Below, in pieces: positions 1-53,673 of a DNA stretch of 53,673 nt. This DNA comes from a virus. Taxonomy: Duplodnaviria; Caudoviricetes. Position 1 is the first letter of the stretch; every line of letters begins with the position of its first letter. The notes beneath the pieces are model-generated. The model saw only the letters and a list, made by a program, of their open reading frames with translations. It made no database searches and was not told the DNA's origin. The position numbers were made by a program, and so were the translations under genes. Where the stretch lies: IMG/VR virus record IMGVR_UViG_3300020205_004424, positions 1 through 53,673 of that record, one strand, 5' to 3'.

Positions 1-2
1 TA

Positions 3-422
3 TATTTACGTGAAATTATTCATGTAAACGATGATGATAAAGAAATTTTAGAGGAAACTGACTTAGGTAACTATGGAATGTATGAAGGTGTTAAAGTACC
101 TTTAGACTTACCTATGTTGGAGGAAGAAGAACTCGAAGAAGCAGATAAAAAGAAAACACCACCAATTGGAAAACCAAAACGTGGAGGATCTAAAAAATTC
201 TATGTTTACGTAAGAGATAAAGGTAAAGTTAAAAAAGTATCTTTTGGAGACACAACTGGGTTATCTGTTAAAATTAATGATCCTAAAGCTAGGCAAGCAT
301 TTGCGAAAAGACATAGATGTTCTGAAAAAACTGACCGTACAAAACCTTCATATTGGAGTTGTAGAATCGGTCGTTACTGGAAACAACTAGGAGGCGCAAA
401 AAACTTTAGTGGTTTTTGGTGA
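3..422 (+). CDS. 5'-truncated hypothetical protein with basic C-terminal domain, possible internal head protein
   Basis: The frame of ORF 78..422 is open back to position 3. Acidic LEE-rich part followed by a basic domain (KKFYVYV...KVSFGD...RHRC...YWSC). Confidence 0.7.
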   Translation, partial: YLREIIHVNDDDKEILEETDLGNYGMYEGVKVPLDLPMLEEEELEEADKKKTPPIGKPKRGGSKKFYVYVRDKGKVKKVSFGDTTGLSVKINDPKARQAFAKRHRCSEKTDRTKPSYWSCRIGRYWKQLGGAKNFSGFW

Positions 423-436
423 TAAAACAATATATT

Positions 437-595
437 ATGAAACGATCAGAATTAAAACAATTTATTAAAGAGGAAATTATTAAACATAAAATTTTAGAAG
501 AAAAAAATCAAAAAGCTTCTAAAATAAATCAAAATCTTTCGAATTTAATAGAAAAAATGAAAAAAGACTTCAATATAGAAGATGAACAACTTTGA
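437..595 (+). CDS. 52-aa ORF MKRSELKQFIKEEII...EDEQL, probably the N-terminus of 582..1184 via frameshift
   Basis: Translated by hand (below the ORF-track cutoff). Carries the shared leader motif and ends in CTT TGA overlapping the next ORF in the +1 frame. Confidence 0.65.
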   Translation: MKRSELKQFIKEEIIKHKILEEKNQKASKINQNLSNLIEKMKKDFNIEDEQL

Positions 596-1184
596 TAAAA
601 TTAAACCTCTTTCTAACAAAATAGATTCTCTTTTACTAGATATAAAAGAAGTAAAACCTAATCTTTTTAGAGAATACACATTGATCGTTGATGACGCTAT
701 AAATGGTTTTATTGATTTAGGAGCAGAATATATAAAAGATAATCCTCAAGAATTTGAAATTTTCTTAAAAAAATTAAACGATATTGTAAAAATATTAGAG
801 TTTATTAAATCTAAAGAAAATATACAAGAAGAAAAAAGCAAACGTGACAGATGTTTACGTATTGCTGATCGTAAGTTTGATAAACCATCGGCTTATAAGT
901 CCGGTGCTGTAGTTAGATGCCGTAAAGGAAGTATTTGGAAAGGTATTAAAGAAGAAGTAATTCGAGAAAAAGCAAAAGAAACTCTTCGTACTTGGTTCAA
1001 ACGTAAAGGGCCTAAAGGAAAAGAAGGTGGATGGGTTGATTGTAATGCTCCTGATGGAGACGGAGGTTATAAAGCATGTGGTAGAAAAGAAGGCGAAAAA
1101 CGCGCCAAATACCCTTCATGCCGCCCAACACCAGCACAATGTAAAACACCTGGTAAAGGTAAAAAATGGGGAAAAACAAAATGA
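582..1184 (+). CDS. hypothetical protein with basic, Cys-containing C-terminal modules
   Basis: 200-aa ORF; modules separated by IQE/IKE/IRE sites; WF...GGWVDC...ACGR...YPSCRP motif. Confidence 0.7.
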   Translation: MNNFDKIKPLSNKIDSLLLDIKEVKPNLFREYTLIVDDAINGFIDLGAEYIKDNPQEFEIFLKKLNDIVKILEFIKSKENIQEEKSKRDRCLRIADRKFDKPSAYKSGAVVRCRKGSIWKGIKEEVIREKAKETLRTWFKRKGPKGKEGGWVDCNAPDGDGGYKACGRKEGEKRAKYPSCRPTPAQCKTPGKGKKWGKTK

Positions 1185-1429
1185 TTAAGTTAATAGACAT
1201 ACTCAAAGAACAAACCCAATCGGAAAAATCTCCTGCTTACATGTATTCACCTGTGGGGTTTGGATGTCATGTTTGTAAATTCTACTATGTAGAAAATGAA
1301 AAACATATGTGTGGTAATTCATATTATCAAGAACATACGGGAACTGCTGAATTAATAGATAATGAAGGAAATCAAATTAAAGATCCTTCAAAATGGTGTT
1401 CAAATTGGTTTTTACCTAAAGAAAAATGA
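1181..1429 (+). CDS. small 4-Cys protein (HiPIP-like Cys spacing) with MIKLIDILKE leader
   Basis: ATG at 1181 overlaps the upstream TGA; CHVC...C...WCSNW. Confidence 0.6.
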   Translation: MIKLIDILKEQTQSEKSPAYMYSPVGFGCHVCKFYYVENEKHMCGNSYYQEHTGTAELIDNEGNQIKDPSKWCSNWFLPKEK

Positions 1430-1962
1430 TTAAACTTGTAGACATATTAAATGAAATCCAAATTCAACCTAAAAAAAAAATAGGTTCTGGAGAGCATGGG
1501 AGCGTTTATAATTCTAGAGAAAATAAAATCATCAAAAAATCTAATGGTTTAAAAGGATTTTCCCAAGAGGAAATAGAAAATTATCAACTTTTTAATCAAC
1601 ATCCTGATATGTTTCCTCATATTTACAAATTAACTCAAGATTATGTAATTATGGATAAAATAGATTCTCCTAGTAAAGAATTGATGGATGTTTATAATTT
1701 TTTAGATGATGTGGATATATGGAGAGATGATGATTTTTTAACCAACATATATGATGAGGTTAAAAATAATAACTTAAAAATCTTCCAACAATCCCTTCAA
1801 AAAGCTAAAGAGTTAAATAGAATGGATATATATGATACTTTAAAAAAATGTTTAAATTTTTGTATTGAATTAAATAAATTATTTAAAAATAAATTTGTAG
1901 ATATACAATTAAGTAATGTAGGAATTGATGATAAAGGTAAAATAAAAATATTTGACCTGTAA
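1426..1962 (+). CDS. minimal Ser/Thr protein kinase-like protein
   Basis: Gly loop IGSGEHGSVY, Lys strand IIKK, catalytic loop DIQLSN, DFG-equivalent IFDL at the C-terminus. Confidence 0.75.
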   Translation: MIKLVDILNEIQIQPKKKIGSGEHGSVYNSRENKIIKKSNGLKGFSQEEIENYQLFNQHPDMFPHIYKLTQDYVIMDKIDSPSKELMDVYNFLDDVDIWRDDDFLTNIYDEVKNNNLKIFQQSLQKAKELNRMDIYDTLKKCLNFCIELNKLFKNKFVDIQLSNVGIDDKGKIKIFDL

Positions 1963-1963
1963 A

Positions 1964-2224
1964 ATGAAACCATACACTGACATAGAAGTTACAGATAAAT
2001 ATATTATTCGTGAATTCAACGAAAATATAGATCCAATTGAACTACTATGGCACCGTGATGATGAAGACAGAACAGTTGAAATCTTAGAAGACACAGACTG
2101 GCAACTCCAGTTAGATAATCAGTTGCCTACCTCACTAAAAGAACGTATATTTATACCAAGACACGAATGGCATAGAGTCATTAAAGGAAATGGTACTTTA
2201 AAATTAAAGATACATAAATCATGA
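1964..2224 (+). CDS. cupin-like protein
   Basis: WHRD..DR and IFIP..EWHRVIKG resemble the two cupin motifs; ATG at 1964 preferred over the track start. Confidence 0.6.
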   Translation: MKPYTDIEVTDKYIIREFNENIDPIELLWHRDDEDRTVEILEDTDWQLQLDNQLPTSLKERIFIPRHEWHRVIKGNGTLKLKIHKS

Positions 2225-2505
2225 AATTAGATAATTTAAAACAGTTGGTACAAGAGGAACTTAAACGTGCTTTGAGTGAAGGAATGACCAAAGATCAAGT
2301 CCCTACTGAACCTGGAAAATATAAAATCGAATATACTGTTGATAACGGATCAGGAGCTGATCTAGATGTAGTAAACGTTTCACAAAATGATATAGACGAT
2401 GCCATTAATTCAGGAACAAATTCATTATGGTTTTGGAAATCATTGATCGATAACAACCTTTTTGGACGTGGAGATCGAGTAATGAACGTTGAGAAAATAG
2501 CATAA
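2221..2505 (+). CDS. hypothetical protein with MKLDNLKQLVQEEL leader
   Basis: 94-aa ORF; leader nearly identical to that of 37659..38030. Confidence 0.7.
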   Translation: MKLDNLKQLVQEELKRALSEGMTKDQVPTEPGKYKIEYTVDNGSGADLDVVNVSQNDIDDAINSGTNSLWFWKSLIDNNLFGRGDRVMNVEKIA

Positions 2506-2553
2506 CATATAGACAGATTCATAGCCTGTCGACTTAAAAAAATTAGTAGAGCT

Positions 2554-2587
2554 GTGGCCTAATCTTTGGATTAGGTCACTTTTTTTT
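2554..2587 (+). terminator. intrinsic terminator
   Basis: GTGGCCTAATC-tttg-GATTAGGTCAC stem followed by T8. Confidence 0.8.
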
Positions 2588-2594
2588 GTATATT
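2565..2594 (+). promoter_or_regulatory. candidate host-sigma (early/middle) promoter TTTGG-N19-TATATT
   Basis: One of four copies with an identical 19-nt spacer; resembles the Bacteroidota -33 TTTG / -7 TAnnTTTG consensus. Confidence 0.6.
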
Positions 2595-2607
2595 AAAAAG
2601 TAATAAA

Positions 2608-3927
2608 ATGAATATGGATAAAAAAATTGTAATAGTAGGAGCTGGAGTTGCTGGTGTCAATGCTGCAACAAAATTAGTGGATAATGGATATCCTGGAGAA
2701 TTAATCACAATTATTGATATGGGTAAAGATCCATACCAACGTAAACCTGAAGAAGTAATGACAGGTTTCCTAGGTGCTGGGGGTTGGTCTGATGGAAAAT
2801 TAACTTACCATACAGCAATTGGAGGTCAATTGTCAAAATATTGTGGTGAGGATAAAGCAATGGAATTGATGGATCAAGTCATTACTAACTTTAAACGTTT
2901 CCACCCTAAACCAGAGGAAGTACAATGTTCAAATCCTGAAGAGGAACCTGAATTTATTAAACCTTATTTTGGTTTACGACTATTCCCAGTATGGCACGTA
3001 GGTACAGATTATTTATCTGAAATTGCTAAAAATTGGTACGATTATTTAGTATCTAAAGGTGTTGAATTTCGATGGGAACGAAAAGTAGAATGGATTAATT
3101 TTGATACTAAAACAGTATGGTACAAACCATTGAATTCAGTAGGTGGTTTAACTTTAGAATATGATGAACTTATTTTTGCAGTAGGCAAATCAGGTATTGA
3201 TTTTGCTCAAGAATTAGCTAATAAATACGAACTACCAGATGAACCTAAATCAGTACAAATTGGTGTTCGATTTGAAGCACCACAAGAACACTTCCAAAAA
3301 CTAATCGATATTTCATATGACTTCAAGTTATATAGAAAATTTGATAATGAAGGAGTTTCGCTACGTTCATTCTGTACAAATAATAATGCTGCTTATGTTG
3401 CTGTAGAGGAAACATATGGTGATCATTCATATAATGGACATGCTAAGAAAGACGAAGCATATAGAAACAATATGACTAACTTTGGTATCTTGATGGAAAT
3501 TAATGGTATTGAAGATCCATTTACTTGGTCACGTGATGTAGTAAATAAATTACAATCAAATGGTACTGGTTTATATTATAGTCCATCTCGTCAACCATCA
3601 ACTACATCTGAAGGTAATGGTGTAACATCAACTCAAATTAGTTTAGATACTTTAACTCATGTTGTTGAACCTGCTATGGAAGGTTACTTTAAATATGTTA
3701 TGGATTTTATCATGGATATGAAAAAAGTATTTCCAACATTGCAAGACGATTGGGGAATGTATATTCCTGAGGTAAAATATCTATCACCTGAGGTAAAAGT
3801 AAACTATGAGGATCTTAGTTTGATCGATTATCCTAACGTACATTTCGTAGGTGATGCTTTAAGCGCACGCGGAATTACAGTGTCAGGAGCACAAGCAATT
3901 TATGTAGTAGAAAGTTTTTTAAAATAA
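2608..3927 (+). CDS. FAD-dependent oxidoreductase
   Basis: N-terminal IVIVGAGVAG Rossmann motif, GAGGWSDGKL, C-terminal VHFVGDA. Confidence 0.85.
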   Translation: MNMDKKIVIVGAGVAGVNAATKLVDNGYPGELITIIDMGKDPYQRKPEEVMTGFLGAGGWSDGKLTYHTAIGGQLSKYCGEDKAMELMDQVITNFKRFHPKPEEVQCSNPEEEPEFIKPYFGLRLFPVWHVGTDYLSEIAKNWYDYLVSKGVEFRWERKVEWINFDTKTVWYKPLNSVGGLTLEYDELIFAVGKSGIDFAQELANKYELPDEPKSVQIGVRFEAPQEHFQKLIDISYDFKLYRKFDNEGVSLRSFCTNNNAAYVAVEETYGDHSYNGHAKKDEAYRNNMTNFGILMEINGIEDPFTWSRDVVNKLQSNGTGLYYSPSRQPSTTSEGNGVTSTQISLDTLTHVVEPAMEGYFKYVMDFIMDMKKVFPTLQDDWGMYIPEVKYLSPEVKVNYEDLSLIDYPNVHFVGDALSARGITVSGAQAIYVVESFLK

Positions 3928-3931
3928 AGTT

Positions 3932-4462
3932 ATGAGAATAGGTTTTTGTGGTACAATTTCAGTTGGTAAAACAACACTAGTTAATGCATTAAAAGAATTA
4001 CCTGAGTTTGCTGATTATGAATTTCGAACTGAGCGTTCAAAATATTTACGTGATTTAGGTATTCCATTGAATACTGATTCAACATTAAAAGGTCAATTTG
4101 TATTTTTTGCTGAACGTTCAAGTGAATTATATTTAGAAAATATAATTACAGATCGTACAGTAATTGATGTAATGGCATTTACACGTTCAGCTGTGTCAAT
4201 TCCATTTTTTATAGCCGATACAATAAACGAGGCTGCTTCGCATTTATTGCGCGAATATGATTATATCTTCTATGTTTCACCTGAGGGTGTTGAATTGGAA
4301 GATAATGGTGTTCGCACAACAGATATGGAATATCGTAAAGAAATTGATAAAGAGATTTGTAAACTTATCGAAAAATATAAAACTAAAATTCCTCATTTTG
4401 CTAGACTATCAGGTACTACCGAGGAAAGAATCGAGAAACTTAAAAGAGTAATAGGACTCTAA
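3932..4462 (+). CDS. P-loop nucleotide kinase (AAA_28/NadR/dNMP-kinase-like)
   Basis: GTISVGKTT Walker A, IITDRT, YDYIFY, DNGVR. Confidence 0.75.
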   Translation: MRIGFCGTISVGKTTLVNALKELPEFADYEFRTERSKYLRDLGIPLNTDSTLKGQFVFFAERSSELYLENIITDRTVIDVMAFTRSAVSIPFFIADTINEAASHLLREYDYIFYVSPEGVELEDNGVRTTDMEYRKEIDKEICKLIEKYKTKIPHFARLSGTTEERIEKLKRVIGL

Positions 4463-4470
4463 TATTTATA
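4462..4470 (+). promoter_or_regulatory. candidate late promoter ATATTTAT(A/T), first of at least 19 intergenic copies
   Basis: Copies start at 4462, 9633, 16946, 17671, 18180, 20291, 23332, 24734, 25015, 26497, 31782, 33188, 33493, 35311, 37058, 37645, 38032, 39089 and 41415, nearly all a short distance upstream of structural-region start codons. Confidence 0.75.
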
Positions 4471-4484
4471 AATAAAATTAGACA

Positions 4485-5402
4485 ATGAAAAAATCCCGTT
4501 TACTCGAAATCATACGTGAAGAAATTAGTGAGGCATTGAATGTACTCGTTACTAATAAAAAAGGCGAAACTACTACTATGCCTTTTAACACCCCAGATGA
4601 GAAAAAAGCTGTAACTAATCTAAAAGCAGATAGTAATATTACAAATATTGAAACTACTGCGGGTCAAAACATTAAAGAAGATGATCTAAACGAAATTCCT
4701 GATTTCGGTGGTCGATTCGATTCACAAGTAGCAGCAAAATATGGTGAAGGTCAAACCCTAGAAGATGCTACAAAAGACATTACAGATGAGATTCTTAAAG
4801 ATATGGGTCTTAGCCGTGACGATCTTAAAAAAGATGCTGATAAAGCAAAAGAAGTACTTAAAGCTATCCGCTCTAAAGTAGTTGGTAAAAACCAAGATTC
4901 ACGTGTTAAAAAAGCACTAGAAAAACAAACAGAATTTGATGATTCAGGTAATGCACTTCAAGCAAACCAAACCAATAATGCAATTTTAAAAGCATTAGGT
5001 TTAAAAGAACCTGGACAACGTGGTAGAAAAGCTGATCCAAACAAACCAGAAAAAGCACCTTCGACAGGCAAAAAAGGAAGACCAGCCGGTGAACCTAAAG
5101 CAAAAGTAGCTACTCGTACAGCTGGAGATGATGGATTTGATAATGTATCTTATTCTGAAGAAGATGATGAAGTAGCAGCAGCTACTAAAGCAATAAGTGG
5201 TGATGAAACTGCTAAAGAATTGGGTAATACACCTGAAGAAAAGAAAGTAAAATTCAATCAATTTTTAGCATCCGTTAAGAAAAATAAAGAAGATAAAGCT
5301 AAAATTGAAGGTATTTTAAAACTAGCAAAAGACAAATTCAAATTTCCTAAAACAATGATGGATGATTTGAAACGTGCTGCTGGTCGAGAAGTAGAAGCAT
5401 GA
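4485..5402 (+). CDS. hypothetical charged protein with MKKSRLLEIIREEI leader, putative head protein
   Basis: 305-aa ORF behind the late motif; contains basic RGRK/KKGRP patches. Confidence 0.7.
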   Translation: MKKSRLLEIIREEISEALNVLVTNKKGETTTMPFNTPDEKKAVTNLKADSNITNIETTAGQNIKEDDLNEIPDFGGRFDSQVAAKYGEGQTLEDATKDITDEILKDMGLSRDDLKKDADKAKEVLKAIRSKVVGKNQDSRVKKALEKQTEFDDSGNALQANQTNNAILKALGLKEPGQRGRKADPNKPEKAPSTGKKGRPAGEPKAKVATRTAGDDGFDNVSYSEEDDEVAAATKAISGDETAKELGNTPEEKKVKFNQFLASVKKNKEDKAKIEGILKLAKDKFKFPKTMMDDLKRAAGREVEA

Positions 5403-5761
5403 TACTAAATAAAACATTTCAACTAAAGTTATCCCATCTTATTATAGGTGGGATACTTTTATTGTTACTCGTATTTTTAGTTAAATGTAAACCAACACCT
5501 GTACAAACAAACAAATACGACAAACAAAAACAAGAAATTGAACGTTTAAAAAACCGTATTGAATTGTTAAAGTTTGGCCAACAAGCATTAAACAAACAAT
5601 TAGATCAACAAAATCATATTGTTGATTCATTGAATATAGAAATTAAACATACAGAAAAAGAGCTACAAACAACACGCACCTATTATGGCAACAAAATTAA
5701 AGATCTTACTAGTGCTTCTAATACTGAGCTCGATCAGTTTTTCTCAGACCGTTACAGATAA
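5399..5761 (+). CDS. membrane-anchored coiled-coil protein, spanin-like
   Basis: N-terminal hydrophobic stretch followed by Cys (VFLVKC), then a coiled coil; overlaps the next gene. Confidence 0.5.
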   Translation: MILNKTFQLKLSHLIIGGILLLLLVFLVKCKPTPVQTNKYDKQKQEIERLKNRIELLKFGQQALNKQLDQQNHIVDSLNIEIKHTEKELQTTRTYYGNKIKDLTSASNTELDQFFSDRYR

Positions 5762-6113
5762 AATTTGTTTTTCACACGATAAAGCACGAGCAATTGCAAT
5801 CGACCTTACACGAGGTGATTCGGCTATTGCTGAGTTAAAAGTTGTAAACAAAATGGTATGGCAGTTAAATGAAAAAATTGACGCCAAAGATAGCACAATC
5901 AATATTTACATTTCCAAAGAAAAAAATTATCTTGAGCAAACAGCTACATATGAAAAAGCTATGGCTGTACAAGATGAAGTAATCAAAGGTCTTGAAAAAG
6001 ACGTAACTGACCTTACCCGTAAAAATACTAACCTTAAAAGAGGAATTAAATGGTTAGGCGGAGGATTCGTGTCTTCCGTACTTATTATTCTTACATTGGT
6101 GGCAGTTAAATAA
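5685..6113 (+). CDS. signal-peptide coiled-coil protein with C-terminal TM helix, spanin-like partner
   Basis: MATKLKILLVLLILSSISFS/Q signal, coiled coil, C-terminal hydrophobic helix. Confidence 0.5.
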   Translation: MATKLKILLVLLILSSISFSQTVTDKICFSHDKARAIAIDLTRGDSAIAELKVVNKMVWQLNEKIDAKDSTINIYISKEKNYLEQTATYEKAMAVQDEVIKGLEKDVTDLTRKNTNLKRGIKWLGGGFVSSVLIILTLVAVK

Positions 6114-7714
6114 TGGAAGAAAAAAGCATTAAACAAGTTGTCCGCGAGGAGTATATAAAGTGTGCCCAATCACCGGCTTACTTTATGAAAAAATACTGCT
6201 ACATTCAGCATCCAAAACGCGGACGTATTCAGTTTAACTTATATCCATTCCAAGAAAAAGTACTTACTCTATTCCAAGAGAACCCATACTCAATTGTACT
6301 TAAATCTCGCCAGTTAGGTATTTCAACATTATCCGCAGGTTATTCACTTTGGTTAATGTTATTTCATGAAGACAAAAACGTACTATGTATTGCAACTAAA
6401 CAGGAAACCGCTAAAAACATGGTTACTAAAGTTAAGTTCATGTACGAAAGTTTACCTTCATGGCTTAAATTTGCAAGTAAACCTGACGAAGCCAATAAAT
6501 TAACTCTCCGATTACCAAATGGATCCCAAGTTAAAGCAGTTGGAGCATCAGCAGATGCAGGTCGATCAGAAGCCGTTTCTTTGTTGATTATAGATGAGGC
6601 AGCCTTCATCCACAATATTGGTGAGATATGGGCTTCAGCTCAACAAACATTAGCTACGGGTGGTGGATGTATTGCATTATCTACACCTTATGGTACAGGT
6701 AACTGGTTTCACCAAACATGGGTTTCTGCTGAAATGGGTGAGAATAGTTTCTTGCCTATTAGATTACCTTGGGAAGTACATCCTGAACGAGATCAATCTT
6801 GGAGAGATCAACAAGATAAAGATTTGGGCATTCGTATGGCAGCCCAAGAATGTGACTGTGACTTTACAACATCTGGTGACACAGTCTTTCAACCAGAAGA
6901 CATTTCTTTTTACGAGCAATTTCACGTAAAAGAACCTCTAGAAAAACGTGGTGTAGATCAAAACCTATGGATTTGGGAACCAGCGGATTATTCAAGGAGT
7001 TATCTGATCGTAGCTGATGTAGCGCGTGGCGATGGCAAGGATTATTCGGCGTTTCACATCTTTGATGTTGAAACATTCACTCAGGTAGGTGAATATAAGG
7101 GACAAATCAATACTAAGGATTATGGTCATCTATTAGTTAGCATTGCAACGGAATATAATAATGCTCTATTAGCTGTCGAAAATCAAAGTGTAGGCTGGTC
7201 AACTGTACAGACCATTTTAGATAGAGGTTATCATAATTTCTATTATTCACCAAAAGGTGGAACAAATAATGTAGATTCTTTCTTTGACCCTTATATGGAT
7301 CATAGTAAAATGACTCCGGGCTTTACAATGTCAAATACAACTCGTCCGATATCAATTGGTAAATTCCAAGAAGCTGTTATGGATAAAGGAGTTGTTTTTC
7401 ATTCTATTCGCCTATTAGAGGAAATGAAAGTATTTATATGGAGAAACGGTAGAGCAGAAGCACAAGGAGGATACAATGATGACTTAATTATGGCATTTTG
7501 TATCGGATGTTACTTACGCGAAACCGCATTTAAATTAAGAACAAGTAATATGGAAATGACTAAAAGCATGTTAAACGGGATTGGAAATTCCAAAACTGCA
7601 TATGCTGGAGGTTATTCCAATGGGCCAAGTTATGCTGATAAGTATAACAATAACCCATTTCAAATTGATAACCCTTACTCAAACGGCAAAGAAGATATTT
7701 CTTGGCTTATATAA
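6113..7714 (+). CDS. terL: terminase large subunit (T4 gp17-like)
   Basis: LYPFQ, KSRQLGIST Walker A, LIIDEAAF Walker B, STPYG, nuclease ADVARG..DYS and DDLIMA. Confidence 0.95.
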   Translation: MEEKSIKQVVREEYIKCAQSPAYFMKKYCYIQHPKRGRIQFNLYPFQEKVLTLFQENPYSIVLKSRQLGISTLSAGYSLWLMLFHEDKNVLCIATKQETAKNMVTKVKFMYESLPSWLKFASKPDEANKLTLRLPNGSQVKAVGASADAGRSEAVSLLIIDEAAFIHNIGEIWASAQQTLATGGGCIALSTPYGTGNWFHQTWVSAEMGENSFLPIRLPWEVHPERDQSWRDQQDKDLGIRMAAQECDCDFTTSGDTVFQPEDISFYEQFHVKEPLEKRGVDQNLWIWEPADYSRSYLIVADVARGDGKDYSAFHIFDVETFTQVGEYKGQINTKDYGHLLVSIATEYNNALLAVENQSVGWSTVQTILDRGYHNFYYSPKGGTNNVDSFFDPYMDHSKMTPGFTMSNTTRPISIGKFQEAVMDKGVVFHSIRLLEEMKVFIWRNGRAEAQGGYNDDLIMAFCIGCYLRETAFKLRTSNMEMTKSMLNGIGNSKTAYAGGYSNGPSYADKYNNNPFQIDNPYSNGKEDISWLI

Positions 7715-7722
7715 AATAGAAT

Positions 7723-9621
7723 ATGGCAAATACAGGACTATTTAGTAGATTACAACGATTATTTTCAACTGATGTTATCATTCGTAATGAAGGAGACAAC
7801 CAATTGAAAGTATTTGATATTAACAAAATTCAAGTTTCAGGTGAATACGAAACAAATGCATTAGTAGATAGATTTAATCGCATCTATACTAATTCACATA
7901 CCTCAATTTATGGATATCAAAGCAGCTTTAATTACCAAACTTTACGCCCCACACTTTATTCCGAATATGATTCAATGGATACAGATGCTATCATTGCTTC
8001 TGCCTTAGATATCTTAGCTGATGAAAGTACTTTACGTAATGATATGGGTGAAGTATTACAGATCCGTAGCTCAGATGAGGATGTACAAAAAATTCTATAC
8101 AATTTATTTTACGATGTATTAAATGTAGAATTTAACCTATGGCCTTGGATTCGTAACATGTTGAAATATGGTGATTTCTTCTTAAAACTAGAAATCGCTG
8201 AGAAATTTGGTGTGTACAATGTAATTCCTTACAACGCATTCCATATCGAAAGACAAGATGGATACGATAAAGACCATCCAAATTCAGTACGTTTCCGTTT
8301 TGATCCTGATGGTATTTCATCTCCTTCTGACTATGGTTACTATAATGTACCAAACTCGGGTGGTCAAGCTAATTCAATTTATTTTGACAACTATGAAATG
8401 GCTCACTTCCGTTTATTAACGGATACTAACTTTTTACCTTATGGTAGATCATATTTAGAGCCTGCTCGTAAATTGTTTAAACAATATGTTATGATGGAAG
8501 ATGCGATGTTAATTCACCGTATCGTTCGTGCACCTGAAAAACGTATTTTTTATATTAACGTTGGAAATATTGCACCTGCTGAGGTAGAAAACTTCATGCA
8601 GAAGACAATTTCCAAAATGAAACGTACTCCATATATTGACCAAAATACTGGTGACTATAACTTGAAGTACAATATGCAAAACCTACTTGAAGACTTCTAC
8701 ATCCCAGTACGTGGAAATGATCAAGCAACTAAAATTGACAATTTAGCAGGTTTGCAATGGCAAGGTATTGAGGACGTTACTTACTTACGTGATAAATTAT
8801 TTGCTGCCCTTAAGGTGCCTAAAGCGTTTATGGGCTATGAAAAAGATTTAACAGGTAAAGCTACGTTGGCTGCTGAAGACATTCGTTTTGCGCGCACTAT
8901 TGAGCGTATTCAACGTATTGTAGTATCTGAGTTAACTAAAATTGCTTTGGTTCACTTATATTCTCAAGGATATCGTGACGAGAGTATGACAAACTTTGAA
9001 TTATCATTAACTACCCCTTCTATCATTTATGATCAAGAACGTGTAGCATTAATGAAAGAAAAAGTTGATTTGGCTGCTCAAATGATGGAAAATAAATTAC
9101 TTCCAACTGACTGGATCTATGAAAACTTATTCCACTTGAGTGAAGATCAATATGATGAATATAGAGACTTGCTTTTACAAGATGCTAAACGTAAATTCCG
9201 TATTGCTCAAATTGAAAATGAAGGTAATGATCCATTAGAAACAGGTAAATCTTACGGTACCCCACACGATCTAGCTTCTTTATATGGTAGAGGTAGATAT
9301 GAAGCAACTAACGTACCTTTAGGATATGATGAAGATGCTGATTTAGGTCGCCCTGAAGAAAAAGTAACTGATAAAAATACACAAGATAATGCCCTTGGAA
9401 AAGACAGAATCGGCTCAGATGGTATTAAAAAAGATGGAGACGAATCAGATTCTATTAGACCTCAATTCAAAGGTGGCAGCCCATTGGCACTTGAAACTAA
9501 AGGAAAACCAAATCCAAATAAGAGAATGTTCAATGACATTAAAAATCAACACAAACAAATGATTTTTGAATCAGACATTAGAGGAAATTCACTATTGGAT
9601 GAATCACAGATACGAGAGTAA
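7723..9621 (+). CDS. portal protein (T4 gp20-like)
   Basis: MEDAMLIHRIVRAPEKRIFYI.VGN, EDFYIPVR, LFAALKVP; directly follows the terminase. Confidence 0.93.
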   Translation: MANTGLFSRLQRLFSTDVIIRNEGDNQLKVFDINKIQVSGEYETNALVDRFNRIYTNSHTSIYGYQSSFNYQTLRPTLYSEYDSMDTDAIIASALDILADESTLRNDMGEVLQIRSSDEDVQKILYNLFYDVLNVEFNLWPWIRNMLKYGDFFLKLEIAEKFGVYNVIPYNAFHIERQDGYDKDHPNSVRFRFDPDGISSPSDYGYYNVPNSGGQANSIYFDNYEMAHFRLLTDTNFLPYGRSYLEPARKLFKQYVMMEDAMLIHRIVRAPEKRIFYINVGNIAPAEVENFMQKTISKMKRTPYIDQNTGDYNLKYNMQNLLEDFYIPVRGNDQATKIDNLAGLQWQGIEDVTYLRDKLFAALKVPKAFMGYEKDLTGKATLAAEDIRFARTIERIQRIVVSELTKIALVHLYSQGYRDESMTNFELSLTTPSIIYDQERVALMKEKVDLAAQMMENKLLPTDWIYENLFHLSEDQYDEYRDLLLQDAKRKFRIAQIENEGNDPLETGKSYGTPHDLASLYGRGRYEATNVPLGYDEDADLGRPEEKVTDKNTQDNALGKDRIGSDGIKKDGDESDSIRPQFKGGSPLALETKGKPNPNKRMFNDIKNQHKQMIFESDIRGNSLLDESQIRE

Positions 9622-9660
9622 GGAAATCTTATATATTTATAAATAAACAAATATTACAGA

Positions 9661-10518
9661 ATGCAAGTCAAACATTCAAAGTATAAAAACACGGGTATCC
9701 TCTTTGAACTTTTAGTTCGACAGATCACTACCGATACACTGGACGGTAAGGATTCCCCGGCAAAAGATATACTGAAAAAATATTTCGTTAAATCGGAATT
9801 GGGTCGTGAGTACAAGTTATACGAAACTTTGTTGAAAAAAACTTCATTGACTGAAGGTAAAGCAAACTTAGTAGTTAGCACACTAATTGATTCCTCTAAA
9901 ACATTAAATAGAGGAGCAATCAAACGTCAAAAATATAACTTGATTAGTGAAATTCAAAAACACTATGACCTAAACGAATTTTTTAACCACAAGTTACCTA
10001 ACTATAAAGTATTTGCTGCATTCTATACACTAGTAGAAATGGCAAATGCTAACCAAAATACTGATCCTGAACAAGCGATCAATAATAAGGTAACTATTTT
10101 AGAGCATTTAACAGCTGCTCAAGTTAAAGTAGGTAAAGTTCGTGACGAGGTAATGAACGAATTTGAACATGCTGATAAAGATGTTCGTTTGTTAGCCTAT
10201 AAAATGGTATTGGAAAATTTCAATACAAAATACGACGATCTTCATCCACGTCAAAAAGAAATTCTTAAAGAATTTATCACATCTGTTGATAATACATCTC
10301 GCTTAAAAGATTTTTATACAACAAAAGTTGTAGAAATTAAAGAAGAGTTAACTCAATTAAACTCCAAAACCAAAAGCGAAACAACCAAAATCAAAATCAA
10401 CGAAATTATCAACATTATTCAGGTGCCAGCTAAAACAGCTAAAATTACCGATAATGACCTAGTTGATTTGTTACAGTACTATGATTTAATTAATGAATTG
10501 GAAACTGTAAATGGATAA
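9661..10518 (+). CDS. hypothetical head-assembly protein
   Basis: 285-aa helical ORF between portal and protease, behind the late motif. Confidence 0.6.
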   Translation: MQVKHSKYKNTGILFELLVRQITTDTLDGKDSPAKDILKKYFVKSELGREYKLYETLLKKTSLTEGKANLVVSTLIDSSKTLNRGAIKRQKYNLISEIQKHYDLNEFFNHKLPNYKVFAAFYTLVEMANANQNTDPEQAINNKVTILEHLTAAQVKVGKVRDEVMNEFEHADKDVRLLAYKMVLENFNTKYDDLHPRQKEILKEFITSVDNTSRLKDFYTTKVVEIKEELTQLNSKTKSETTKIKINEIINIIQVPAKTAKITDNDLVDLLQYYDLINELETVNG

Positions 10519-11005
10519 ACTTAAAGAAATAATTCGTAAAAAACTCAAAGAAATGAGTTCTACCGGTGCTGGTGGTGCTTCATTTTCTGCTGGTCAAGGT
10601 GAAGGATATGCTACTCCAAAGGCGTTCAAAAAAGTAAATGAAGGTCCTGGAGCTACGTTAGGGCCTGGTCCTGCTGCAGGTTCTGAAGGGGTTAAAGATA
10701 ATTACTATATTAAAGCCTTCAAATACAAATTAGTTCCAAAAAATCCAAAACCAAAGTCATTTGATATTAAAAAACTTTGGGAAGATGACACACTAAACGA
10801 AATGAATGACGTTCAAAAAAGACGTATCGCTTCGTTAGATGAAATCGAAAAATTAATGAATGAAATTCAACCACTTGTTTCAAATGCTAAAAACGAAACA
10901 ATTGAATTATATGGTGGAAACGCTGGTTCATATGATATAAACAAACCAATCGAAATAGTTTTAAGCTATTTAAAAGAAATAAAACAACTCTTATCAGAAA
11001 ACTAA
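10511..11005 (+). CDS. hypothetical head-region protein with MDKLKEIIRKKLKE leader
   Basis: 164 aa; LKE/VNE/LWE/LNE sites. Confidence 0.65.
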   Translation: MDKLKEIIRKKLKEMSSTGAGGASFSAGQGEGYATPKAFKKVNEGPGATLGPGPAAGSEGVKDNYYIKAFKYKLVPKNPKPKSFDIKKLWEDDTLNEMNDVQKRRIASLDEIEKLMNEIQPLVSNAKNETIELYGGNAGSYDINKPIEIVLSYLKEIKQLLSEN

Positions 11006-13035
11006 TGAAAAAGACATTACAAGATCAGTATTTGTTAATCAAAGAAGGTAAAGGACACGTTGGTGTTTTCCTTACAGAGGCAAAACGTCAATTTCCAAAT
11101 ATCGTACGTAACGCTGCTACGTTTGACGAAGCTGTAGCATCACTTAAAACTAAAAATATCATTTCTGAGAATGTTATTTCGGTAATGCCTGCGATTATGG
11201 ATCGTCCTAAAAAAGAATCTTATGAAACTGCATTCGAAGCGTTTTTAGCTGAAGCTAAAAAGAAAGAAAACGAAGACGAGAAAGTTAAAGCAGAGGAAAA
11301 AAAAGTTTCTAAACCTGTTGAAAAAGATCTTGAACATAACTACGATTATTCAGATGAAAAAAACCCTGATAATATGATCTTTGATCAAATTATGACAGGT
11401 TATTATGCTGAAATGAAAGATCCTAAAAATGCTGATAAAACAATGCAGCAGTTAAAGGATATCGTGTTTAAAAATTTAGCAAAAGATCCAATTTACTATA
11501 CAAAAAATGGTCAATTCGGTATTAAAGATTTAGGCTATACAATGGATGTACCTGGTTTAGGTGAGCCAAAAGAAGCTAAAGGCAAATACAAATCTTCTGG
11601 TTACGGTGATTTGAAAGAATCTAAAGAAACTGAAGATGATCTTAAATCAAAATTAATTAACATGGGAGTTAGTCCTATGGTAGTTGATTCTATTGCTAAA
11701 TCTAAAGGTATAGAAGGATTGAAAGACCGACTTAAAGAAAAACTTAAAGAAGGTGAAGTAGAATACTACGATGGTGATGAGGAAGAAGAAGTAAAGGATG
11801 TTCGTGATATGAGTTGGACAAAAGGCTTTACTAAAGAAGAACAAACATTACGCGAAGTAATTCGTGAAATGATTGATGCTGAATTAGAAGAAGCATATCA
11901 ATTAGTAAACATCAACCCTGTAAAAAGCGATAAAGAAAGAAATGAAAGAGATCCACAACCTTTCAAAACTACCTATATCGATCCTGAAGTAATCGATTCA
12001 CTTAGAAAAAATCAACACTTAAGAATCTTAAGAAGCCCATCTAATCCTGAAGAAATTGCAGGTATTGCTATTCGTGCTAGATTGATTCCTACATCTTCTA
12101 AAAATTTAGGCAAAACAACCGATAACCTAGGCAAATTAGGCATCGATATCCCTTCAGATTTAAAAAACTATTTAACTGATACTAACAATATCGGAGGAGA
12201 AAAACAATTGCCAACAAAAGAAGGAGTTGCTGAATTGTATAAACTTCTTAACAACGCTACTTTGAACCAAAACGGAAGTTTGGTGATTAAAGTACCAAAT
12301 CCAAATTATGTAAAAGAAGGTGTTCTTGGTGTTCGAGATAATGATGTTAATTATAACCCCCCTCTATCTCTCCCAGTATCATATAGTGATGATAAAAATG
12401 TAGCTCATTATTCTGATGATGATAGATATAGTAGTCAAGAAGATCGTTTAGATGTTGAAGACTATTTTGAACAAATACAAGGAATGTCTGATGGAGATGC
12501 ATTTGATTATTTAGGAGAACTTGGATTAGAAAGAGATGAAATTTTAACTGTTTTAAAATCCCGTAAATCATCTTTACGTGAAAGTGTAGAAAAAGATCTA
12601 GCTGATATCAACAAAGAAGCAGAACATGAAGTACTACAAGCTAAATTAGATAAAATTGACGCTTTAATCGACCACAGACGTTCAAAACTTGGTAAACTTG
12701 ATGAGGATGAGGATATGAAAGCCTTAACCGACAAGAAAAAAGTAAAAGAACTTGAAAAAGACATTAAAAAACTAGAAGTAGCTCGTAAAAAAATCGAGAA
12801 AATGATGTCGAAATTCAAAGGCAAAAAAGCAGCTTCTAAAGAAGTAATTGACGAAGATGAAACTCCAATTGAAGCATCTGAAGAATATCTTCAATATAAA
12901 GAAGATGCTGAGCGTCGTTACGATGAAGGAGAAGACATTGATTCAATCATTGACACATACACCAATATTTCCTTAGACATGAAAAACATGTTACGTGATG
13001 ATCTCGAAGGAAAAGCAGACGGAATGGATTACTAA
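11005..13035 (+). CDS. large acidic modular head/core protein
   Basis: 676 aa immediately upstream of the prohead protease; segments bounded by LKE/LRE/LEE/VKE. Confidence 0.65.
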   Translation: MKKTLQDQYLLIKEGKGHVGVFLTEAKRQFPNIVRNAATFDEAVASLKTKNIISENVISVMPAIMDRPKKESYETAFEAFLAEAKKKENEDEKVKAEEKKVSKPVEKDLEHNYDYSDEKNPDNMIFDQIMTGYYAEMKDPKNADKTMQQLKDIVFKNLAKDPIYYTKNGQFGIKDLGYTMDVPGLGEPKEAKGKYKSSGYGDLKESKETEDDLKSKLINMGVSPMVVDSIAKSKGIEGLKDRLKEKLKEGEVEYYDGDEEEEVKDVRDMSWTKGFTKEEQTLREVIREMIDAELEEAYQLVNINPVKSDKERNERDPQPFKTTYIDPEVIDSLRKNQHLRILRSPSNPEEIAGIAIRARLIPTSSKNLGKTTDNLGKLGIDIPSDLKNYLTDTNNIGGEKQLPTKEGVAELYKLLNNATLNQNGSLVIKVPNPNYVKEGVLGVRDNDVNYNPPLSLPVSYSDDKNVAHYSDDDRYSSQEDRLDVEDYFEQIQGMSDGDAFDYLGELGLERDEILTVLKSRKSSLRESVEKDLADINKEAEHEVLQAKLDKIDALIDHRRSKLGKLDEDEDMKALTDKKKVKELEKDIKKLEVARKKIEKMMSKFKGKKAASKEVIDEDETPIEASEEYLQYKEDAERRYDEGEDIDSIIDTYTNISLDMKNMLRDDLEGKADGMDY

Positions 13036-13036
13036 G

Positions 13037-13669
13037 ATGAGCAAGCAACTATTAATAGAAACCAGACATTTTGATCCAAAACCAATGAAATTGGTTGAGG
13101 GTATGAGCAAAAGCGGTAACGTTTTTGTTGAAGGGATATTGGCTACTGTAGAAGTAAAAAATGGTAATGGTCGCTATTACAAACGTGAATTGTGGGAACG
13201 TGAAATTGACAATTTTACACGCAAAATTCAAATGAAATCTACCGAAACGGTAGGTGAGTTAGACCATCCTGATTCGCAAGTAATCAACCTTAAAAACGCA
13301 TCACATGCCATTCGTGAAGTATGGTGGAGAGGTGATGAAATTTGGGGTAAAGTAGAAATTTTCTCTGATATGGGTGATCTAGGCACTTCATCAGGTCGTA
13401 TTGCTGGTGCATTAGTTAAAAATGGCTTAATCATTGGTATTTCTTCTCGTGGGATGGGTTCATTAAAACAAATGGGTGAAGTAATGGAAGTACAAGATGA
13501 CTTTGAATTACTTACTTGGGATTTAGTTTCTAACCCATCTAACCCAGATTCATGGATGAAAAACGGTGCATTAAACGAATCAAGAACAACATATCTAGAT
13601 CAATACGCACGCACAAACTCACTTATTACCGAAATTTTATGTGCTAAAGGCACATGCCCTATATTTTAA
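13037..13669 (+). CDS. prohead protease (T4 gp21-like)
   Basis: NGNGRYY, GELDHP, GISSRGMGSL, WDLVSNPS; ATG 13037 preferred. Confidence 0.93.
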   Translation: MSKQLLIETRHFDPKPMKLVEGMSKSGNVFVEGILATVEVKNGNGRYYKRELWEREIDNFTRKIQMKSTETVGELDHPDSQVINLKNASHAIREVWWRGDEIWGKVEIFSDMGDLGTSSGRIAGALVKNGLIIGISSRGMGSLKQMGEVMEVQDDFELLTWDLVSNPSNPDSWMKNGALNESRTTYLDQYARTNSLITEILCAKGTCPIF

Positions 13670-13691
13670 AATATGCAAACCGGTGAAAATT

Positions 13692-13717
13692 AGCCCTCTT
13701 TTTGAGGGCTTTTTTTT
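13692..13717 (+). terminator. intrinsic terminator
   Basis: AGCCCTC-ttttt-GAGGGCT followed by a T run. Confidence 0.8.
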
Positions 13718-13857
13718 ACTTTGCGACTTTAGTAATATAACAATATACATATAATACGAATATGCCACCCCCCCTCATATCTTATGTGGCATCGATATAA
13801 AAAAATCTATTACGTTTCTCAATAAACGTACTTTCCCAACAACTTAATTTAGGAAAA

Positions 13858-15138
13858 ATGGCAACAAACAGAGATTTGCTTAAAGAAGCAATCGCAGATG
13901 CTAAAGCTGTTAAAGAAACTGCTATCGCAAATGCAAAAGCCGCTCTAGAAGAAGCCTTCACACCTCAATTACAATCAATGTTCGCTGCAAAGCTTCAAGA
14001 AATGGAAAAAGAAGAAATGGAAGAAATGGAAGACAAAATGTACGAAATGGAAGACAAAGATTCTATGGAAGAAGCTGAAGACAAAGACATGATGGAAATT
14101 GATTTAGAAGAGCTTTTAGCTGAGCTAAATGAAGAAGAGGAAGAAATGGAAGAATCTTTAAACGAAGCCGAAGAAGAAGAAGCTGAAGACGTAGAAATGT
14201 CTGATGAAGAATCTGAAGAAGGTGAAGAAGAAGGTGAACCAATCGACCTCGAAGACATGACAGATGAAGATCTTAAAGACATCATTGAAGATGTAATTAA
14301 AGACATGATCGCGTCAGGTGAACTCGAAGCTGGTCACGAAGGTGAAGAAGGCGAAGAGGAAGAAGAAGTAGGCATGGAAGATGAGGAAGAAATCGACCTA
14401 GCAGAATTGTTAAAAGAAATCGAAGAAATGGAAGAAATGGAAGAACCAATTGATGAACTTTTCGGATTAGGAAACAAAGAACAAAAAATCATGGGTCAAC
14501 TTTTAGATTTTTTCTCTAAAGAAGGAAGAAATATTGAAGGTGCCTCTGAACTTGTAAAATTAGATCCAAAATCTGATGAATTCAAATCAAAAGTTGGAGA
14601 AATTATTCAATCTCAATCTATAACTAACGAATTAGGATCATGGGCTAAAAGAACCGGATCTAGTTTGAGAGGAATAGATGTATTGGCTAATTTCCGTAAT
14701 GCTCTTGGCTTAAAACAAACTACAAAAGCTACTGCAGGGCCTGATTCTGCAGCTGCTACATTAGGTCAGACAGCTGAGTCTATGAAAGCTGAATTAGCTG
14801 AAGCATTGAAAACTATCGAAACTCTTAAGTCTGAATTGAACGAGATCAACTTGTTGAATGCTAAACTTCTTTACACAAACAAAATCTTCAAATCTAAAAA
14901 TTTGAACGAAAACCAAAAAGTGAAAGTGTTAAGTTCTTTTGACAAAGCAACTACAGTAGGTGAAGTAAAAATGGTATTTGAAACTTTAAACGAGGGTATT
15001 AAAGTTAAAAAAGAAACCATTAAAGAAAACTTAGGTAGAGCTTCCAAAGCAACAGTTACACCAGTAGCTAAACAACCAATCGTAGAGTCAAACGATGCAT
15101 TCTTACGTATGCAAAAATTGGCTGGAATTATTAAGTAA
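13858..15138 (+). CDS. prohead scaffold/core protein
   Basis: Very acidic coiled-coil protein between protease and capsid genes; C-terminus LRMQKLAGIIK. Confidence 0.8.
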   Translation: MATNRDLLKEAIADAKAVKETAIANAKAALEEAFTPQLQSMFAAKLQEMEKEEMEEMEDKMYEMEDKDSMEEAEDKDMMEIDLEELLAELNEEEEEMEESLNEAEEEEAEDVEMSDEESEEGEEEGEPIDLEDMTDEDLKDIIEDVIKDMIASGELEAGHEGEEGEEEEEVGMEDEEEIDLAELLKEIEEMEEMEEPIDELFGLGNKEQKIMGQLLDFFSKEGRNIEGASELVKLDPKSDEFKSKVGEIIQSQSITNELGSWAKRTGSSLRGIDVLANFRNALGLKQTTKATAGPDSAAATLGQTAESMKAELAEALKTIETLKSELNEINLLNAKLLYTNKIFKSKNLNENQKVKVLSSFDKATTVGEVKMVFETLNEGIKVKKETIKENLGRASKATVTPVAKQPIVESNDAFLRMQKLAGIIK

Positions 15139-15162
15139 TTAAATTTTAAATTAAACAAAAAA

Positions 15163-16884
15163 ATGTCAAACATTAATTCTCTTTTAGAAAGCGCAGCATC
15201 TGGATGGAAAAACATGCAGAGTGACGCAGCTCGTATGGCTTCAAAATGGGGTAAAACGGGTCTCTTAGAAGGATTGAATAGCGAAGTTGAAAAAAACAAC
15301 ATGGCTTTAATCCTCGAAAACCAAGCAAAACAACTTGTTGTTGAGCAATCTTCAAACGGTGTAGGTGGTGCTTCTTTTACTGCTGGTCAAGGTGAGCAGT
15401 GGGCTGGTGTAGCTCTTCCATTGGTACGTAAAGTATTTGGTTCTTTATCATCTAAAGAATTCGTTTCTGTACAACCAATGAATTTGCCTTCTGGTCTTGT
15501 ATTCTTCTTGGATTTCCAATATGGTGATACAAACGGAAAAGTTGCTCCTAATGGTCCTTTCGGTCCTGGTGGAAATGCTTACGGTGCTACTTCATCTATG
15601 TACGGTAATACAAACCCTGGAACTGCAGCTGATGCTTCACAAGGTCTTTACGGTGCAGGTCGTTTCGCTTATTCAGTTAACCAATTCTCAGCTTCTTTAG
15701 CTACAACTGTAGCTGCTGCAACTTGGGCAGATGTTGAATACAACTCAGAATTATCTGCATCTTTGGCTAACTACTACAAAATTACCTATACTGTAGGTAC
15801 AGGTACTAATGCCCCACGCCCTGACTTTAAAGGTGTTCGTGCATTCGTTCCAGCTTCAGGTTCAGGTGTTCTTTCATTAGGTGCTGTATACGATCGTTTA
15901 TTACCACAGTATACTACTACTAATGGTTCAACTACTGTTACATTTGTAATTTCTGGTTCTGGTGCAATCACTAACATGGCTAACCTACCTTCAGGTTCAA
16001 CTAACACATTGTTCTACAATGTTCAACCTGCTGATAATTACCGTGGTGATTTCGAAGATAATAGCGGTGCTGGTTACCCTAACGCTGATTCTACATCTGC
16101 AGACCAATTAGCTATTCCACAGATCAATATCCAAATGAAATCTGAGGCTATTGTTGCTAAAACTCGTAAGTTGAAAGCACAATGGACACCAGAATTCGCT
16201 CAAGATTTAAACGCATACCAATCTTTGGATGCTGAAGCTGAATTGACTTCAATCATGAGTGAGTACATCGCATTGGAAATTGACCTCGAAGTAATCGATA
16301 TGTTGATCCAAGACGCATCTGCATGGGATGAGTGGTGGTCAGTTAAAAACAACACTGCGTTGAATATTGCTGGTAGCCCATCTAACTCTGGTAATCCATA
16401 TACAGATCTTGGTTTCTTCAATACACAAGGTCAGTGGTTCCAAACTTTAGGTACTAAAATGCAAAAAGTTAGTAACAAAATTCACCAAAAGACTTTACGT
16501 GGTGGTGCAAACTTCATCGTAACTTCTCCAAACGTAGCTACAATTCTTGAGTCTATCCCAGGATTTGCTTCTAGCTCTGATGGTGATGTAACTAAAGCTA
16601 GCTACGCATTCGGTATCCAGAAAGCTGGTCAAATGAACAACCGTTACACAGTTTATAAGAACCCTTATATGACTGAAGGTTTAATGTTAATGGGTTACCG
16701 TGGTTCACAGTTCCTTGAAACAGGTGCTGTATTTGCTCCATATGTTCCATTAATCATGACTCCACTTGTGTACGATCCAGATACATTTACTCCACGTAAA
16801 GGTCTCTTGACTCGTTACGCTAAGAAAATGATCCGTCCTGAATTCTTTGGTCGTATCTACATCAATGACTTAGGTTTACTATAA
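15163..16884 (+). CDS. major capsid protein (T4 gp23-like)
   Basis: ILENQ, LPLVRKVF, VQPMNLPSGLVF, AKTRKLKAQWTPEFAQDLNA, FAPYVPL, TRY. Confidence 0.95.
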   Translation: MSNINSLLESAASGWKNMQSDAARMASKWGKTGLLEGLNSEVEKNNMALILENQAKQLVVEQSSNGVGGASFTAGQGEQWAGVALPLVRKVFGSLSSKEFVSVQPMNLPSGLVFFLDFQYGDTNGKVAPNGPFGPGGNAYGATSSMYGNTNPGTAADASQGLYGAGRFAYSVNQFSASLATTVAAATWADVEYNSELSASLANYYKITYTVGTGTNAPRPDFKGVRAFVPASGSGVLSLGAVYDRLLPQYTTTNGSTTVTFVISGSGAITNMANLPSGSTNTLFYNVQPADNYRGDFEDNSGAGYPNADSTSADQLAIPQINIQMKSEAIVAKTRKLKAQWTPEFAQDLNAYQSLDAEAELTSIMSEYIALEIDLEVIDMLIQDASAWDEWWSVKNNTALNIAGSPSNSGNPYTDLGFFNTQGQWFQTLGTKMQKVSNKIHQKTLRGGANFIVTSPNVATILESIPGFASSSDGDVTKASYAFGIQKAGQMNNRYTVYKNPYMTEGLMLMGYRGSQFLETGAVFAPYVPLIMTPLVYDPDTFTPRKGLLTRYAKKMIRPEFFGRIYINDLGLL

Positions 16885-16906
16885 TAGTAACTAATCAAAG
16901 AGTGTG

Positions 16907-16932
16907 AAGAGCCTGGCGAAAGCCAGGCTTTT
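16907..16932 (+). terminator. intrinsic terminator after the capsid gene
   Basis: AGCCTGGC-gaaa-GCCAGGCT followed by Ts. Confidence 0.8.
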
Positions 16933-16969
16933 CTATTTTCCCTCAATATTTATTATCAAATATAGTTAT

Positions 16970-17668
16970 ATGACAGATTTTAATAGAACTCCTGAAGCGC
17001 AGGATGTATTTAAAGCAAAACGCAAACCAAAAGGTCCTATCAAATTCAATATTTCATTGAATGAAGAACAGAAATCAGCCAAATCAAAAATTTTAGCAAA
17101 CACAGTAACCATATTACGTGGTAAAGCGGGTTCTGGTAAATCTTTATTAGCAGCTAATATTGCTCTTGATTTGTTATTTAGTAGAGAAATTGAGAAAATT
17201 ATTATTACTCGACCAACTGTGGTAGCAGGACAAGATATTGGATTCTTACCAGGGGATGTTAATGAAAAATTAGCCCCATTTACAGCTCCAGTATACGAAA
17301 ACATGCACCGTTTGTACAACAAAGACAAAATCGAAAAATGTATAGCAGACGGTGAAATTGAAATCGTACCTGTATCATTTATGCGAGGTAGAAACTTTAC
17401 AGATTGTTTAGTTGTAGTAGATGAAGCTCAAAACTTAACAGATAATCAAACAGAACTTTTATTAACTCGTATATGTCATGGATCTAAAATGATATTTTGT
17501 GGTGATGCTGCCCAAGTTGACTTACGAGATAAAAAAACATCAGGATTTGATGTGGTATGTAAACATATGAAAGAAGTACCTGGATTTGAGGTAGTTACAC
17601 TTGAAAAAAACCATAGACATCCAATAGTAGACGATATTTTAGAAGTATACAAATCTTTCAGAGGATAG
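16970..17668 (+). CDS. phoH: PhoH-like ATPase
   Basis: GKAGSGKS, IIITRP, GFLPGD, FMRGRNF, DEAQN, GDAAQVD; ATG 16970 preferred because the track start lies in the terminator. Confidence 0.92.
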   Translation: MTDFNRTPEAQDVFKAKRKPKGPIKFNISLNEEQKSAKSKILANTVTILRGKAGSGKSLLAANIALDLLFSREIEKIIITRPTVVAGQDIGFLPGDVNEKLAPFTAPVYENMHRLYNKDKIEKCIADGEIEIVPVSFMRGRNFTDCLVVVDEAQNLTDNQTELLLTRICHGSKMIFCGDAAQVDLRDKKTSGFDVVCKHMKEVPGFEVVTLEKNHRHPIVDDILEVYKSFRG

Positions 17669-17691
17669 CCATATTTATAAATAAAAGATAA

Positions 17692-18180
17692 ATGGCTAAT
17701 TTATATGTAACCATTACGGAAGAAATCACTCTCCCGAATACCACTACAGAAAAAACAAACGTATTTAAAACTATATCGGGGATTAATCAAATAGTTCGCC
17801 GAGTAGATACTATTGCTACTACTTTTAGTGGTTCTGGTGTTGAAATTTTACGTTTTTGTGATAGTGAAGAAGAACAAACCGGTGGGGCATTTGTAAAAGC
17901 TGATGTTCAATATGTTCGAATTACCAATTTATCAACTCAATACAATACTTCAATATATTTAATTGCTAATAATGGCAATGAAAGTGCTTTACTTAGTTTA
18001 GATCCTGGAAAAACTATTATGTTAGGTAATGCTGACATAAACACTCCATCAATTGGTGATTATGTAGTAGATGGATATGTAGATGAAACTTATTATAGTG
18101 ATTTCACATACATTAATTCAATTAAAGCCAAAGCAATTTCAGGAAGTACACAATTGGAGTATTTTGTAGCATCAACTTAA
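17692..18180 (+). CDS. putative virion structural protein
   Basis: 162-aa beta-rich ORF behind the late motif. Confidence 0.6.
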   Translation: MANLYVTITEEITLPNTTTEKTNVFKTISGINQIVRRVDTIATTFSGSGVEILRFCDSEEEQTGGAFVKADVQYVRITNLSTQYNTSIYLIANNGNESALLSLDPGKTIMLGNADINTPSIGDYVVDGYVDETYYSDFTYINSIKAKAISGSTQLEYFVAST

Positions 18181-18199
18181 TATTTATAAATAAAAGAAA

Positions 18200-20239
18200 A
18201 TGGCAGATTTAACATTAAGATCAGTAAAAGGTTCTCCACTTACCAATGCCGAATTGGATGGTAACTTTGAATACTTTACTGGCTCACACGCAGTAACTGG
18301 TTCCCTAACAGTAACTGAAGATTTAATTGTAGAAGGAAGTATTATTGGTAATATTAGTGGATCAGTACTTATAACAACTAATGCAGGAGTCCAAGTTACA
18401 GGCTCATTAGTAGTTTCTGGTTCAAATACCTTTACAAATATTGGACCTATGAAAACAGGTGCTGCTAATAATGTAGCTGGAGGTTTTTCATTAGCCCAAG
18501 GATCTATGGTTTCAGCAAGCGGATTGTATTCACATGCTGAAGGATTTGATACTAATGCATCTGGTAATTTTTCACATGCTGAAGGACAAAATACTTTATC
18601 TCAAGGAGGATCATCACATGCTGAGGGAGTTGATACTTTTGCATTAGGTGATTTTTCACATGCTGAAGGTTATCTTACTGTTGCTTCAGGATACGCTTCA
18701 CACGCTGAAGGATATTCTACATTAGCATCAGCTTCATACCAACATGCTCAAGGAATGTGGAATGCTGCAAGCCCTATAACAGGAGCTTTCATTGTTGGTA
18801 ATGGTTCAGGCCCTTCTTCTAGATCTAATTTAATTTTTGCCGCTGGAAATCAAGTTGAAATCACAGGCTCATTAGTAGTTTCTGGAGGAATTACGGGTAC
18901 AGTAACAACAGCCTCATACATCAATCCAACATTCATTTCAGCATCAGCTGCTGCTGCTGGATTTGGTTCAGGAGGTGGAGGTTCAATTGACACTAGTATA
19001 TTTGCAACAACTGGTTCAAACACATTTAGAGGCAACCAAGTTATTTCAGGAAGTACCACAATTTCAGGTTCAATAAGTCATTTTGGATCTTTAAGAACAG
19101 GCTTTTCAGGCAATACAGTTTCACCTACTTCAGTTGCCCAAGGATATTCAGTTTCAGCTAGTGGGTTTTATGCTCATGCAGAAGGATATTATACTACAGC
19201 TTCAGGAGCTTGGTCACACGCTGAAGGATATGAAGCAAGAACTTTAGGAGGTTCTTCACATGCTGAAGGATATCAAACTGTATCATTTGGTCAATATTCA
19301 CATGCTGAAGGTCAACAAACTGTTTCTTCTGGTAGTTATTCACATGCTGAAGGTACAAATACTATAGCTTCTGGTAGTTATTCACATGCTGAAGGTTCAA
19401 GTACTATATCAAGAGGTTTTGGATCACATGCTGAAGGGGCTGGTACTACAGCAAATGGTGATTATTCTCATGCTGAAGGTAATAATAATAGAGCTACTGG
19501 ATTTAGTGCCCATGCCGAAGGTTTCTTTACATTAGCATCAGGTGATTATTCACATGCTGAAGGACAATACACAACAGCATCAGCAGTTTCTTCTCATGCT
19601 GAAGGACATGGATCTAAAGCCTTAGGTATAGGTTCCCATGCTGAAGGTGGTAATGGCCAATTCCAACCCGGTGGTACTGCATTAGGTGTAGGTTCCCATG
19701 CTGAAGGACATAATACATTTGCATCAGGTTCATATTCTCATACAGAAGGATATTTTACATCTGCAAGTGCACAATATGCACATGCTGAAGGTTATACAAA
19801 TATAGCTTCTGGCAGTTATTCACATGCTGAAGGGGCTAATACTGTATCTCAAGGAGATGGTTCTCATGCTGAAGGAGCAGGGTCTATTGCAATAGGTAAT
19901 TATTCACATGCTGAAGGGCAAAGCACTATTGCTTTAGGAGAACATTCTCATGCTGAAGGTAATCAAACAATAGCTTCTGGTTCATTCCAACTTGCTGTAG
20001 GTCAATTTAATACCCATGGAGATTCAACATCTTTAATGATCGTAGGTAACGGTGATTTTTCTACCCGTAGAGATGCATTCAAAGTAAGACAATCAGGTTC
20101 AATTGTATTACCAACTACTCAATCAACTGCCCCTTCTTGGACAGGTACAGATGGTGAGATGGTATTTGCAACAGTAACAGGAAATCATAGATTCTATGTT
20201 TGGATGGCTGGTGCATGGAGATCAGGTTCATTGTCATAA
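18200..20239 (+). CDS. fibre/adhesin-like virion protein with SHAEG (YadA-head-like) repeats
   Basis: N-terminal LRSVKGSPLTNAELDGNF; two blocks of 14-aa SHAEG repeats. Confidence 0.8.
   Translation: MADLTLRSVKGSPLTNAELDGNFEYFTGSHAVTGSLTVTEDLIVEGSIIGNISGSVLITTNAGVQVTGSLVVSGSNTFTNIGPMKTGAANNVAGGFSLAQGSMVSASGLYSHAEGFDTNASGNFSHAEGQNTLSQGGSSHAEGVDTFALGDFSHAEGYLTVASGYASHAEGYSTLASASYQHAQGMWNAASPITGAFIVGNGSGPSSRSNLIFAAGNQVEITGSLVVSGGITGTVTTASYINPTFISASAAAAGFGSGGGGSIDTSIFATTGSNTFRGNQVISGSTTISGSISHFGSLRTGFSGNTVSPTSVAQGYSVSASGFYAHAEGYYTTASGAWSHAEGYEARTLGGSSHAEGYQTVSFGQYSHAEGQQTVSSGSYSHAEGTNTIASGSYSHAEGSSTISRGFGSHAEGAGTTANGDYSHAEGNNNRATGFSAHAEGFFTLASGDYSHAEGQYTTASAVSSHAEGHGSKALGIGSHAEGGNGQFQPGGTALGVGSHAEGHNTFASGSYSHTEGYFTSASAQYAHAEGYTNIASGSYSHAEGANTVSQGDGSHAEGAGSIAIGNYSHAEGQSTIALGEHSHAEGNQTIASGSFQLAVGQFNTHGDSTSLMIVGNGDFSTRRDAFKVRQSGSIVLPTTQSTAPSWTGTDGEMVFATVTGNHRFYVWMAGAWRSGSLS
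18530..19960 (+). repeat. coding 42-bp-period repeats (TCxCATGCTGAAGG core), two blocks
   Basis: Blocks at about 18530-18750 and 19170-19960; the same unit recurs at about 24142-24450. Confidence 0.9.
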
Positions 20240-20262
20240 TAAAAACACAATATATTTAAAAT

Positions 20263-20289
20263 GGGCCTCTAAATGAGGCCCTTTTTTTT
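20263..20289 (+). terminator. intrinsic terminator
   Basis: GGGCCTC-taaat-GAGGCCC followed by T8. Confidence 0.85.
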
Positions 20290-20312
20290 CATATTTATAA
20301 CAAAATATTGCT

Positions 20313-21461
20313 ATGAACATTCCAATTTGGCCTGGCTCAAGTTCATTCCAACCCGGAGATACTCCATTTGGGTTTTATGATTATGATCCGCAATTCCAAT
20401 CTGATGCTGATAAATTTGCAAAATTTGCTGCACAACGTTTGGGATATCCTTTAGTTGAAGTTGAATTACAAGATATAAACTTTTATACAGCACTTGAAGA
20501 TGCTGTAACAACTTATGGAAATGAGCTATATGCTTATCAAGTAGCAGAAAATTTACTTTCCTTTCAAGGTGCTCCTACAACCATTGGAGCTGCTAATGAT
20601 GAAGTTATTCAAGAAAACATGGCCTCTATTGTTCGCTTATCCCAACAATACGGAGAAGAAGCAGGAGTTGGAGGTACAGTAACTTACCATTCAGGTTCAA
20701 TTAAATTAGAAGCGGGTAAACAAGAATATGATATGAATAAATGGGCTATTGATAATGGAATTCAAGGTCGTATTGAAATTAAACGTATCTATTATGAAGC
20801 ACCCCCAGCAATTATGCGATATTTTGATCCATATGCTGGTACAGGTACAGGTATGATGGGTATGCTTGATTCATTTGGTTGGGGTTCATATTCACCTGCA
20901 ATCAACTTTATGTTGATGCCTATCAACTATGACTTACAAAAAATTCAAGCAATTGAATTCAACGATCAAATTCGTAAATCGCAATATACATTTGAATTGG
21001 TAAATAACCAATTGAAAATATTCCCTATTCCTGTTGTACATTATCGTGACTTGTGGTTCCAATATATTTTAGAATCTGATCGCAATAAAGTGTATACTGA
21101 TCGTAATGGACAAAATTTGATTACTAATGCTTCTAATGTACCGTATGAAAACCCAACATATTCTAAAATAAATTCAATTGGTCGTTCATGGATATTTGAA
21201 TATGCTTTAGCTTTAGCAAAAGAAATGTTAGGATATGTTCGTGGAAAATACCAAACAGTCCCTATCCCAGGATCTGAAATTACATTAAATCAAAGCGATT
21301 TAATTACTGCTGCTACAAATGAAAGAAATGCATTAATTGAACGCTTGCGAGCATATTTTGATACTACTTCTCGCAAATCATTACTTGCAAATAAAGAAGC
21401 AGAAGCAGCTAGTCAAAAGAACATATTAGCAGACGTACCAATGGTAATTTATATAGGATAA
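20313..21461 (+). CDS. neck/head-tail adaptor (gp13-like)
   Basis: RLGYPLVEVEL, WIFEYALALAKEMLG..RGKY, ITLN; position in the gene order. Confidence 0.7.
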   Translation: MNIPIWPGSSSFQPGDTPFGFYDYDPQFQSDADKFAKFAAQRLGYPLVEVELQDINFYTALEDAVTTYGNELYAYQVAENLLSFQGAPTTIGAANDEVIQENMASIVRLSQQYGEEAGVGGTVTYHSGSIKLEAGKQEYDMNKWAIDNGIQGRIEIKRIYYEAPPAIMRYFDPYAGTGTGMMGMLDSFGWGSYSPAINFMLMPINYDLQKIQAIEFNDQIRKSQYTFELVNNQLKIFPIPVVHYRDLWFQYILESDRNKVYTDRNGQNLITNASNVPYENPTYSKINSIGRSWIFEYALALAKEMLGYVRGKYQTVPIPGSEITLNQSDLITAATNERNALIERLRAYFDTTSRKSLLANKEAEAASQKNILADVPMVIYIG

Positions 21462-21462
21462 T

Positions 21463-22035
21463 ATGGCATTATTTGGAACACAACGTGATGTATCCCTATT
21501 TAGACATCTCAGCCGTGAGTTGATGTGGGATATTATTTCCCAACAATGTGCTTTTTACCAATTAATTGCTGATCAAACAAAAGTAAACATTTATGGTGAA
21601 GCAGCAGGTTCAAAATATTATAATGGTCCCGTTTTACTTAATGTTTTAATTGAAAGAGGTGATAACCAATCCCCAGTAGATGATTTTGGTGTAAATTTTG
21701 ATCGTCCTATGACATTTAGATTTTTACGTGATGATCTTCGCGGTAAAAACCCAGTTAACTCGGGTGGTGGACCTGATATAGGTAACTATGATGGTACGCC
21801 TTATGGAGCAGATATATTACCTGAAGTAGGTGATATAATTATGTGGAATGAATCGTATTGGGAAGTTGATAATGTAAACGATAACCAATTATTTGTAGGT
21901 AAAGACCCTGCATACCCATATGAACAAAACCCACTCAACCCAGGATTAGATAATTATGGTTCAAATTACTCAATCATTTGTTCAGCACATTATGTCCCTG
22001 CAGATAAAGTTCAGATTACAAGAGAAAGATTATAA
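21463..22035 (+). CDS. head closure/neck protein (gp14-like)
   Basis: NIYGE, DDFG, PEVGDII..WEV; position in the gene order. Confidence 0.6.
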   Translation: MALFGTQRDVSLFRHLSRELMWDIISQQCAFYQLIADQTKVNIYGEAAGSKYYNGPVLLNVLIERGDNQSPVDDFGVNFDRPMTFRFLRDDLRGKNPVNSGGGPDIGNYDGTPYGADILPEVGDIIMWNESYWEVDNVNDNQLFVGKDPAYPYEQNPLNPGLDNYGSNYSIICSAHYVPADKVQITRERL

Positions 22036-22038
22036 CAT

Positions 22039-23325
22039 ATGCCATCAGCAAGAAAACCAAATCCAAAATCTCAACTAGAGATACAAAATGATCAGATAGA
22101 ACCTTATGTGTTTCCTGATACGGAAGAGTCTTATGGTAATCCTAATATACCTTCTGAATTTCAACAATTTACAGCAACAAAACAAAGTGGAATTGAATTC
22201 AACCGTTCAGAACAAATGTCATTTAAAGGTGACAATGTTAAACCATTTGTTATAGGTCTGCAAGATATTGATGAGGCGATTATGTTTTATTTTCAAAACG
22301 TAATACGTCCATTTGTTTATCAAAATGGTGTACGAATTGAAGTACCTGTAATTTATGGTTCTCCTGAAAAATGGAAATCAGTACAAAAAGATGGATACTA
22401 TAAAGATAAAAATGGTGCTATAATGGCCCCACTAATTATGTTTAAAAGAGATACATTAGATAAAAATCGATCTCTAACAAACAAATTAGATGCTAATCAT
22501 CCACATCTTTATACTTCATGGGCACAAGGATATAATTCAAAAAATGCTTATTCGAATTTTAACGTATTAACAAATCGAATTCCTGTAAAGCAATTCGTTG
22601 TCAATGTAGTACCTGACTACGTTAATTTAACGTATACATGTGCCATTCAAACGTACTATGTTGAGCAGATGAATAAAATAATTGAGGCAATCAATTATGC
22701 CTCTGATTCATATTGGGGAGATCCTGAACGCTTTAAATTTAAGGCATCAATCGATTCATTTTCTACAGCAATTGAAGTATCTGACACTACAAATCGTATT
22801 ATAAAAGGTACATTCACCATTAAACTATTCGGCTATATTGTACCTGATACAGTACAAAAGGATGTAACTGCAATTAAAAAATATAATAGCAAAGCTCAAG
22901 TAATTATTGGTTTAGAAACAGTAAACGGCCAAGCTGAATTTGTATCATTATCTAAGAAAAAATCTGCAGTATCTTTCCCACTTACTCCATCCAATGGTGG
23001 AGGAGGTGGCGGCGGAGGCGGCAATATTGATCCTGCTACTTTAGCATACTTAAATACTAATGTACAAAAATTAGGAACATTTGTAACCCCAACCATAGTA
23101 ACATTCCCTAGTGGCTGGTTAACTGCACCTGCAGGACTTCCACCAACATCATTAAATAATTTCTCTATATTCTGTAATGGAGCATTAATTGAAAATGAAG
23201 CAATAGTTTCACTTACTGTAGATGGTACAAACACAATAACTACTCTAGTAATTGATCCTGTGGAATTAGGGTATAGTTTTGATTTACAAGATGAAGTTAT
23301 AGCAATTGGAAAATTTAATAGTTAA
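22039..23325 (+). CDS. tail terminator/completion protein (gp15-like) with Gly9-linked C-terminal extension
   Basis: VPVIYGSPEKW, PLIMFKR, PDYVNLTY, QMNKIIE; position in the gene order. Confidence 0.6.
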   Translation: MPSARKPNPKSQLEIQNDQIEPYVFPDTEESYGNPNIPSEFQQFTATKQSGIEFNRSEQMSFKGDNVKPFVIGLQDIDEAIMFYFQNVIRPFVYQNGVRIEVPVIYGSPEKWKSVQKDGYYKDKNGAIMAPLIMFKRDTLDKNRSLTNKLDANHPHLYTSWAQGYNSKNAYSNFNVLTNRIPVKQFVVNVVPDYVNLTYTCAIQTYYVEQMNKIIEAINYASDSYWGDPERFKFKASIDSFSTAIEVSDTTNRIIKGTFTIKLFGYIVPDTVQKDVTAIKKYNSKAQVIIGLETVNGQAEFVSLSKKKSAVSFPLTPSNGGGGGGGGGNIDPATLAYLNTNVQKLGTFVTPTIVTFPSGWLTAPAGLPPTSLNNFSIFCNGALIENEAIVSLTVDGTNTITTLVIDPVELGYSFDLQDEVIAIGKFNS

Positions 23326-23344
23326 CGTTTAATATTTATTAGAA

Positions 23345-23488
23345 ATGGCAAAAGCAAAAGCACAAACCTCAGTTTCTTTCATGAAAAAACCTAGAAAAAA
23401 AAGACCAGGTGTTCATGCAAAATCAAAGTCAAGTAAACTTAAATCAAGTAAAAACTACACAAAATCATACTCATCACAAGGTAGATAA
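23345..23488 (+). CDS. 47-aa very basic protein
   Basis: Translated by hand: MAKAKAQTSVSFMKKPRKKRPGVHAKSKSSKLKSSKNYTKSYSSQGR; late motif upstream; TAATG overlap with the next gene. Confidence 0.75.
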   Translation: MAKAKAQTSVSFMKKPRKKRPGVHAKSKSSKLKSSKNYTKSYSSQGR

Positions 23489-24732
23489 TGGCACATATTA
23501 AACCAGATCAGTTACGCTCAGGATTTTACGAAATAACAGGTTCGTTATATGGTACTGCTTCCTTTGCAATTACTGCATCCCATGTGGATAAAGCAGTTGT
23601 AACTGCCTCTGCTGTTAATGATACTATTACTTTTACTAAAGGTGATGGATCTACATTCCCTATAACTTTAACTAGTGTTGCAACTGCATCTTATGCATTA
23701 AATGCACTTTCAAGTTCATATGCTCTTAGTTCATCATATGCTGCAACTGCTTCATATATTAGCACTTTATATAGTAGTAATTATACACAATCATTCACAA
23801 ATCAATCTACTTGGACAGTAAACCATAATTTAAATACTTTATATGTTATTGTACAAGTATATGATACTAATTTTGATGAAATAATTCCTCAAAATATTGA
23901 TTTCACAAATGATGATACTGTTACTATTTCATTTCCAACTCTAGAAAGTGGAACTGCAGTTGTAACTGTAGGTGGTGCTCTACAAACTGGTGGAGGTGGA
24001 GGATCTATTACAATCCCAGGTAATAATACTGAAATTTTATTTAATAGTGCTAGTGCTTTACAAGCATCACCATACTTTAAATTTAATTATGTTAATAGTG
24101 CATTCCAACACGGATTTAGTAATATTGCTCAAGGAGCAGGTTCTCATGCTGAAGGGGGATCTACTTTAGCTTCTGGGGATGCAAGTCATGCTGAAGGTAA
24201 CTTTACAGTGTCATCTGGTGATAATTCTCATGCTGAAGGTGACCAAACTACTGCCCAAGGATTTGCTAGTCATGCTGAAGGTTGGTTTACTAGTGCTAAC
24301 GGATATGCAAGTCATGCTGAAGGTTTATATGCTACTTCTATTGGAGGTAATTCTCATGCTGAAGGTGCATATACTGTATCTCAAGGAAATTATTCTCATG
24401 CTGAAGGTCAAGGAGCTATATCGTTAGGAGATTTTTCCCATGCTGAAGGTTTAAATACTATAGCATCTGGCTCTCATCAACATGTTCAAGGGGTATATAA
24501 CACCCATGGAGATGCTACTTCATTAATGATTGTAGGTAATGGTACTAGTATTAATACTCGTAGAGATGCATTTAAAGTAAGAATGTCAGGCTCTATTGTT
24601 TTACCTACAACACAATCATCTGCTCCTTCTTGGACAGGAACTGATGGAGAAATTGTTCCTGCAACAATAGGAGGTCAATATTTTCTTTATATGTGGATGA
24701 ATGGAGCCTGGAGGTCAGGTTCATTTGTCTAA
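23488..24732 (+). CDS. fibre/adhesin-like protein with SHAEG repeats
   Basis: WTVNHNLN domain, SHAEG repeats, C-terminus shared with 18200..20239. Confidence 0.8.
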   Translation: MAHIKPDQLRSGFYEITGSLYGTASFAITASHVDKAVVTASAVNDTITFTKGDGSTFPITLTSVATASYALNALSSSYALSSSYAATASYISTLYSSNYTQSFTNQSTWTVNHNLNTLYVIVQVYDTNFDEIIPQNIDFTNDDTVTISFPTLESGTAVVTVGGALQTGGGGGSITIPGNNTEILFNSASALQASPYFKFNYVNSAFQHGFSNIAQGAGSHAEGGSTLASGDASHAEGNFTVSSGDNSHAEGDQTTAQGFASHAEGWFTSANGYASHAEGLYATSIGGNSHAEGAYTVSQGNYSHAEGQGAISLGDFSHAEGLNTIASGSHQHVQGVYNTHGDATSLMIVGNGTSINTRRDAFKVRMSGSIVLPTTQSSAPSWTGTDGEIVPATIGGQYFLYMWMNGAWRSGSFV

Positions 24733-24755
24733 TATATTTATAACAAAATAGATTA

Positions 24756-25007
24756 ATGAGATTATTTTCCCCAGTCATAACCGGTTCCTTAAACGTCACG
24801 GGTTCAGCAGCTATAACTGGATCTTTGTTTGTTCAAAGTAGTAATAATGATATTTTTCTCATTAAAAATGCAAATAATACTACTGTTTTAGCAGTATCTC
24901 AAAGTGGAGTTGTTGTATTTTCTACTCAATCCCAAGTTTTAACCGGTCCCGCACCAAATGGAGGTATTTATTTTACATCTGCTTCGTTTTTTGTTGGCCT
25001 TGATTAG
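24756..25007 (+). CDS. small virion protein
   Basis: 83 aa with ITGSL/VTGSA repeats; late motif. Confidence 0.65.
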   Translation: MRLFSPVITGSLNVTGSAAITGSLFVQSSNNDIFLIKNANNTTVLAVSQSGVVVFSTQSQVLTGPAPNGGIYFTSASFFVGLD

Positions 25008-25041
25008 AAACAACATATTTATAATAAAATAAGAAAACAAC

Positions 25042-26034
25042 ATGGCAACTTGGAAAAAAGTCATCGTCTCGGGCAGTAATGCTAACTTAACATCATTACA
25101 AGTAGACAACTTAACTTCCGGTCAAGTAGTAATTGGTGGTGGTACAGGTAACTTATCCACAACAGCAATTAATGGTACTGGAAATATTTTAGCAACTACT
25201 GGAGCAACTGGAGTATCTATTTCAGGTTCATTTAGTGGTTCATTCTTTGGTAACGGTTCAGGTTTAACTGGTGTTACTGCAGCATTTCCAACTACTCAAA
25301 AGACAGATTTAGCAAATACCGATCAATTTTATATCAATGACGGTGCTAACAAATATGTTACTTATGGTGATCTATTAACTGACTTAGCAGGTACTAATTT
25401 AGCAGTTGAAGGTTCAGATAGTTTAACATTAGCTACTACTATTACAGGTATTACTTCAATTTCCTCAACTTCATTTACAGGTTCGTTATTAGGAAATGTT
25501 AATGGTACTGCAAGTTGGGCAGTAAATGCACAAAATGTTTCTAGTATTGCTAATAATATTACCAACAATACAAACAATTACGTATTAACTGCAACTGGTA
25601 CTGGTGCTATTAATGGTGAATCTAATTTACAATTTGACGGTACTACATTAACAGTAACAGGTAATGAAACTATTACAGGTAACTTAATTGTACAAGGTAC
25701 TGCTTCATTCCAAAATACAACTAATTTAGAGGTTGCTGATAGATTTATTTTATTAGCCTCTGGCTCCAATTCAGCTGGTGATGGTGGTTTAGTAATTCAA
25801 CAAACTACACAAGATGTAGGTGAATTATTTGGTTATGAAAACTCAATTAATCGTTGGGGTTTCACATCTAGTTTTACAGCCAATGGATCAACATTTAACG
25901 CAGCTGCATATGTAACTACAACAGAAGTTGCAGCATCTGCTCCATCAGCAGCTCCACTTTATGGTGGTGCTTCAAACGGTTACGGTAACATTCATGTTAA
26001 TACACTTACAGGAGATATTTATATTTATTCTTAA
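25042..26034 (+). CDS. tail-fibre-related structural protein
   Basis: G/S/T/N-rich; N-terminus WKKVIVSGS shared with 27295..30018. Confidence 0.7.
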   Translation: MATWKKVIVSGSNANLTSLQVDNLTSGQVVIGGGTGNLSTTAINGTGNILATTGATGVSISGSFSGSFFGNGSGLTGVTAAFPTTQKTDLANTDQFYINDGANKYVTYGDLLTDLAGTNLAVEGSDSLTLATTITGITSISSTSFTGSLLGNVNGTASWAVNAQNVSSIANNITNNTNNYVLTATGTGAINGESNLQFDGTTLTVTGNETITGNLIVQGTASFQNTTNLEVADRFILLASGSNSAGDGGLVIQQTTQDVGELFGYENSINRWGFTSSFTANGSTFNAAAYVTTTEVAASAPSAAPLYGGASNGYGNIHVNTLTGDIYIYS

Positions 26035-26053
26035 CATACTTAAAAAACTAGTT

Positions 26054-26248
26054 ATGTCTTTCACTGCCAGTCACGTTGTTGGTGACACTAAAAACACTCA
26101 ACCTCTATCTTCTAACCAATTATCGGCTAAGGAGATAGAGGTTTTGCTTTCTATGGTTAAACGTACAACTTTCATTGGAGAAGATATTGAGCCTTTGTAT
26201 CATTTAGTTGTAAAACTACAAAATCAATACACAGAACAAACCAAATAG
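26054..26248 (+). CDS. small hypothetical protein, possible fibre chaperone
   Basis: ATG 26054 preferred; 64 aa, helical. Confidence 0.55.
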   Translation: MSFTASHVVGDTKNTQPLSSNQLSAKEIEVLLSMVKRTTFIGEDIEPLYHLVVKLQNQYTEQTK

Positions 26249-26255
26249 ATAAGTT

Positions 26256-26492
26256 ATGAATATATTTGCCGTTGACTTTTCCCATGCGGAATTGAATTTT
26301 CTTAGACAAGCACTTGAAACAGTTCCAATTCAAGGACGTGACGCTAAATTTTGTGCTTCCATTCAGCTAAAACTAGAACATGAACTAGAAGAAATTACAA
26401 GAATGCTTAAAGCTGAAGAAGAATCAAAAATGTTGGGTCTTCAACAAATAGTCCAACACGAAGAGGAAAAAACATCCACTAGGAAAAAGTAA
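26256..26492 (+). CDS. small coiled-coil protein, possible fibre chaperone
   Basis: 78-aa ORF. Confidence 0.6.
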   Translation: MNIFAVDFSHAELNFLRQALETVPIQGRDAKFCASIQLKLEHELEEITRMLKAEEESKMLGLQQIVQHEEEKTSTRKK

Positions 26493-26499
26493 TAATATA

Positions 26500-26568
26500 T
26501 TTATTACCGTATTATAGGCCCATAAGGGAAGTGGGCACCGCATATTCGGTGTAACCAACCGTAATAAA
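26500..26568 (+). ncRNA. candidate structured 5' leader RNA
   Basis: GC-rich island with stems GCCCA/TGGGC (or CCC-ataa-GGG), CACCG/CGGTG and outer TTTATTAC/GTAATAAA. Confidence 0.4.
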
Positions 26569-26576
26569 TTTATTAA

Positions 26577-27302
26577 ATGAGTAATAGTGAAAACTTTTAC
26601 GTTTACTGTCATGTTAAAAAAACAGATGGTAAATGTTTTTATGTAGGGAAAGGAACAGGCAATCGCTTTCAAACAACATATTCCCGCAACAGGTATTGGA
26701 AAGATATAGTAGATCAACATGGATTTGAACCTATTATATTAATTAATAATATATCTGAATCAAATGCTTTTAAATTTGAATCTATTATATGCGAAAAGAT
26801 AGGATATAATAATCTTGTAAATATACGAAAAGAAGAAGGTTGGGGAGGACACCGTCATCAACCTGAAACCCTGAAAAAACTATCTAAACCAGTTTTACAA
26901 TATACAAAAGAAGGTATTTTAGTAAAAACTTGGGATAGTGCTACTCTAGCAGCTAAATCGCTTAATAAATCTCATAGTGCTGCAATTACAGAATGTTGCA
27001 GAGGATTAAGACCATATATATACGGGTTTATTTGGAGACATATTGATAATCCTATAGAAGAACCCCAAAAAATAATTAATAGAAAAGAAAAATCAGAAAA
27101 AATACCACCATATTATCATCCAATAGAACAATATGATAAAAATGGTAATTTTATAAAATTATGGAACAATGCTAGAGAAATATCTCGTTCATTAAAAATA
27201 AAATCTGGTTCTATATCACAGTGCTTAAACGGTAAACATAAATCCGCTGGAGGATTTATTTGGAAAAAATCATTAAATAAGAAAGGAGTGCATTTTGCCT
27301 AA
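26577..27302 (+). mobile_element. free-standing GIY-YIG homing endonuclease with two NUMOD1-like repeats
   Basis: FYVYCH...FYVGKG...R at the N-terminus; two P(V/I).QY.K.G...K.W.....I..C..G.....GFIW repeats. Confidence 0.8.
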
Positions 27303-30018
27303 TTGGAAGAAAGTAATTGTATCGGGCTCTGATGCCTCTCTGAATTCAATAACTACCCCCGCAGGTACAATCAATAATATTACGGCATCTTATGCGATGA
27401 CCGCATCCCATGCTTTAAACGGTGGTGTAACACAATTATTAGCAGGACCTAATATAACTCTTTCCCCAACAACAGGTAAAGGACAAGTAACTATTTCTTC
27501 TACCGGAGGTGGAGGACCCTTCTTTAATACAGCAACAGGATCTTATGGATCCTTTTATGATACAACAACTCAAACCAACCTAGTAGCTAATATTCCACGT
27601 TCAATGTCTTTTAATACAACAGACATTACAAATGGAGTTTCTATTTCAGGATCAACAAGCCCATTTAACACATATATTAAAACAGAAAATCCTGGTGTAT
27701 ACAATATCCAATTTTCTGCTCAAGTAGATAAAACAGACGGTGGTACTGATGATATTGTTATTTGGTTGAGAAAAAATGGAATTGATTTAATTGATACAGC
27801 AACTACATTAACATTACCAACAAATAACTCAAAAGTAGTAGCAGCTTGGAACTGGTTTGTAAACTCAGCGGCTAATGATTACTACCAAATTATATGGCTC
27901 TCAGCAGATACTGATCTAAGATTACTAGCCGAACCTATTTCAGGTACCCACCCAGGCATCCCTTCAGTAATATTAACTGCAAATAGAGTAGATCAATTTT
28001 TATCCAATACAGGATCATTTAGTGGTTCATTTACAGGAACATTTACAGGTTCATTACAAGGTACTGCAAGTTGGGCAACAAATGCTTTAACAGCATCAAA
28101 CATTTCTCCTGCCATAGCAAATGATGCAGATACTAGAATTCTAACTGCTAATGGAAACGGGACATTAAATGGTGAAGCCAACATGACATTTGATGGTACT
28201 ACATTAGCAGTTAATCAAAAATTAACAGTAGGAACATCCCACACCAACTCAGGAACATTATCCTCGATTGCCGGTGGTACTGGAAATATAGCATCAGGAA
28301 ACTGTTCATTTATCGGTGGTGGTACTTTAAATACGGGATCTGCAGATTTTTCAACAGTTGGAGGTGGAAAAGCTAACACAGCATCTGGTTATAATTCAAC
28401 AATAAGCGGAGGTATAAACAACACAGCTTCTAATTATTTTTCAACAGTAGGTGGTGGAAAATGTAACACAGCATCTTGTAATAATTCAACAGTAGGTGGT
28501 GGTAATTCAAATACTGCATCAGGTTATTATTCAACAGTAAGCGGAGGTACAAACAACATAGCATCTGGTTATAAATCAACAGTAAGCGGAGGTACAAACA
28601 ACACAGCATCTAGTTTTAATTCAACAGTAAGCGGAGGTACATACAACACAGCATCTAATTTTTATGCAACAGTAGGTGGTGGATTTGGCAACATAGCATC
28701 TGGTTATAAATCAACAATAAGCGGAGGTACAAACAACACAGCATCTGGTTATGTTTCAACAGTAAGCGGAGGTACATACAACACAGCATCTAGTTATTTT
28801 TCAACAATAAGCGGAGGTTCAACCAACACAGCATCTAGTTCTTGGTCAACAGTAGGTGGTGGATCTGGCAACACAGCATCTGGTTATTGGTCAACAGTAG
28901 GTGGTGGATCTGGCAACACAGCATCTGGTTATTGTTCAACAGTTAGTGGCGGATATTGCAATACAGCATCTGGTTATTGTTCAACAGTTAGTGGTGGATA
29001 TAATAATACAGCATCCGGACCTCGGTCAACAGTTGGAGGTGGAAAAGCTAACACAGCATCTGGTTATAATTCAACAATAAGCGGAGGTACAAACAACACA
29101 GCTCAAGCATTTGCAGGGTTCATAGGTGGTGGTAACTGCAATAATGTTTGTAATGTAACAAGTGGATGCCTTGCTTATGGGGCAGTAGTTGCGGGTGGTG
29201 TAGGTAATAATACTGATGGAGGTACATGGAATTTATCACTTGGTTTATTTCTTTTTCCACCAACTATTTGCAACGCAGGTCAGTATTCATTTATAGGTGG
29301 TGGTTTTCAGAATAAAGCATCAGGAAATTATTCAACAGTTAGTGGTGGATATAATAATACAGCATCTGGTTATAAATCAACAGTAGGTGGTGGTAATTAT
29401 AATACAGCATCTAATTATTATTCAGTTGTTGGTGGTGGATCTGGCAACACAGCATCTGGTAATCGTTCAACAGTAGGTGGTGGTAATTCAAACACAGCTT
29501 CTAATTTATATGCAACGGTTAGTGGTGGATATTGCAACACAGCATCTGGTTATTATTCAACAATTGGTGGTGGTGGATGTAATACAGCTTTAGTAAATTA
29601 TTCAATAGTAGGTGGTGGTCGTTTAAACATAGCATCTGGTTATAATTCAACAGTAGGTGGTGGTATTGCTAATACAGCATCTTGTTATTGGTCAACAGTT
29701 AGTGGTGGTCATTCAAACACAGCTTCTAATTGTTTTTCAACAGTTAGTGGTGGATATTGCAACACAGCATCTGGTACTCGTTCAACAGTAGGTGGTGGAA
29801 GAACTAATACAGCATCAGGAACATATTCAGGTATTTTAGGTGGGTGCGGAAATACTGCATCATGTGCTTGTTCATTTATAGTAGGTACACAGATTACAAC
29901 AGATAGAGTTTGCACAACATTTGTAAATAATCTTTCTATTAAAAATGTCCCAACATCTGCAGCTGGTTTGCCTGCTGGTTCTGTTTGGTCTAATGGTGGA
30001 GTTTTAAATATTGTCTAA
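27295..30018 (+). CDS. long tail fibre/adhesin with 14-aa NTASGxxSTVxGG repeats
   Basis: 907 aa, TTG start; repeat region occupies most of the C-terminal two thirds. Confidence 0.8.
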   Translation: MPNWKKVIVSGSDASLNSITTPAGTINNITASYAMTASHALNGGVTQLLAGPNITLSPTTGKGQVTISSTGGGGPFFNTATGSYGSFYDTTTQTNLVANIPRSMSFNTTDITNGVSISGSTSPFNTYIKTENPGVYNIQFSAQVDKTDGGTDDIVIWLRKNGIDLIDTATTLTLPTNNSKVVAAWNWFVNSAANDYYQIIWLSADTDLRLLAEPISGTHPGIPSVILTANRVDQFLSNTGSFSGSFTGTFTGSLQGTASWATNALTASNISPAIANDADTRILTANGNGTLNGEANMTFDGTTLAVNQKLTVGTSHTNSGTLSSIAGGTGNIASGNCSFIGGGTLNTGSADFSTVGGGKANTASGYNSTISGGINNTASNYFSTVGGGKCNTASCNNSTVGGGNSNTASGYYSTVSGGTNNIASGYKSTVSGGTNNTASSFNSTVSGGTYNTASNFYATVGGGFGNIASGYKSTISGGTNNTASGYVSTVSGGTYNTASSYFSTISGGSTNTASSSWSTVGGGSGNTASGYWSTVGGGSGNTASGYCSTVSGGYCNTASGYCSTVSGGYNNTASGPRSTVGGGKANTASGYNSTISGGTNNTAQAFAGFIGGGNCNNVCNVTSGCLAYGAVVAGGVGNNTDGGTWNLSLGLFLFPPTICNAGQYSFIGGGFQNKASGNYSTVSGGYNNTASGYKSTVGGGNYNTASNYYSVVGGGSGNTASGNRSTVGGGNSNTASNLYATVSGGYCNTASGYYSTIGGGGCNTALVNYSIVGGGRLNIASGYNSTVGGGIANTASCYWSTVSGGHSNTASNCFSTVSGGYCNTASGTRSTVGGGRTNTASGTYSGILGGCGNTASCACSFIVGTQITTDRVCTTFVNNLSIKNVPTSAAGLPAGSVWSNGGVLNIV
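28260..29880 (+). repeat. coding 42-bp tandem repeat array
   Basis: AACACAGCATCTGGTTAT...TCAACAGT units, interrupted at about 29100-29300. Confidence 0.9.
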
Positions 30019-30023
30019 AACAA

Positions 30024-30053
30024 TTTGGATATTTAAAAAATAGTTCTTATATT
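30024..30053 (+). promoter_or_regulatory. candidate host-sigma promoter TTTGG-N19-TATATT
   Basis: Same motif and spacing as 2565, 49838 and 52206. Confidence 0.6.
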
Positions 30054-30073
30054 GTAGTTATATTAAATTTGTT

Positions 30074-30967
30074 ATGGAAAAAAAATATTCAATTTTTCAC
30101 ATTGAAGGTGGTTTAGGAAAACATATTGCTGCAACTGCTGTTGCACGTTGTATTAAGAAAAATCATCCCGATCGTGAACTTATCATAGTTTGTGCTTACC
30201 CACAACCCTTTTTAAATTTAGATTTTGTGTCTCGTGTATATAGAATAGGTGTCACACCATATTTCTATAAAGATTATATTGATCAAAAAGATACACTTAT
30301 ATTCAAACACGAACCATATTTCACAACAGAACATATTCATAAAACACTTCCACTAATTGAAAATTGGTGCAAGTTATATAATTTAGAATATAATGGTGAA
30401 CAACCTGAACTATCATTCAATGATAGAGAGTTACAAAAATATAGTAGAACATGGCAATCTCAAAAACCTATATTTGTGATTCAATCAAATGGAGGACTAC
30501 TTAATTCCGAAAGTGGTTTACCTTATAGATGGACTAGAGATATTCCATTTGACATTACTCAACAAATTGTAGACAAATACCAAGACCAATACACAATATA
30601 TCAAATTACAAGACCTGGATCCCCAGTTGCTAATGGTGCTATTGAAGTTACAAATGAAATGACTTCAATGGAATTGCTTTCTGTATTGTTGTATTCTGAA
30701 AAACGTTTATTGATTGATTCATCTTTGCAACATGCCGCAGCTGCTTTAAATTTACCTTCAACTGTATTGTGGGTTGGAACATCTCCAAAAGTATTTGGAT
30801 ATGATCTACACGATAATATTGTTGCTGAAATTCCTGAAGATCAAAAACTTCCGGATAGTTATTTCTTTGACTATGATTTTGAAGGTCAATTACATGACTA
30901 TCCATTTAAAGGAGATTTATTTGACATAGATACAATTACAAAATCACTAACAAGACAAAGTTTATAA
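30074..30967 (+). CDS. GT-B glycosyltransferase, GT9 (heptosyltransferase)-like
   Basis: GGLGKHI, IDSSLQHAAAALNLPSTVLW..TSP..FGY. Confidence 0.75.
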   Translation: MEKKYSIFHIEGGLGKHIAATAVARCIKKNHPDRELIIVCAYPQPFLNLDFVSRVYRIGVTPYFYKDYIDQKDTLIFKHEPYFTTEHIHKTLPLIENWCKLYNLEYNGEQPELSFNDRELQKYSRTWQSQKPIFVIQSNGGLLNSESGLPYRWTRDIPFDITQQIVDKYQDQYTIYQITRPGSPVANGAIEVTNEMTSMELLSVLLYSEKRLLIDSSLQHAAAALNLPSTVLWVGTSPKVFGYDLHDNIVAEIPEDQKLPDSYFFDYDFEGQLHDYPFKGDLFDIDTITKSLTRQSL

Positions 30968-31782
30968 TGCAAAAGTTATTTTTTCAATCATCCTTGCCTA
31001 GAGCAGGATCAACCCTATTACAAAATGTTTTAGGACAGAACCCCGATTTTTATGTTACACCAACCTCTGGTGTTCTAGAACTCGTTTATGCTGCCCGTAA
31101 CAACTATTCAACATCAGCTGAATTCAAAGCACAAGATTCTGATTTGATGCGAGAAGGATTTAAACAATTCTGCCATGATGGCGTTACTGGTTTTTTTAAA
31201 GCAGTAACAGACAAACCATATATAATGGACAAAAGTAGAGGATGGGGCTATCATAGAGATTTCCTAGATTTCTTCTACCCAGATCCAAAAATTGTATGTA
31301 TGATTCGAGATCCTAGAGCTATATTTTCTTCTATGGAAAAAAACTTTAGAAAAAACCCCGAACAAGACAAAGGTATAGTTAACCATGCAGAAATGGCAGG
31401 TGTAACCACCGAACAACGCATTGATATGTGGGCAGCAGGTGTCCCTGTGGGAATGGCACTACAGCGTTTATATCAAATAGTAAAAGAAGGAAATGACCAA
31501 AAAATGCTATTTGTGAAATATGAAGACCTAATGAAAAACCCACAAGGTGAAATGGATCGAATCTACAAATATTTAGACATTCCTTCATACACCCATGACT
31601 TTGATAACATCCAACAAATTACCCAAGAAGATGATGAAGTATATGGCGCATATGGAGACCATACAATTAAACCAAAACTAACCCCAGTAAAACCAGATTG
31701 GAACGAAGTACTAGGAAAAAGTGCAGCTGCATGGATTCGTAGTAATTATACATGGTTCTACGAATATTTCGGATACGCTTAA
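30967..31782 (+). CDS. PAPS-dependent sulfotransferase
   Basis: 5'-PSB SLPRAGSTLL, 3'-PB IRDPRAIFSS, VKYEDL..NP. Confidence 0.88.
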   Translation: MQKLFFQSSLPRAGSTLLQNVLGQNPDFYVTPTSGVLELVYAARNNYSTSAEFKAQDSDLMREGFKQFCHDGVTGFFKAVTDKPYIMDKSRGWGYHRDFLDFFYPDPKIVCMIRDPRAIFSSMEKNFRKNPEQDKGIVNHAEMAGVTTEQRIDMWAAGVPVGMALQRLYQIVKEGNDQKMLFVKYEDLMKNPQGEMDRIYKYLDIPSYTHDFDNIQQITQEDDEVYGAYGDHTIKPKLTPVKPDWNEVLGKSAAAWIRSNYTWFYEYFGYA

Positions 31783-31803
31783 TATTTATAAACAAAAGAC
31801 AAT

Positions 31804-32124
31804 ATGACAATAGGATGGACAATTTCAAGTATGAAACGCTTAACCGATGATGGTTTAGTAGTACAAGCAACTTATATCTTTCAAGCACAGGAAGGTAGTT
31901 TTATCAATAGAAAAGTAGGCGATATGACATTTTCTGGAAGTGTAGATGAGCCTGGCTATATCCCTTACGAGGATCTTACTCAAGATGATGTATTGAATTG
32001 GGTATTTACTAGATTAGGTGATGGAAAAGTAGCTATTGAAGCAGATGTTACTTTAGCTACTGAAACACAATATTCGGCATCAATTGCTAACCCATACTCA
32101 AACGGAGTTCCTTGGAACAATTAA
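31804..32124 (+). CDS. small tail-fibre-associated protein
   Basis: YIPYEDLTQDDVLNWV...GVPW, a pattern typical of small genes beside phage fibres; late motif. Confidence 0.55.
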   Translation: MTIGWTISSMKRLTDDGLVVQATYIFQAQEGSFINRKVGDMTFSGSVDEPGYIPYEDLTQDDVLNWVFTRLGDGKVAIEADVTLATETQYSASIANPYSNGVPWNN

Positions 32125-32142
32125 TACAAAATTTAAATAGTT

Positions 32143-32613
32143 ATGATTTATTGGTTTACCGGACAGCCTGGAGCAGGTAAAACTGTTTTAGCAACTGCTT
32201 TAAAACAAGAAATGGACAACACTTTCCATATTGATGGAGATGATTTACGTGCCATTTTCGATAACAAAGATTATAGTGAAACTGGTAGAAGAAAAAATAT
32301 TGAGCTAGCGCAACAACTAGCTCATTTTCTTTACAATAAAGGAAACAACGTAGTTGTATCCCTTGTTTCACCATACAAAGATCAACGTGAAGAATTTAAA
32401 ACAAAACTTGGAGACTCATTAAAAGAGTTTTATGTTCATACTACTGAAATACGAGGACGAGAAAATTTCCATGTTGAAAACTATCAACAACCAACAGAAA
32501 ATTATCTTGATATAGATACTACAAATATTTCCGTTGAAGAATGTTTAAACAAAATTAAAAGTTATGCAAAATTGGACCAAGAAAGTACACGTACAATCAT
32601 CCCTACAATCTAA
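32143..32613 (+). CDS. cysC: adenylyl-sulfate (APS) kinase
   Basis: WFTGQPGAGKT, IDGDDLR, YSETGRRKNI, VSLVSPY..QR, YQQP. Confidence 0.88.
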   Translation: MIYWFTGQPGAGKTVLATALKQEMDNTFHIDGDDLRAIFDNKDYSETGRRKNIELAQQLAHFLYNKGNNVVVSLVSPYKDQREEFKTKLGDSLKEFYVHTTEIRGRENFHVENYQQPTENYLDIDTTNISVEECLNKIKSYAKLDQESTRTIIPTI

Positions 32614-32968
32614 ACCAAACCAATACGCTTTATTTATTGGTCGTTGGCAACCATTACATGATGGGCATAAAGCTCTATTCCAACAAGCTTTAGATGAAGG
32701 AAAAAATGTTTGGATTGCAATCCGAGATGTTGAAACAACTGAATCAAACCCATTTGATGCTCAAGAAGTACTTAAAAATATTGGAAATGAATATAAAGAA
32801 CTATGTGGCCAAGGCAGAATTAAAGTCAGCATCATCCCTGACATATGTTCAGTGGAGTTTGGTAGAGGAGTGGGCTATGATATTATTGAGCATATTCCTC
32901 CTGTAGAGGTAGCTGAAATATCTGCTACAAAAGTAAGAGAGCAAATGCGTAAAGAAGGTAAATTATGA
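32564..32968 (+). CDS. HxGH nucleotidyltransferase (cytidylyltransferase/NMNAT/ATP-sulfurylase fold)
   Basis: FIGRWQPLHDGH and C-terminal ISATKVRE. Confidence 0.8.
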   Translation: MQNWTKKVHVQSSLQSKPNQYALFIGRWQPLHDGHKALFQQALDEGKNVWIAIRDVETTESNPFDAQEVLKNIGNEYKELCGQGRIKVSIIPDICSVEFGRGVGYDIIEHIPPVEVAEISATKVREQMRKEGKL

Positions 32969-33186
32969 AAGAAGATAAAAAATCGGCAATGACACGCCAC
33001 ATCTTAAAAACGCTTTCATACCGTATTTTAGATACGTTAACAACAGTGTTTGTTGCTTATTCTTTAGGTGCATCACTTGAATTGTCTTCATTACTTGGTG
33101 TAGGAGAATTATTAATTAAACCTACATTGTATTTTTTCCATGAACGTATTTGGTACAAGTACATTCGAATAGGAAATAAAAAATAA
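32965..33186 (+). CDS. DUF2061-like small membrane protein
   Basis: RHILKTLSYRI...LYFFHERIW. Confidence 0.75.
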   Translation: MKEDKKSAMTRHILKTLSYRILDTLTTVFVAYSLGASLELSSLLGVGELLIKPTLYFFHERIWYKYIRIGNKK

Positions 33187-33210
33187 CATATTTATAAACA
33201 AATTTAAATT

Positions 33211-33474
33211 ATGTCAATTGTTTCAGAAAAAAAGTTCTTAACAGAAGAAGAACAAGCAACCCTCAAAGAAATCCAACAAAAATCCCGTGCTCTAATTGGT
33301 GAGTTAGGTGAAATTGAACTAGTTAAACTTCAACTAGAAAAACGCCACGAAAGTGCTAAAACATTTTTAGAAGAATTGGGCGAACAAGAAAAAGAATTCA
33401 CCAAAAATGTATTTGATATCTATGGTAAATGTACTATCGACCCAGAAACAGGCGAAATTACAGCTGCAGAGTAA
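33211..33474 (+). CDS. small coiled-coil protein
   Basis: 87 aa, LGEIE...YG...IDPETGE; late motif. Confidence 0.65.
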   Translation: MSIVSEKKFLTEEEQATLKEIQQKSRALIGELGEIELVKLQLEKRHESAKTFLEELGEQEKEFTKNVFDIYGKCTIDPETGEITAAE

Positions 33475-33516
33475 TCTAGTTGTAAATACACCATATTTAT
33501 AATAAAATAATTTATA

Positions 33517-35286
33517 ATGGCAGAAACAATTGTCTCACCTGGTGTATTAGCAATAGAGAACGATCAATCATTTGTAACTCAACAACCTGTACAAGCAGGT
33601 GCTGCTATCATTGGACCAACCGTTAAAGGTAAAGTAGGAATCCCTACTCTAGTAACTACATATAGTGATTATTTAAATAAGTTTGGTGCTACTTTCCTTA
33701 GTGGAAGTAACACCTATACTTTTTTAACTTCAATTGCAGCATATAATTATTTTGCTGGTGGTGGAAATACATTATTAGTTACCCGTGTAGTAAGTGGTAG
33801 TACATCAACCGCTTGGACCCCTGCAACATCTTCATTTATTTCTGCTTCCGCCCATTCAGTTGGTTCACCTTATAATACTAATGTTTTTGTACTAGAAACA
33901 ATATCTGAAGGTATTATTATGAATAGTGCCGGACCTACTGGTTCAAATGGTACATTATTGAGTGGATCAAATGAAAACTATAGATGGCAAATTGTATCCC
34001 CAGATACAAATAATGGAACGTTTTCACTTGTTATTCGTCAAGGAAATGATTCAAATATTCAACAATCTACTTTAGAAACTTGGGGTCCACTTTCATTGGA
34101 CCCATTTGCTTCAAATTATATTGAAAAAGTAATTGGAAACCAGGTTGAAACTATTCAAGTAGACAATGGTGAATATTATATTCAAATGTCTGGAAGTTAT
34201 GCAAACCAATCTGCTTACGTTCGTGTTAAACAAGTAAATCAAACTACTCCAAATTATTTTGATAATGTAGGAAATCCAAAAAATGAATATACTGGATCTA
34301 TTCCTACTACACAAAGTGGAGTATTTGGTGATGCTAAAGGAAATATTATCCCTACAGGTGTTGCTGCAGCGTATTATGAAAAAATTTCAAATACAAACAT
34401 TCAAGGTTTAACTGCAAATGATTATACTGAATCTATTTCTTTATTAGCAAATAAAGATGCATTTAAATATAATTTGTTAATTGCTCCTGGTTTAATTGCT
34501 GACCCAACTCAATTCCCTTTACATAACAGTGTAGTAAACCAAATGATTACTACTGTTCAAGAAAGAGGAGATTCAATGGTAGTAACCGATGTAGTCGGAT
34601 ATGGATCAAACATTAACCCAGTAGTTTCTAGTGCCCAAACTAAAGATACTTCATATGCCGCAGTATATTGGCCTTGGTTATACACAGTAGACCCAAATAC
34701 ATCTAATCAAGTGTGGGTACCTACAACAACATTAATCCCAAGAGTATATGCTCAAAATGATGCTATTGCTTATCCTTGGTTTGCACCTGCTGGTATTAAT
34801 CGTGGGGTAATGACATCTGTTATTAAAACAGAACGTATATTAACTCAAGGAAATAGAGATTTACTTTACAAAAATAATATAAATCCAATTGCAAATATTG
34901 CTACCGCTAATGGATCTGCAATAACAGTATTTGGACAAAAAACTCTACAGAAAAAATCAAGTGCTTTAGATCGTGTAAATGTACGTCGTTTATTAATTGA
35001 ACTTAAAAACTATATTTCTCAAGTAGCCGATACGTTTGTATTTGAACAAAACAATGCAATAACTAGAAGTAATTTATTATCATTAATTAATCCGTATTTA
35101 TCACAAGTTCAACAACAACAAGGATTAACAGCATTTCAAGTAGTAATAAACGAAACTAATAATCCACCTAGTGTTGTAGATCAAAATCAAATAATTGGTC
35201 AAATTTATTTACAACCTACTAGAACAGCTGAATATATCATACTTGATTTCAATATATTACCTACTGGTGCAACGTTTCCTGCTTAA
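33517..35286 (+). CDS. tail sheath protein 1
   Basis: SPGV..E.D, YWPW, WFAPAGINRG, INPIA, FGQKTLQ, LDRVNVRRL, FEQN, PTRTAEYI. Confidence 0.93.
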   Translation: MAETIVSPGVLAIENDQSFVTQQPVQAGAAIIGPTVKGKVGIPTLVTTYSDYLNKFGATFLSGSNTYTFLTSIAAYNYFAGGGNTLLVTRVVSGSTSTAWTPATSSFISASAHSVGSPYNTNVFVLETISEGIIMNSAGPTGSNGTLLSGSNENYRWQIVSPDTNNGTFSLVIRQGNDSNIQQSTLETWGPLSLDPFASNYIEKVIGNQVETIQVDNGEYYIQMSGSYANQSAYVRVKQVNQTTPNYFDNVGNPKNEYTGSIPTTQSGVFGDAKGNIIPTGVAAAYYEKISNTNIQGLTANDYTESISLLANKDAFKYNLLIAPGLIADPTQFPLHNSVVNQMITTVQERGDSMVVTDVVGYGSNINPVVSSAQTKDTSYAAVYWPWLYTVDPNTSNQVWVPTTTLIPRVYAQNDAIAYPWFAPAGINRGVMTSVIKTERILTQGNRDLLYKNNINPIANIATANGSAITVFGQKTLQKKSSALDRVNVRRLLIELKNYISQVADTFVFEQNNAITRSNLLSLINPYLSQVQQQQGLTAFQVVINETNNPPSVVDQNQIIGQIYLQPTRTAEYIILDFNILPTGATFPA

Positions 35287-35332
35287 TAGCATATTTTAAG
35301 GAAACTTTAGATATTTATAATAAAAAAATACG

Positions 35333-37042
35333 ATGGCAAATTTCACAACTTCTCCTGGAGTAGCAATTAGCGAAATAGACAACACATTCTTAACTGGACA
35401 ACCAGTTCAAGCAGGTGCTGCTATTATAGGCCCAACAGTTAAAGGTCCTGTTGAAAAACCAACACTTGTAACAACCTATTCAGACTTTGTAACATTGTTT
35501 GGAGATACATTCATTAGTGGTGGTAATTCTTATTCATACCTTACTTCAATTGCTGCTTACAATTATTTTAATTATGGAGGAACTTCATTATTAGTTGCTC
35601 GTGTAGCAAGTGGTTCTTATACATCTGCAGTTAGTACTACAATTCTTAACTCTATTCACCCAACATCAGCTTCATTTGTTTTAGAAACTATTTCTGAAGG
35701 AGAAATTATGAATAATTCAGGATCCATGTCTTCAGGATCCCTACTTTCAGGATCAGCTGATAATATTCGTTGGGAAATTACAAATGCAAATACTGGATCA
35801 GGTACATTCAATGTATTAATTCGTCGTGGTAATGATATTCCTACTAATAAAGTAGTATTAGAAGCATGGAATAACTTAACATTAGATCCAAATTCAAGTC
35901 GTTACATTGCTGCTGTAATTGGTGATCAAGAATTAAATTATAATAGTGCTACTCAACAAATGGAAGTATCTGGATCTTATCCAAACAGCTCACGTTATGT
36001 CCGTGTAAAATCTGTTAATTATCCAACTCCAAATTACTTCACTTCCACAGGAACCCCAGTAACTGCATATACTGCTTCAATCCCATTAAATGGAAGTGGC
36101 TCAGCGGGTGGTGCATTTACTAATGCTTCAGGAACTGTAAGTAATAATATTAAGTTATATGACCGAATTGATTCATCTACACAAGGATTAAGTGGTAGTG
36201 ACTATAATAACATGATTACACTTTTTGGTAATCCTGAAGCATTCCAATTTAATGTATTATTTACTCCTGGTTTGTTAAATAGCGAACACACTGCACAAGT
36301 TACAAATATTATCTCAAATACAATTTCAAGAGGAGATAATTTATATGTAATGGATTTAACAACATATAATAGTCCTATTGCATCAGCAATTCAACAAGCA
36401 AACACACGTGATACTTCATATGCCACAACATATTGGCCTTGGGTTCGTATTATCGACCCAGCAACAGGAAAACATGTTTGGGTGCCTGCTTCAACAGTAA
36501 TCCCAGGTGTATATGCGTTTAACGATAAAGTATCAGCTCCATGGTTTGCTCCAGCAGGTATAAACCGCGGTGGATTAAGCACAGTTCTCCAAGCTGAACT
36601 GAAATTGACACAAGGTAATCGTGACACGTTATACAGCAATAATATTAACCCTATTGCAACACTACCTCAACAAGGAGTTGTAGTATATGGTCAGAAAACA
36701 TTACAAAAAGCTCAATCTGCTCTTGATCGTGTAAACGTACGTCGTTTAATGATTGAATTGAAATCATATATTCGTCAAATTGCAGATACGATCGTGTTTG
36801 AACAAAATACAATTACTACAAGAATAGCATTTACTTCAAGAGTTACTCCATATTTGGAATCAATTCAACAAAAACAAGGTTTATACGCATTTAAAGTAGT
36901 AATGGATGATACAAATAACGGACCAGCAGTAATTGATCAAAACCAATTAGTAGGTCAAATTTATATCCAACCAACACGTACAGCTGAATTTATCTCACTA
37001 GACTTTATCTTAATGCCTACAGGAGCTGAATTCCCAGGGTAA
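35333..37042 (+). CDS. tail sheath protein 2
   Basis: Same motif set as sheath 1; full-length paralog. Confidence 0.93.
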   Translation: MANFTTSPGVAISEIDNTFLTGQPVQAGAAIIGPTVKGPVEKPTLVTTYSDFVTLFGDTFISGGNSYSYLTSIAAYNYFNYGGTSLLVARVASGSYTSAVSTTILNSIHPTSASFVLETISEGEIMNNSGSMSSGSLLSGSADNIRWEITNANTGSGTFNVLIRRGNDIPTNKVVLEAWNNLTLDPNSSRYIAAVIGDQELNYNSATQQMEVSGSYPNSSRYVRVKSVNYPTPNYFTSTGTPVTAYTASIPLNGSGSAGGAFTNASGTVSNNIKLYDRIDSSTQGLSGSDYNNMITLFGNPEAFQFNVLFTPGLLNSEHTAQVTNIISNTISRGDNLYVMDLTTYNSPIASAIQQANTRDTSYATTYWPWVRIIDPATGKHVWVPASTVIPGVYAFNDKVSAPWFAPAGINRGGLSTVLQAELKLTQGNRDTLYSNNINPIATLPQQGVVVYGQKTLQKAQSALDRVNVRRLMIELKSYIRQIADTIVFEQNTITTRIAFTSRVTPYLESIQQKQGLYAFKVVMDDTNNGPAVIDQNQLVGQIYIQPTRTAEFISLDFILMPTGAEFPG

Positions 37043-37089
37043 AAACTAAAAAATTAGATATTTATAATAAAAGAATTAAATAATATAAA

Positions 37090-37578
37090 ATGGCAATTTT
37101 AGATCAGAATCAAATATTTTTTACCCCGTTTGAGCCAAAACAAAGTAACCGCTTTGTAGCTACAATCGATGGTGTTCCTGCCTATTTAGTTAAAGGTGTA
37201 AGTGCAGTCAACTTGACTCAAACAGCAGTTGCCCTTAACCATATCAACATCCAACGATATGTAAAAGGAAAAACCGTTTGGGGTACAATTTCATTTACAT
37301 TGTATGAAGCAATTACTCCAAGTGGTGCTCAAGCAGTAATGGAATGGGTACGTTTAGGACACGAATCAGTAACAGGTAGAGATGGTTATTCTGATTTCTA
37401 TAAGAAAGATATTACGTTCAACGTAATCGGACCTGTAGGTGATATCGTTTCTGAATGGATTATTAAAGGAGCCGTTATTACAAGTGTTAACTTTGGTGAT
37501 TATAGCTACGATGATGATGGAACACCAGTAAACATTTCAGTTGAAGTACAACCAGATTACTGCGTATTGAACTATTAA
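37090..37578 (+). CDS. tail tube protein (gp19-like)
   Basis: FEPKQSNRF, W..ISFTLYE, VMEW, YKKDI, W.IKGA; follows the sheaths. Confidence 0.85.
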   Translation: MAILDQNQIFFTPFEPKQSNRFVATIDGVPAYLVKGVSAVNLTQTAVALNHINIQRYVKGKTVWGTISFTLYEAITPSGAQAVMEWVRLGHESVTGRDGYSDFYKKDITFNVIGPVGDIVSEWIIKGAVITSVNFGDYSYDDDGTPVNISVEVQPDYCVLNY

Positions 37579-37604
37579 TATTAGGTTAAACAACAAATAC
37601 AATG

Positions 37605-37636
37605 AAAGCTCCAAAGAAATTTGGGGCTTTTGTTTT
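37605..37636 (+). terminator. intrinsic terminator
   Basis: AAAGCTCCAAA-gaaa-TTTGGGGCTTT followed by a T-rich tract. Confidence 0.75.
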
Positions 37637-37658
37637 CTTTTACTATATTTATAACCAT

Positions 37659-38030
37659 ATGAAGCTAGACAACTTACGTACTTTAGTTAAAGAGGAGCTT
37701 AGTAAGCGACTAAACGAGGAATACCAAGACAAATTTAAAATGGTAGGTATGCTTATTACCAACATTAAAAAGCGCCCTCAAAAAGAAATATTTTCTGATA
37801 TTCGCTCAATCCCTGGTGTTACAGTAGCATCTGTAAAAGAACCTATGGAATACAGTGAACAAAATACAGAAAAATTTCAATCGATCATGACTGTAAAAGT
37901 TGATGGTCACCCATGGATTGCAACTAGTGGTTTTGATCGTTCAAAAATGGAAGACATACGTAAAGCAATATTGAAAGTAGAAGGAGTATTATCATTTAAT
38001 GTAAATTCCGATAATATTTCTGCCCTTTAA
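37659..38030 (+). CDS. hypothetical protein with MKLDNLRTLVKEEL leader
   Basis: ATG 37659 preferred because the track start lies in the terminator; late motif at 37645. Confidence 0.7.
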   Translation: MKLDNLRTLVKEELSKRLNEEYQDKFKMVGMLITNIKKRPQKEIFSDIRSIPGVTVASVKEPMEYSEQNTEKFQSIMTVKVDGHPWIATSGFDRSKMEDIRKAILKVEGVLSFNVNSDNISAL

Positions 38031-38070
38031 TATATTTATATAAGACAATAAGTTATAACAAATAAAAATT

Positions 38071-38802
38071 ATGGAAGAATTTAAAGTACCAACTGAAAAA
38101 ATCGAATTACCTTCAAAAGGTTTAGTTTATCCCACTGAAAGTCCACTTGCTCAAGGTTATGTTGAAATGAAATACATGACTGCAAAAGAAGAGGATATTC
38201 TACTTAACGCAAACTATATCAAAAACGGTACTGCAATTGATAAACTATTAAAAGCACTAATTGTAACTCCAATTAATTATGATGATCTAATTGTTGGAGA
38301 TAAAAACGCAATTATGGTTGCTTCTCGTATTTTAGGATATGGCCCAGAATATTCATTTGACTATGAAGGTGAAAGTTACACAATTGATTTATCTCAATTA
38401 GATAGTAAACCATTAGATGAATCTTTGTTTACAAAAGGGGTAAATGAATTTGCTTATACATTCCCATTCTCTAAAACAGAAATCACTTTCAAATTACTTC
38501 AACATAAAGACGAAAATAATATCACTCGTGAATTAGATGGTCTTAAAAAGATTAATAAAGAAAATTCACCCGAATTATCTACTCGTTTAAAATATATGAT
38601 TACATCAGTAGATGGAAATCGAGAATCTAAAGTAATTCGAGAGTTTGTTGATAAACACTTACTAGCTCGAGATGCTAAATCATTAAGATCTCATATTAAA
38701 AAATTTCAACCAGATGTAGATCTAACTTTTTTTCCCTCCGGAGATTCGGATAGAGTCAGTATTCCAATTGGGATTAAGTTTTTTTGGCCTGACGTCGATT
38801 GA
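38071..38802 (+). CDS. baseplate hub assembly protein / tail assembly chaperone (gp26-like)
   Basis: IELPSKG..Y, MTAKEEDIL, C-terminal FFWP; upstream of the tape measure. Confidence 0.7.
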   Translation: MEEFKVPTEKIELPSKGLVYPTESPLAQGYVEMKYMTAKEEDILLNANYIKNGTAIDKLLKALIVTPINYDDLIVGDKNAIMVASRILGYGPEYSFDYEGESYTIDLSQLDSKPLDESLFTKGVNEFAYTFPFSKTEITFKLLQHKDENNITRELDGLKKINKENSPELSTRLKYMITSVDGNRESKVIREFVDKHLLARDAKSLRSHIKKFQPDVDLTFFPSGDSDRVSIPIGIKFFWPDVD

Positions 38803-39073
38803 TCAAGCTAATAAGGCCAAAGTAGCCATCTATAAACAGATACATCAAATTTGCTTTTTTGGAAAAGGAGGATACAGCTGGCCTATTGTCTATAATATGC
38901 CAGTTTATCTTCGTCGTTTTATTTTTGATGAAATGAAACAATTCTATGATGAAGAAAAAGCGGCAAACGAGAAAGCATCAAAACGATCTCGAACAGGAAA
39001 AAATACATCTGAAACTCAAACATTTGATATGGGGGCAACTCCAAAAGGTAAAGTACCTGTTAAATATCAATAA
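38768..39073 (+). CDS. second chaperone ORF (gp51-like), probably a frameshift extension of the upstream gene
   Basis: No ATG until 38897; overlaps the upstream gene across a T7 run; GGYSW..VYNMP...R. Confidence 0.55.
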   Translation: MGLSFFGLTSIDQANKAKVAIYKQIHQICFFGKGGYSWPIVYNMPVYLRRFIFDEMKQFYDEEKAANEKASKRSRTGKNTSETQTFDMGATPKGKVPVKYQ

Positions 39074-39113
39074 AAGCTTGCACTTTTAATATTTATAACA
39101 AAATATTTGATAC

Positions 39114-41408
39114 ATGGCTGCTAACGATGATGCTAAAGAACTTAAGGGAATTTTAGGCGAGGTAAAAGCCGCCATGAAAGAAGCCGAAAATGACATCAAA
39201 AGAATGGGTGATGGCTTTAAATCTACTAAAGATTCTTTAGCTAGTCTAGTCGACTTAGCATCTGAATTTAGTTCCCACCAAAATAAAACCAACCAACTAT
39301 CTTCAGACCAACTAAAAAATCTTTCTGAAAAACTTAAAATAGAAAAGGAAAATCTTAAATTATCCCAAGAAAGTTTACTTAAACAGATTCAAAGAAACCA
39401 ACAACAAAAATCTGCTACTGATCAAGAAATTGCTCGATTAAATCTCCTAAGTAAAACTTATGGAACTGATCAAAAACGTCAAAAGCAAATTGAAAAATTA
39501 ATAACCTCTAATAAAACCCTTAACCAACAACTCTCAGACCAAGTTACAGCATACGAACAAGCGGATGATGTTTTAAGTGATATAGATGGTAGTATAGGAA
39601 ATTTAGAAAGAGGTCTTGATAAAGCTGCTAAAAAAGCTAAGGGTCTTGAAATGTTAAATAAGGTAGGGGGATCTTTAGATAAGATAAACTCTCCTTTAGA
39701 AGGAATGTTTAACCCACTTCAACTAATAAATAAAGCTATTGGGTTTATTGTAGGTAGTGTTACTGAATTTGATGCAAGATTAGGTGATACTGCTAAAAGT
39801 ATGAATTTAACATACGGAGAAGCAGAACGATCTAACAAAGCTATGGCCGCTTTTGCTAAATCCTCCAAAAGCGCTTATGATAACTCAGAAGATTTAAATA
39901 AAACAGTAGTAGAGTTAAATAAAAACTTAGGAACTTCTATAAAATTTGAACAATTAACTGGTGCTCTTAAAGAGGATGTAGCATTAATGTCTCAATTAGA
40001 GAATATTGCTGGGTTAACTGCTGAAGAATCTCAAGGAATACTTAATTATACTTTAGCTACAAACCAATCTGCTACAAAAGCAACTAAAGATTTGATGGCC
40101 AACTATAAAGTAGCAGGTCTTAAACGAGGAGTTGTATTAAATGAAAAAGATGCTTTAAAAGAAGTATCTAAATTATCAAATGCTATTAAATTATCTACAG
40201 CTGGTGGAGCTGCAGGATTAGCTAAATCTGTTGCGGCTGCTAAAGCACTAGGATCTGATTTAAGTAAAGTAGATGATATAGCAGGAAGTATTCTTAACTT
40301 TGAAGAATCTATTGAATCTGAATTAAGTGCAGAATTATTAACAGGTAAACAATTAAATTTAGAAAAAGCTCGTGAAGCTGCTTTAAATAACGACCTAGCA
40401 ACATTATCAGATGAGATAAAGAAAAATGTTGGTAGTACTGCTGAATTCCAAGAAATGAATAGAATCCAACAAGATGCAATTGCAAAATCTGTTGGAATGA
40501 CTCGTGAAGAATTAGCAACTACTTTAACTAACCAAGAAGCATTAAAAAATATTAGTGCTTCCTCTATTGAAGATGCTCAAGAAAAATATAATTTAGCAAA
40601 AGCTGAAGGGAAAGAAGCAGAATTTTTAGCTGAATTAGGTGATGAATCCCTAGCCAAACAATTCCAGCAAACTAGCATGCAAGAAGAAGCTGCTAATGCC
40701 CAAAAACAAGCTAATGATTCTATTATATTAGCTATAGGTTCGATGGAAAAATATAAAGAAGAACTAAAAGCAGTCCTTAAGTTTGCTACAAATTTAGCTG
40801 ATAATTTTGGATTAATAAAAGGAATTTTAGTAGCTATGGGAGCTATCATGGCTCTTAAATTAGTTAAAGGAATCATGGACTTCACCTCAGGTGCTGGTAA
40901 AGCTATATCTGTTGCTAAAGCATTATTTGCCGTAGAAAAGAAAGAAGCTTATACAGATGTTATTGGTGGTTCATATAAAATGGCTGCTGGCTTAGGACCC
41001 TTAGGTATTGCTGCCGTAGGAGGATTACTCGGTGCGGGTTTAACAGCATTAGCCATGTATACTATGAATGACGGTATAATTTCACCCTCTTCAGGTGGTA
41101 GCGGATATGGTGATAGAATGTTATTTGGGCCTGAAGGTGCAGTTTCATTTAATAATAAAGATACTATTGTAGCAGGAACTGATTTATTTAAAGCAAACGA
41201 TATGGTATCTGCTCCTAAAGGTGCAGTTCAAGTAGGAGGTGGAAATTCATCTAGAGAAATAGCTGACTTAAAAGGAGCAATAATGGCTTTAGCAGCTCGT
41301 CCTGTAAATGTTTCAATTGATGGTAAAAAAGTAATTGAAGCTACAACAGGTGCTCAACCAAATACCCAAGGAGTTGAATCTGCTAAAAACAGTTTCAAAA
41401 TGCAATAA
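39114..41408 (+). CDS. tape measure protein
   Basis: 764 aa, Ala/Lys/Leu-rich helical with hydrophobic segments near the C-terminus; position in the gene order. Confidence 0.8.
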   Translation: MAANDDAKELKGILGEVKAAMKEAENDIKRMGDGFKSTKDSLASLVDLASEFSSHQNKTNQLSSDQLKNLSEKLKIEKENLKLSQESLLKQIQRNQQQKSATDQEIARLNLLSKTYGTDQKRQKQIEKLITSNKTLNQQLSDQVTAYEQADDVLSDIDGSIGNLERGLDKAAKKAKGLEMLNKVGGSLDKINSPLEGMFNPLQLINKAIGFIVGSVTEFDARLGDTAKSMNLTYGEAERSNKAMAAFAKSSKSAYDNSEDLNKTVVELNKNLGTSIKFEQLTGALKEDVALMSQLENIAGLTAEESQGILNYTLATNQSATKATKDLMANYKVAGLKRGVVLNEKDALKEVSKLSNAIKLSTAGGAAGLAKSVAAAKALGSDLSKVDDIAGSILNFEESIESELSAELLTGKQLNLEKAREAALNNDLATLSDEIKKNVGSTAEFQEMNRIQQDAIAKSVGMTREELATTLTNQEALKNISASSIEDAQEKYNLAKAEGKEAEFLAELGDESLAKQFQQTSMQEEAANAQKQANDSIILAIGSMEKYKEELKAVLKFATNLADNFGLIKGILVAMGAIMALKLVKGIMDFTSGAGKAISVAKALFAVEKKEAYTDVIGGSYKMAAGLGPLGIAAVGGLLGAGLTALAMYTMNDGIISPSSGGSGYGDRMLFGPEGAVSFNNKDTIVAGTDLFKANDMVSAPKGAVQVGGGNSSREIADLKGAIMALAARPVNVSIDGKKVIEATTGAQPNTQGVESAKNSFKMQ

Positions 41409-41435
41409 TATTTAATATTTATAAACAAAATAATT

Positions 41436-41711
41436 ATGGGACTTTTAACTAAATTACAACAACAAGGATCAGCATACTCAGAATATGATGGTACTAACCC
41501 ACCAACTAACCCACTAGCAACTAATCAATCTCAGTTACATGCTGGTGCAGGAGGAACTGCAGGATATTCTTTAAATGGCTCTGCCCAAACCCAAGTAAAT
41601 GCAAATTATAACGCTTATTTGGATGGAGTATCAAATGCATTACCTACTCCTTCACAATTAGATTTGAATGGTGTAAGTGCAACTCCTTATTTACAAAACC
41701 CACCACAATAA
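41436..41711 (+). CDS. small tail/baseplate-region protein, paralog A
   Basis: MGL...LQQQGS, EYDGT.P..NPLAT, Y.DGV.N..P.PS.LDLN shared with the next gene. Confidence 0.7.
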   Translation: MGLLTKLQQQGSAYSEYDGTNPPTNPLATNQSQLHAGAGGTAGYSLNGSAQTQVNANYNAYLDGVSNALPTPSQLDLNGVSATPYLQNPPQ

Positions 41712-41718
41712 TTAAATT

Positions 41719-42150
41719 ATGGGTTTAAGGGATTTGTTACAACAACAAGGGTCAACTCTAGCTTATGGAGCTAACCCAACAAACCCATCTAATGGTGATA
41801 ATATTTCTCCATTAAACCAAGAGACCTTATTACCTGGATTTTCTACAGAAGGATCAGGTTTAACAGAATATGATGGTACTACTCCCCAAATAAACCCATT
41901 AGCTACAAAGCTATCAACCCTTCATTATAACCCTAAAAGTAATTCTGAAGGTTGGTCTGTTACAGGAAAACTAGATCAAACGGGTATGCAAACCATCAAA
42001 AATTATTCCTTATACCAGGATGGAGTATTTAATCCAATACCACAACCATCTACATTAGATCTTAATGATCCTGAAGGAGCGGATCCAAATTATAAATTAC
42101 AATATACTTCAATAGAAGGAAATAGATACGAAGATTCATCTTTTCAATAA
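41719..42150 (+). CDS. small tail/baseplate-region protein, paralog B
   Basis: Shares motifs with 41436..41711. Confidence 0.7.
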   Translation: MGLRDLLQQQGSTLAYGANPTNPSNGDNISPLNQETLLPGFSTEGSGLTEYDGTTPQINPLATKLSTLHYNPKSNSEGWSVTGKLDQTGMQTIKNYSLYQDGVFNPIPQPSTLDLNDPEGADPNYKLQYTSIEGNRYEDSSFQ

Positions 42151-42153
42151 CAT

Positions 42154-44286
42154 ATGGGACTTGTTCAAATACTTACTGCTCCTGGGAGTTTTAAATTTTA
42201 TGCGGAAAAAAGTTTCCCAAACCCAAATGCTGTATCTACACCTACTTCATTTGGACAAAAAAGAATTGGTTATGGAGACTCAAACCAACCCTATATTAAA
42301 ATCCCACTCCCTGATTCAGGAGTAACATATGGTCAATTAAATAAATTAACTTCGAATCCAAATCCATATGATTTTTCTTTAATTCCTGGTTTTGATGCTC
42401 TTGCAAATGCAGCAGGTAATATACGATATAATCCTTCATCTTGGGGTCTTGATTTTTTAAATAGAGGAAATGCTTTTGGATTAACTAGAGCAGGAGATGA
42501 TATTTTAAGATTAACAAAATTTTTTACAGATAATAGAAGTTCAACAGGAGAACTTTTTATAGCTAAACAAAATTTACTTTCACGAGTAGCTGTTAAAACT
42601 GAAGCATCTTACGGAGTGGCTTATGGTTTAGGAAATGTAAATGGGGGTATTTATACTCCTGCATCAACTATAGGTCAAGCTGCTTTAAGTGTAATTGAAG
42701 GTCATTTACTTAAACAAGGTATAGATCCTACAGGAACTGTTGAAGATTTAAGTATTAGGACATACCAACAAGCTATATTTGCTAATCAACTTAAAGACAA
42801 TACTGATAAAAATAATCGCTTAATTAAATTAAGTAAATTATCATACATAACTGTTGCTGAAACTGATACATTAAATGTTGGTTCAACGTATAAAATAACT
42901 CAAGATACAGGTTATTTTATGTCTTATGGTGGTGGTCCTGATTCATTTTTAGGAGTAGGAAATACTAAAATAAAATATGCTACAGATAATACAGGCCAAA
43001 ACCCCTTACTTACACTCTCTAATAAAAAAGACTATTCAGATGCATCTGGAATTAGTACATATACCCCAACCCCATTAACTTGGGATAGAAAAGATTTTGC
43101 TCTTTCTTCTTCATATGATAAATATAATTCTACAACTCCAACAATAGGTGAAGATTTTAGAAAATCTCTTGTAGAAGAAGCAAGTTTAGGTCAACAGATA
43201 TTTTTAAGTAAGTCTCCTAGCTATGTTTTAGGAAGTTCTAACACAGGTAATATTGAAAAAAGAACTAATTTTAGAGGAGCAGGTGCTAGAGGAAATAGAA
43301 AAAATTATAAAGACGGTAAAAAAGATATTACTGCCGGAAGAGTATTAGGCCCAACAGATTTAATCAATGCTGTTCCTATATACCAAGGTACTAATTCTAC
43401 TAATAATGAAATTGTAAAAGACCTCGTTGATTTTCGTATAGGAATTTATGATAATGATACTATTGGTAATTCAGATATATCACTCAATTGGCTTCACTTT
43501 AGAGTATTTTTAGATGAGTTTTCTGATTCATATGGTGCTGATTGGAAACCACTAAATTATATGGGTAGAGCAGAAAGTTTTTATAAGTATGAATCATTTA
43601 AAAGAGATGTATCTATTGGATTTACTGTAGCTGCTCAATCAAAACAAGAACTTTTACCAATATATAAAAAGCTTAACTATTTAGCATCCTCAATGGCTCC
43701 TAGTTACTCTCCAAATGGGTTTATTCGTGGTAATTTATCTCGAATAACTCTAGGTAACTGGCTTTGGGAACAACCAGGATTTATTTCTTCAGTAGATTTA
43801 TCTATTCCTGATGAATCTCCTTGGGAAATTAATCTTCCCCTTGATACCTCTACCCCAGATGAATTTGTTAAACAAGTTCCTCATATGATTCAAGTTAAAA
43901 TTAAATTCACTCCAATTCATAGATTTAGACCTGAAATTACAAAACTTGGGAGTATACCAAATCCTGAAACATTTACTGAAGATAATATTATTTATCAAGA
44001 TCCATCATATGGACCACAAAGATATATTGCTCTCCAAGATCAAAATACTAATGGATATGACACCAAACCATTATCCCCAAATCAACAAACAACCCCAGGA
44101 ACATCTTTAACTGATGAACAAACAAATCAACTTGCTTATGGACCTGTAACTCAACAAGAAGCATCTAGTTTTACATCCCCATTAGATCAAGGAATATTTT
44201 CTTCACCAGTTTCAACAACTCCTCCTTCAGCACCTTCAAATCCAAATTTGGCTTTAGGAAATCAAGGAAGTATATTTACACCATAA
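42154..44286 (+). CDS. baseplate/tail-tube initiator-like protein
   Basis: C-terminal tube-fold-like region FSDSY.ADW....YMGRAE.FY.Y..F.R.V...F; position in the gene order. Confidence 0.55.
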   Translation: MGLVQILTAPGSFKFYAEKSFPNPNAVSTPTSFGQKRIGYGDSNQPYIKIPLPDSGVTYGQLNKLTSNPNPYDFSLIPGFDALANAAGNIRYNPSSWGLDFLNRGNAFGLTRAGDDILRLTKFFTDNRSSTGELFIAKQNLLSRVAVKTEASYGVAYGLGNVNGGIYTPASTIGQAALSVIEGHLLKQGIDPTGTVEDLSIRTYQQAIFANQLKDNTDKNNRLIKLSKLSYITVAETDTLNVGSTYKITQDTGYFMSYGGGPDSFLGVGNTKIKYATDNTGQNPLLTLSNKKDYSDASGISTYTPTPLTWDRKDFALSSSYDKYNSTTPTIGEDFRKSLVEEASLGQQIFLSKSPSYVLGSSNTGNIEKRTNFRGAGARGNRKNYKDGKKDITAGRVLGPTDLINAVPIYQGTNSTNNEIVKDLVDFRIGIYDNDTIGNSDISLNWLHFRVFLDEFSDSYGADWKPLNYMGRAESFYKYESFKRDVSIGFTVAAQSKQELLPIYKKLNYLASSMAPSYSPNGFIRGNLSRITLGNWLWEQPGFISSVDLSIPDESPWEINLPLDTSTPDEFVKQVPHMIQVKIKFTPIHRFRPEITKLGSIPNPETFTEDNIIYQDPSYGPQRYIALQDQNTNGYDTKPLSPNQQTTPGTSLTDEQTNQLAYGPVTQQEASSFTSPLDQGIFSSPVSTTPPSAPSNPNLALGNQGSIFTP

Positions 44287-44290
44287 TAAT

Positions 44291-44608
44291 ATGAATAGAT
44301 ATAGCGTAGCACAAATAGTTAAAACTGCAGAAAATACAAATAGAAGGTATACTAATATAAAATACCCTCTAATACAACCCTCTTCTTCAGATATTTACCT
44401 ATATACAGGTCAAGGAGATAGATATGATACTTTAGCATTGACTTATTATAGTGATACTACATTATGGTGGGTAATTAGTAGAGCAAATCCATCCCAACCC
44501 AATGATACTTTATATCCAAACGTTGGAGCCCAAATTAGAATTCCTGCACCAGCAAGAATTCCAACTATAATATCAAATTTTCAAAATTTGAATAACATAT
44601 CAATTTAA
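44291..44608 (+). CDS. LysM-like baseplate wedge protein (gp53/gpX-like)
   Basis: GDRYDTLA..YY.D..LWWVI..AN...G.QIRIP. Confidence 0.8.
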   Translation: MNRYSVAQIVKTAENTNRRYTNIKYPLIQPSSSDIYLYTGQGDRYDTLALTYYSDTTLWWVISRANPSQPNDTLYPNVGAQIRIPAPARIPTIISNFQNLNNISI

Positions 44609-44614
44609 AAAGTT

Positions 44615-47236
44615 ATGGCACTAGTAGGAGAACAAATTCCAGGTTATGTTCAAAAACAAATAGAGGTTAGACAAAAAGCTCATGGTAGTGGAACTTCTTC
44701 TGATTTGTTAAGAACAGACGAAACTTTAATTTATACTAATTCTCGAAATGCTTTTATTAAAATGGCTTCGGGGGTTTCTGTTTCTGAAGCTAAATTAAAA
44801 GAAATAGGATATAGTGGGGCAGATTTAGACATTTTAAAAGGAATGGGTCTTGCAAAAAACCATGTTTTATTTGGAGGGATCTCTTATATGTCCCAAATTG
44901 CAAATTCATCAGGAGGAACAGATGGCGTTTTATTCCAAAAATCTGATTTTATAGGAATTAATGGAGCGTATACTGCAGACCCTGATTTTGGAATAGTACC
45001 AATGCCTGGTGTAGAAAGTTTAGAAGTAAAATCTTTAAACCGTGGTTCATTAAAAAAAGCTACAGTTAAACTTACTGCCCAAACTAGAAACCAACTTGCC
45101 GTTCTAGACTTATTATATATGCGTTTAGGATATACGGTTTTAATTGAATGGGGTAATTCTATTTATCTTGATAAAAATGGTAAGTTACAAAAAATGTATA
45201 CTTCTATTATTGAAGATAATAAACTATGGTTTAATCCAACTTGGTCTTCAAAAAGATCATTTGCTGATATTACAGGACAAATATCTAAAGTTAGAGAATT
45301 ATATGATGGAAATTTTGATGCTTTACTAGGTAAAGTTTCTAATTTCAACTGGTCTTTCAACTCAGATGGTTCATATAGTATAGAATTAACTATTATTAGT
45401 TTAGGAGATATAGTTGAATCTTTAAAAGTTAATGTACCTGCTGCCTATAATACAATGAAATTTGTTAATGATAATGGTACAGCATGGTTAACAGAAGATG
45501 ATACTTTAGATCAACATAGAAAAGATAATATTGTTTTATCTTTACTTCATACTCTTAGAGTATTAAACCAAAACCCCACCGGAACTAAAATAACAATTTC
45601 TACAAAAGATACATCTGGAGTAGATCAACCAATAGCATATCCTGGAAGATTATTAACTATAGGAGGTAATGTAATTACTACTTCTGACCATCAATTGACT
45701 TTAACATATACTGTTGGTTGGAAAAATGATGAAACTGGCCAATTTATTAGTCCTGATGACTTAAAAGAAGGATATTATGGTCTTTTTGGTGTAGCAGCAA
45801 GACAATTAACATTTGATGAAGCTAAAAAATTAGCCTCTACAAATACAGAAGCTAATGGAGACCCAGAATACTATAAAGGATATGGATATGATGTACAAGA
45901 AATTGGAGGAGGTATAGAAAGAGCTAGATTAGTTTTTAAATCTAAGAGAACAGCAAATATTTTTACAGAAACCAAAACATTCAGTGACATCGAATGGAAA
46001 GATTATATTGATTCAGGTGACCAAAGTAAAAATTATAAAGATTTATCCAAATCAGAAAACCCAGTATCTAAATTTAGATATGAATTTTTTACAAAATATA
46101 GTGATTTTGATTTTGATAAAACTAAAGAAAATTTTTTATCTATTGCCCTTTTTTCTGATACTACTCAAGAGGTTTTAAGAACTACTCCAAAAGAAAAAAA
46201 ATTATCTTTAATAGAAGTAGATACTAGACCAATCCAAAATAAAATATCAATTTCATTTGCTCAAGTTCCTAATAGATCGACTCAATCTATAAATGCACAA
46301 AACATTAGCAACCCTTTAAAAGGAACAGGATATGAAGATGATGATGCATTTGTATTAAATTTAGATAAACCTCAATATTATATTAGATTTGGATATTTAC
46401 TTGATCTACTTAAGAAAAAAGTTGTAACTCGTATAAACACGGGAAAGAAAAATTACGACGAAAATCCAAATATATTTAACATAGATACTGACGAGAATAA
46501 TAGTTTAATGTTGTGTTTACCTCAACAAATTTCGTTTGATTGGAGAACATGTATAGTAAGACGTAATCAATTTGATAGGCCTAATTCTTGGCAACAAAAA
46601 ATATTTCCTCAATTAAGACAATGGTATAGACCTGATACTAACACTGCTTTTGCTTTAAATGTTTATTTAAATTTTAACTTTATAGCAGAAAGTATGACCT
46701 CAAATTCAGATGATAGAGGAAATATTTCTGTTTATGATTTTATTAAATCCATGTGTGATGGGATAAATAAAGCAATGGGTGGTATAAACAACCTTGAACC
46801 TGTAATTGATGAAGATACTAATACTTTACGTATTTTTGAATCTTCCCCTATCCCTAAAGAACCAGTAAACCCAGGATATAAACTTCAATTATATGGATAT
46901 GGTAATGGTGTTACTAGTCCTAAAAATTCTTCAACATTTGTTAGAAAAGTTGATTTAAAAACAGCCATCACCCCAGAATACGCCACAATGATTACAGTTG
47001 GAGCAACAGCTAATGGATATGTTAAAGGAACTGAAGCAACAGCATTTGCTAGATGGAATAGTGGTTTAACCGATAGATTCAAAAGTGAATTATTAGCAGC
47101 TGATTCTGAGACTAAACTCAAAGGAGATGATGATAGAGATGATACTGCCGCTAATTTCCAAGCAGCAATGAATTGGACAGCAAGATGTTTTGGAATTGAA
47201 GGAGCAGGTAAAATATGGGAATGTTTCCCTCAATAA
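44615..47236 (+). CDS. baseplate hub protein (gp27-like), N-terminal part
   Basis: PMPGV.S, GSLKKATV, YMRLGYTVLIEWG, GKVSNFNWS...DGSY; follows the LysM-like gene. Confidence 0.6.
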   Translation: MALVGEQIPGYVQKQIEVRQKAHGSGTSSDLLRTDETLIYTNSRNAFIKMASGVSVSEAKLKEIGYSGADLDILKGMGLAKNHVLFGGISYMSQIANSSGGTDGVLFQKSDFIGINGAYTADPDFGIVPMPGVESLEVKSLNRGSLKKATVKLTAQTRNQLAVLDLLYMRLGYTVLIEWGNSIYLDKNGKLQKMYTSIIEDNKLWFNPTWSSKRSFADITGQISKVRELYDGNFDALLGKVSNFNWSFNSDGSYSIELTIISLGDIVESLKVNVPAAYNTMKFVNDNGTAWLTEDDTLDQHRKDNIVLSLLHTLRVLNQNPTGTKITISTKDTSGVDQPIAYPGRLLTIGGNVITTSDHQLTLTYTVGWKNDETGQFISPDDLKEGYYGLFGVAARQLTFDEAKKLASTNTEANGDPEYYKGYGYDVQEIGGGIERARLVFKSKRTANIFTETKTFSDIEWKDYIDSGDQSKNYKDLSKSENPVSKFRYEFFTKYSDFDFDKTKENFLSIALFSDTTQEVLRTTPKEKKLSLIEVDTRPIQNKISISFAQVPNRSTQSINAQNISNPLKGTGYEDDDAFVLNLDKPQYYIRFGYLLDLLKKKVVTRINTGKKNYDENPNIFNIDTDENNSLMLCLPQQISFDWRTCIVRRNQFDRPNSWQQKIFPQLRQWYRPDTNTAFALNVYLNFNFIAESMTSNSDDRGNISVYDFIKSMCDGINKAMGGINNLEPVIDEDTNTLRIFESSPIPKEPVNPGYKLQLYGYGNGVTSPKNSSTFVRKVDLKTAITPEYATMITVGATANGYVKGTEATAFARWNSGLTDRFKSELLAADSETKLKGDDDRDDTAANFQAAMNWTARCFGIEGAGKIWECFPQ

Positions 47237-47248
47237 ATAAGTTAATAT

Positions 47249-48289
47249 ATGCCACACTTTGTAGATTCACGTATTAATGAAAATGTAGAAGTAGCAACTG
47301 AATATTTTAAAGCATTGGTTTCTTCTAACTTTAAAGATGCTGAAAATAGACAAAAACAATCTGCAGGTTCGATAGGTTTTATTCCATATAATATATCATT
47401 CACTATGGATGGTATAGGAGGAATTAAAATTTATAACGAACTTTCTTTAGATACTAGTTTTCTCCCTGCAGGATATACTAAAACAACTGATTTTATAGTA
47501 ACTGGAGTAGATCATAAAATCCAAAATGGTGATTGGGAGACTAATATAAATTTAACTCTTATTCCTAGAACTAGTCCAATAAATAATACTATTACTAGTA
47601 GTTTATCTTTTGCTAATCAAACTGAAGAAACTCGACCAGATACTGCTCCTACAAATAATAATACTGTATCTTCTCCTGCATCTACCACTGGAGATGCTGT
47701 AACCGGGGGTGATGCTGATTTTTGGTCTTTATTAACTATATGTCTTTTTGAAGATGGAGATGCACAAGCAAGAGCAGACATAGCCCAATCTATATATAAT
47801 AGGGTAGGATCAAAAGCTTATAGTAAATCATCAATAGCAGGAGTTATAAAAAGTGATGGCCAATACGAACCAGCATTCGCTACTGGTACTTCAAAAGTAG
47901 CTACAGTTTGGAAAAATATTCAAGATAAAGCAACTGCTATTGCAGCAGTAAGAGCTACAAAACCTGGTACATATACAGACGATGCTAAAGCTTTAGCTGC
48001 CCTTAAAAGTGTTTATGAAGCCCTAAAAGACTCAGCTAAACAAGAGGCATCTAAAACATTTATTCAAGGAAGAACTGATTTTTTAAGTATTAGCCAAGGT
48101 TCAGTTGCTCAAAGAAATTCTAAAGTAAAAGCAGGATCATATGATCCAACTGGTAAACGTGGAACGTTTTTAATGAGAAACAATGGAACCCCTAATAACG
48201 TATTTGGATGGGCATATAACTATATTAAAAATGCCACCGCACAACCCCCAGGCTCAGAATTTTGGGATAAGTATAAAGATCAATTCTAA
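47249..48289 (+). CDS. hub C-terminal module fused to a SleB/Hydrolase_2-like cell-wall hydrolase
   Basis: Shared N-terminal module; ICLFE...DIAQSIYNRV...VIKSDGQYEP. Confidence 0.65.
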   Translation: MPHFVDSRINENVEVATEYFKALVSSNFKDAENRQKQSAGSIGFIPYNISFTMDGIGGIKIYNELSLDTSFLPAGYTKTTDFIVTGVDHKIQNGDWETNINLTLIPRTSPINNTITSSLSFANQTEETRPDTAPTNNNTVSSPASTTGDAVTGGDADFWSLLTICLFEDGDAQARADIAQSIYNRVGSKAYSKSSIAGVIKSDGQYEPAFATGTSKVATVWKNIQDKATAIAAVRATKPGTYTDDAKALAALKSVYEALKDSAKQEASKTFIQGRTDFLSISQGSVAQRNSKVKAGSYDPTGKRGTFLMRNNGTPNNVFGWAYNYIKNATAQPPGSEFWDKYKDQF

Positions 48290-48660
48290 CTATGCCCCAT
48301 TTTGTAGATTCACGTATAAATGAAAATGTAGAAGTAGCAACAGAATACTTCAAGGCATTAGTCTCCCAAAAAGATGGAGATAAAGCTTCTGCTGGTTCAA
48401 TAGGTTTTATTCCTTTTAATATGTCTTTTACAATGGATGGTATAGGAGGAATTAAAATTTATAATGAATTATCTGTTGATACTAGTTTTCTTCCTCCGGG
48501 TTATACAAAAACAACGGATTTTATAGTAACAGGGATAGATCATAAAATTCAAAATGGTGATTGGGAAACTAGTATTACTACTACTTTAATTCCAAGAACA
48601 AGTCCTATAAATAATACTATTACTAGCAGTTTATCATTTACTTCTCAAACAGAAGAAACT
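47249..48660 (+). repeat. diverged direct duplication, 47249-47632 versus 48292-48660
   Basis: First 25 codons are identical in protein with 10 synonymous differences; similarity continues to SSLSFxxQTEET. Confidence 0.92.
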
Positions 48661-49197
48661 CAAGTTGATGCACCACCGTCTTCTTCACCAAGTTTACCTC
48701 CATCACCACCACCTAATGTACAAGGAGCTTGGAGAGTATGGAATAAAGGAGAATTTATTGGTTCTGCATATAGATTAAATGCCCACCATAGTGAACGTGT
48801 AACTGAAGTAGATAGTGTAAACACTAGAAGTGGAGGTTGGACTAAATCTAAGAGTGGAAAATACATTTATGATGTTTCCTTATTTAGAAAAGAAAATGGA
48901 ATTGAACAAAGTAGACCATTTGTCCCATCCCCGGCAAATGGAACCGTAACAAGAACTGCTCCTGATAGTAGTGGAAACTCATTCTTAACTATTAAAGGAG
49001 ATGACGGACTAGAATATGATTTACTTCATATGGATACTTACCAAGTAAAAGTAGGTGATAGAGTAACTAAAGGACAATTAGTAGCAAGACAAAGTAATGT
49101 TAGCCCTCCAGCATTTGCAAATCACCTTCACATACAAATGCCAACAAAACAAGCATTAATAGATTATATTTATAATTTAGTAAATAATAGTTTTTAA
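48292..49197 (+). CDS. hub C-terminal module fused to an M23-family peptidase domain
   Basis: Shared N-terminal module; SPANGTV, LLHM....VKVGDRVTKGQ, HLH. Confidence 0.7.
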   Translation: MPHFVDSRINENVEVATEYFKALVSQKDGDKASAGSIGFIPFNMSFTMDGIGGIKIYNELSVDTSFLPPGYTKTTDFIVTGIDHKIQNGDWETSITTTLIPRTSPINNTITSSLSFTSQTEETQVDAPPSSSPSLPPSPPPNVQGAWRVWNKGEFIGSAYRLNAHHSERVTEVDSVNTRSGGWTKSKSGKYIYDVSLFRKENGIEQSRPFVPSPANGTVTRTAPDSSGNSFLTIKGDDGLEYDLLHMDTYQVKVGDRVTKGQLVARQSNVSPPAFANHLHIQMPTKQALIDYIYNLVNNSF

Positions 49198-49208
49198 TAG
49201 TTATAATC

Positions 49209-49850
49209 ATGGCATATTACCCAAAATCCCAAGTCAAAACTAATTTATACACTAATGGTGATGAATATGTTCTTAGTACTACAAAACAAGAATATACAGG
49301 ATATTACTATAAAACTTCAAGTGGAGCTAAATATACGGGAAAAAATCCTGATATTAAACCCTCTATATTACTTCAACCTATAGAACCTGGTTTAGATGCT
49401 GTTGAAGAAGAATTTTCAGATGCTTCTTTTCAATCGGTTGCTTTACGCCAAAAACTTTCTACTACTATTGAAATTGAATCAATCACCCCCTCAGCAACAA
49501 ATTATGTTTCTGAAAATGATAGAAAACGAAGTATTCCTCAATTTAGTGTAACTTTACCAACAGCAGAAGATAAAAAACGTGGTTATTTTATGCGATATTT
49601 TTGTAAGAAAAATAACGAATTAATATACTACGAAACTTCTCAAGCTGATTATGATAAAACAAAAAATCAAGACCCTACAATGGCATATGATTTATATTCT
49701 GTTTTAGCATTGCAGTGGTCTTTAATAGGTGATCCTTCTCAAGTAGCTGGTTTTAATGCATCTAGTGTAAATAGAGCTGCTTCTATTAATGGTTGGACTG
49801 GATTTCCTCAATATTTTAAAGGAAATTACACTCAATACTTGGGTTTCTAA
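49209..49850 (+). CDS. hypothetical protein at the end of the baseplate module
   Basis: 213 aa, YYPKSQ..TNLYT.G.E. Confidence 0.65.
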   Translation: MAYYPKSQVKTNLYTNGDEYVLSTTKQEYTGYYYKTSSGAKYTGKNPDIKPSILLQPIEPGLDAVEEEFSDASFQSVALRQKLSTTIEIESITPSATNYVSENDRKRSIPQFSVTLPTAEDKKRGYFMRYFCKKNNELIYYETSQADYDKTKNQDPTMAYDLYSVLALQWSLIGDPSQVAGFNASSVNRAASINGWTGFPQYFKGNYTQYLGF

Positions 49851-49867
49851 AAAATAATTAGTATCTT
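49838..49867 (+). promoter_or_regulatory. candidate host-sigma promoter CTTGG-N19-TATCTT
   Basis: Same spacing as the other three copies; upstream of the polymerase gene. Confidence 0.55.
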
Positions 49868-49873
49868 TACAGC

Positions 49874-51124
49874 ATGTATTGGCTGATAGAAGATCCTAAC
49901 CACATTGAATTACTCGCAAACCTAAAACACCAAGATGTTTATGTTGAAGTAATCCCCACTTCCCACAACTTACACCCAGTTGAAAACGACATATGTGCTG
50001 TTTACCTTAGACCAAAAAGGGATACAAAAGGATACATCATTCCAATCAACCATAGTGAGACAATAAACTCTACAATAGAACAAGTAGAAAGTGTTTTAAA
50101 CAGTATAGAAAGAATTTACGTAAGGGATAGAAAAGAGTTTTTACATTATTTTCCTATTAAGCACTGTTACCAACCATCACCCTCCCCACATACGTATATA
50201 CCTCAATTAACAACGGCTCACACACAATTATACAGCAGGTATTCGCAAGTACCTAACTTAAACACTATTGTACCGATCGTAAAACACTATGAGATATGTG
50301 AACAAAATCATTCTAAGTTTAACGACATGAGAATGAATTCGTTCTACCAAAAGGCAGACTTGGTGTTCAATCAACTCGAACGAGCGGGCATTAAAGTGGA
50401 CCCAATATTATTCGAGGAGTACTTCGATAAACAACCAAACGAGTTTATCTACACGCAATATAACCTAAACACATTAACAACAAGACCCTCAAATACCTTT
50501 GGAGGTATTAACTTTTCAGCACTAAATAAAGAAAATGGAGAACGAAAATGTTTTATCCCGCGTAATGATAAGTTTATTGAAATGGATATTTCTGCTTATC
50601 ACCCTACCCTTTTGGCTCATCTACTTAATTTCAGTTTTGATAGCTCTGATATTCATGGGGAGTTTGCTAGGATGTATGATGTTGATTATGCCAAAGCGAA
50701 AGAGATTACGTTTAAACAAATCTATGGAGGAGTTTGGAAAGAGTATCAAAATTTGGAGTTTTTCAGACGAGTTATAGCTTATACAGATAGATTATGGGAT
50801 GAATTCCAATATGGAGGAAAAATTATATGTCCACTTTCGGGTCATGAGTTTGTAAGAGTAGAGATGGATGAAATGAATCCACAAAAGCTTTTAAATTATG
50901 TACTCCAAAACTTGGAGACAGCAAATAATGTTAATATATTATATGATATATTTAGAGTATTACGCGGGAAAAATACTAAACTCGTGTTATATGTGTACGA
51001 TTCATTTTTATTTGATTATGATAAAGATGAACCTGACGTAATGCTTCAAATATTGGGAATATTTAATAAATATCAATTACAAGTTAAAACAAAAGATGGT
51101 AAAAATTACCATGAAATTCAATAA
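49874..51124 (+). CDS. short family-A-like DNA polymerase
   Basis: LERAGIKVD, TLTTRPS...INF, motif A EMDISAYHP, motif B AKEITFKQIYG, motif C LYVYDSFLFD. Confidence 0.75.
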   Translation: MYWLIEDPNHIELLANLKHQDVYVEVIPTSHNLHPVENDICAVYLRPKRDTKGYIIPINHSETINSTIEQVESVLNSIERIYVRDRKEFLHYFPIKHCYQPSPSPHTYIPQLTTAHTQLYSRYSQVPNLNTIVPIVKHYEICEQNHSKFNDMRMNSFYQKADLVFNQLERAGIKVDPILFEEYFDKQPNEFIYTQYNLNTLTTRPSNTFGGINFSALNKENGERKCFIPRNDKFIEMDISAYHPTLLAHLLNFSFDSSDIHGEFARMYDVDYAKAKEITFKQIYGGVWKEYQNLEFFRRVIAYTDRLWDEFQYGGKIICPLSGHEFVRVEMDEMNPQKLLNYVLQNLETANNVNILYDIFRVLRGKNTKLVLYVYDSFLFDYDKDEPDVMLQILGIFNKYQLQVKTKDGKNYHEIQ

Positions 51125-51129
51125 AAGTT

Positions 51130-51591
51130 ATGTATAGTACTTTGGACCACCCTCGACATATGTATGATCAATACGACTATGATTTTACATTTGAAAACTT
51201 ATTGATGAACAATAGACTGTTTTGTACTTTTACCGCAATCGAAGATTTAGAGGCGTTGATTAATGAGTTATCAAGTCGTTATGTTATAATGTACGATAAA
51301 ATGTTTGTGTTGCATGTTAAAAGCAACAACGAATATGTTATTACATATAATGTAGATCAAGGTAACGTAAACGATATCCCCGATAATACTATTCTAGTAC
51401 ATAGAAAAAAAGAATCAAACACACTATATACCATTAATGCTCTAAATGAGTTAATTAAAAAACTAAATGGTGGTGTAGTTGATACAAATTATACAGTAAA
51501 CTGGCAACACTACAGAAACTGTATCCTACTTACCCAGCATAACGAAATCAAACAATTGAATACAAAGATATTTAAGATAGTTGAAATATGA
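51130..51591 (+). CDS. hypothetical protein
   Basis: 153-aa ORF, LFCTF...TILVHRKKESNTLYTINALN. Confidence 0.7.
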   Translation: MYSTLDHPRHMYDQYDYDFTFENLLMNNRLFCTFTAIEDLEALINELSSRYVIMYDKMFVLHVKSNNEYVITYNVDQGNVNDIPDNTILVHRKKESNTLYTINALNELIKKLNGGVVDTNYTVNWQHYRNCILLTQHNEIKQLNTKIFKIVEI

Positions 51592-52205
51592 AAGAAAAAT
51601 TAAGAATGCAATTTTTAGCTGGTGTGATTACTGAAAATGAATATAAAGCAAAACTAGATGAATCATCATCTGATAAGATATATCATTTTACATTTCCTGA
51701 TGGTGAATATCAATATAATATAATACCCTCCCTTCCTTCAAATATTATAGGTTACAATATGGGAGGTGGAGGAATGCCAGAAGAAGAAGGATATGTTCAT
51801 ATTGATATTATGGATCCTGATGAATTTGGAGAAGAAGCAGTAGATTATGGTTTAAGTGATGAGTATAGTGAAGTATATTATATTAAACATGATTTAAATA
51901 ATTATATTACTCTTCCAAAAGTTTCAAGTATTGTAACTTCTAAAATTACTCATTATATTTCTAATCAAGAAAATTTTACAAAAACTATAAATGATGCACT
52001 TTCCCCCGGAGGAAAAGTAATTTTTTATGCTGATATGATTGATTTTGAAATAGAAGATGAAGATATTTCTGGAAAAAATGATTTAAATTTTTTTAAATTA
52101 ATGACTGAAAAATATGGATTTAAAATTTTAGATAGTACTGGAAAAGAAATTTCTCTAGATGAGTTACCTCAATATGAAGAAGAAAGAATTTATCTAAAAA
52201 AATAG
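51588..52205 (+). CDS. acidic protein with scaffold-like leader and possible SAM-methyltransferase fold
   Basis: N-terminal LRMQFLAGVITE; YNMGGG....GYVHID and ALSPGGKVIF. Confidence 0.55.
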   Translation: MKEKLRMQFLAGVITENEYKAKLDESSSDKIYHFTFPDGEYQYNIIPSLPSNIIGYNMGGGGMPEEEGYVHIDIMDPDEFGEEAVDYGLSDEYSEVYYIKHDLNNYITLPKVSSIVTSKITHYISNQENFTKTINDALSPGGKVIFYADMIDFEIEDEDISGKNDLNFFKLMTEKYGFKILDSTGKEISLDELPQYEEERIYLKK

Positions 52206-52235
52206 TTTGGCTTACCCAATAAAGGTTATTATATT
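52206..52235 (+). promoter_or_regulatory. candidate host-sigma promoter TTTGG-N19-TATATT
   Basis: Same motif and spacing; upstream of the SSB-RecA operon. Confidence 0.6.
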
Positions 52236-52266
52236 TAAGTTGTAAACAATAAAATAAGTTATATTT

Positions 52267-53091
52267 ATGAATCTAGATGCAATCAAGAAGAAACTTGAGT
52301 CAATGCAAAAACAACCTTCATCAGGTGGTGGCTCAAACAACCAAACAAAGCGCTTTAAGCCGCAAGTTGGTAAACAAACGGTTCGTGTTGTTCCTTTCAA
52401 ATACAACAAAGAATTTCCATTTACGGAAATGAAATTCTACTATGGTATTGGTAGTAAAAAGGTAATTGCCTCTCCTTTAAATTGGGGTGAGAAAGATCCA
52501 ATTGCAGAATTTGCAAAACAACTTCGTGGTACAAATGACAAAGAAAACTGGCGTTTGGCTAAGAAATTAGATCCGAAAGTTCGTATCTTTGCTCCTGTAA
52601 TTGTTCGTGGACAAGAATCTGAAGGTGTTCACTTGTGGGAATTTGGTAAAGAAATTTACGAGGCGTTCTTGCAAATGGCTGCTGATGAAGAAGTAGGCGA
52701 TTTCACAGACATCATGACTGGTCGTGATATCAAATTGGTTACTGTAGGTCCTGAATCAACAGGTACTGTCTATAACAAGACAACAATTCAACCATCTATG
52801 AAAATGTCACCATTGTCTGAAGATGATAAAGAATTGGAATTGTGGTTAGATGATCAAGTTAATCCAAAAGAAATTTACAAACCACTTCCATTTGATGATA
52901 TCAAAGCTGCACTTCAAGAATGGTTAAACCCTGAAGAAGAAAAAGAAGAAGAATTCCCATCAGATGGTTTATTAACTGTAGAGGAAAAACCTCAAACAAA
53001 CTATAGCTTGTCTGCTAAACCAGCAGCTAAAAAATCAAAAGCAGAAGCATTTGATGATTTGTTTGAAGAGGATGATGATATGCCATTTTAA
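52267..53091 (+). CDS. single-stranded DNA-binding protein (gp32-like)
   Basis: QTVRVVP, LWEFGKEIY, D..TGRDI, acidic tail DDLFEEDDDMPF. Confidence 0.8.
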   Translation: MNLDAIKKKLESMQKQPSSGGGSNNQTKRFKPQVGKQTVRVVPFKYNKEFPFTEMKFYYGIGSKKVIASPLNWGEKDPIAEFAKQLRGTNDKENWRLAKKLDPKVRIFAPVIVRGQESEGVHLWEFGKEIYEAFLQMAADEEVGDFTDIMTGRDIKLVTVGPESTGTVYNKTTIQPSMKMSPLSEDDKELELWLDDQVNPKEIYKPLPFDDIKAALQEWLNPEEEKEEEFPSDGLLTVEEKPQTNYSLSAKPAAKKSKAEAFDDLFEEDDDMPF

Positions 53092-53104
53092 TTTAGGTTA
53101 AAAC

Positions 53105-53673
53105 ATGGCTAAAAGAAAATCATTAACTGAGGCGGCTGACAAGGAATTGAAAACCGCCTTCAGTTTAGACAAATTTAAAGCAAATAAGGGTTTAGCGTCA
53201 AACGTTAAATTCAAGGAGCAAAAATGGATTCCATTTTCTCCGGCTTTACAAGAAGCACTATCCATTCCTGGTATTCCTATGGGTCATAATTCAATGGTTC
53301 GAGGAAAATCAAACACTGGAAAATCTACTATGACCATTGAGGTAGCAGTTAATGCTCAAAAAATGGGAGTTTTACCTGTATTGATTATTACCGAAATGAA
53401 ACATGACTGGAACCACTGGAGAACAATGGGTTTCGAAATGGAAGATGTAGTTGATGAAGAAACAGGTGAAATTTTAGATCAAACCGGATTCTTTATTTAT
53501 CGAGATAGAAGTTCATTAAATTCAATTGAAGATATTGCATCATTTATTATCGATCTACTTACAGAACAAAAGAAAGGTAATTTACCATACGATCTACTCT
53601 TTATCTGGGACTCAGTTGGTTCAATTCCATGCCAAATGTCAATTGAGCAAGGTAAAAACAATCCAATGTGGAA
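53105..53673 (+). CDS. RecA/UvsX-like recombinase, 3'-truncated by the window end
   Basis: Translated by hand: PGIPMGH...RGKSNTGKST Walker A, IITE, FIWDSVGS Walker B. Confidence 0.85.
   Translation, partial: MAKRKSLTEAADKELKTAFSLDKFKANKGLASNVKFKEQKWIPFSPALQEALSIPGIPMGHNSMVRGKSNTGKSTMTIEVAVNAQKMGVLPVLIITEMKHDWNHWRTMGFEMEDVVDEETGEILDQTGFFIYRDRSSLNSIEDIASFIIDLLTEQKKGNLPYDLLFIWDSVGSIPCQMSIEQGKNNPMW

Follow-up and report, generated by a model that had tools for sequence, protein, structure and literature searches.

The window analyzed here, a 53,673-nucleotide stretch from a tailed phage (Caudoviricetes), raises the question of why a single tripeptide, [ST][GA]S, recurs in proteins as different as the major capsid protein, two tail sheath paralogs, and a series of fibers. 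A sequence-only reading had proposed that the tripeptide marks the exposed surface of the virion as a recognition site for modification and, more speculatively, that a neighboring cassette builds a sulfated glycan on it.

Ser-Gly-Ser excess on outer virion proteins

The major capsid protein (15163-16884), a member of the T4 gp23 family (Pfam Gp23, E = 6e-75), carries five [ST][GA]S tripeptides in its translated open reading frame (ORF), three of them SGS, all within a variable insertion at residues 176 to 279 (nucleotides 15688 to 15999). Both sheath paralogs match PF04984 and PF17482; sheath 1 (33517-35286) has seven sites at residues 62 to 261, four of them SGS, and sheath 2 (35333-37042) has ten at residues 93 to 289, seven of them SGS. 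All three genes are on the plus strand. From established knowledge of T4 gp18 and gp23, these insertion domains are taken to be exposed. The fibers starting at 18200, 23488, 25042, and 27295 contain 24, 10, 7, and 35 sites, respectively, and an 83-amino-acid protein starting at 24756 contains four. Within the window, the terminase, portal, tube, and oxidoreductase have none, and the tape measure and the scaffold-position protein have one each. The counts previously noted by eye for the capsid protein, the sheaths, the 83-amino-acid protein, and the proteins with no or one site were exact on recount, as was the placement of the capsid sites in the central insertion and of the sheath sites outside the conserved C-terminal core.

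We compared these counts with 2,000 shuffles of each protein performed globally or locally over 30 or 15 residues; the ranges given span all three. The excess persisted throughout: sheath 1 has 7 sites versus 1.4 to 1.9 expected (P ≤ 0.002), sheath 2 has 10 versus 1.8 to 2.4 (P ≤ 0.0005), and the 83-amino-acid protein has 4 versus 0.45 to 0.55 (P ≤ 0.0005), while the capsid protein, with 5 versus 1.7 to 2.05 (P = 0.025 to 0.053), is marginal taken alone. In the capsid protein and both sheaths together, 22 sites were observed versus 4.81 expected. Order-permuted controls in the same three proteins were flat (observed/expected, [ST]S[GA] 6/4.75, [GA][ST]S 4/4.85, [GA]S[ST] 5/4.82, and S[ST][GA] 5/4.74). 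Exact SGS is the main signal there (14 versus 1.2 expected), followed by the looser variants SAS (4/1.26), TGS (3/1.24), and TAS (1/1.23).

The 40 SGS tripeptides of the window are encoded by 21 different 9-mers and are therefore a protein-level feature. Thirty-eight of them lie in capsid, sheath, fiber, and neighboring small proteins; of the other two, one is in an adaptor-like protein starting at 20313 and one is in a homing endonuclease. The sheath and capsid proteins share no detectable sequence relation (hhalign probability, 0.2%), in agreement with the claim that the motif spans unrelated folds. Together, these results confirm that the Ser-Gly-Ser excess on outer virion proteins is real and is a property of the proteins.

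Distribution of the motif across the lineage

The excess replicates in 80 and 59 relatives of sheath paralogs 1 and 2, respectively, and in 64 relatives of the capsid protein. Among 150 sheath representatives with less than 50% identity to each other, SGS occurs 442 times versus 80.9 expected (5.5-fold) and ranks second among all tripeptides by z score; TGS and SAS are enriched 2.5-fold, TAS 1.8-fold, SGT 1.4-fold, and TGT 1.1-fold. A genome-wide excess is also present in a close relative of the window, Flavobacterium phage immuto, Microcystis phage Mel-JY01, and Rhodothermus phage RM378; a T4-species phage lacks it, and cyanophage P-SSM7 shows it weakly (1.4-fold). The homologous sheaths of other T4-type phages have no SGS (RB55, P-SSM7, HSE3, and CP8) or one (Cr30). 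The motif is thus lineage specific.

Chance, composition, or a post hoc choice of motif might have accounted for the excess, since the tripeptide was selected once the sequence had been inspected and the capsid protein is marginal by itself. However, the local shuffles and the order-permuted controls speak against this explanation, and replication in independent data, namely, the 150 representatives, the sheath and capsid relatives, immuto, Mel-JY01, and RM378, refutes it, so that we consider its probability negligible.

A recognition site might be avoided in proteins that are not its targets. We removed motif-rich proteins, defined by a fixed rule as having three or more sites and reaching at least 3 times the shuffled mean, and compared the remainder with expectation (observed/expected, 7/7.6 in the window, 30/19.3 in the close relative, 14/14.5 in immuto, 17/15.0 in Mel-JY01, and 26/10.1 in RM378). 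In all five of these lineage genomes or windows, the proteins left after this step match or exceed expectation, with no avoidance of the motif. The proposed contrast between outside and inside therefore holds in one half: the motif does favor variable parts outside conserved cores, but inside proteins are at expectation rather than depleted genome-wide.

Structural context of the sites

The fibers, all encoded on the plus strand, place the motif in repeats. The first (18200-20239) has YadA-head-type repeats ("..ASGSYSHAEG..") that match PF05658 (YadA_head, E = 2.2e-19, 69.7 bits, cutoff 25), preceded by a six-residue "..TGSL.." periodicity at its N terminus. A second fiber (23488-24732; PF05658, E = 1.2e-8, 35.5 bits) has repeats of the same type and shares the C-terminal domain, and the 83-amino-acid protein (24756-25007) has three TGS six residues apart plus one SAS. 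A fiber-like protein (25042-26034; PF06598 Chlorovi_GP_rpt, E = 2.1e-6) and the next fiber have the N terminus "WKKVIVSGS" in common. The large cysteine-rich beta-roll fiber (27295-30018) matches PF18792 (UspA1_rep, E = 6.4e-15, 54.5 bits, cutoff 27) and PF21300 (beta roll, E = 5.4e-9, 36.5 bits, cutoff 30) and contains 15-residue "NTASG..STV.GG" repeats, each with one site, mostly TAS. The motif thus occupies one fixed position of structural repeats, with a period of 15 residues in the 27295 fiber (TAS) and of 6 at the N termini of the 18200, 23488, and 24756 proteins (TGS). The fibers at 18200, 23488, and 27295 pass the Pfam gathering scores of repeat families known from trimeric adhesins and phage fibers; unlike them, the insertion domains of the sheaths and the capsid protein have no match to PF05658, PF18792, or PF21300 in Pfam, yet they carry the same tripeptide. 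A further 162-amino-acid protein (17692-18180, plus strand) has two SGS, no Pfam family, and Atlas matches to unnamed viral clusters only; its relatives average 1.6 SGS (34 versus 1.8 expected in 21 distinct relatives). The top SGS protein of the close relative, with 22 SGS, is made of 17 DUF5122 beta-propeller repeats.

The residues around SGS in the sheaths point in the same direction. At 441 SGS sites in the 150 representatives, hydrophobic residues are raised at positions −3 to −1 (0.37 to 0.47 versus 0.32 background), and aromatic residues alternate downstream (0.22, 0.16, and 0.16 at +1, +3, and +5 versus 0.09 and 0.07 at +2 and +4; background, 0.10); this pattern is a strand signature on each side of the tripeptide. 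AlphaFold models of sheath 2 and the capsid protein have low confidence (mean pLDDT values of 59.5 and 50.6) and place the sites where strands end or in the loops between them. Sheath 2 has S213 as the last residue of strand 209-213 and SGS93 after strand 86-90; the capsid protein has SGS232 after strand 229-231, S264 as the last residue of strand 258-264, and SGS277 before strand 280-287.

Many sites are fixed in position. Sheath 1 (the window's protein plus 80 relatives) retains SGS149 in 81/81 proteins, SGS62 in 73/81, and SGS225 in 55/81, and position 93 is SGS in 55/81 and TGS in a further 19. Sheath 2 (with 59 relatives) retains SGS255 in 58/60, SGS213 in 56/60, and SGS139 in 51/60, and three sites are common to the two paralogs. 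In the capsid protein (with 64 relatives), SGS232, SAS198, and SAS176 are retained in 49, 50, and 44 of the 65 proteins, in an insertion whose mean column conservation is 0.60. At aligned sheath sites, glycine varies least, with T, G, N, and A as the main substitutes for the serines.

Strict retention of some sites, SGS149 above all, would suit a contact or binding element, as would the confinement of the motif, in one lineage, to the outer portions of several virion proteins. Such an element, which would be neither a simple turn nor a site of modification, could dock fibers along the sheath and head, join subunits, or adhere weakly to polysaccharides. However, the 92 singleton alignment columns among 407 SGS occurrences in sheath representatives better suit a generic building block, so we regard a contact role as unlikely.

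We favor, with a probability of roughly 0.5, the reading that the motif is a structural strand-turn-strand element of beta-rich outer modules whose role is conformational. Hydrophobic-Ser-Gly-Ser-aromatic, or its looser form [ST][GA]S, would be this lineage's typical connection between two beta strands, with glycine forming a tight turn and small serines on either side, and would have been reused in fiber repeats, spikes, and the sheath and capsid insertion domains. Only the variable outer parts would consist of strand-turn-strand units, which would be why the motif marks them; the terminase, portal, tube, sheath C-terminal core, and capsid HK97 core would not be built in this way. The serines would not need to be modified. 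The fixed repeat positions, the beta-propeller protein, the flanks, the modeled sites, the constancy of position even between sheath paralogs with glycine least variable, the lack of avoidance elsewhere, and SGS counts that do not vary with the neighboring cassette (see below) all argue for such an element.

Several observations fit it less well. The sheath representatives show no enrichment of ordinary turn formers (NGx and DGx, 0.5- to 1.6-fold; TGT, 1.1-fold, versus 5.5-fold for SGS), and a tendency to form turns does not by itself account for the need for serine, particularly at the third position (SGS 5.5, TGS 2.5, SGT 1.4). The sheaths of RB55, P-SSM7, HSE3, CP8, and Cr30 manage with one SGS or none, the motif recurs in domains without detectable mutual homology, and the models have low confidence. 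A strand-turn-strand element also leaves unexplained a region, picked post hoc, of six ORFs in the window (42154-49850), corresponding in location to the baseplate-region genes of immuto, which has no [ST][GA]S versus 5.5 expected (P = 0.001).

Candidate glycosylation genes and known systems

The neighboring cassette lies within the structural module, between a fiber gene and the sheath genes, on the plus strand. Its first gene (30074-30967) is a subthreshold lead for a GT9-like, heptosyltransferase-fold glycosyltransferase: the protein has an Atlas feature score of 0.98 to a viral cluster with PF01075 in 45% of its members and a TM score of 0.79 to a viral cluster named GT9, but it matches PF01075 itself only at E = 0.035 (13.9 bits, below the cutoff of 22) and has no sequence match in the PDB. 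A sulfotransferase follows (30967-31782; PF13469, E = 2.5e-24; PF00685, E = 8.9e-15) and then two overlapping ORFs (32143-32968), an adenosine-5'-phosphosulfate (APS)-kinase-like P-loop kinase (32143-32613; PF01583, E = 3.2e-15) and a cytidylyltransferase-like protein (32564-32968; PF01467, E = 3.3e-6). These correspond to two halves of one PHROG family (phrog_10255, positions 3 to 87 and 132 to 229 of 230), and the two-ORF layout recurs in relatives. The cassette therefore does hold sulfation-type genes, as the sequence-only reading had supposed, and its kinase/nucleotidyltransferase pair could supply an activated donor for a sulfated, proteoglycan-like glycan on the motif serines.

The supposed link to the motif was not supported. 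The cassette is present in 6/80 sheath loci and in 3/34 loci with at least 3 kb upstream, PF13469 occurs in 2/5 long and 0/2 complete relatives, and tblastn finds no match to the cassette in immuto or Mel-JY01. Sheath 1 has 4.3 SGS with the cassette and 3.85 without it. Because it is rare in relatives and its presence leaves SGS counts unchanged, all these phages showing the motif excess nevertheless, the cassette is independent of the motif, an accessory island uncoupled from it, as the strand-turn-strand reading would also have it. The analogy to proteoglycans fared no better. Proteoglycan Ser-Gly sites have acidic residues nearby and are often Ser-Gly-x-Gly, whereas the flanks here are depleted in Asp and Glu (0.025 versus 0.067 background in the window; 0.060 versus 0.097 in the representatives), and glycine follows [TS]GS at only 4/107 window sites and 67/953 representative sites, so this type of attachment site is not supported. 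A sulfated glycan built by the cassette on the motif is highly improbable, and any addition to a glycan by the cassette would be confined at most to the few phages that carry it.

The lineage has a second set of candidate genes, a conserved predicted glycosyltransferase core followed by a variable, putative sugar-tailoring island. The core comprises four genes (a 479-amino-acid GT-B enzyme, a 430-amino-acid GT4, a 154-amino-acid protein, and a 207-amino-acid GT2) with 39 to 61% identity between immuto and 3/3 relatives examined. Approximately 8 to 10 kb downstream of it differ between genomes and encode further GT2s, FkbM and other methyltransferases, an SDR, a hexapeptide acyltransferase, PIG-L, and aminotransferases. 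The [ST][GA]S serines, set in hairpins, could then be acceptors for cytoplasmic O-glycosylation, with the GT-B pair and the small GT2 starting a glycan that the island diversifies. We give this possibility a lower probability than the structural reading. In its favor, the motif is serine specific, lineage specific, enriched beyond composition, and found on unrelated outer virion proteins; the 479-amino-acid GT-B enzyme is confined to 7 of 50,697 phage records, all of the motif-bearing lineage and the same seven that give full-length capsid matches; and GT2 genes occur in 7/7 lineage members tested (five long relatives, immuto, and Mel-JY01) and in neither RB55 nor P-SSM7, with a subthreshold match only in a third outsider, Cr30. 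No flippase, polymerase, or lipid-carrier priming enzyme was named by Pfam among 20 ORFs of one relative's island or in the annotation of immuto, which fits a soluble acceptor.

Against this, glycosyltransferase and motif co-occur within a single clade, which counts as one phylogenetic event. In RM378, which has the glycosyltransferase pair, the sheath and capsid protein each have no SGS and one [ST][GA]S. The pair is flanked in RM378 by DNA polymerase I-like and ribonucleotide reductase genes and adjoins a PD-(D/E)XK nuclease in immuto and relatives, so the glycan could instead go on DNA. The motif is not avoided in nonvirion proteins, many sites are positionally fixed instead of turning over, and the GT-B enzymes have generic matches in the PDB (best, 3oy2, chlorovirus B736L, E = 7e-5; for the 479-amino-acid enzyme, 4pqg, Gtf1, E = 0.0035 over about 60 residues of the C-terminal lobe only).

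Known systems resemble parts of this arrangement. Chloroviruses glycosylate their capsids with virus-encoded cytoplasmic enzymes, and their glycans are N linked at atypical sites; the conserved GT-B enzyme of the lineage has its best PDB match, a weak one generic to GT-B enzymes, in the chlorovirus glycosyltransferase B736L, and the lineage island likewise has sugar methyltransferases and no lipid-carrier genes detected. The general O-glycosylation sequon of Bacteroidetes, D-[ST]-[AILVMT], acts in the periplasm; it too is a three-residue Ser/Thr motif, from the phylum of the clade's only cultured host, but Asp directly precedes 0/107 window sites and 24/953 representative sites, and D[ST][AILVMT] is at expectation in 11 motif-bearing proteins (12 versus 13.9). 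Serine-rich-repeat adhesins, the substrates of GtfA/GtfB, offer long Ser-x dipeptide repeat tracts, whereas the window sites are isolated tripeptides between strands.

Two further precedents bear on O-glycosylation. Mycobacteriophages are reported to carry glycans on capsid and tail tube, at subunit C termini (PMC12619734, citing Freeman et al. 2023). Those phages and the present lineage both encode their own glycosyltransferases; the candidate sites here lie instead in internal insertion domains of capsid and sheath, with none in the tube and, toward the C terminus of the capsid protein, none past residue 279 of 573. TibC and AAH are cytoplasmic, WaaC-like GT-B enzymes that heptosylate serines in loops of the repetitive beta-helix of the autotransporters AIDA-I and TibA, and TibC has iron-binding cysteines and forms a dodecamer (PMC4358343). 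The window fibers are similar in being repetitive beta structures with serine at turns, and the possible, subthreshold GT9-like gene beside the kinase/nucleotidyltransferase pair would, if confirmed as such, be a second likeness; the window cassette differs in being absent from most motif-bearing relatives.

Taken to its full extent, O-glycosylation would mean that a lineage of aquatic, distantly T4-like phages, reaching from RM378 via the Microcystis and Flavobacterium phages to the window, coats its sheath, head, and fibers with a phage-made O-glycan at the serines of [ST][GA]S, a strand-turn-strand sequon sharpest as SGS, an extension that we consider rather doubtful. In such a coat, the GT-B pair would start the glycan, the fast-changing island would vary it, and the heptosyltransferase-like/sulfotransferase cassette would add variation in a few members. 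If true, [ST][GA]S would be the first virion glycosylation sequon to be defined for tailed phages that infect Gram-negative bacteria and cyanobacteria.

Ser-Gly-Ser sites in sheath, capsid and fibre proteins

Gene content places the window in a distant T4-type myophage, of which it represents the structural half. Its large ORFs all lie on the + strand, and Pfam matches mark a terminase (6113), a T4-type portal (7723), a prohead protease (12995), a gp23-family capsid protein (15163), PhoH (16904-17668, within the structural module), several fibre proteins (18200-30018) and two tail-sheath paralogs in tandem (starting at 33517 and 35333; 33517-37042). By capsid protein, the nearest named phages are Flavobacterium phage immuto (57%), Microcystis phage Mel-JY01 (47%), an uncultured 484-kb phage (45%) and Rhodothermus phage RM378 (35%). 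The two sheaths are 53 to 58% identical across aligned rows; both are present in 59 of 80 related loci, many of the others ending too early to tell, and immuto has one sheath gene only. A GIY-YIG/NUMOD homing-endonuclease-like gene (26577-27302), with a homolog in a single related locus, is inserted among the fibre genes.

The sequence-only reading had counted [ST][GA]S tripeptides by eye and proposed them as a candidate modification sequon. Every count was exact on recount, and the excess holds after whole-protein, 30-residue-block and 15-residue-block shuffles. Across the three shuffle types, sheath 1 has 7 sites where 1.4 to 1.9 are expected, sheath 2 has 10 (1.8 to 2.4 expected) and an 83-amino-acid protein has 4 (about 0.5 expected); the capsid protein, with 5 against 1.7 to 2.05, is marginal alone (p 0.025 to 0.053). 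Order-permuted controls with the same residue classes occur at expectation. A scan of every tripeptide in the capsid and two sheaths, made without preselection, puts exact Ser-Gly-Ser at the core of the signal (SGS; 14 observed versus 1.2 expected). The 40 SGS of the window are encoded by 21 different nine-base words with codons as in general usage; a DNA-level cause is thereby ruled out, and selection for the feature acts on the protein.

The excess recurs in relatives. Sheath 1 averages 3.9 SGS versus 0.40 expected in 80 relatives (47 to 93% identity, median 72%), sheath 2 averages 4.6 versus 0.43 in 59 relatives, and the capsid averages 1.74 versus 0.40 in 65 proteins (the window's own and 64 relatives); a protein-homologue search returned close relatives only (at least 72% identity) and nothing beyond these loci. 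Among 150 sheath-family cluster representatives, with less than 50% mutual identity and 35 to 65% identity to sheath 1 over matched stretches, SGS occurs 442 times versus 80.9 expected; its z score is the second highest of any tripeptide, on a par with those of tripeptides in the invariant core motifs. All four forms are raised in this set (SGS 5.5-fold, TGS 2.5-fold, SAS 2.5-fold, TAS 1.8-fold), and the Thr-ending mirror forms stay near 1.1- to 1.5-fold. Restricting the set to the 135 representatives with 500 or more residues leaves 407 SGS, of which 380 fall before the final 290 residues; the 407 are spread over 135 alignment columns, about eight recurrent columns holding roughly half and 92 being singletons. 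Because the excess replicates and all four forms are raised, the motif is real and its degenerate definition was well chosen; chance is a vanishingly improbable explanation.

Two further counts were made. PhoH relatives (41 distinct) contain 21 SGS versus 1.2 expected, and the window's own PhoH has none. Six consecutive ORFs (42154-49850), a set chosen post hoc, have 0 [ST][GA]S versus 5.5 expected (P 0.001); they occupy the position of immuto's baseplate-region genes, and the immuto counterparts do contain a few SGS.

Structural context of the sites

Around SGS, hydrophobic residues are raised at the three preceding positions and aromatic residues alternate at +1, +3 and +5, the pattern expected of flanking beta-strands, one on either side. 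AlphaFold models, of low confidence (pLDDT 59.5 and 50.6), place the sites where strands end or in short loops between strands. No solved structure of the insertion domains was found, PDB matches covering only sheath residues 358-587 and capsid residues 322-553. The sequence-only reading had likened the motif to the Ser-Gly attachment sites of proteoglycans; the analogy fails on these flanks, where acidic residues are depleted.

Individual positions are well retained: SGS149 in 81 of 81 and SGS62 in 73 of 81 sheath 1 sequences, SGS255 in 58 of 60 and SGS213 in 56 of 60 sheath 2 sequences, and SGS232 in 49 of 65 capsid sequences, in a region with a mean conservation of 0.60. Three sites are common to both sheath paralogs. 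Within sites, glycine varies least, and the serines give way mostly to Thr, Gly, Asn and Ala. Within the fibre proteins, the motif fills one position in recognised structural repeats of the YadA head, UspA1 and beta-roll types, recurring every 6 or 15 residues.

These observations favor a structural role for the motif as a connector between beta-strands, to which we assign a probability of about one half. Such a role explains the fibre repeat context, the strand flanks and the positional conservation. It leaves unexplained the preference for serine over threonine or asparagine, the homologous sheaths elsewhere that lack the motif, and the convergence of unrelated domains in one lineage. General turn propensity is insufficient as an explanation, since NGx and DGx, the usual turn formers, are not enriched in the 150 sheath representatives. 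A domain common to the sheath and capsid insertions was likewise rejected, with no relation detectable by hhalign (probability 0.2%). That the motif is instead a contact element is unlikely.

Two further features of the fibres stand out. The 907-amino-acid beta-roll fibre (27295-30018) is unusually cysteine-rich inside its 15-residue repeats (e.g., '..GYCSTVSGGYCNTASGYC..'), which may indicate disulfide or metal ladders down its length. The fibres at 18200-20239 and 23488-24732 have a near-identical C-terminal domain ('..HGD.TSLMIVGNG...RRDAFKVR.SGSIVLPTTQS.APSWTGTDGE..') ending in 'AWRSGS', suggestive of a tip module that was swapped or duplicated.

Lineage distribution

The sheaths of five other T4-type phages contain no SGS (RB55, a T4-species phage; P-SSM7; the Bacillus phage HSE3; and the Campylobacter phage CP8) or one (Cr30), ruling out the motif as a general property of sheath proteins. 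Genome-wide, SGS is in excess in G001, a complete close relative (91 observed versus 27.0 expected), immuto (65 versus 23.7), Mel-JY01 (63 versus 21.2) and RM378 (29 versus 10.5); the counts are 13 versus 14.8 in RB55 and 40 versus 28.3 in P-SSM7. The excess is concentrated in 8 proteins of G001, 11 of immuto and 9 of Mel-JY01, and those that can be named belong to the sheath, fibres, spike and baseplate periphery. RM378 departs from the rest of the lineage in having no SGS in its sheath or capsid. The motif is a genuine sequence feature, specific to this lineage and not described before; full-text literature searches found no report of Ser-Gly-Ser or a similar motif in phage virion proteins.

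An outside-versus-inside pattern had also been proposed. Its outer half stands as the excess in outer proteins, while general avoidance elsewhere does not: the remaining proteins are at or above expectation in every lineage genome. An initial count of 5 versus 15 expected came from setting motif-rich proteins aside by eye and vanishes under a fixed rule (at least 3 sites and at least 3 times the shuffled mean). Across the clade, terminase, portal, protease, tape measure, tube and eight other classes have 0 SGS against a summed expectation of about 38, although their sequences are related and do not amount to 38 independent trials.

Glycosylation genes and the sequon question

Following the last fibre gene and ahead of the sheath genes, a cassette encodes, in order, a 297-amino-acid protein that may be a GT9-like glycosyltransferase (its Pfam match falls short of the cut-off and is a lead only); a sulfotransferase; a DUF7936 protein; an APS-kinase-like kinase, whose ORF overlaps a small cytidylyltransferase-like one (32143-32968); and a DUF2061 protein. 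The overlapping ORFs share 50 bases, with the same spacing in relatives, and correspond to the N- and C-terminal halves of a single PHROG family (phrog_10255); the arrangement may reflect a split gene, a frameshift or a two-subunit mini donor synthase.

The cassette is an accessory island, present in 6 of 80 sheath loci, in 3 of 34 loci with at least 3 kb upstream and in 2 of 5 long relatives; both complete relatives lack it, and it was not found in immuto or Mel-JY01. Because it is accessory and SGS counts are no different with and without it, the suggested link between motif and cassette is unsupported. A sulfated glycan made specifically by this cassette is accordingly very improbable, and full-text literature searches yielded no report of sulfated phage virions. 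Both this independence from the cassette and the lack of avoidance elsewhere are explained by a strand connector.

A stronger candidate set of enzymes lies outside the window. Immuto carries an 11-kb island of glycosyltransferases and sugar-modifying genes, no part of which is within the window. Its first four genes, encoding a 479-amino-acid GT-B enzyme, a 430-amino-acid GT4 enzyme, a 154-amino-acid protein and a 207-amino-acid GT2 enzyme, are 39 to 61% identical in all three relatives examined, and the remainder differs from genome to genome. This core and the highly variable tailoring island after it lie within G001:143000-162999 and immuto 46000-66000; one relative carries an inserted Acb1-like (anti-CBASS) ORF. 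Among 50,697 phage records, the 479-amino-acid enzyme is confined to the lineage of the window and immuto, occurring in 7, the same 7 that have full-length capsid matches.

Neither Pfam scans of the island nor immuto's annotation names a lipid-carrier gene, and a conserved starter set followed by variable tailoring genes would fit a soluble acceptor of the phage's own making. That acceptor could be a virion protein and could equally be DNA. In RM378 the conserved glycosyltransferase pair (gp181 and gp180 in immuto) is flanked by DNA polymerase I-like and ribonucleotide reductase genes; in immuto and relatives it adjoins a PD-(D/E)XK nuclease. A Tet/JBP search for a DNA-hydroxymethylation route gave no match but was silent in control genomes as well and is therefore uninformative. 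Thymidylate-synthase-family genes occur in 3 of 5 genomes and are missing from one complete genome with the island, a distribution that argues weakly against a hydroxymethyl-pyrimidine route.

The serines could be glycosylation acceptors, the motif being a candidate sequon, as the sequence-only reading had suggested. This would account for the serine preference, the motif-free homologous sheaths and the convergence of unrelated domains, and a lineage-matched enzyme set exists; however, it rests on one phylogenetic co-occurrence and is partly contradicted by RM378. We regard it as a tentative, minority possibility, and the full account of a lineage-wide virion coat built by the glycosyltransferase pair and tailoring island as rather doubtful. 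Overall, the original observation has been confirmed and sharpened, and its interpretation is partly supported. Phage virion glycosylation is discussed in PMC12619734, which cites Freeman 2023, and autotransporter heptosyltransferases in PMC4358343.

A purely structural motif would still serve as a lineage marker and would show outer domains without mutual relation, all from one phage group, converging on a single strand connector, which is a modest outcome. An acceptor site would carry more weight, providing a sequence-readable sequon for phage virion glycosylation and a substrate for a widespread, unexplained glycosyltransferase island of aquatic myophages. Its function is directly testable in a cultured relative, Flavobacterium phage immuto (host Flavobacterium sp. 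LMO8), and virion glycan coats bear on adsorption, aggregation, grazing and defence recognition.
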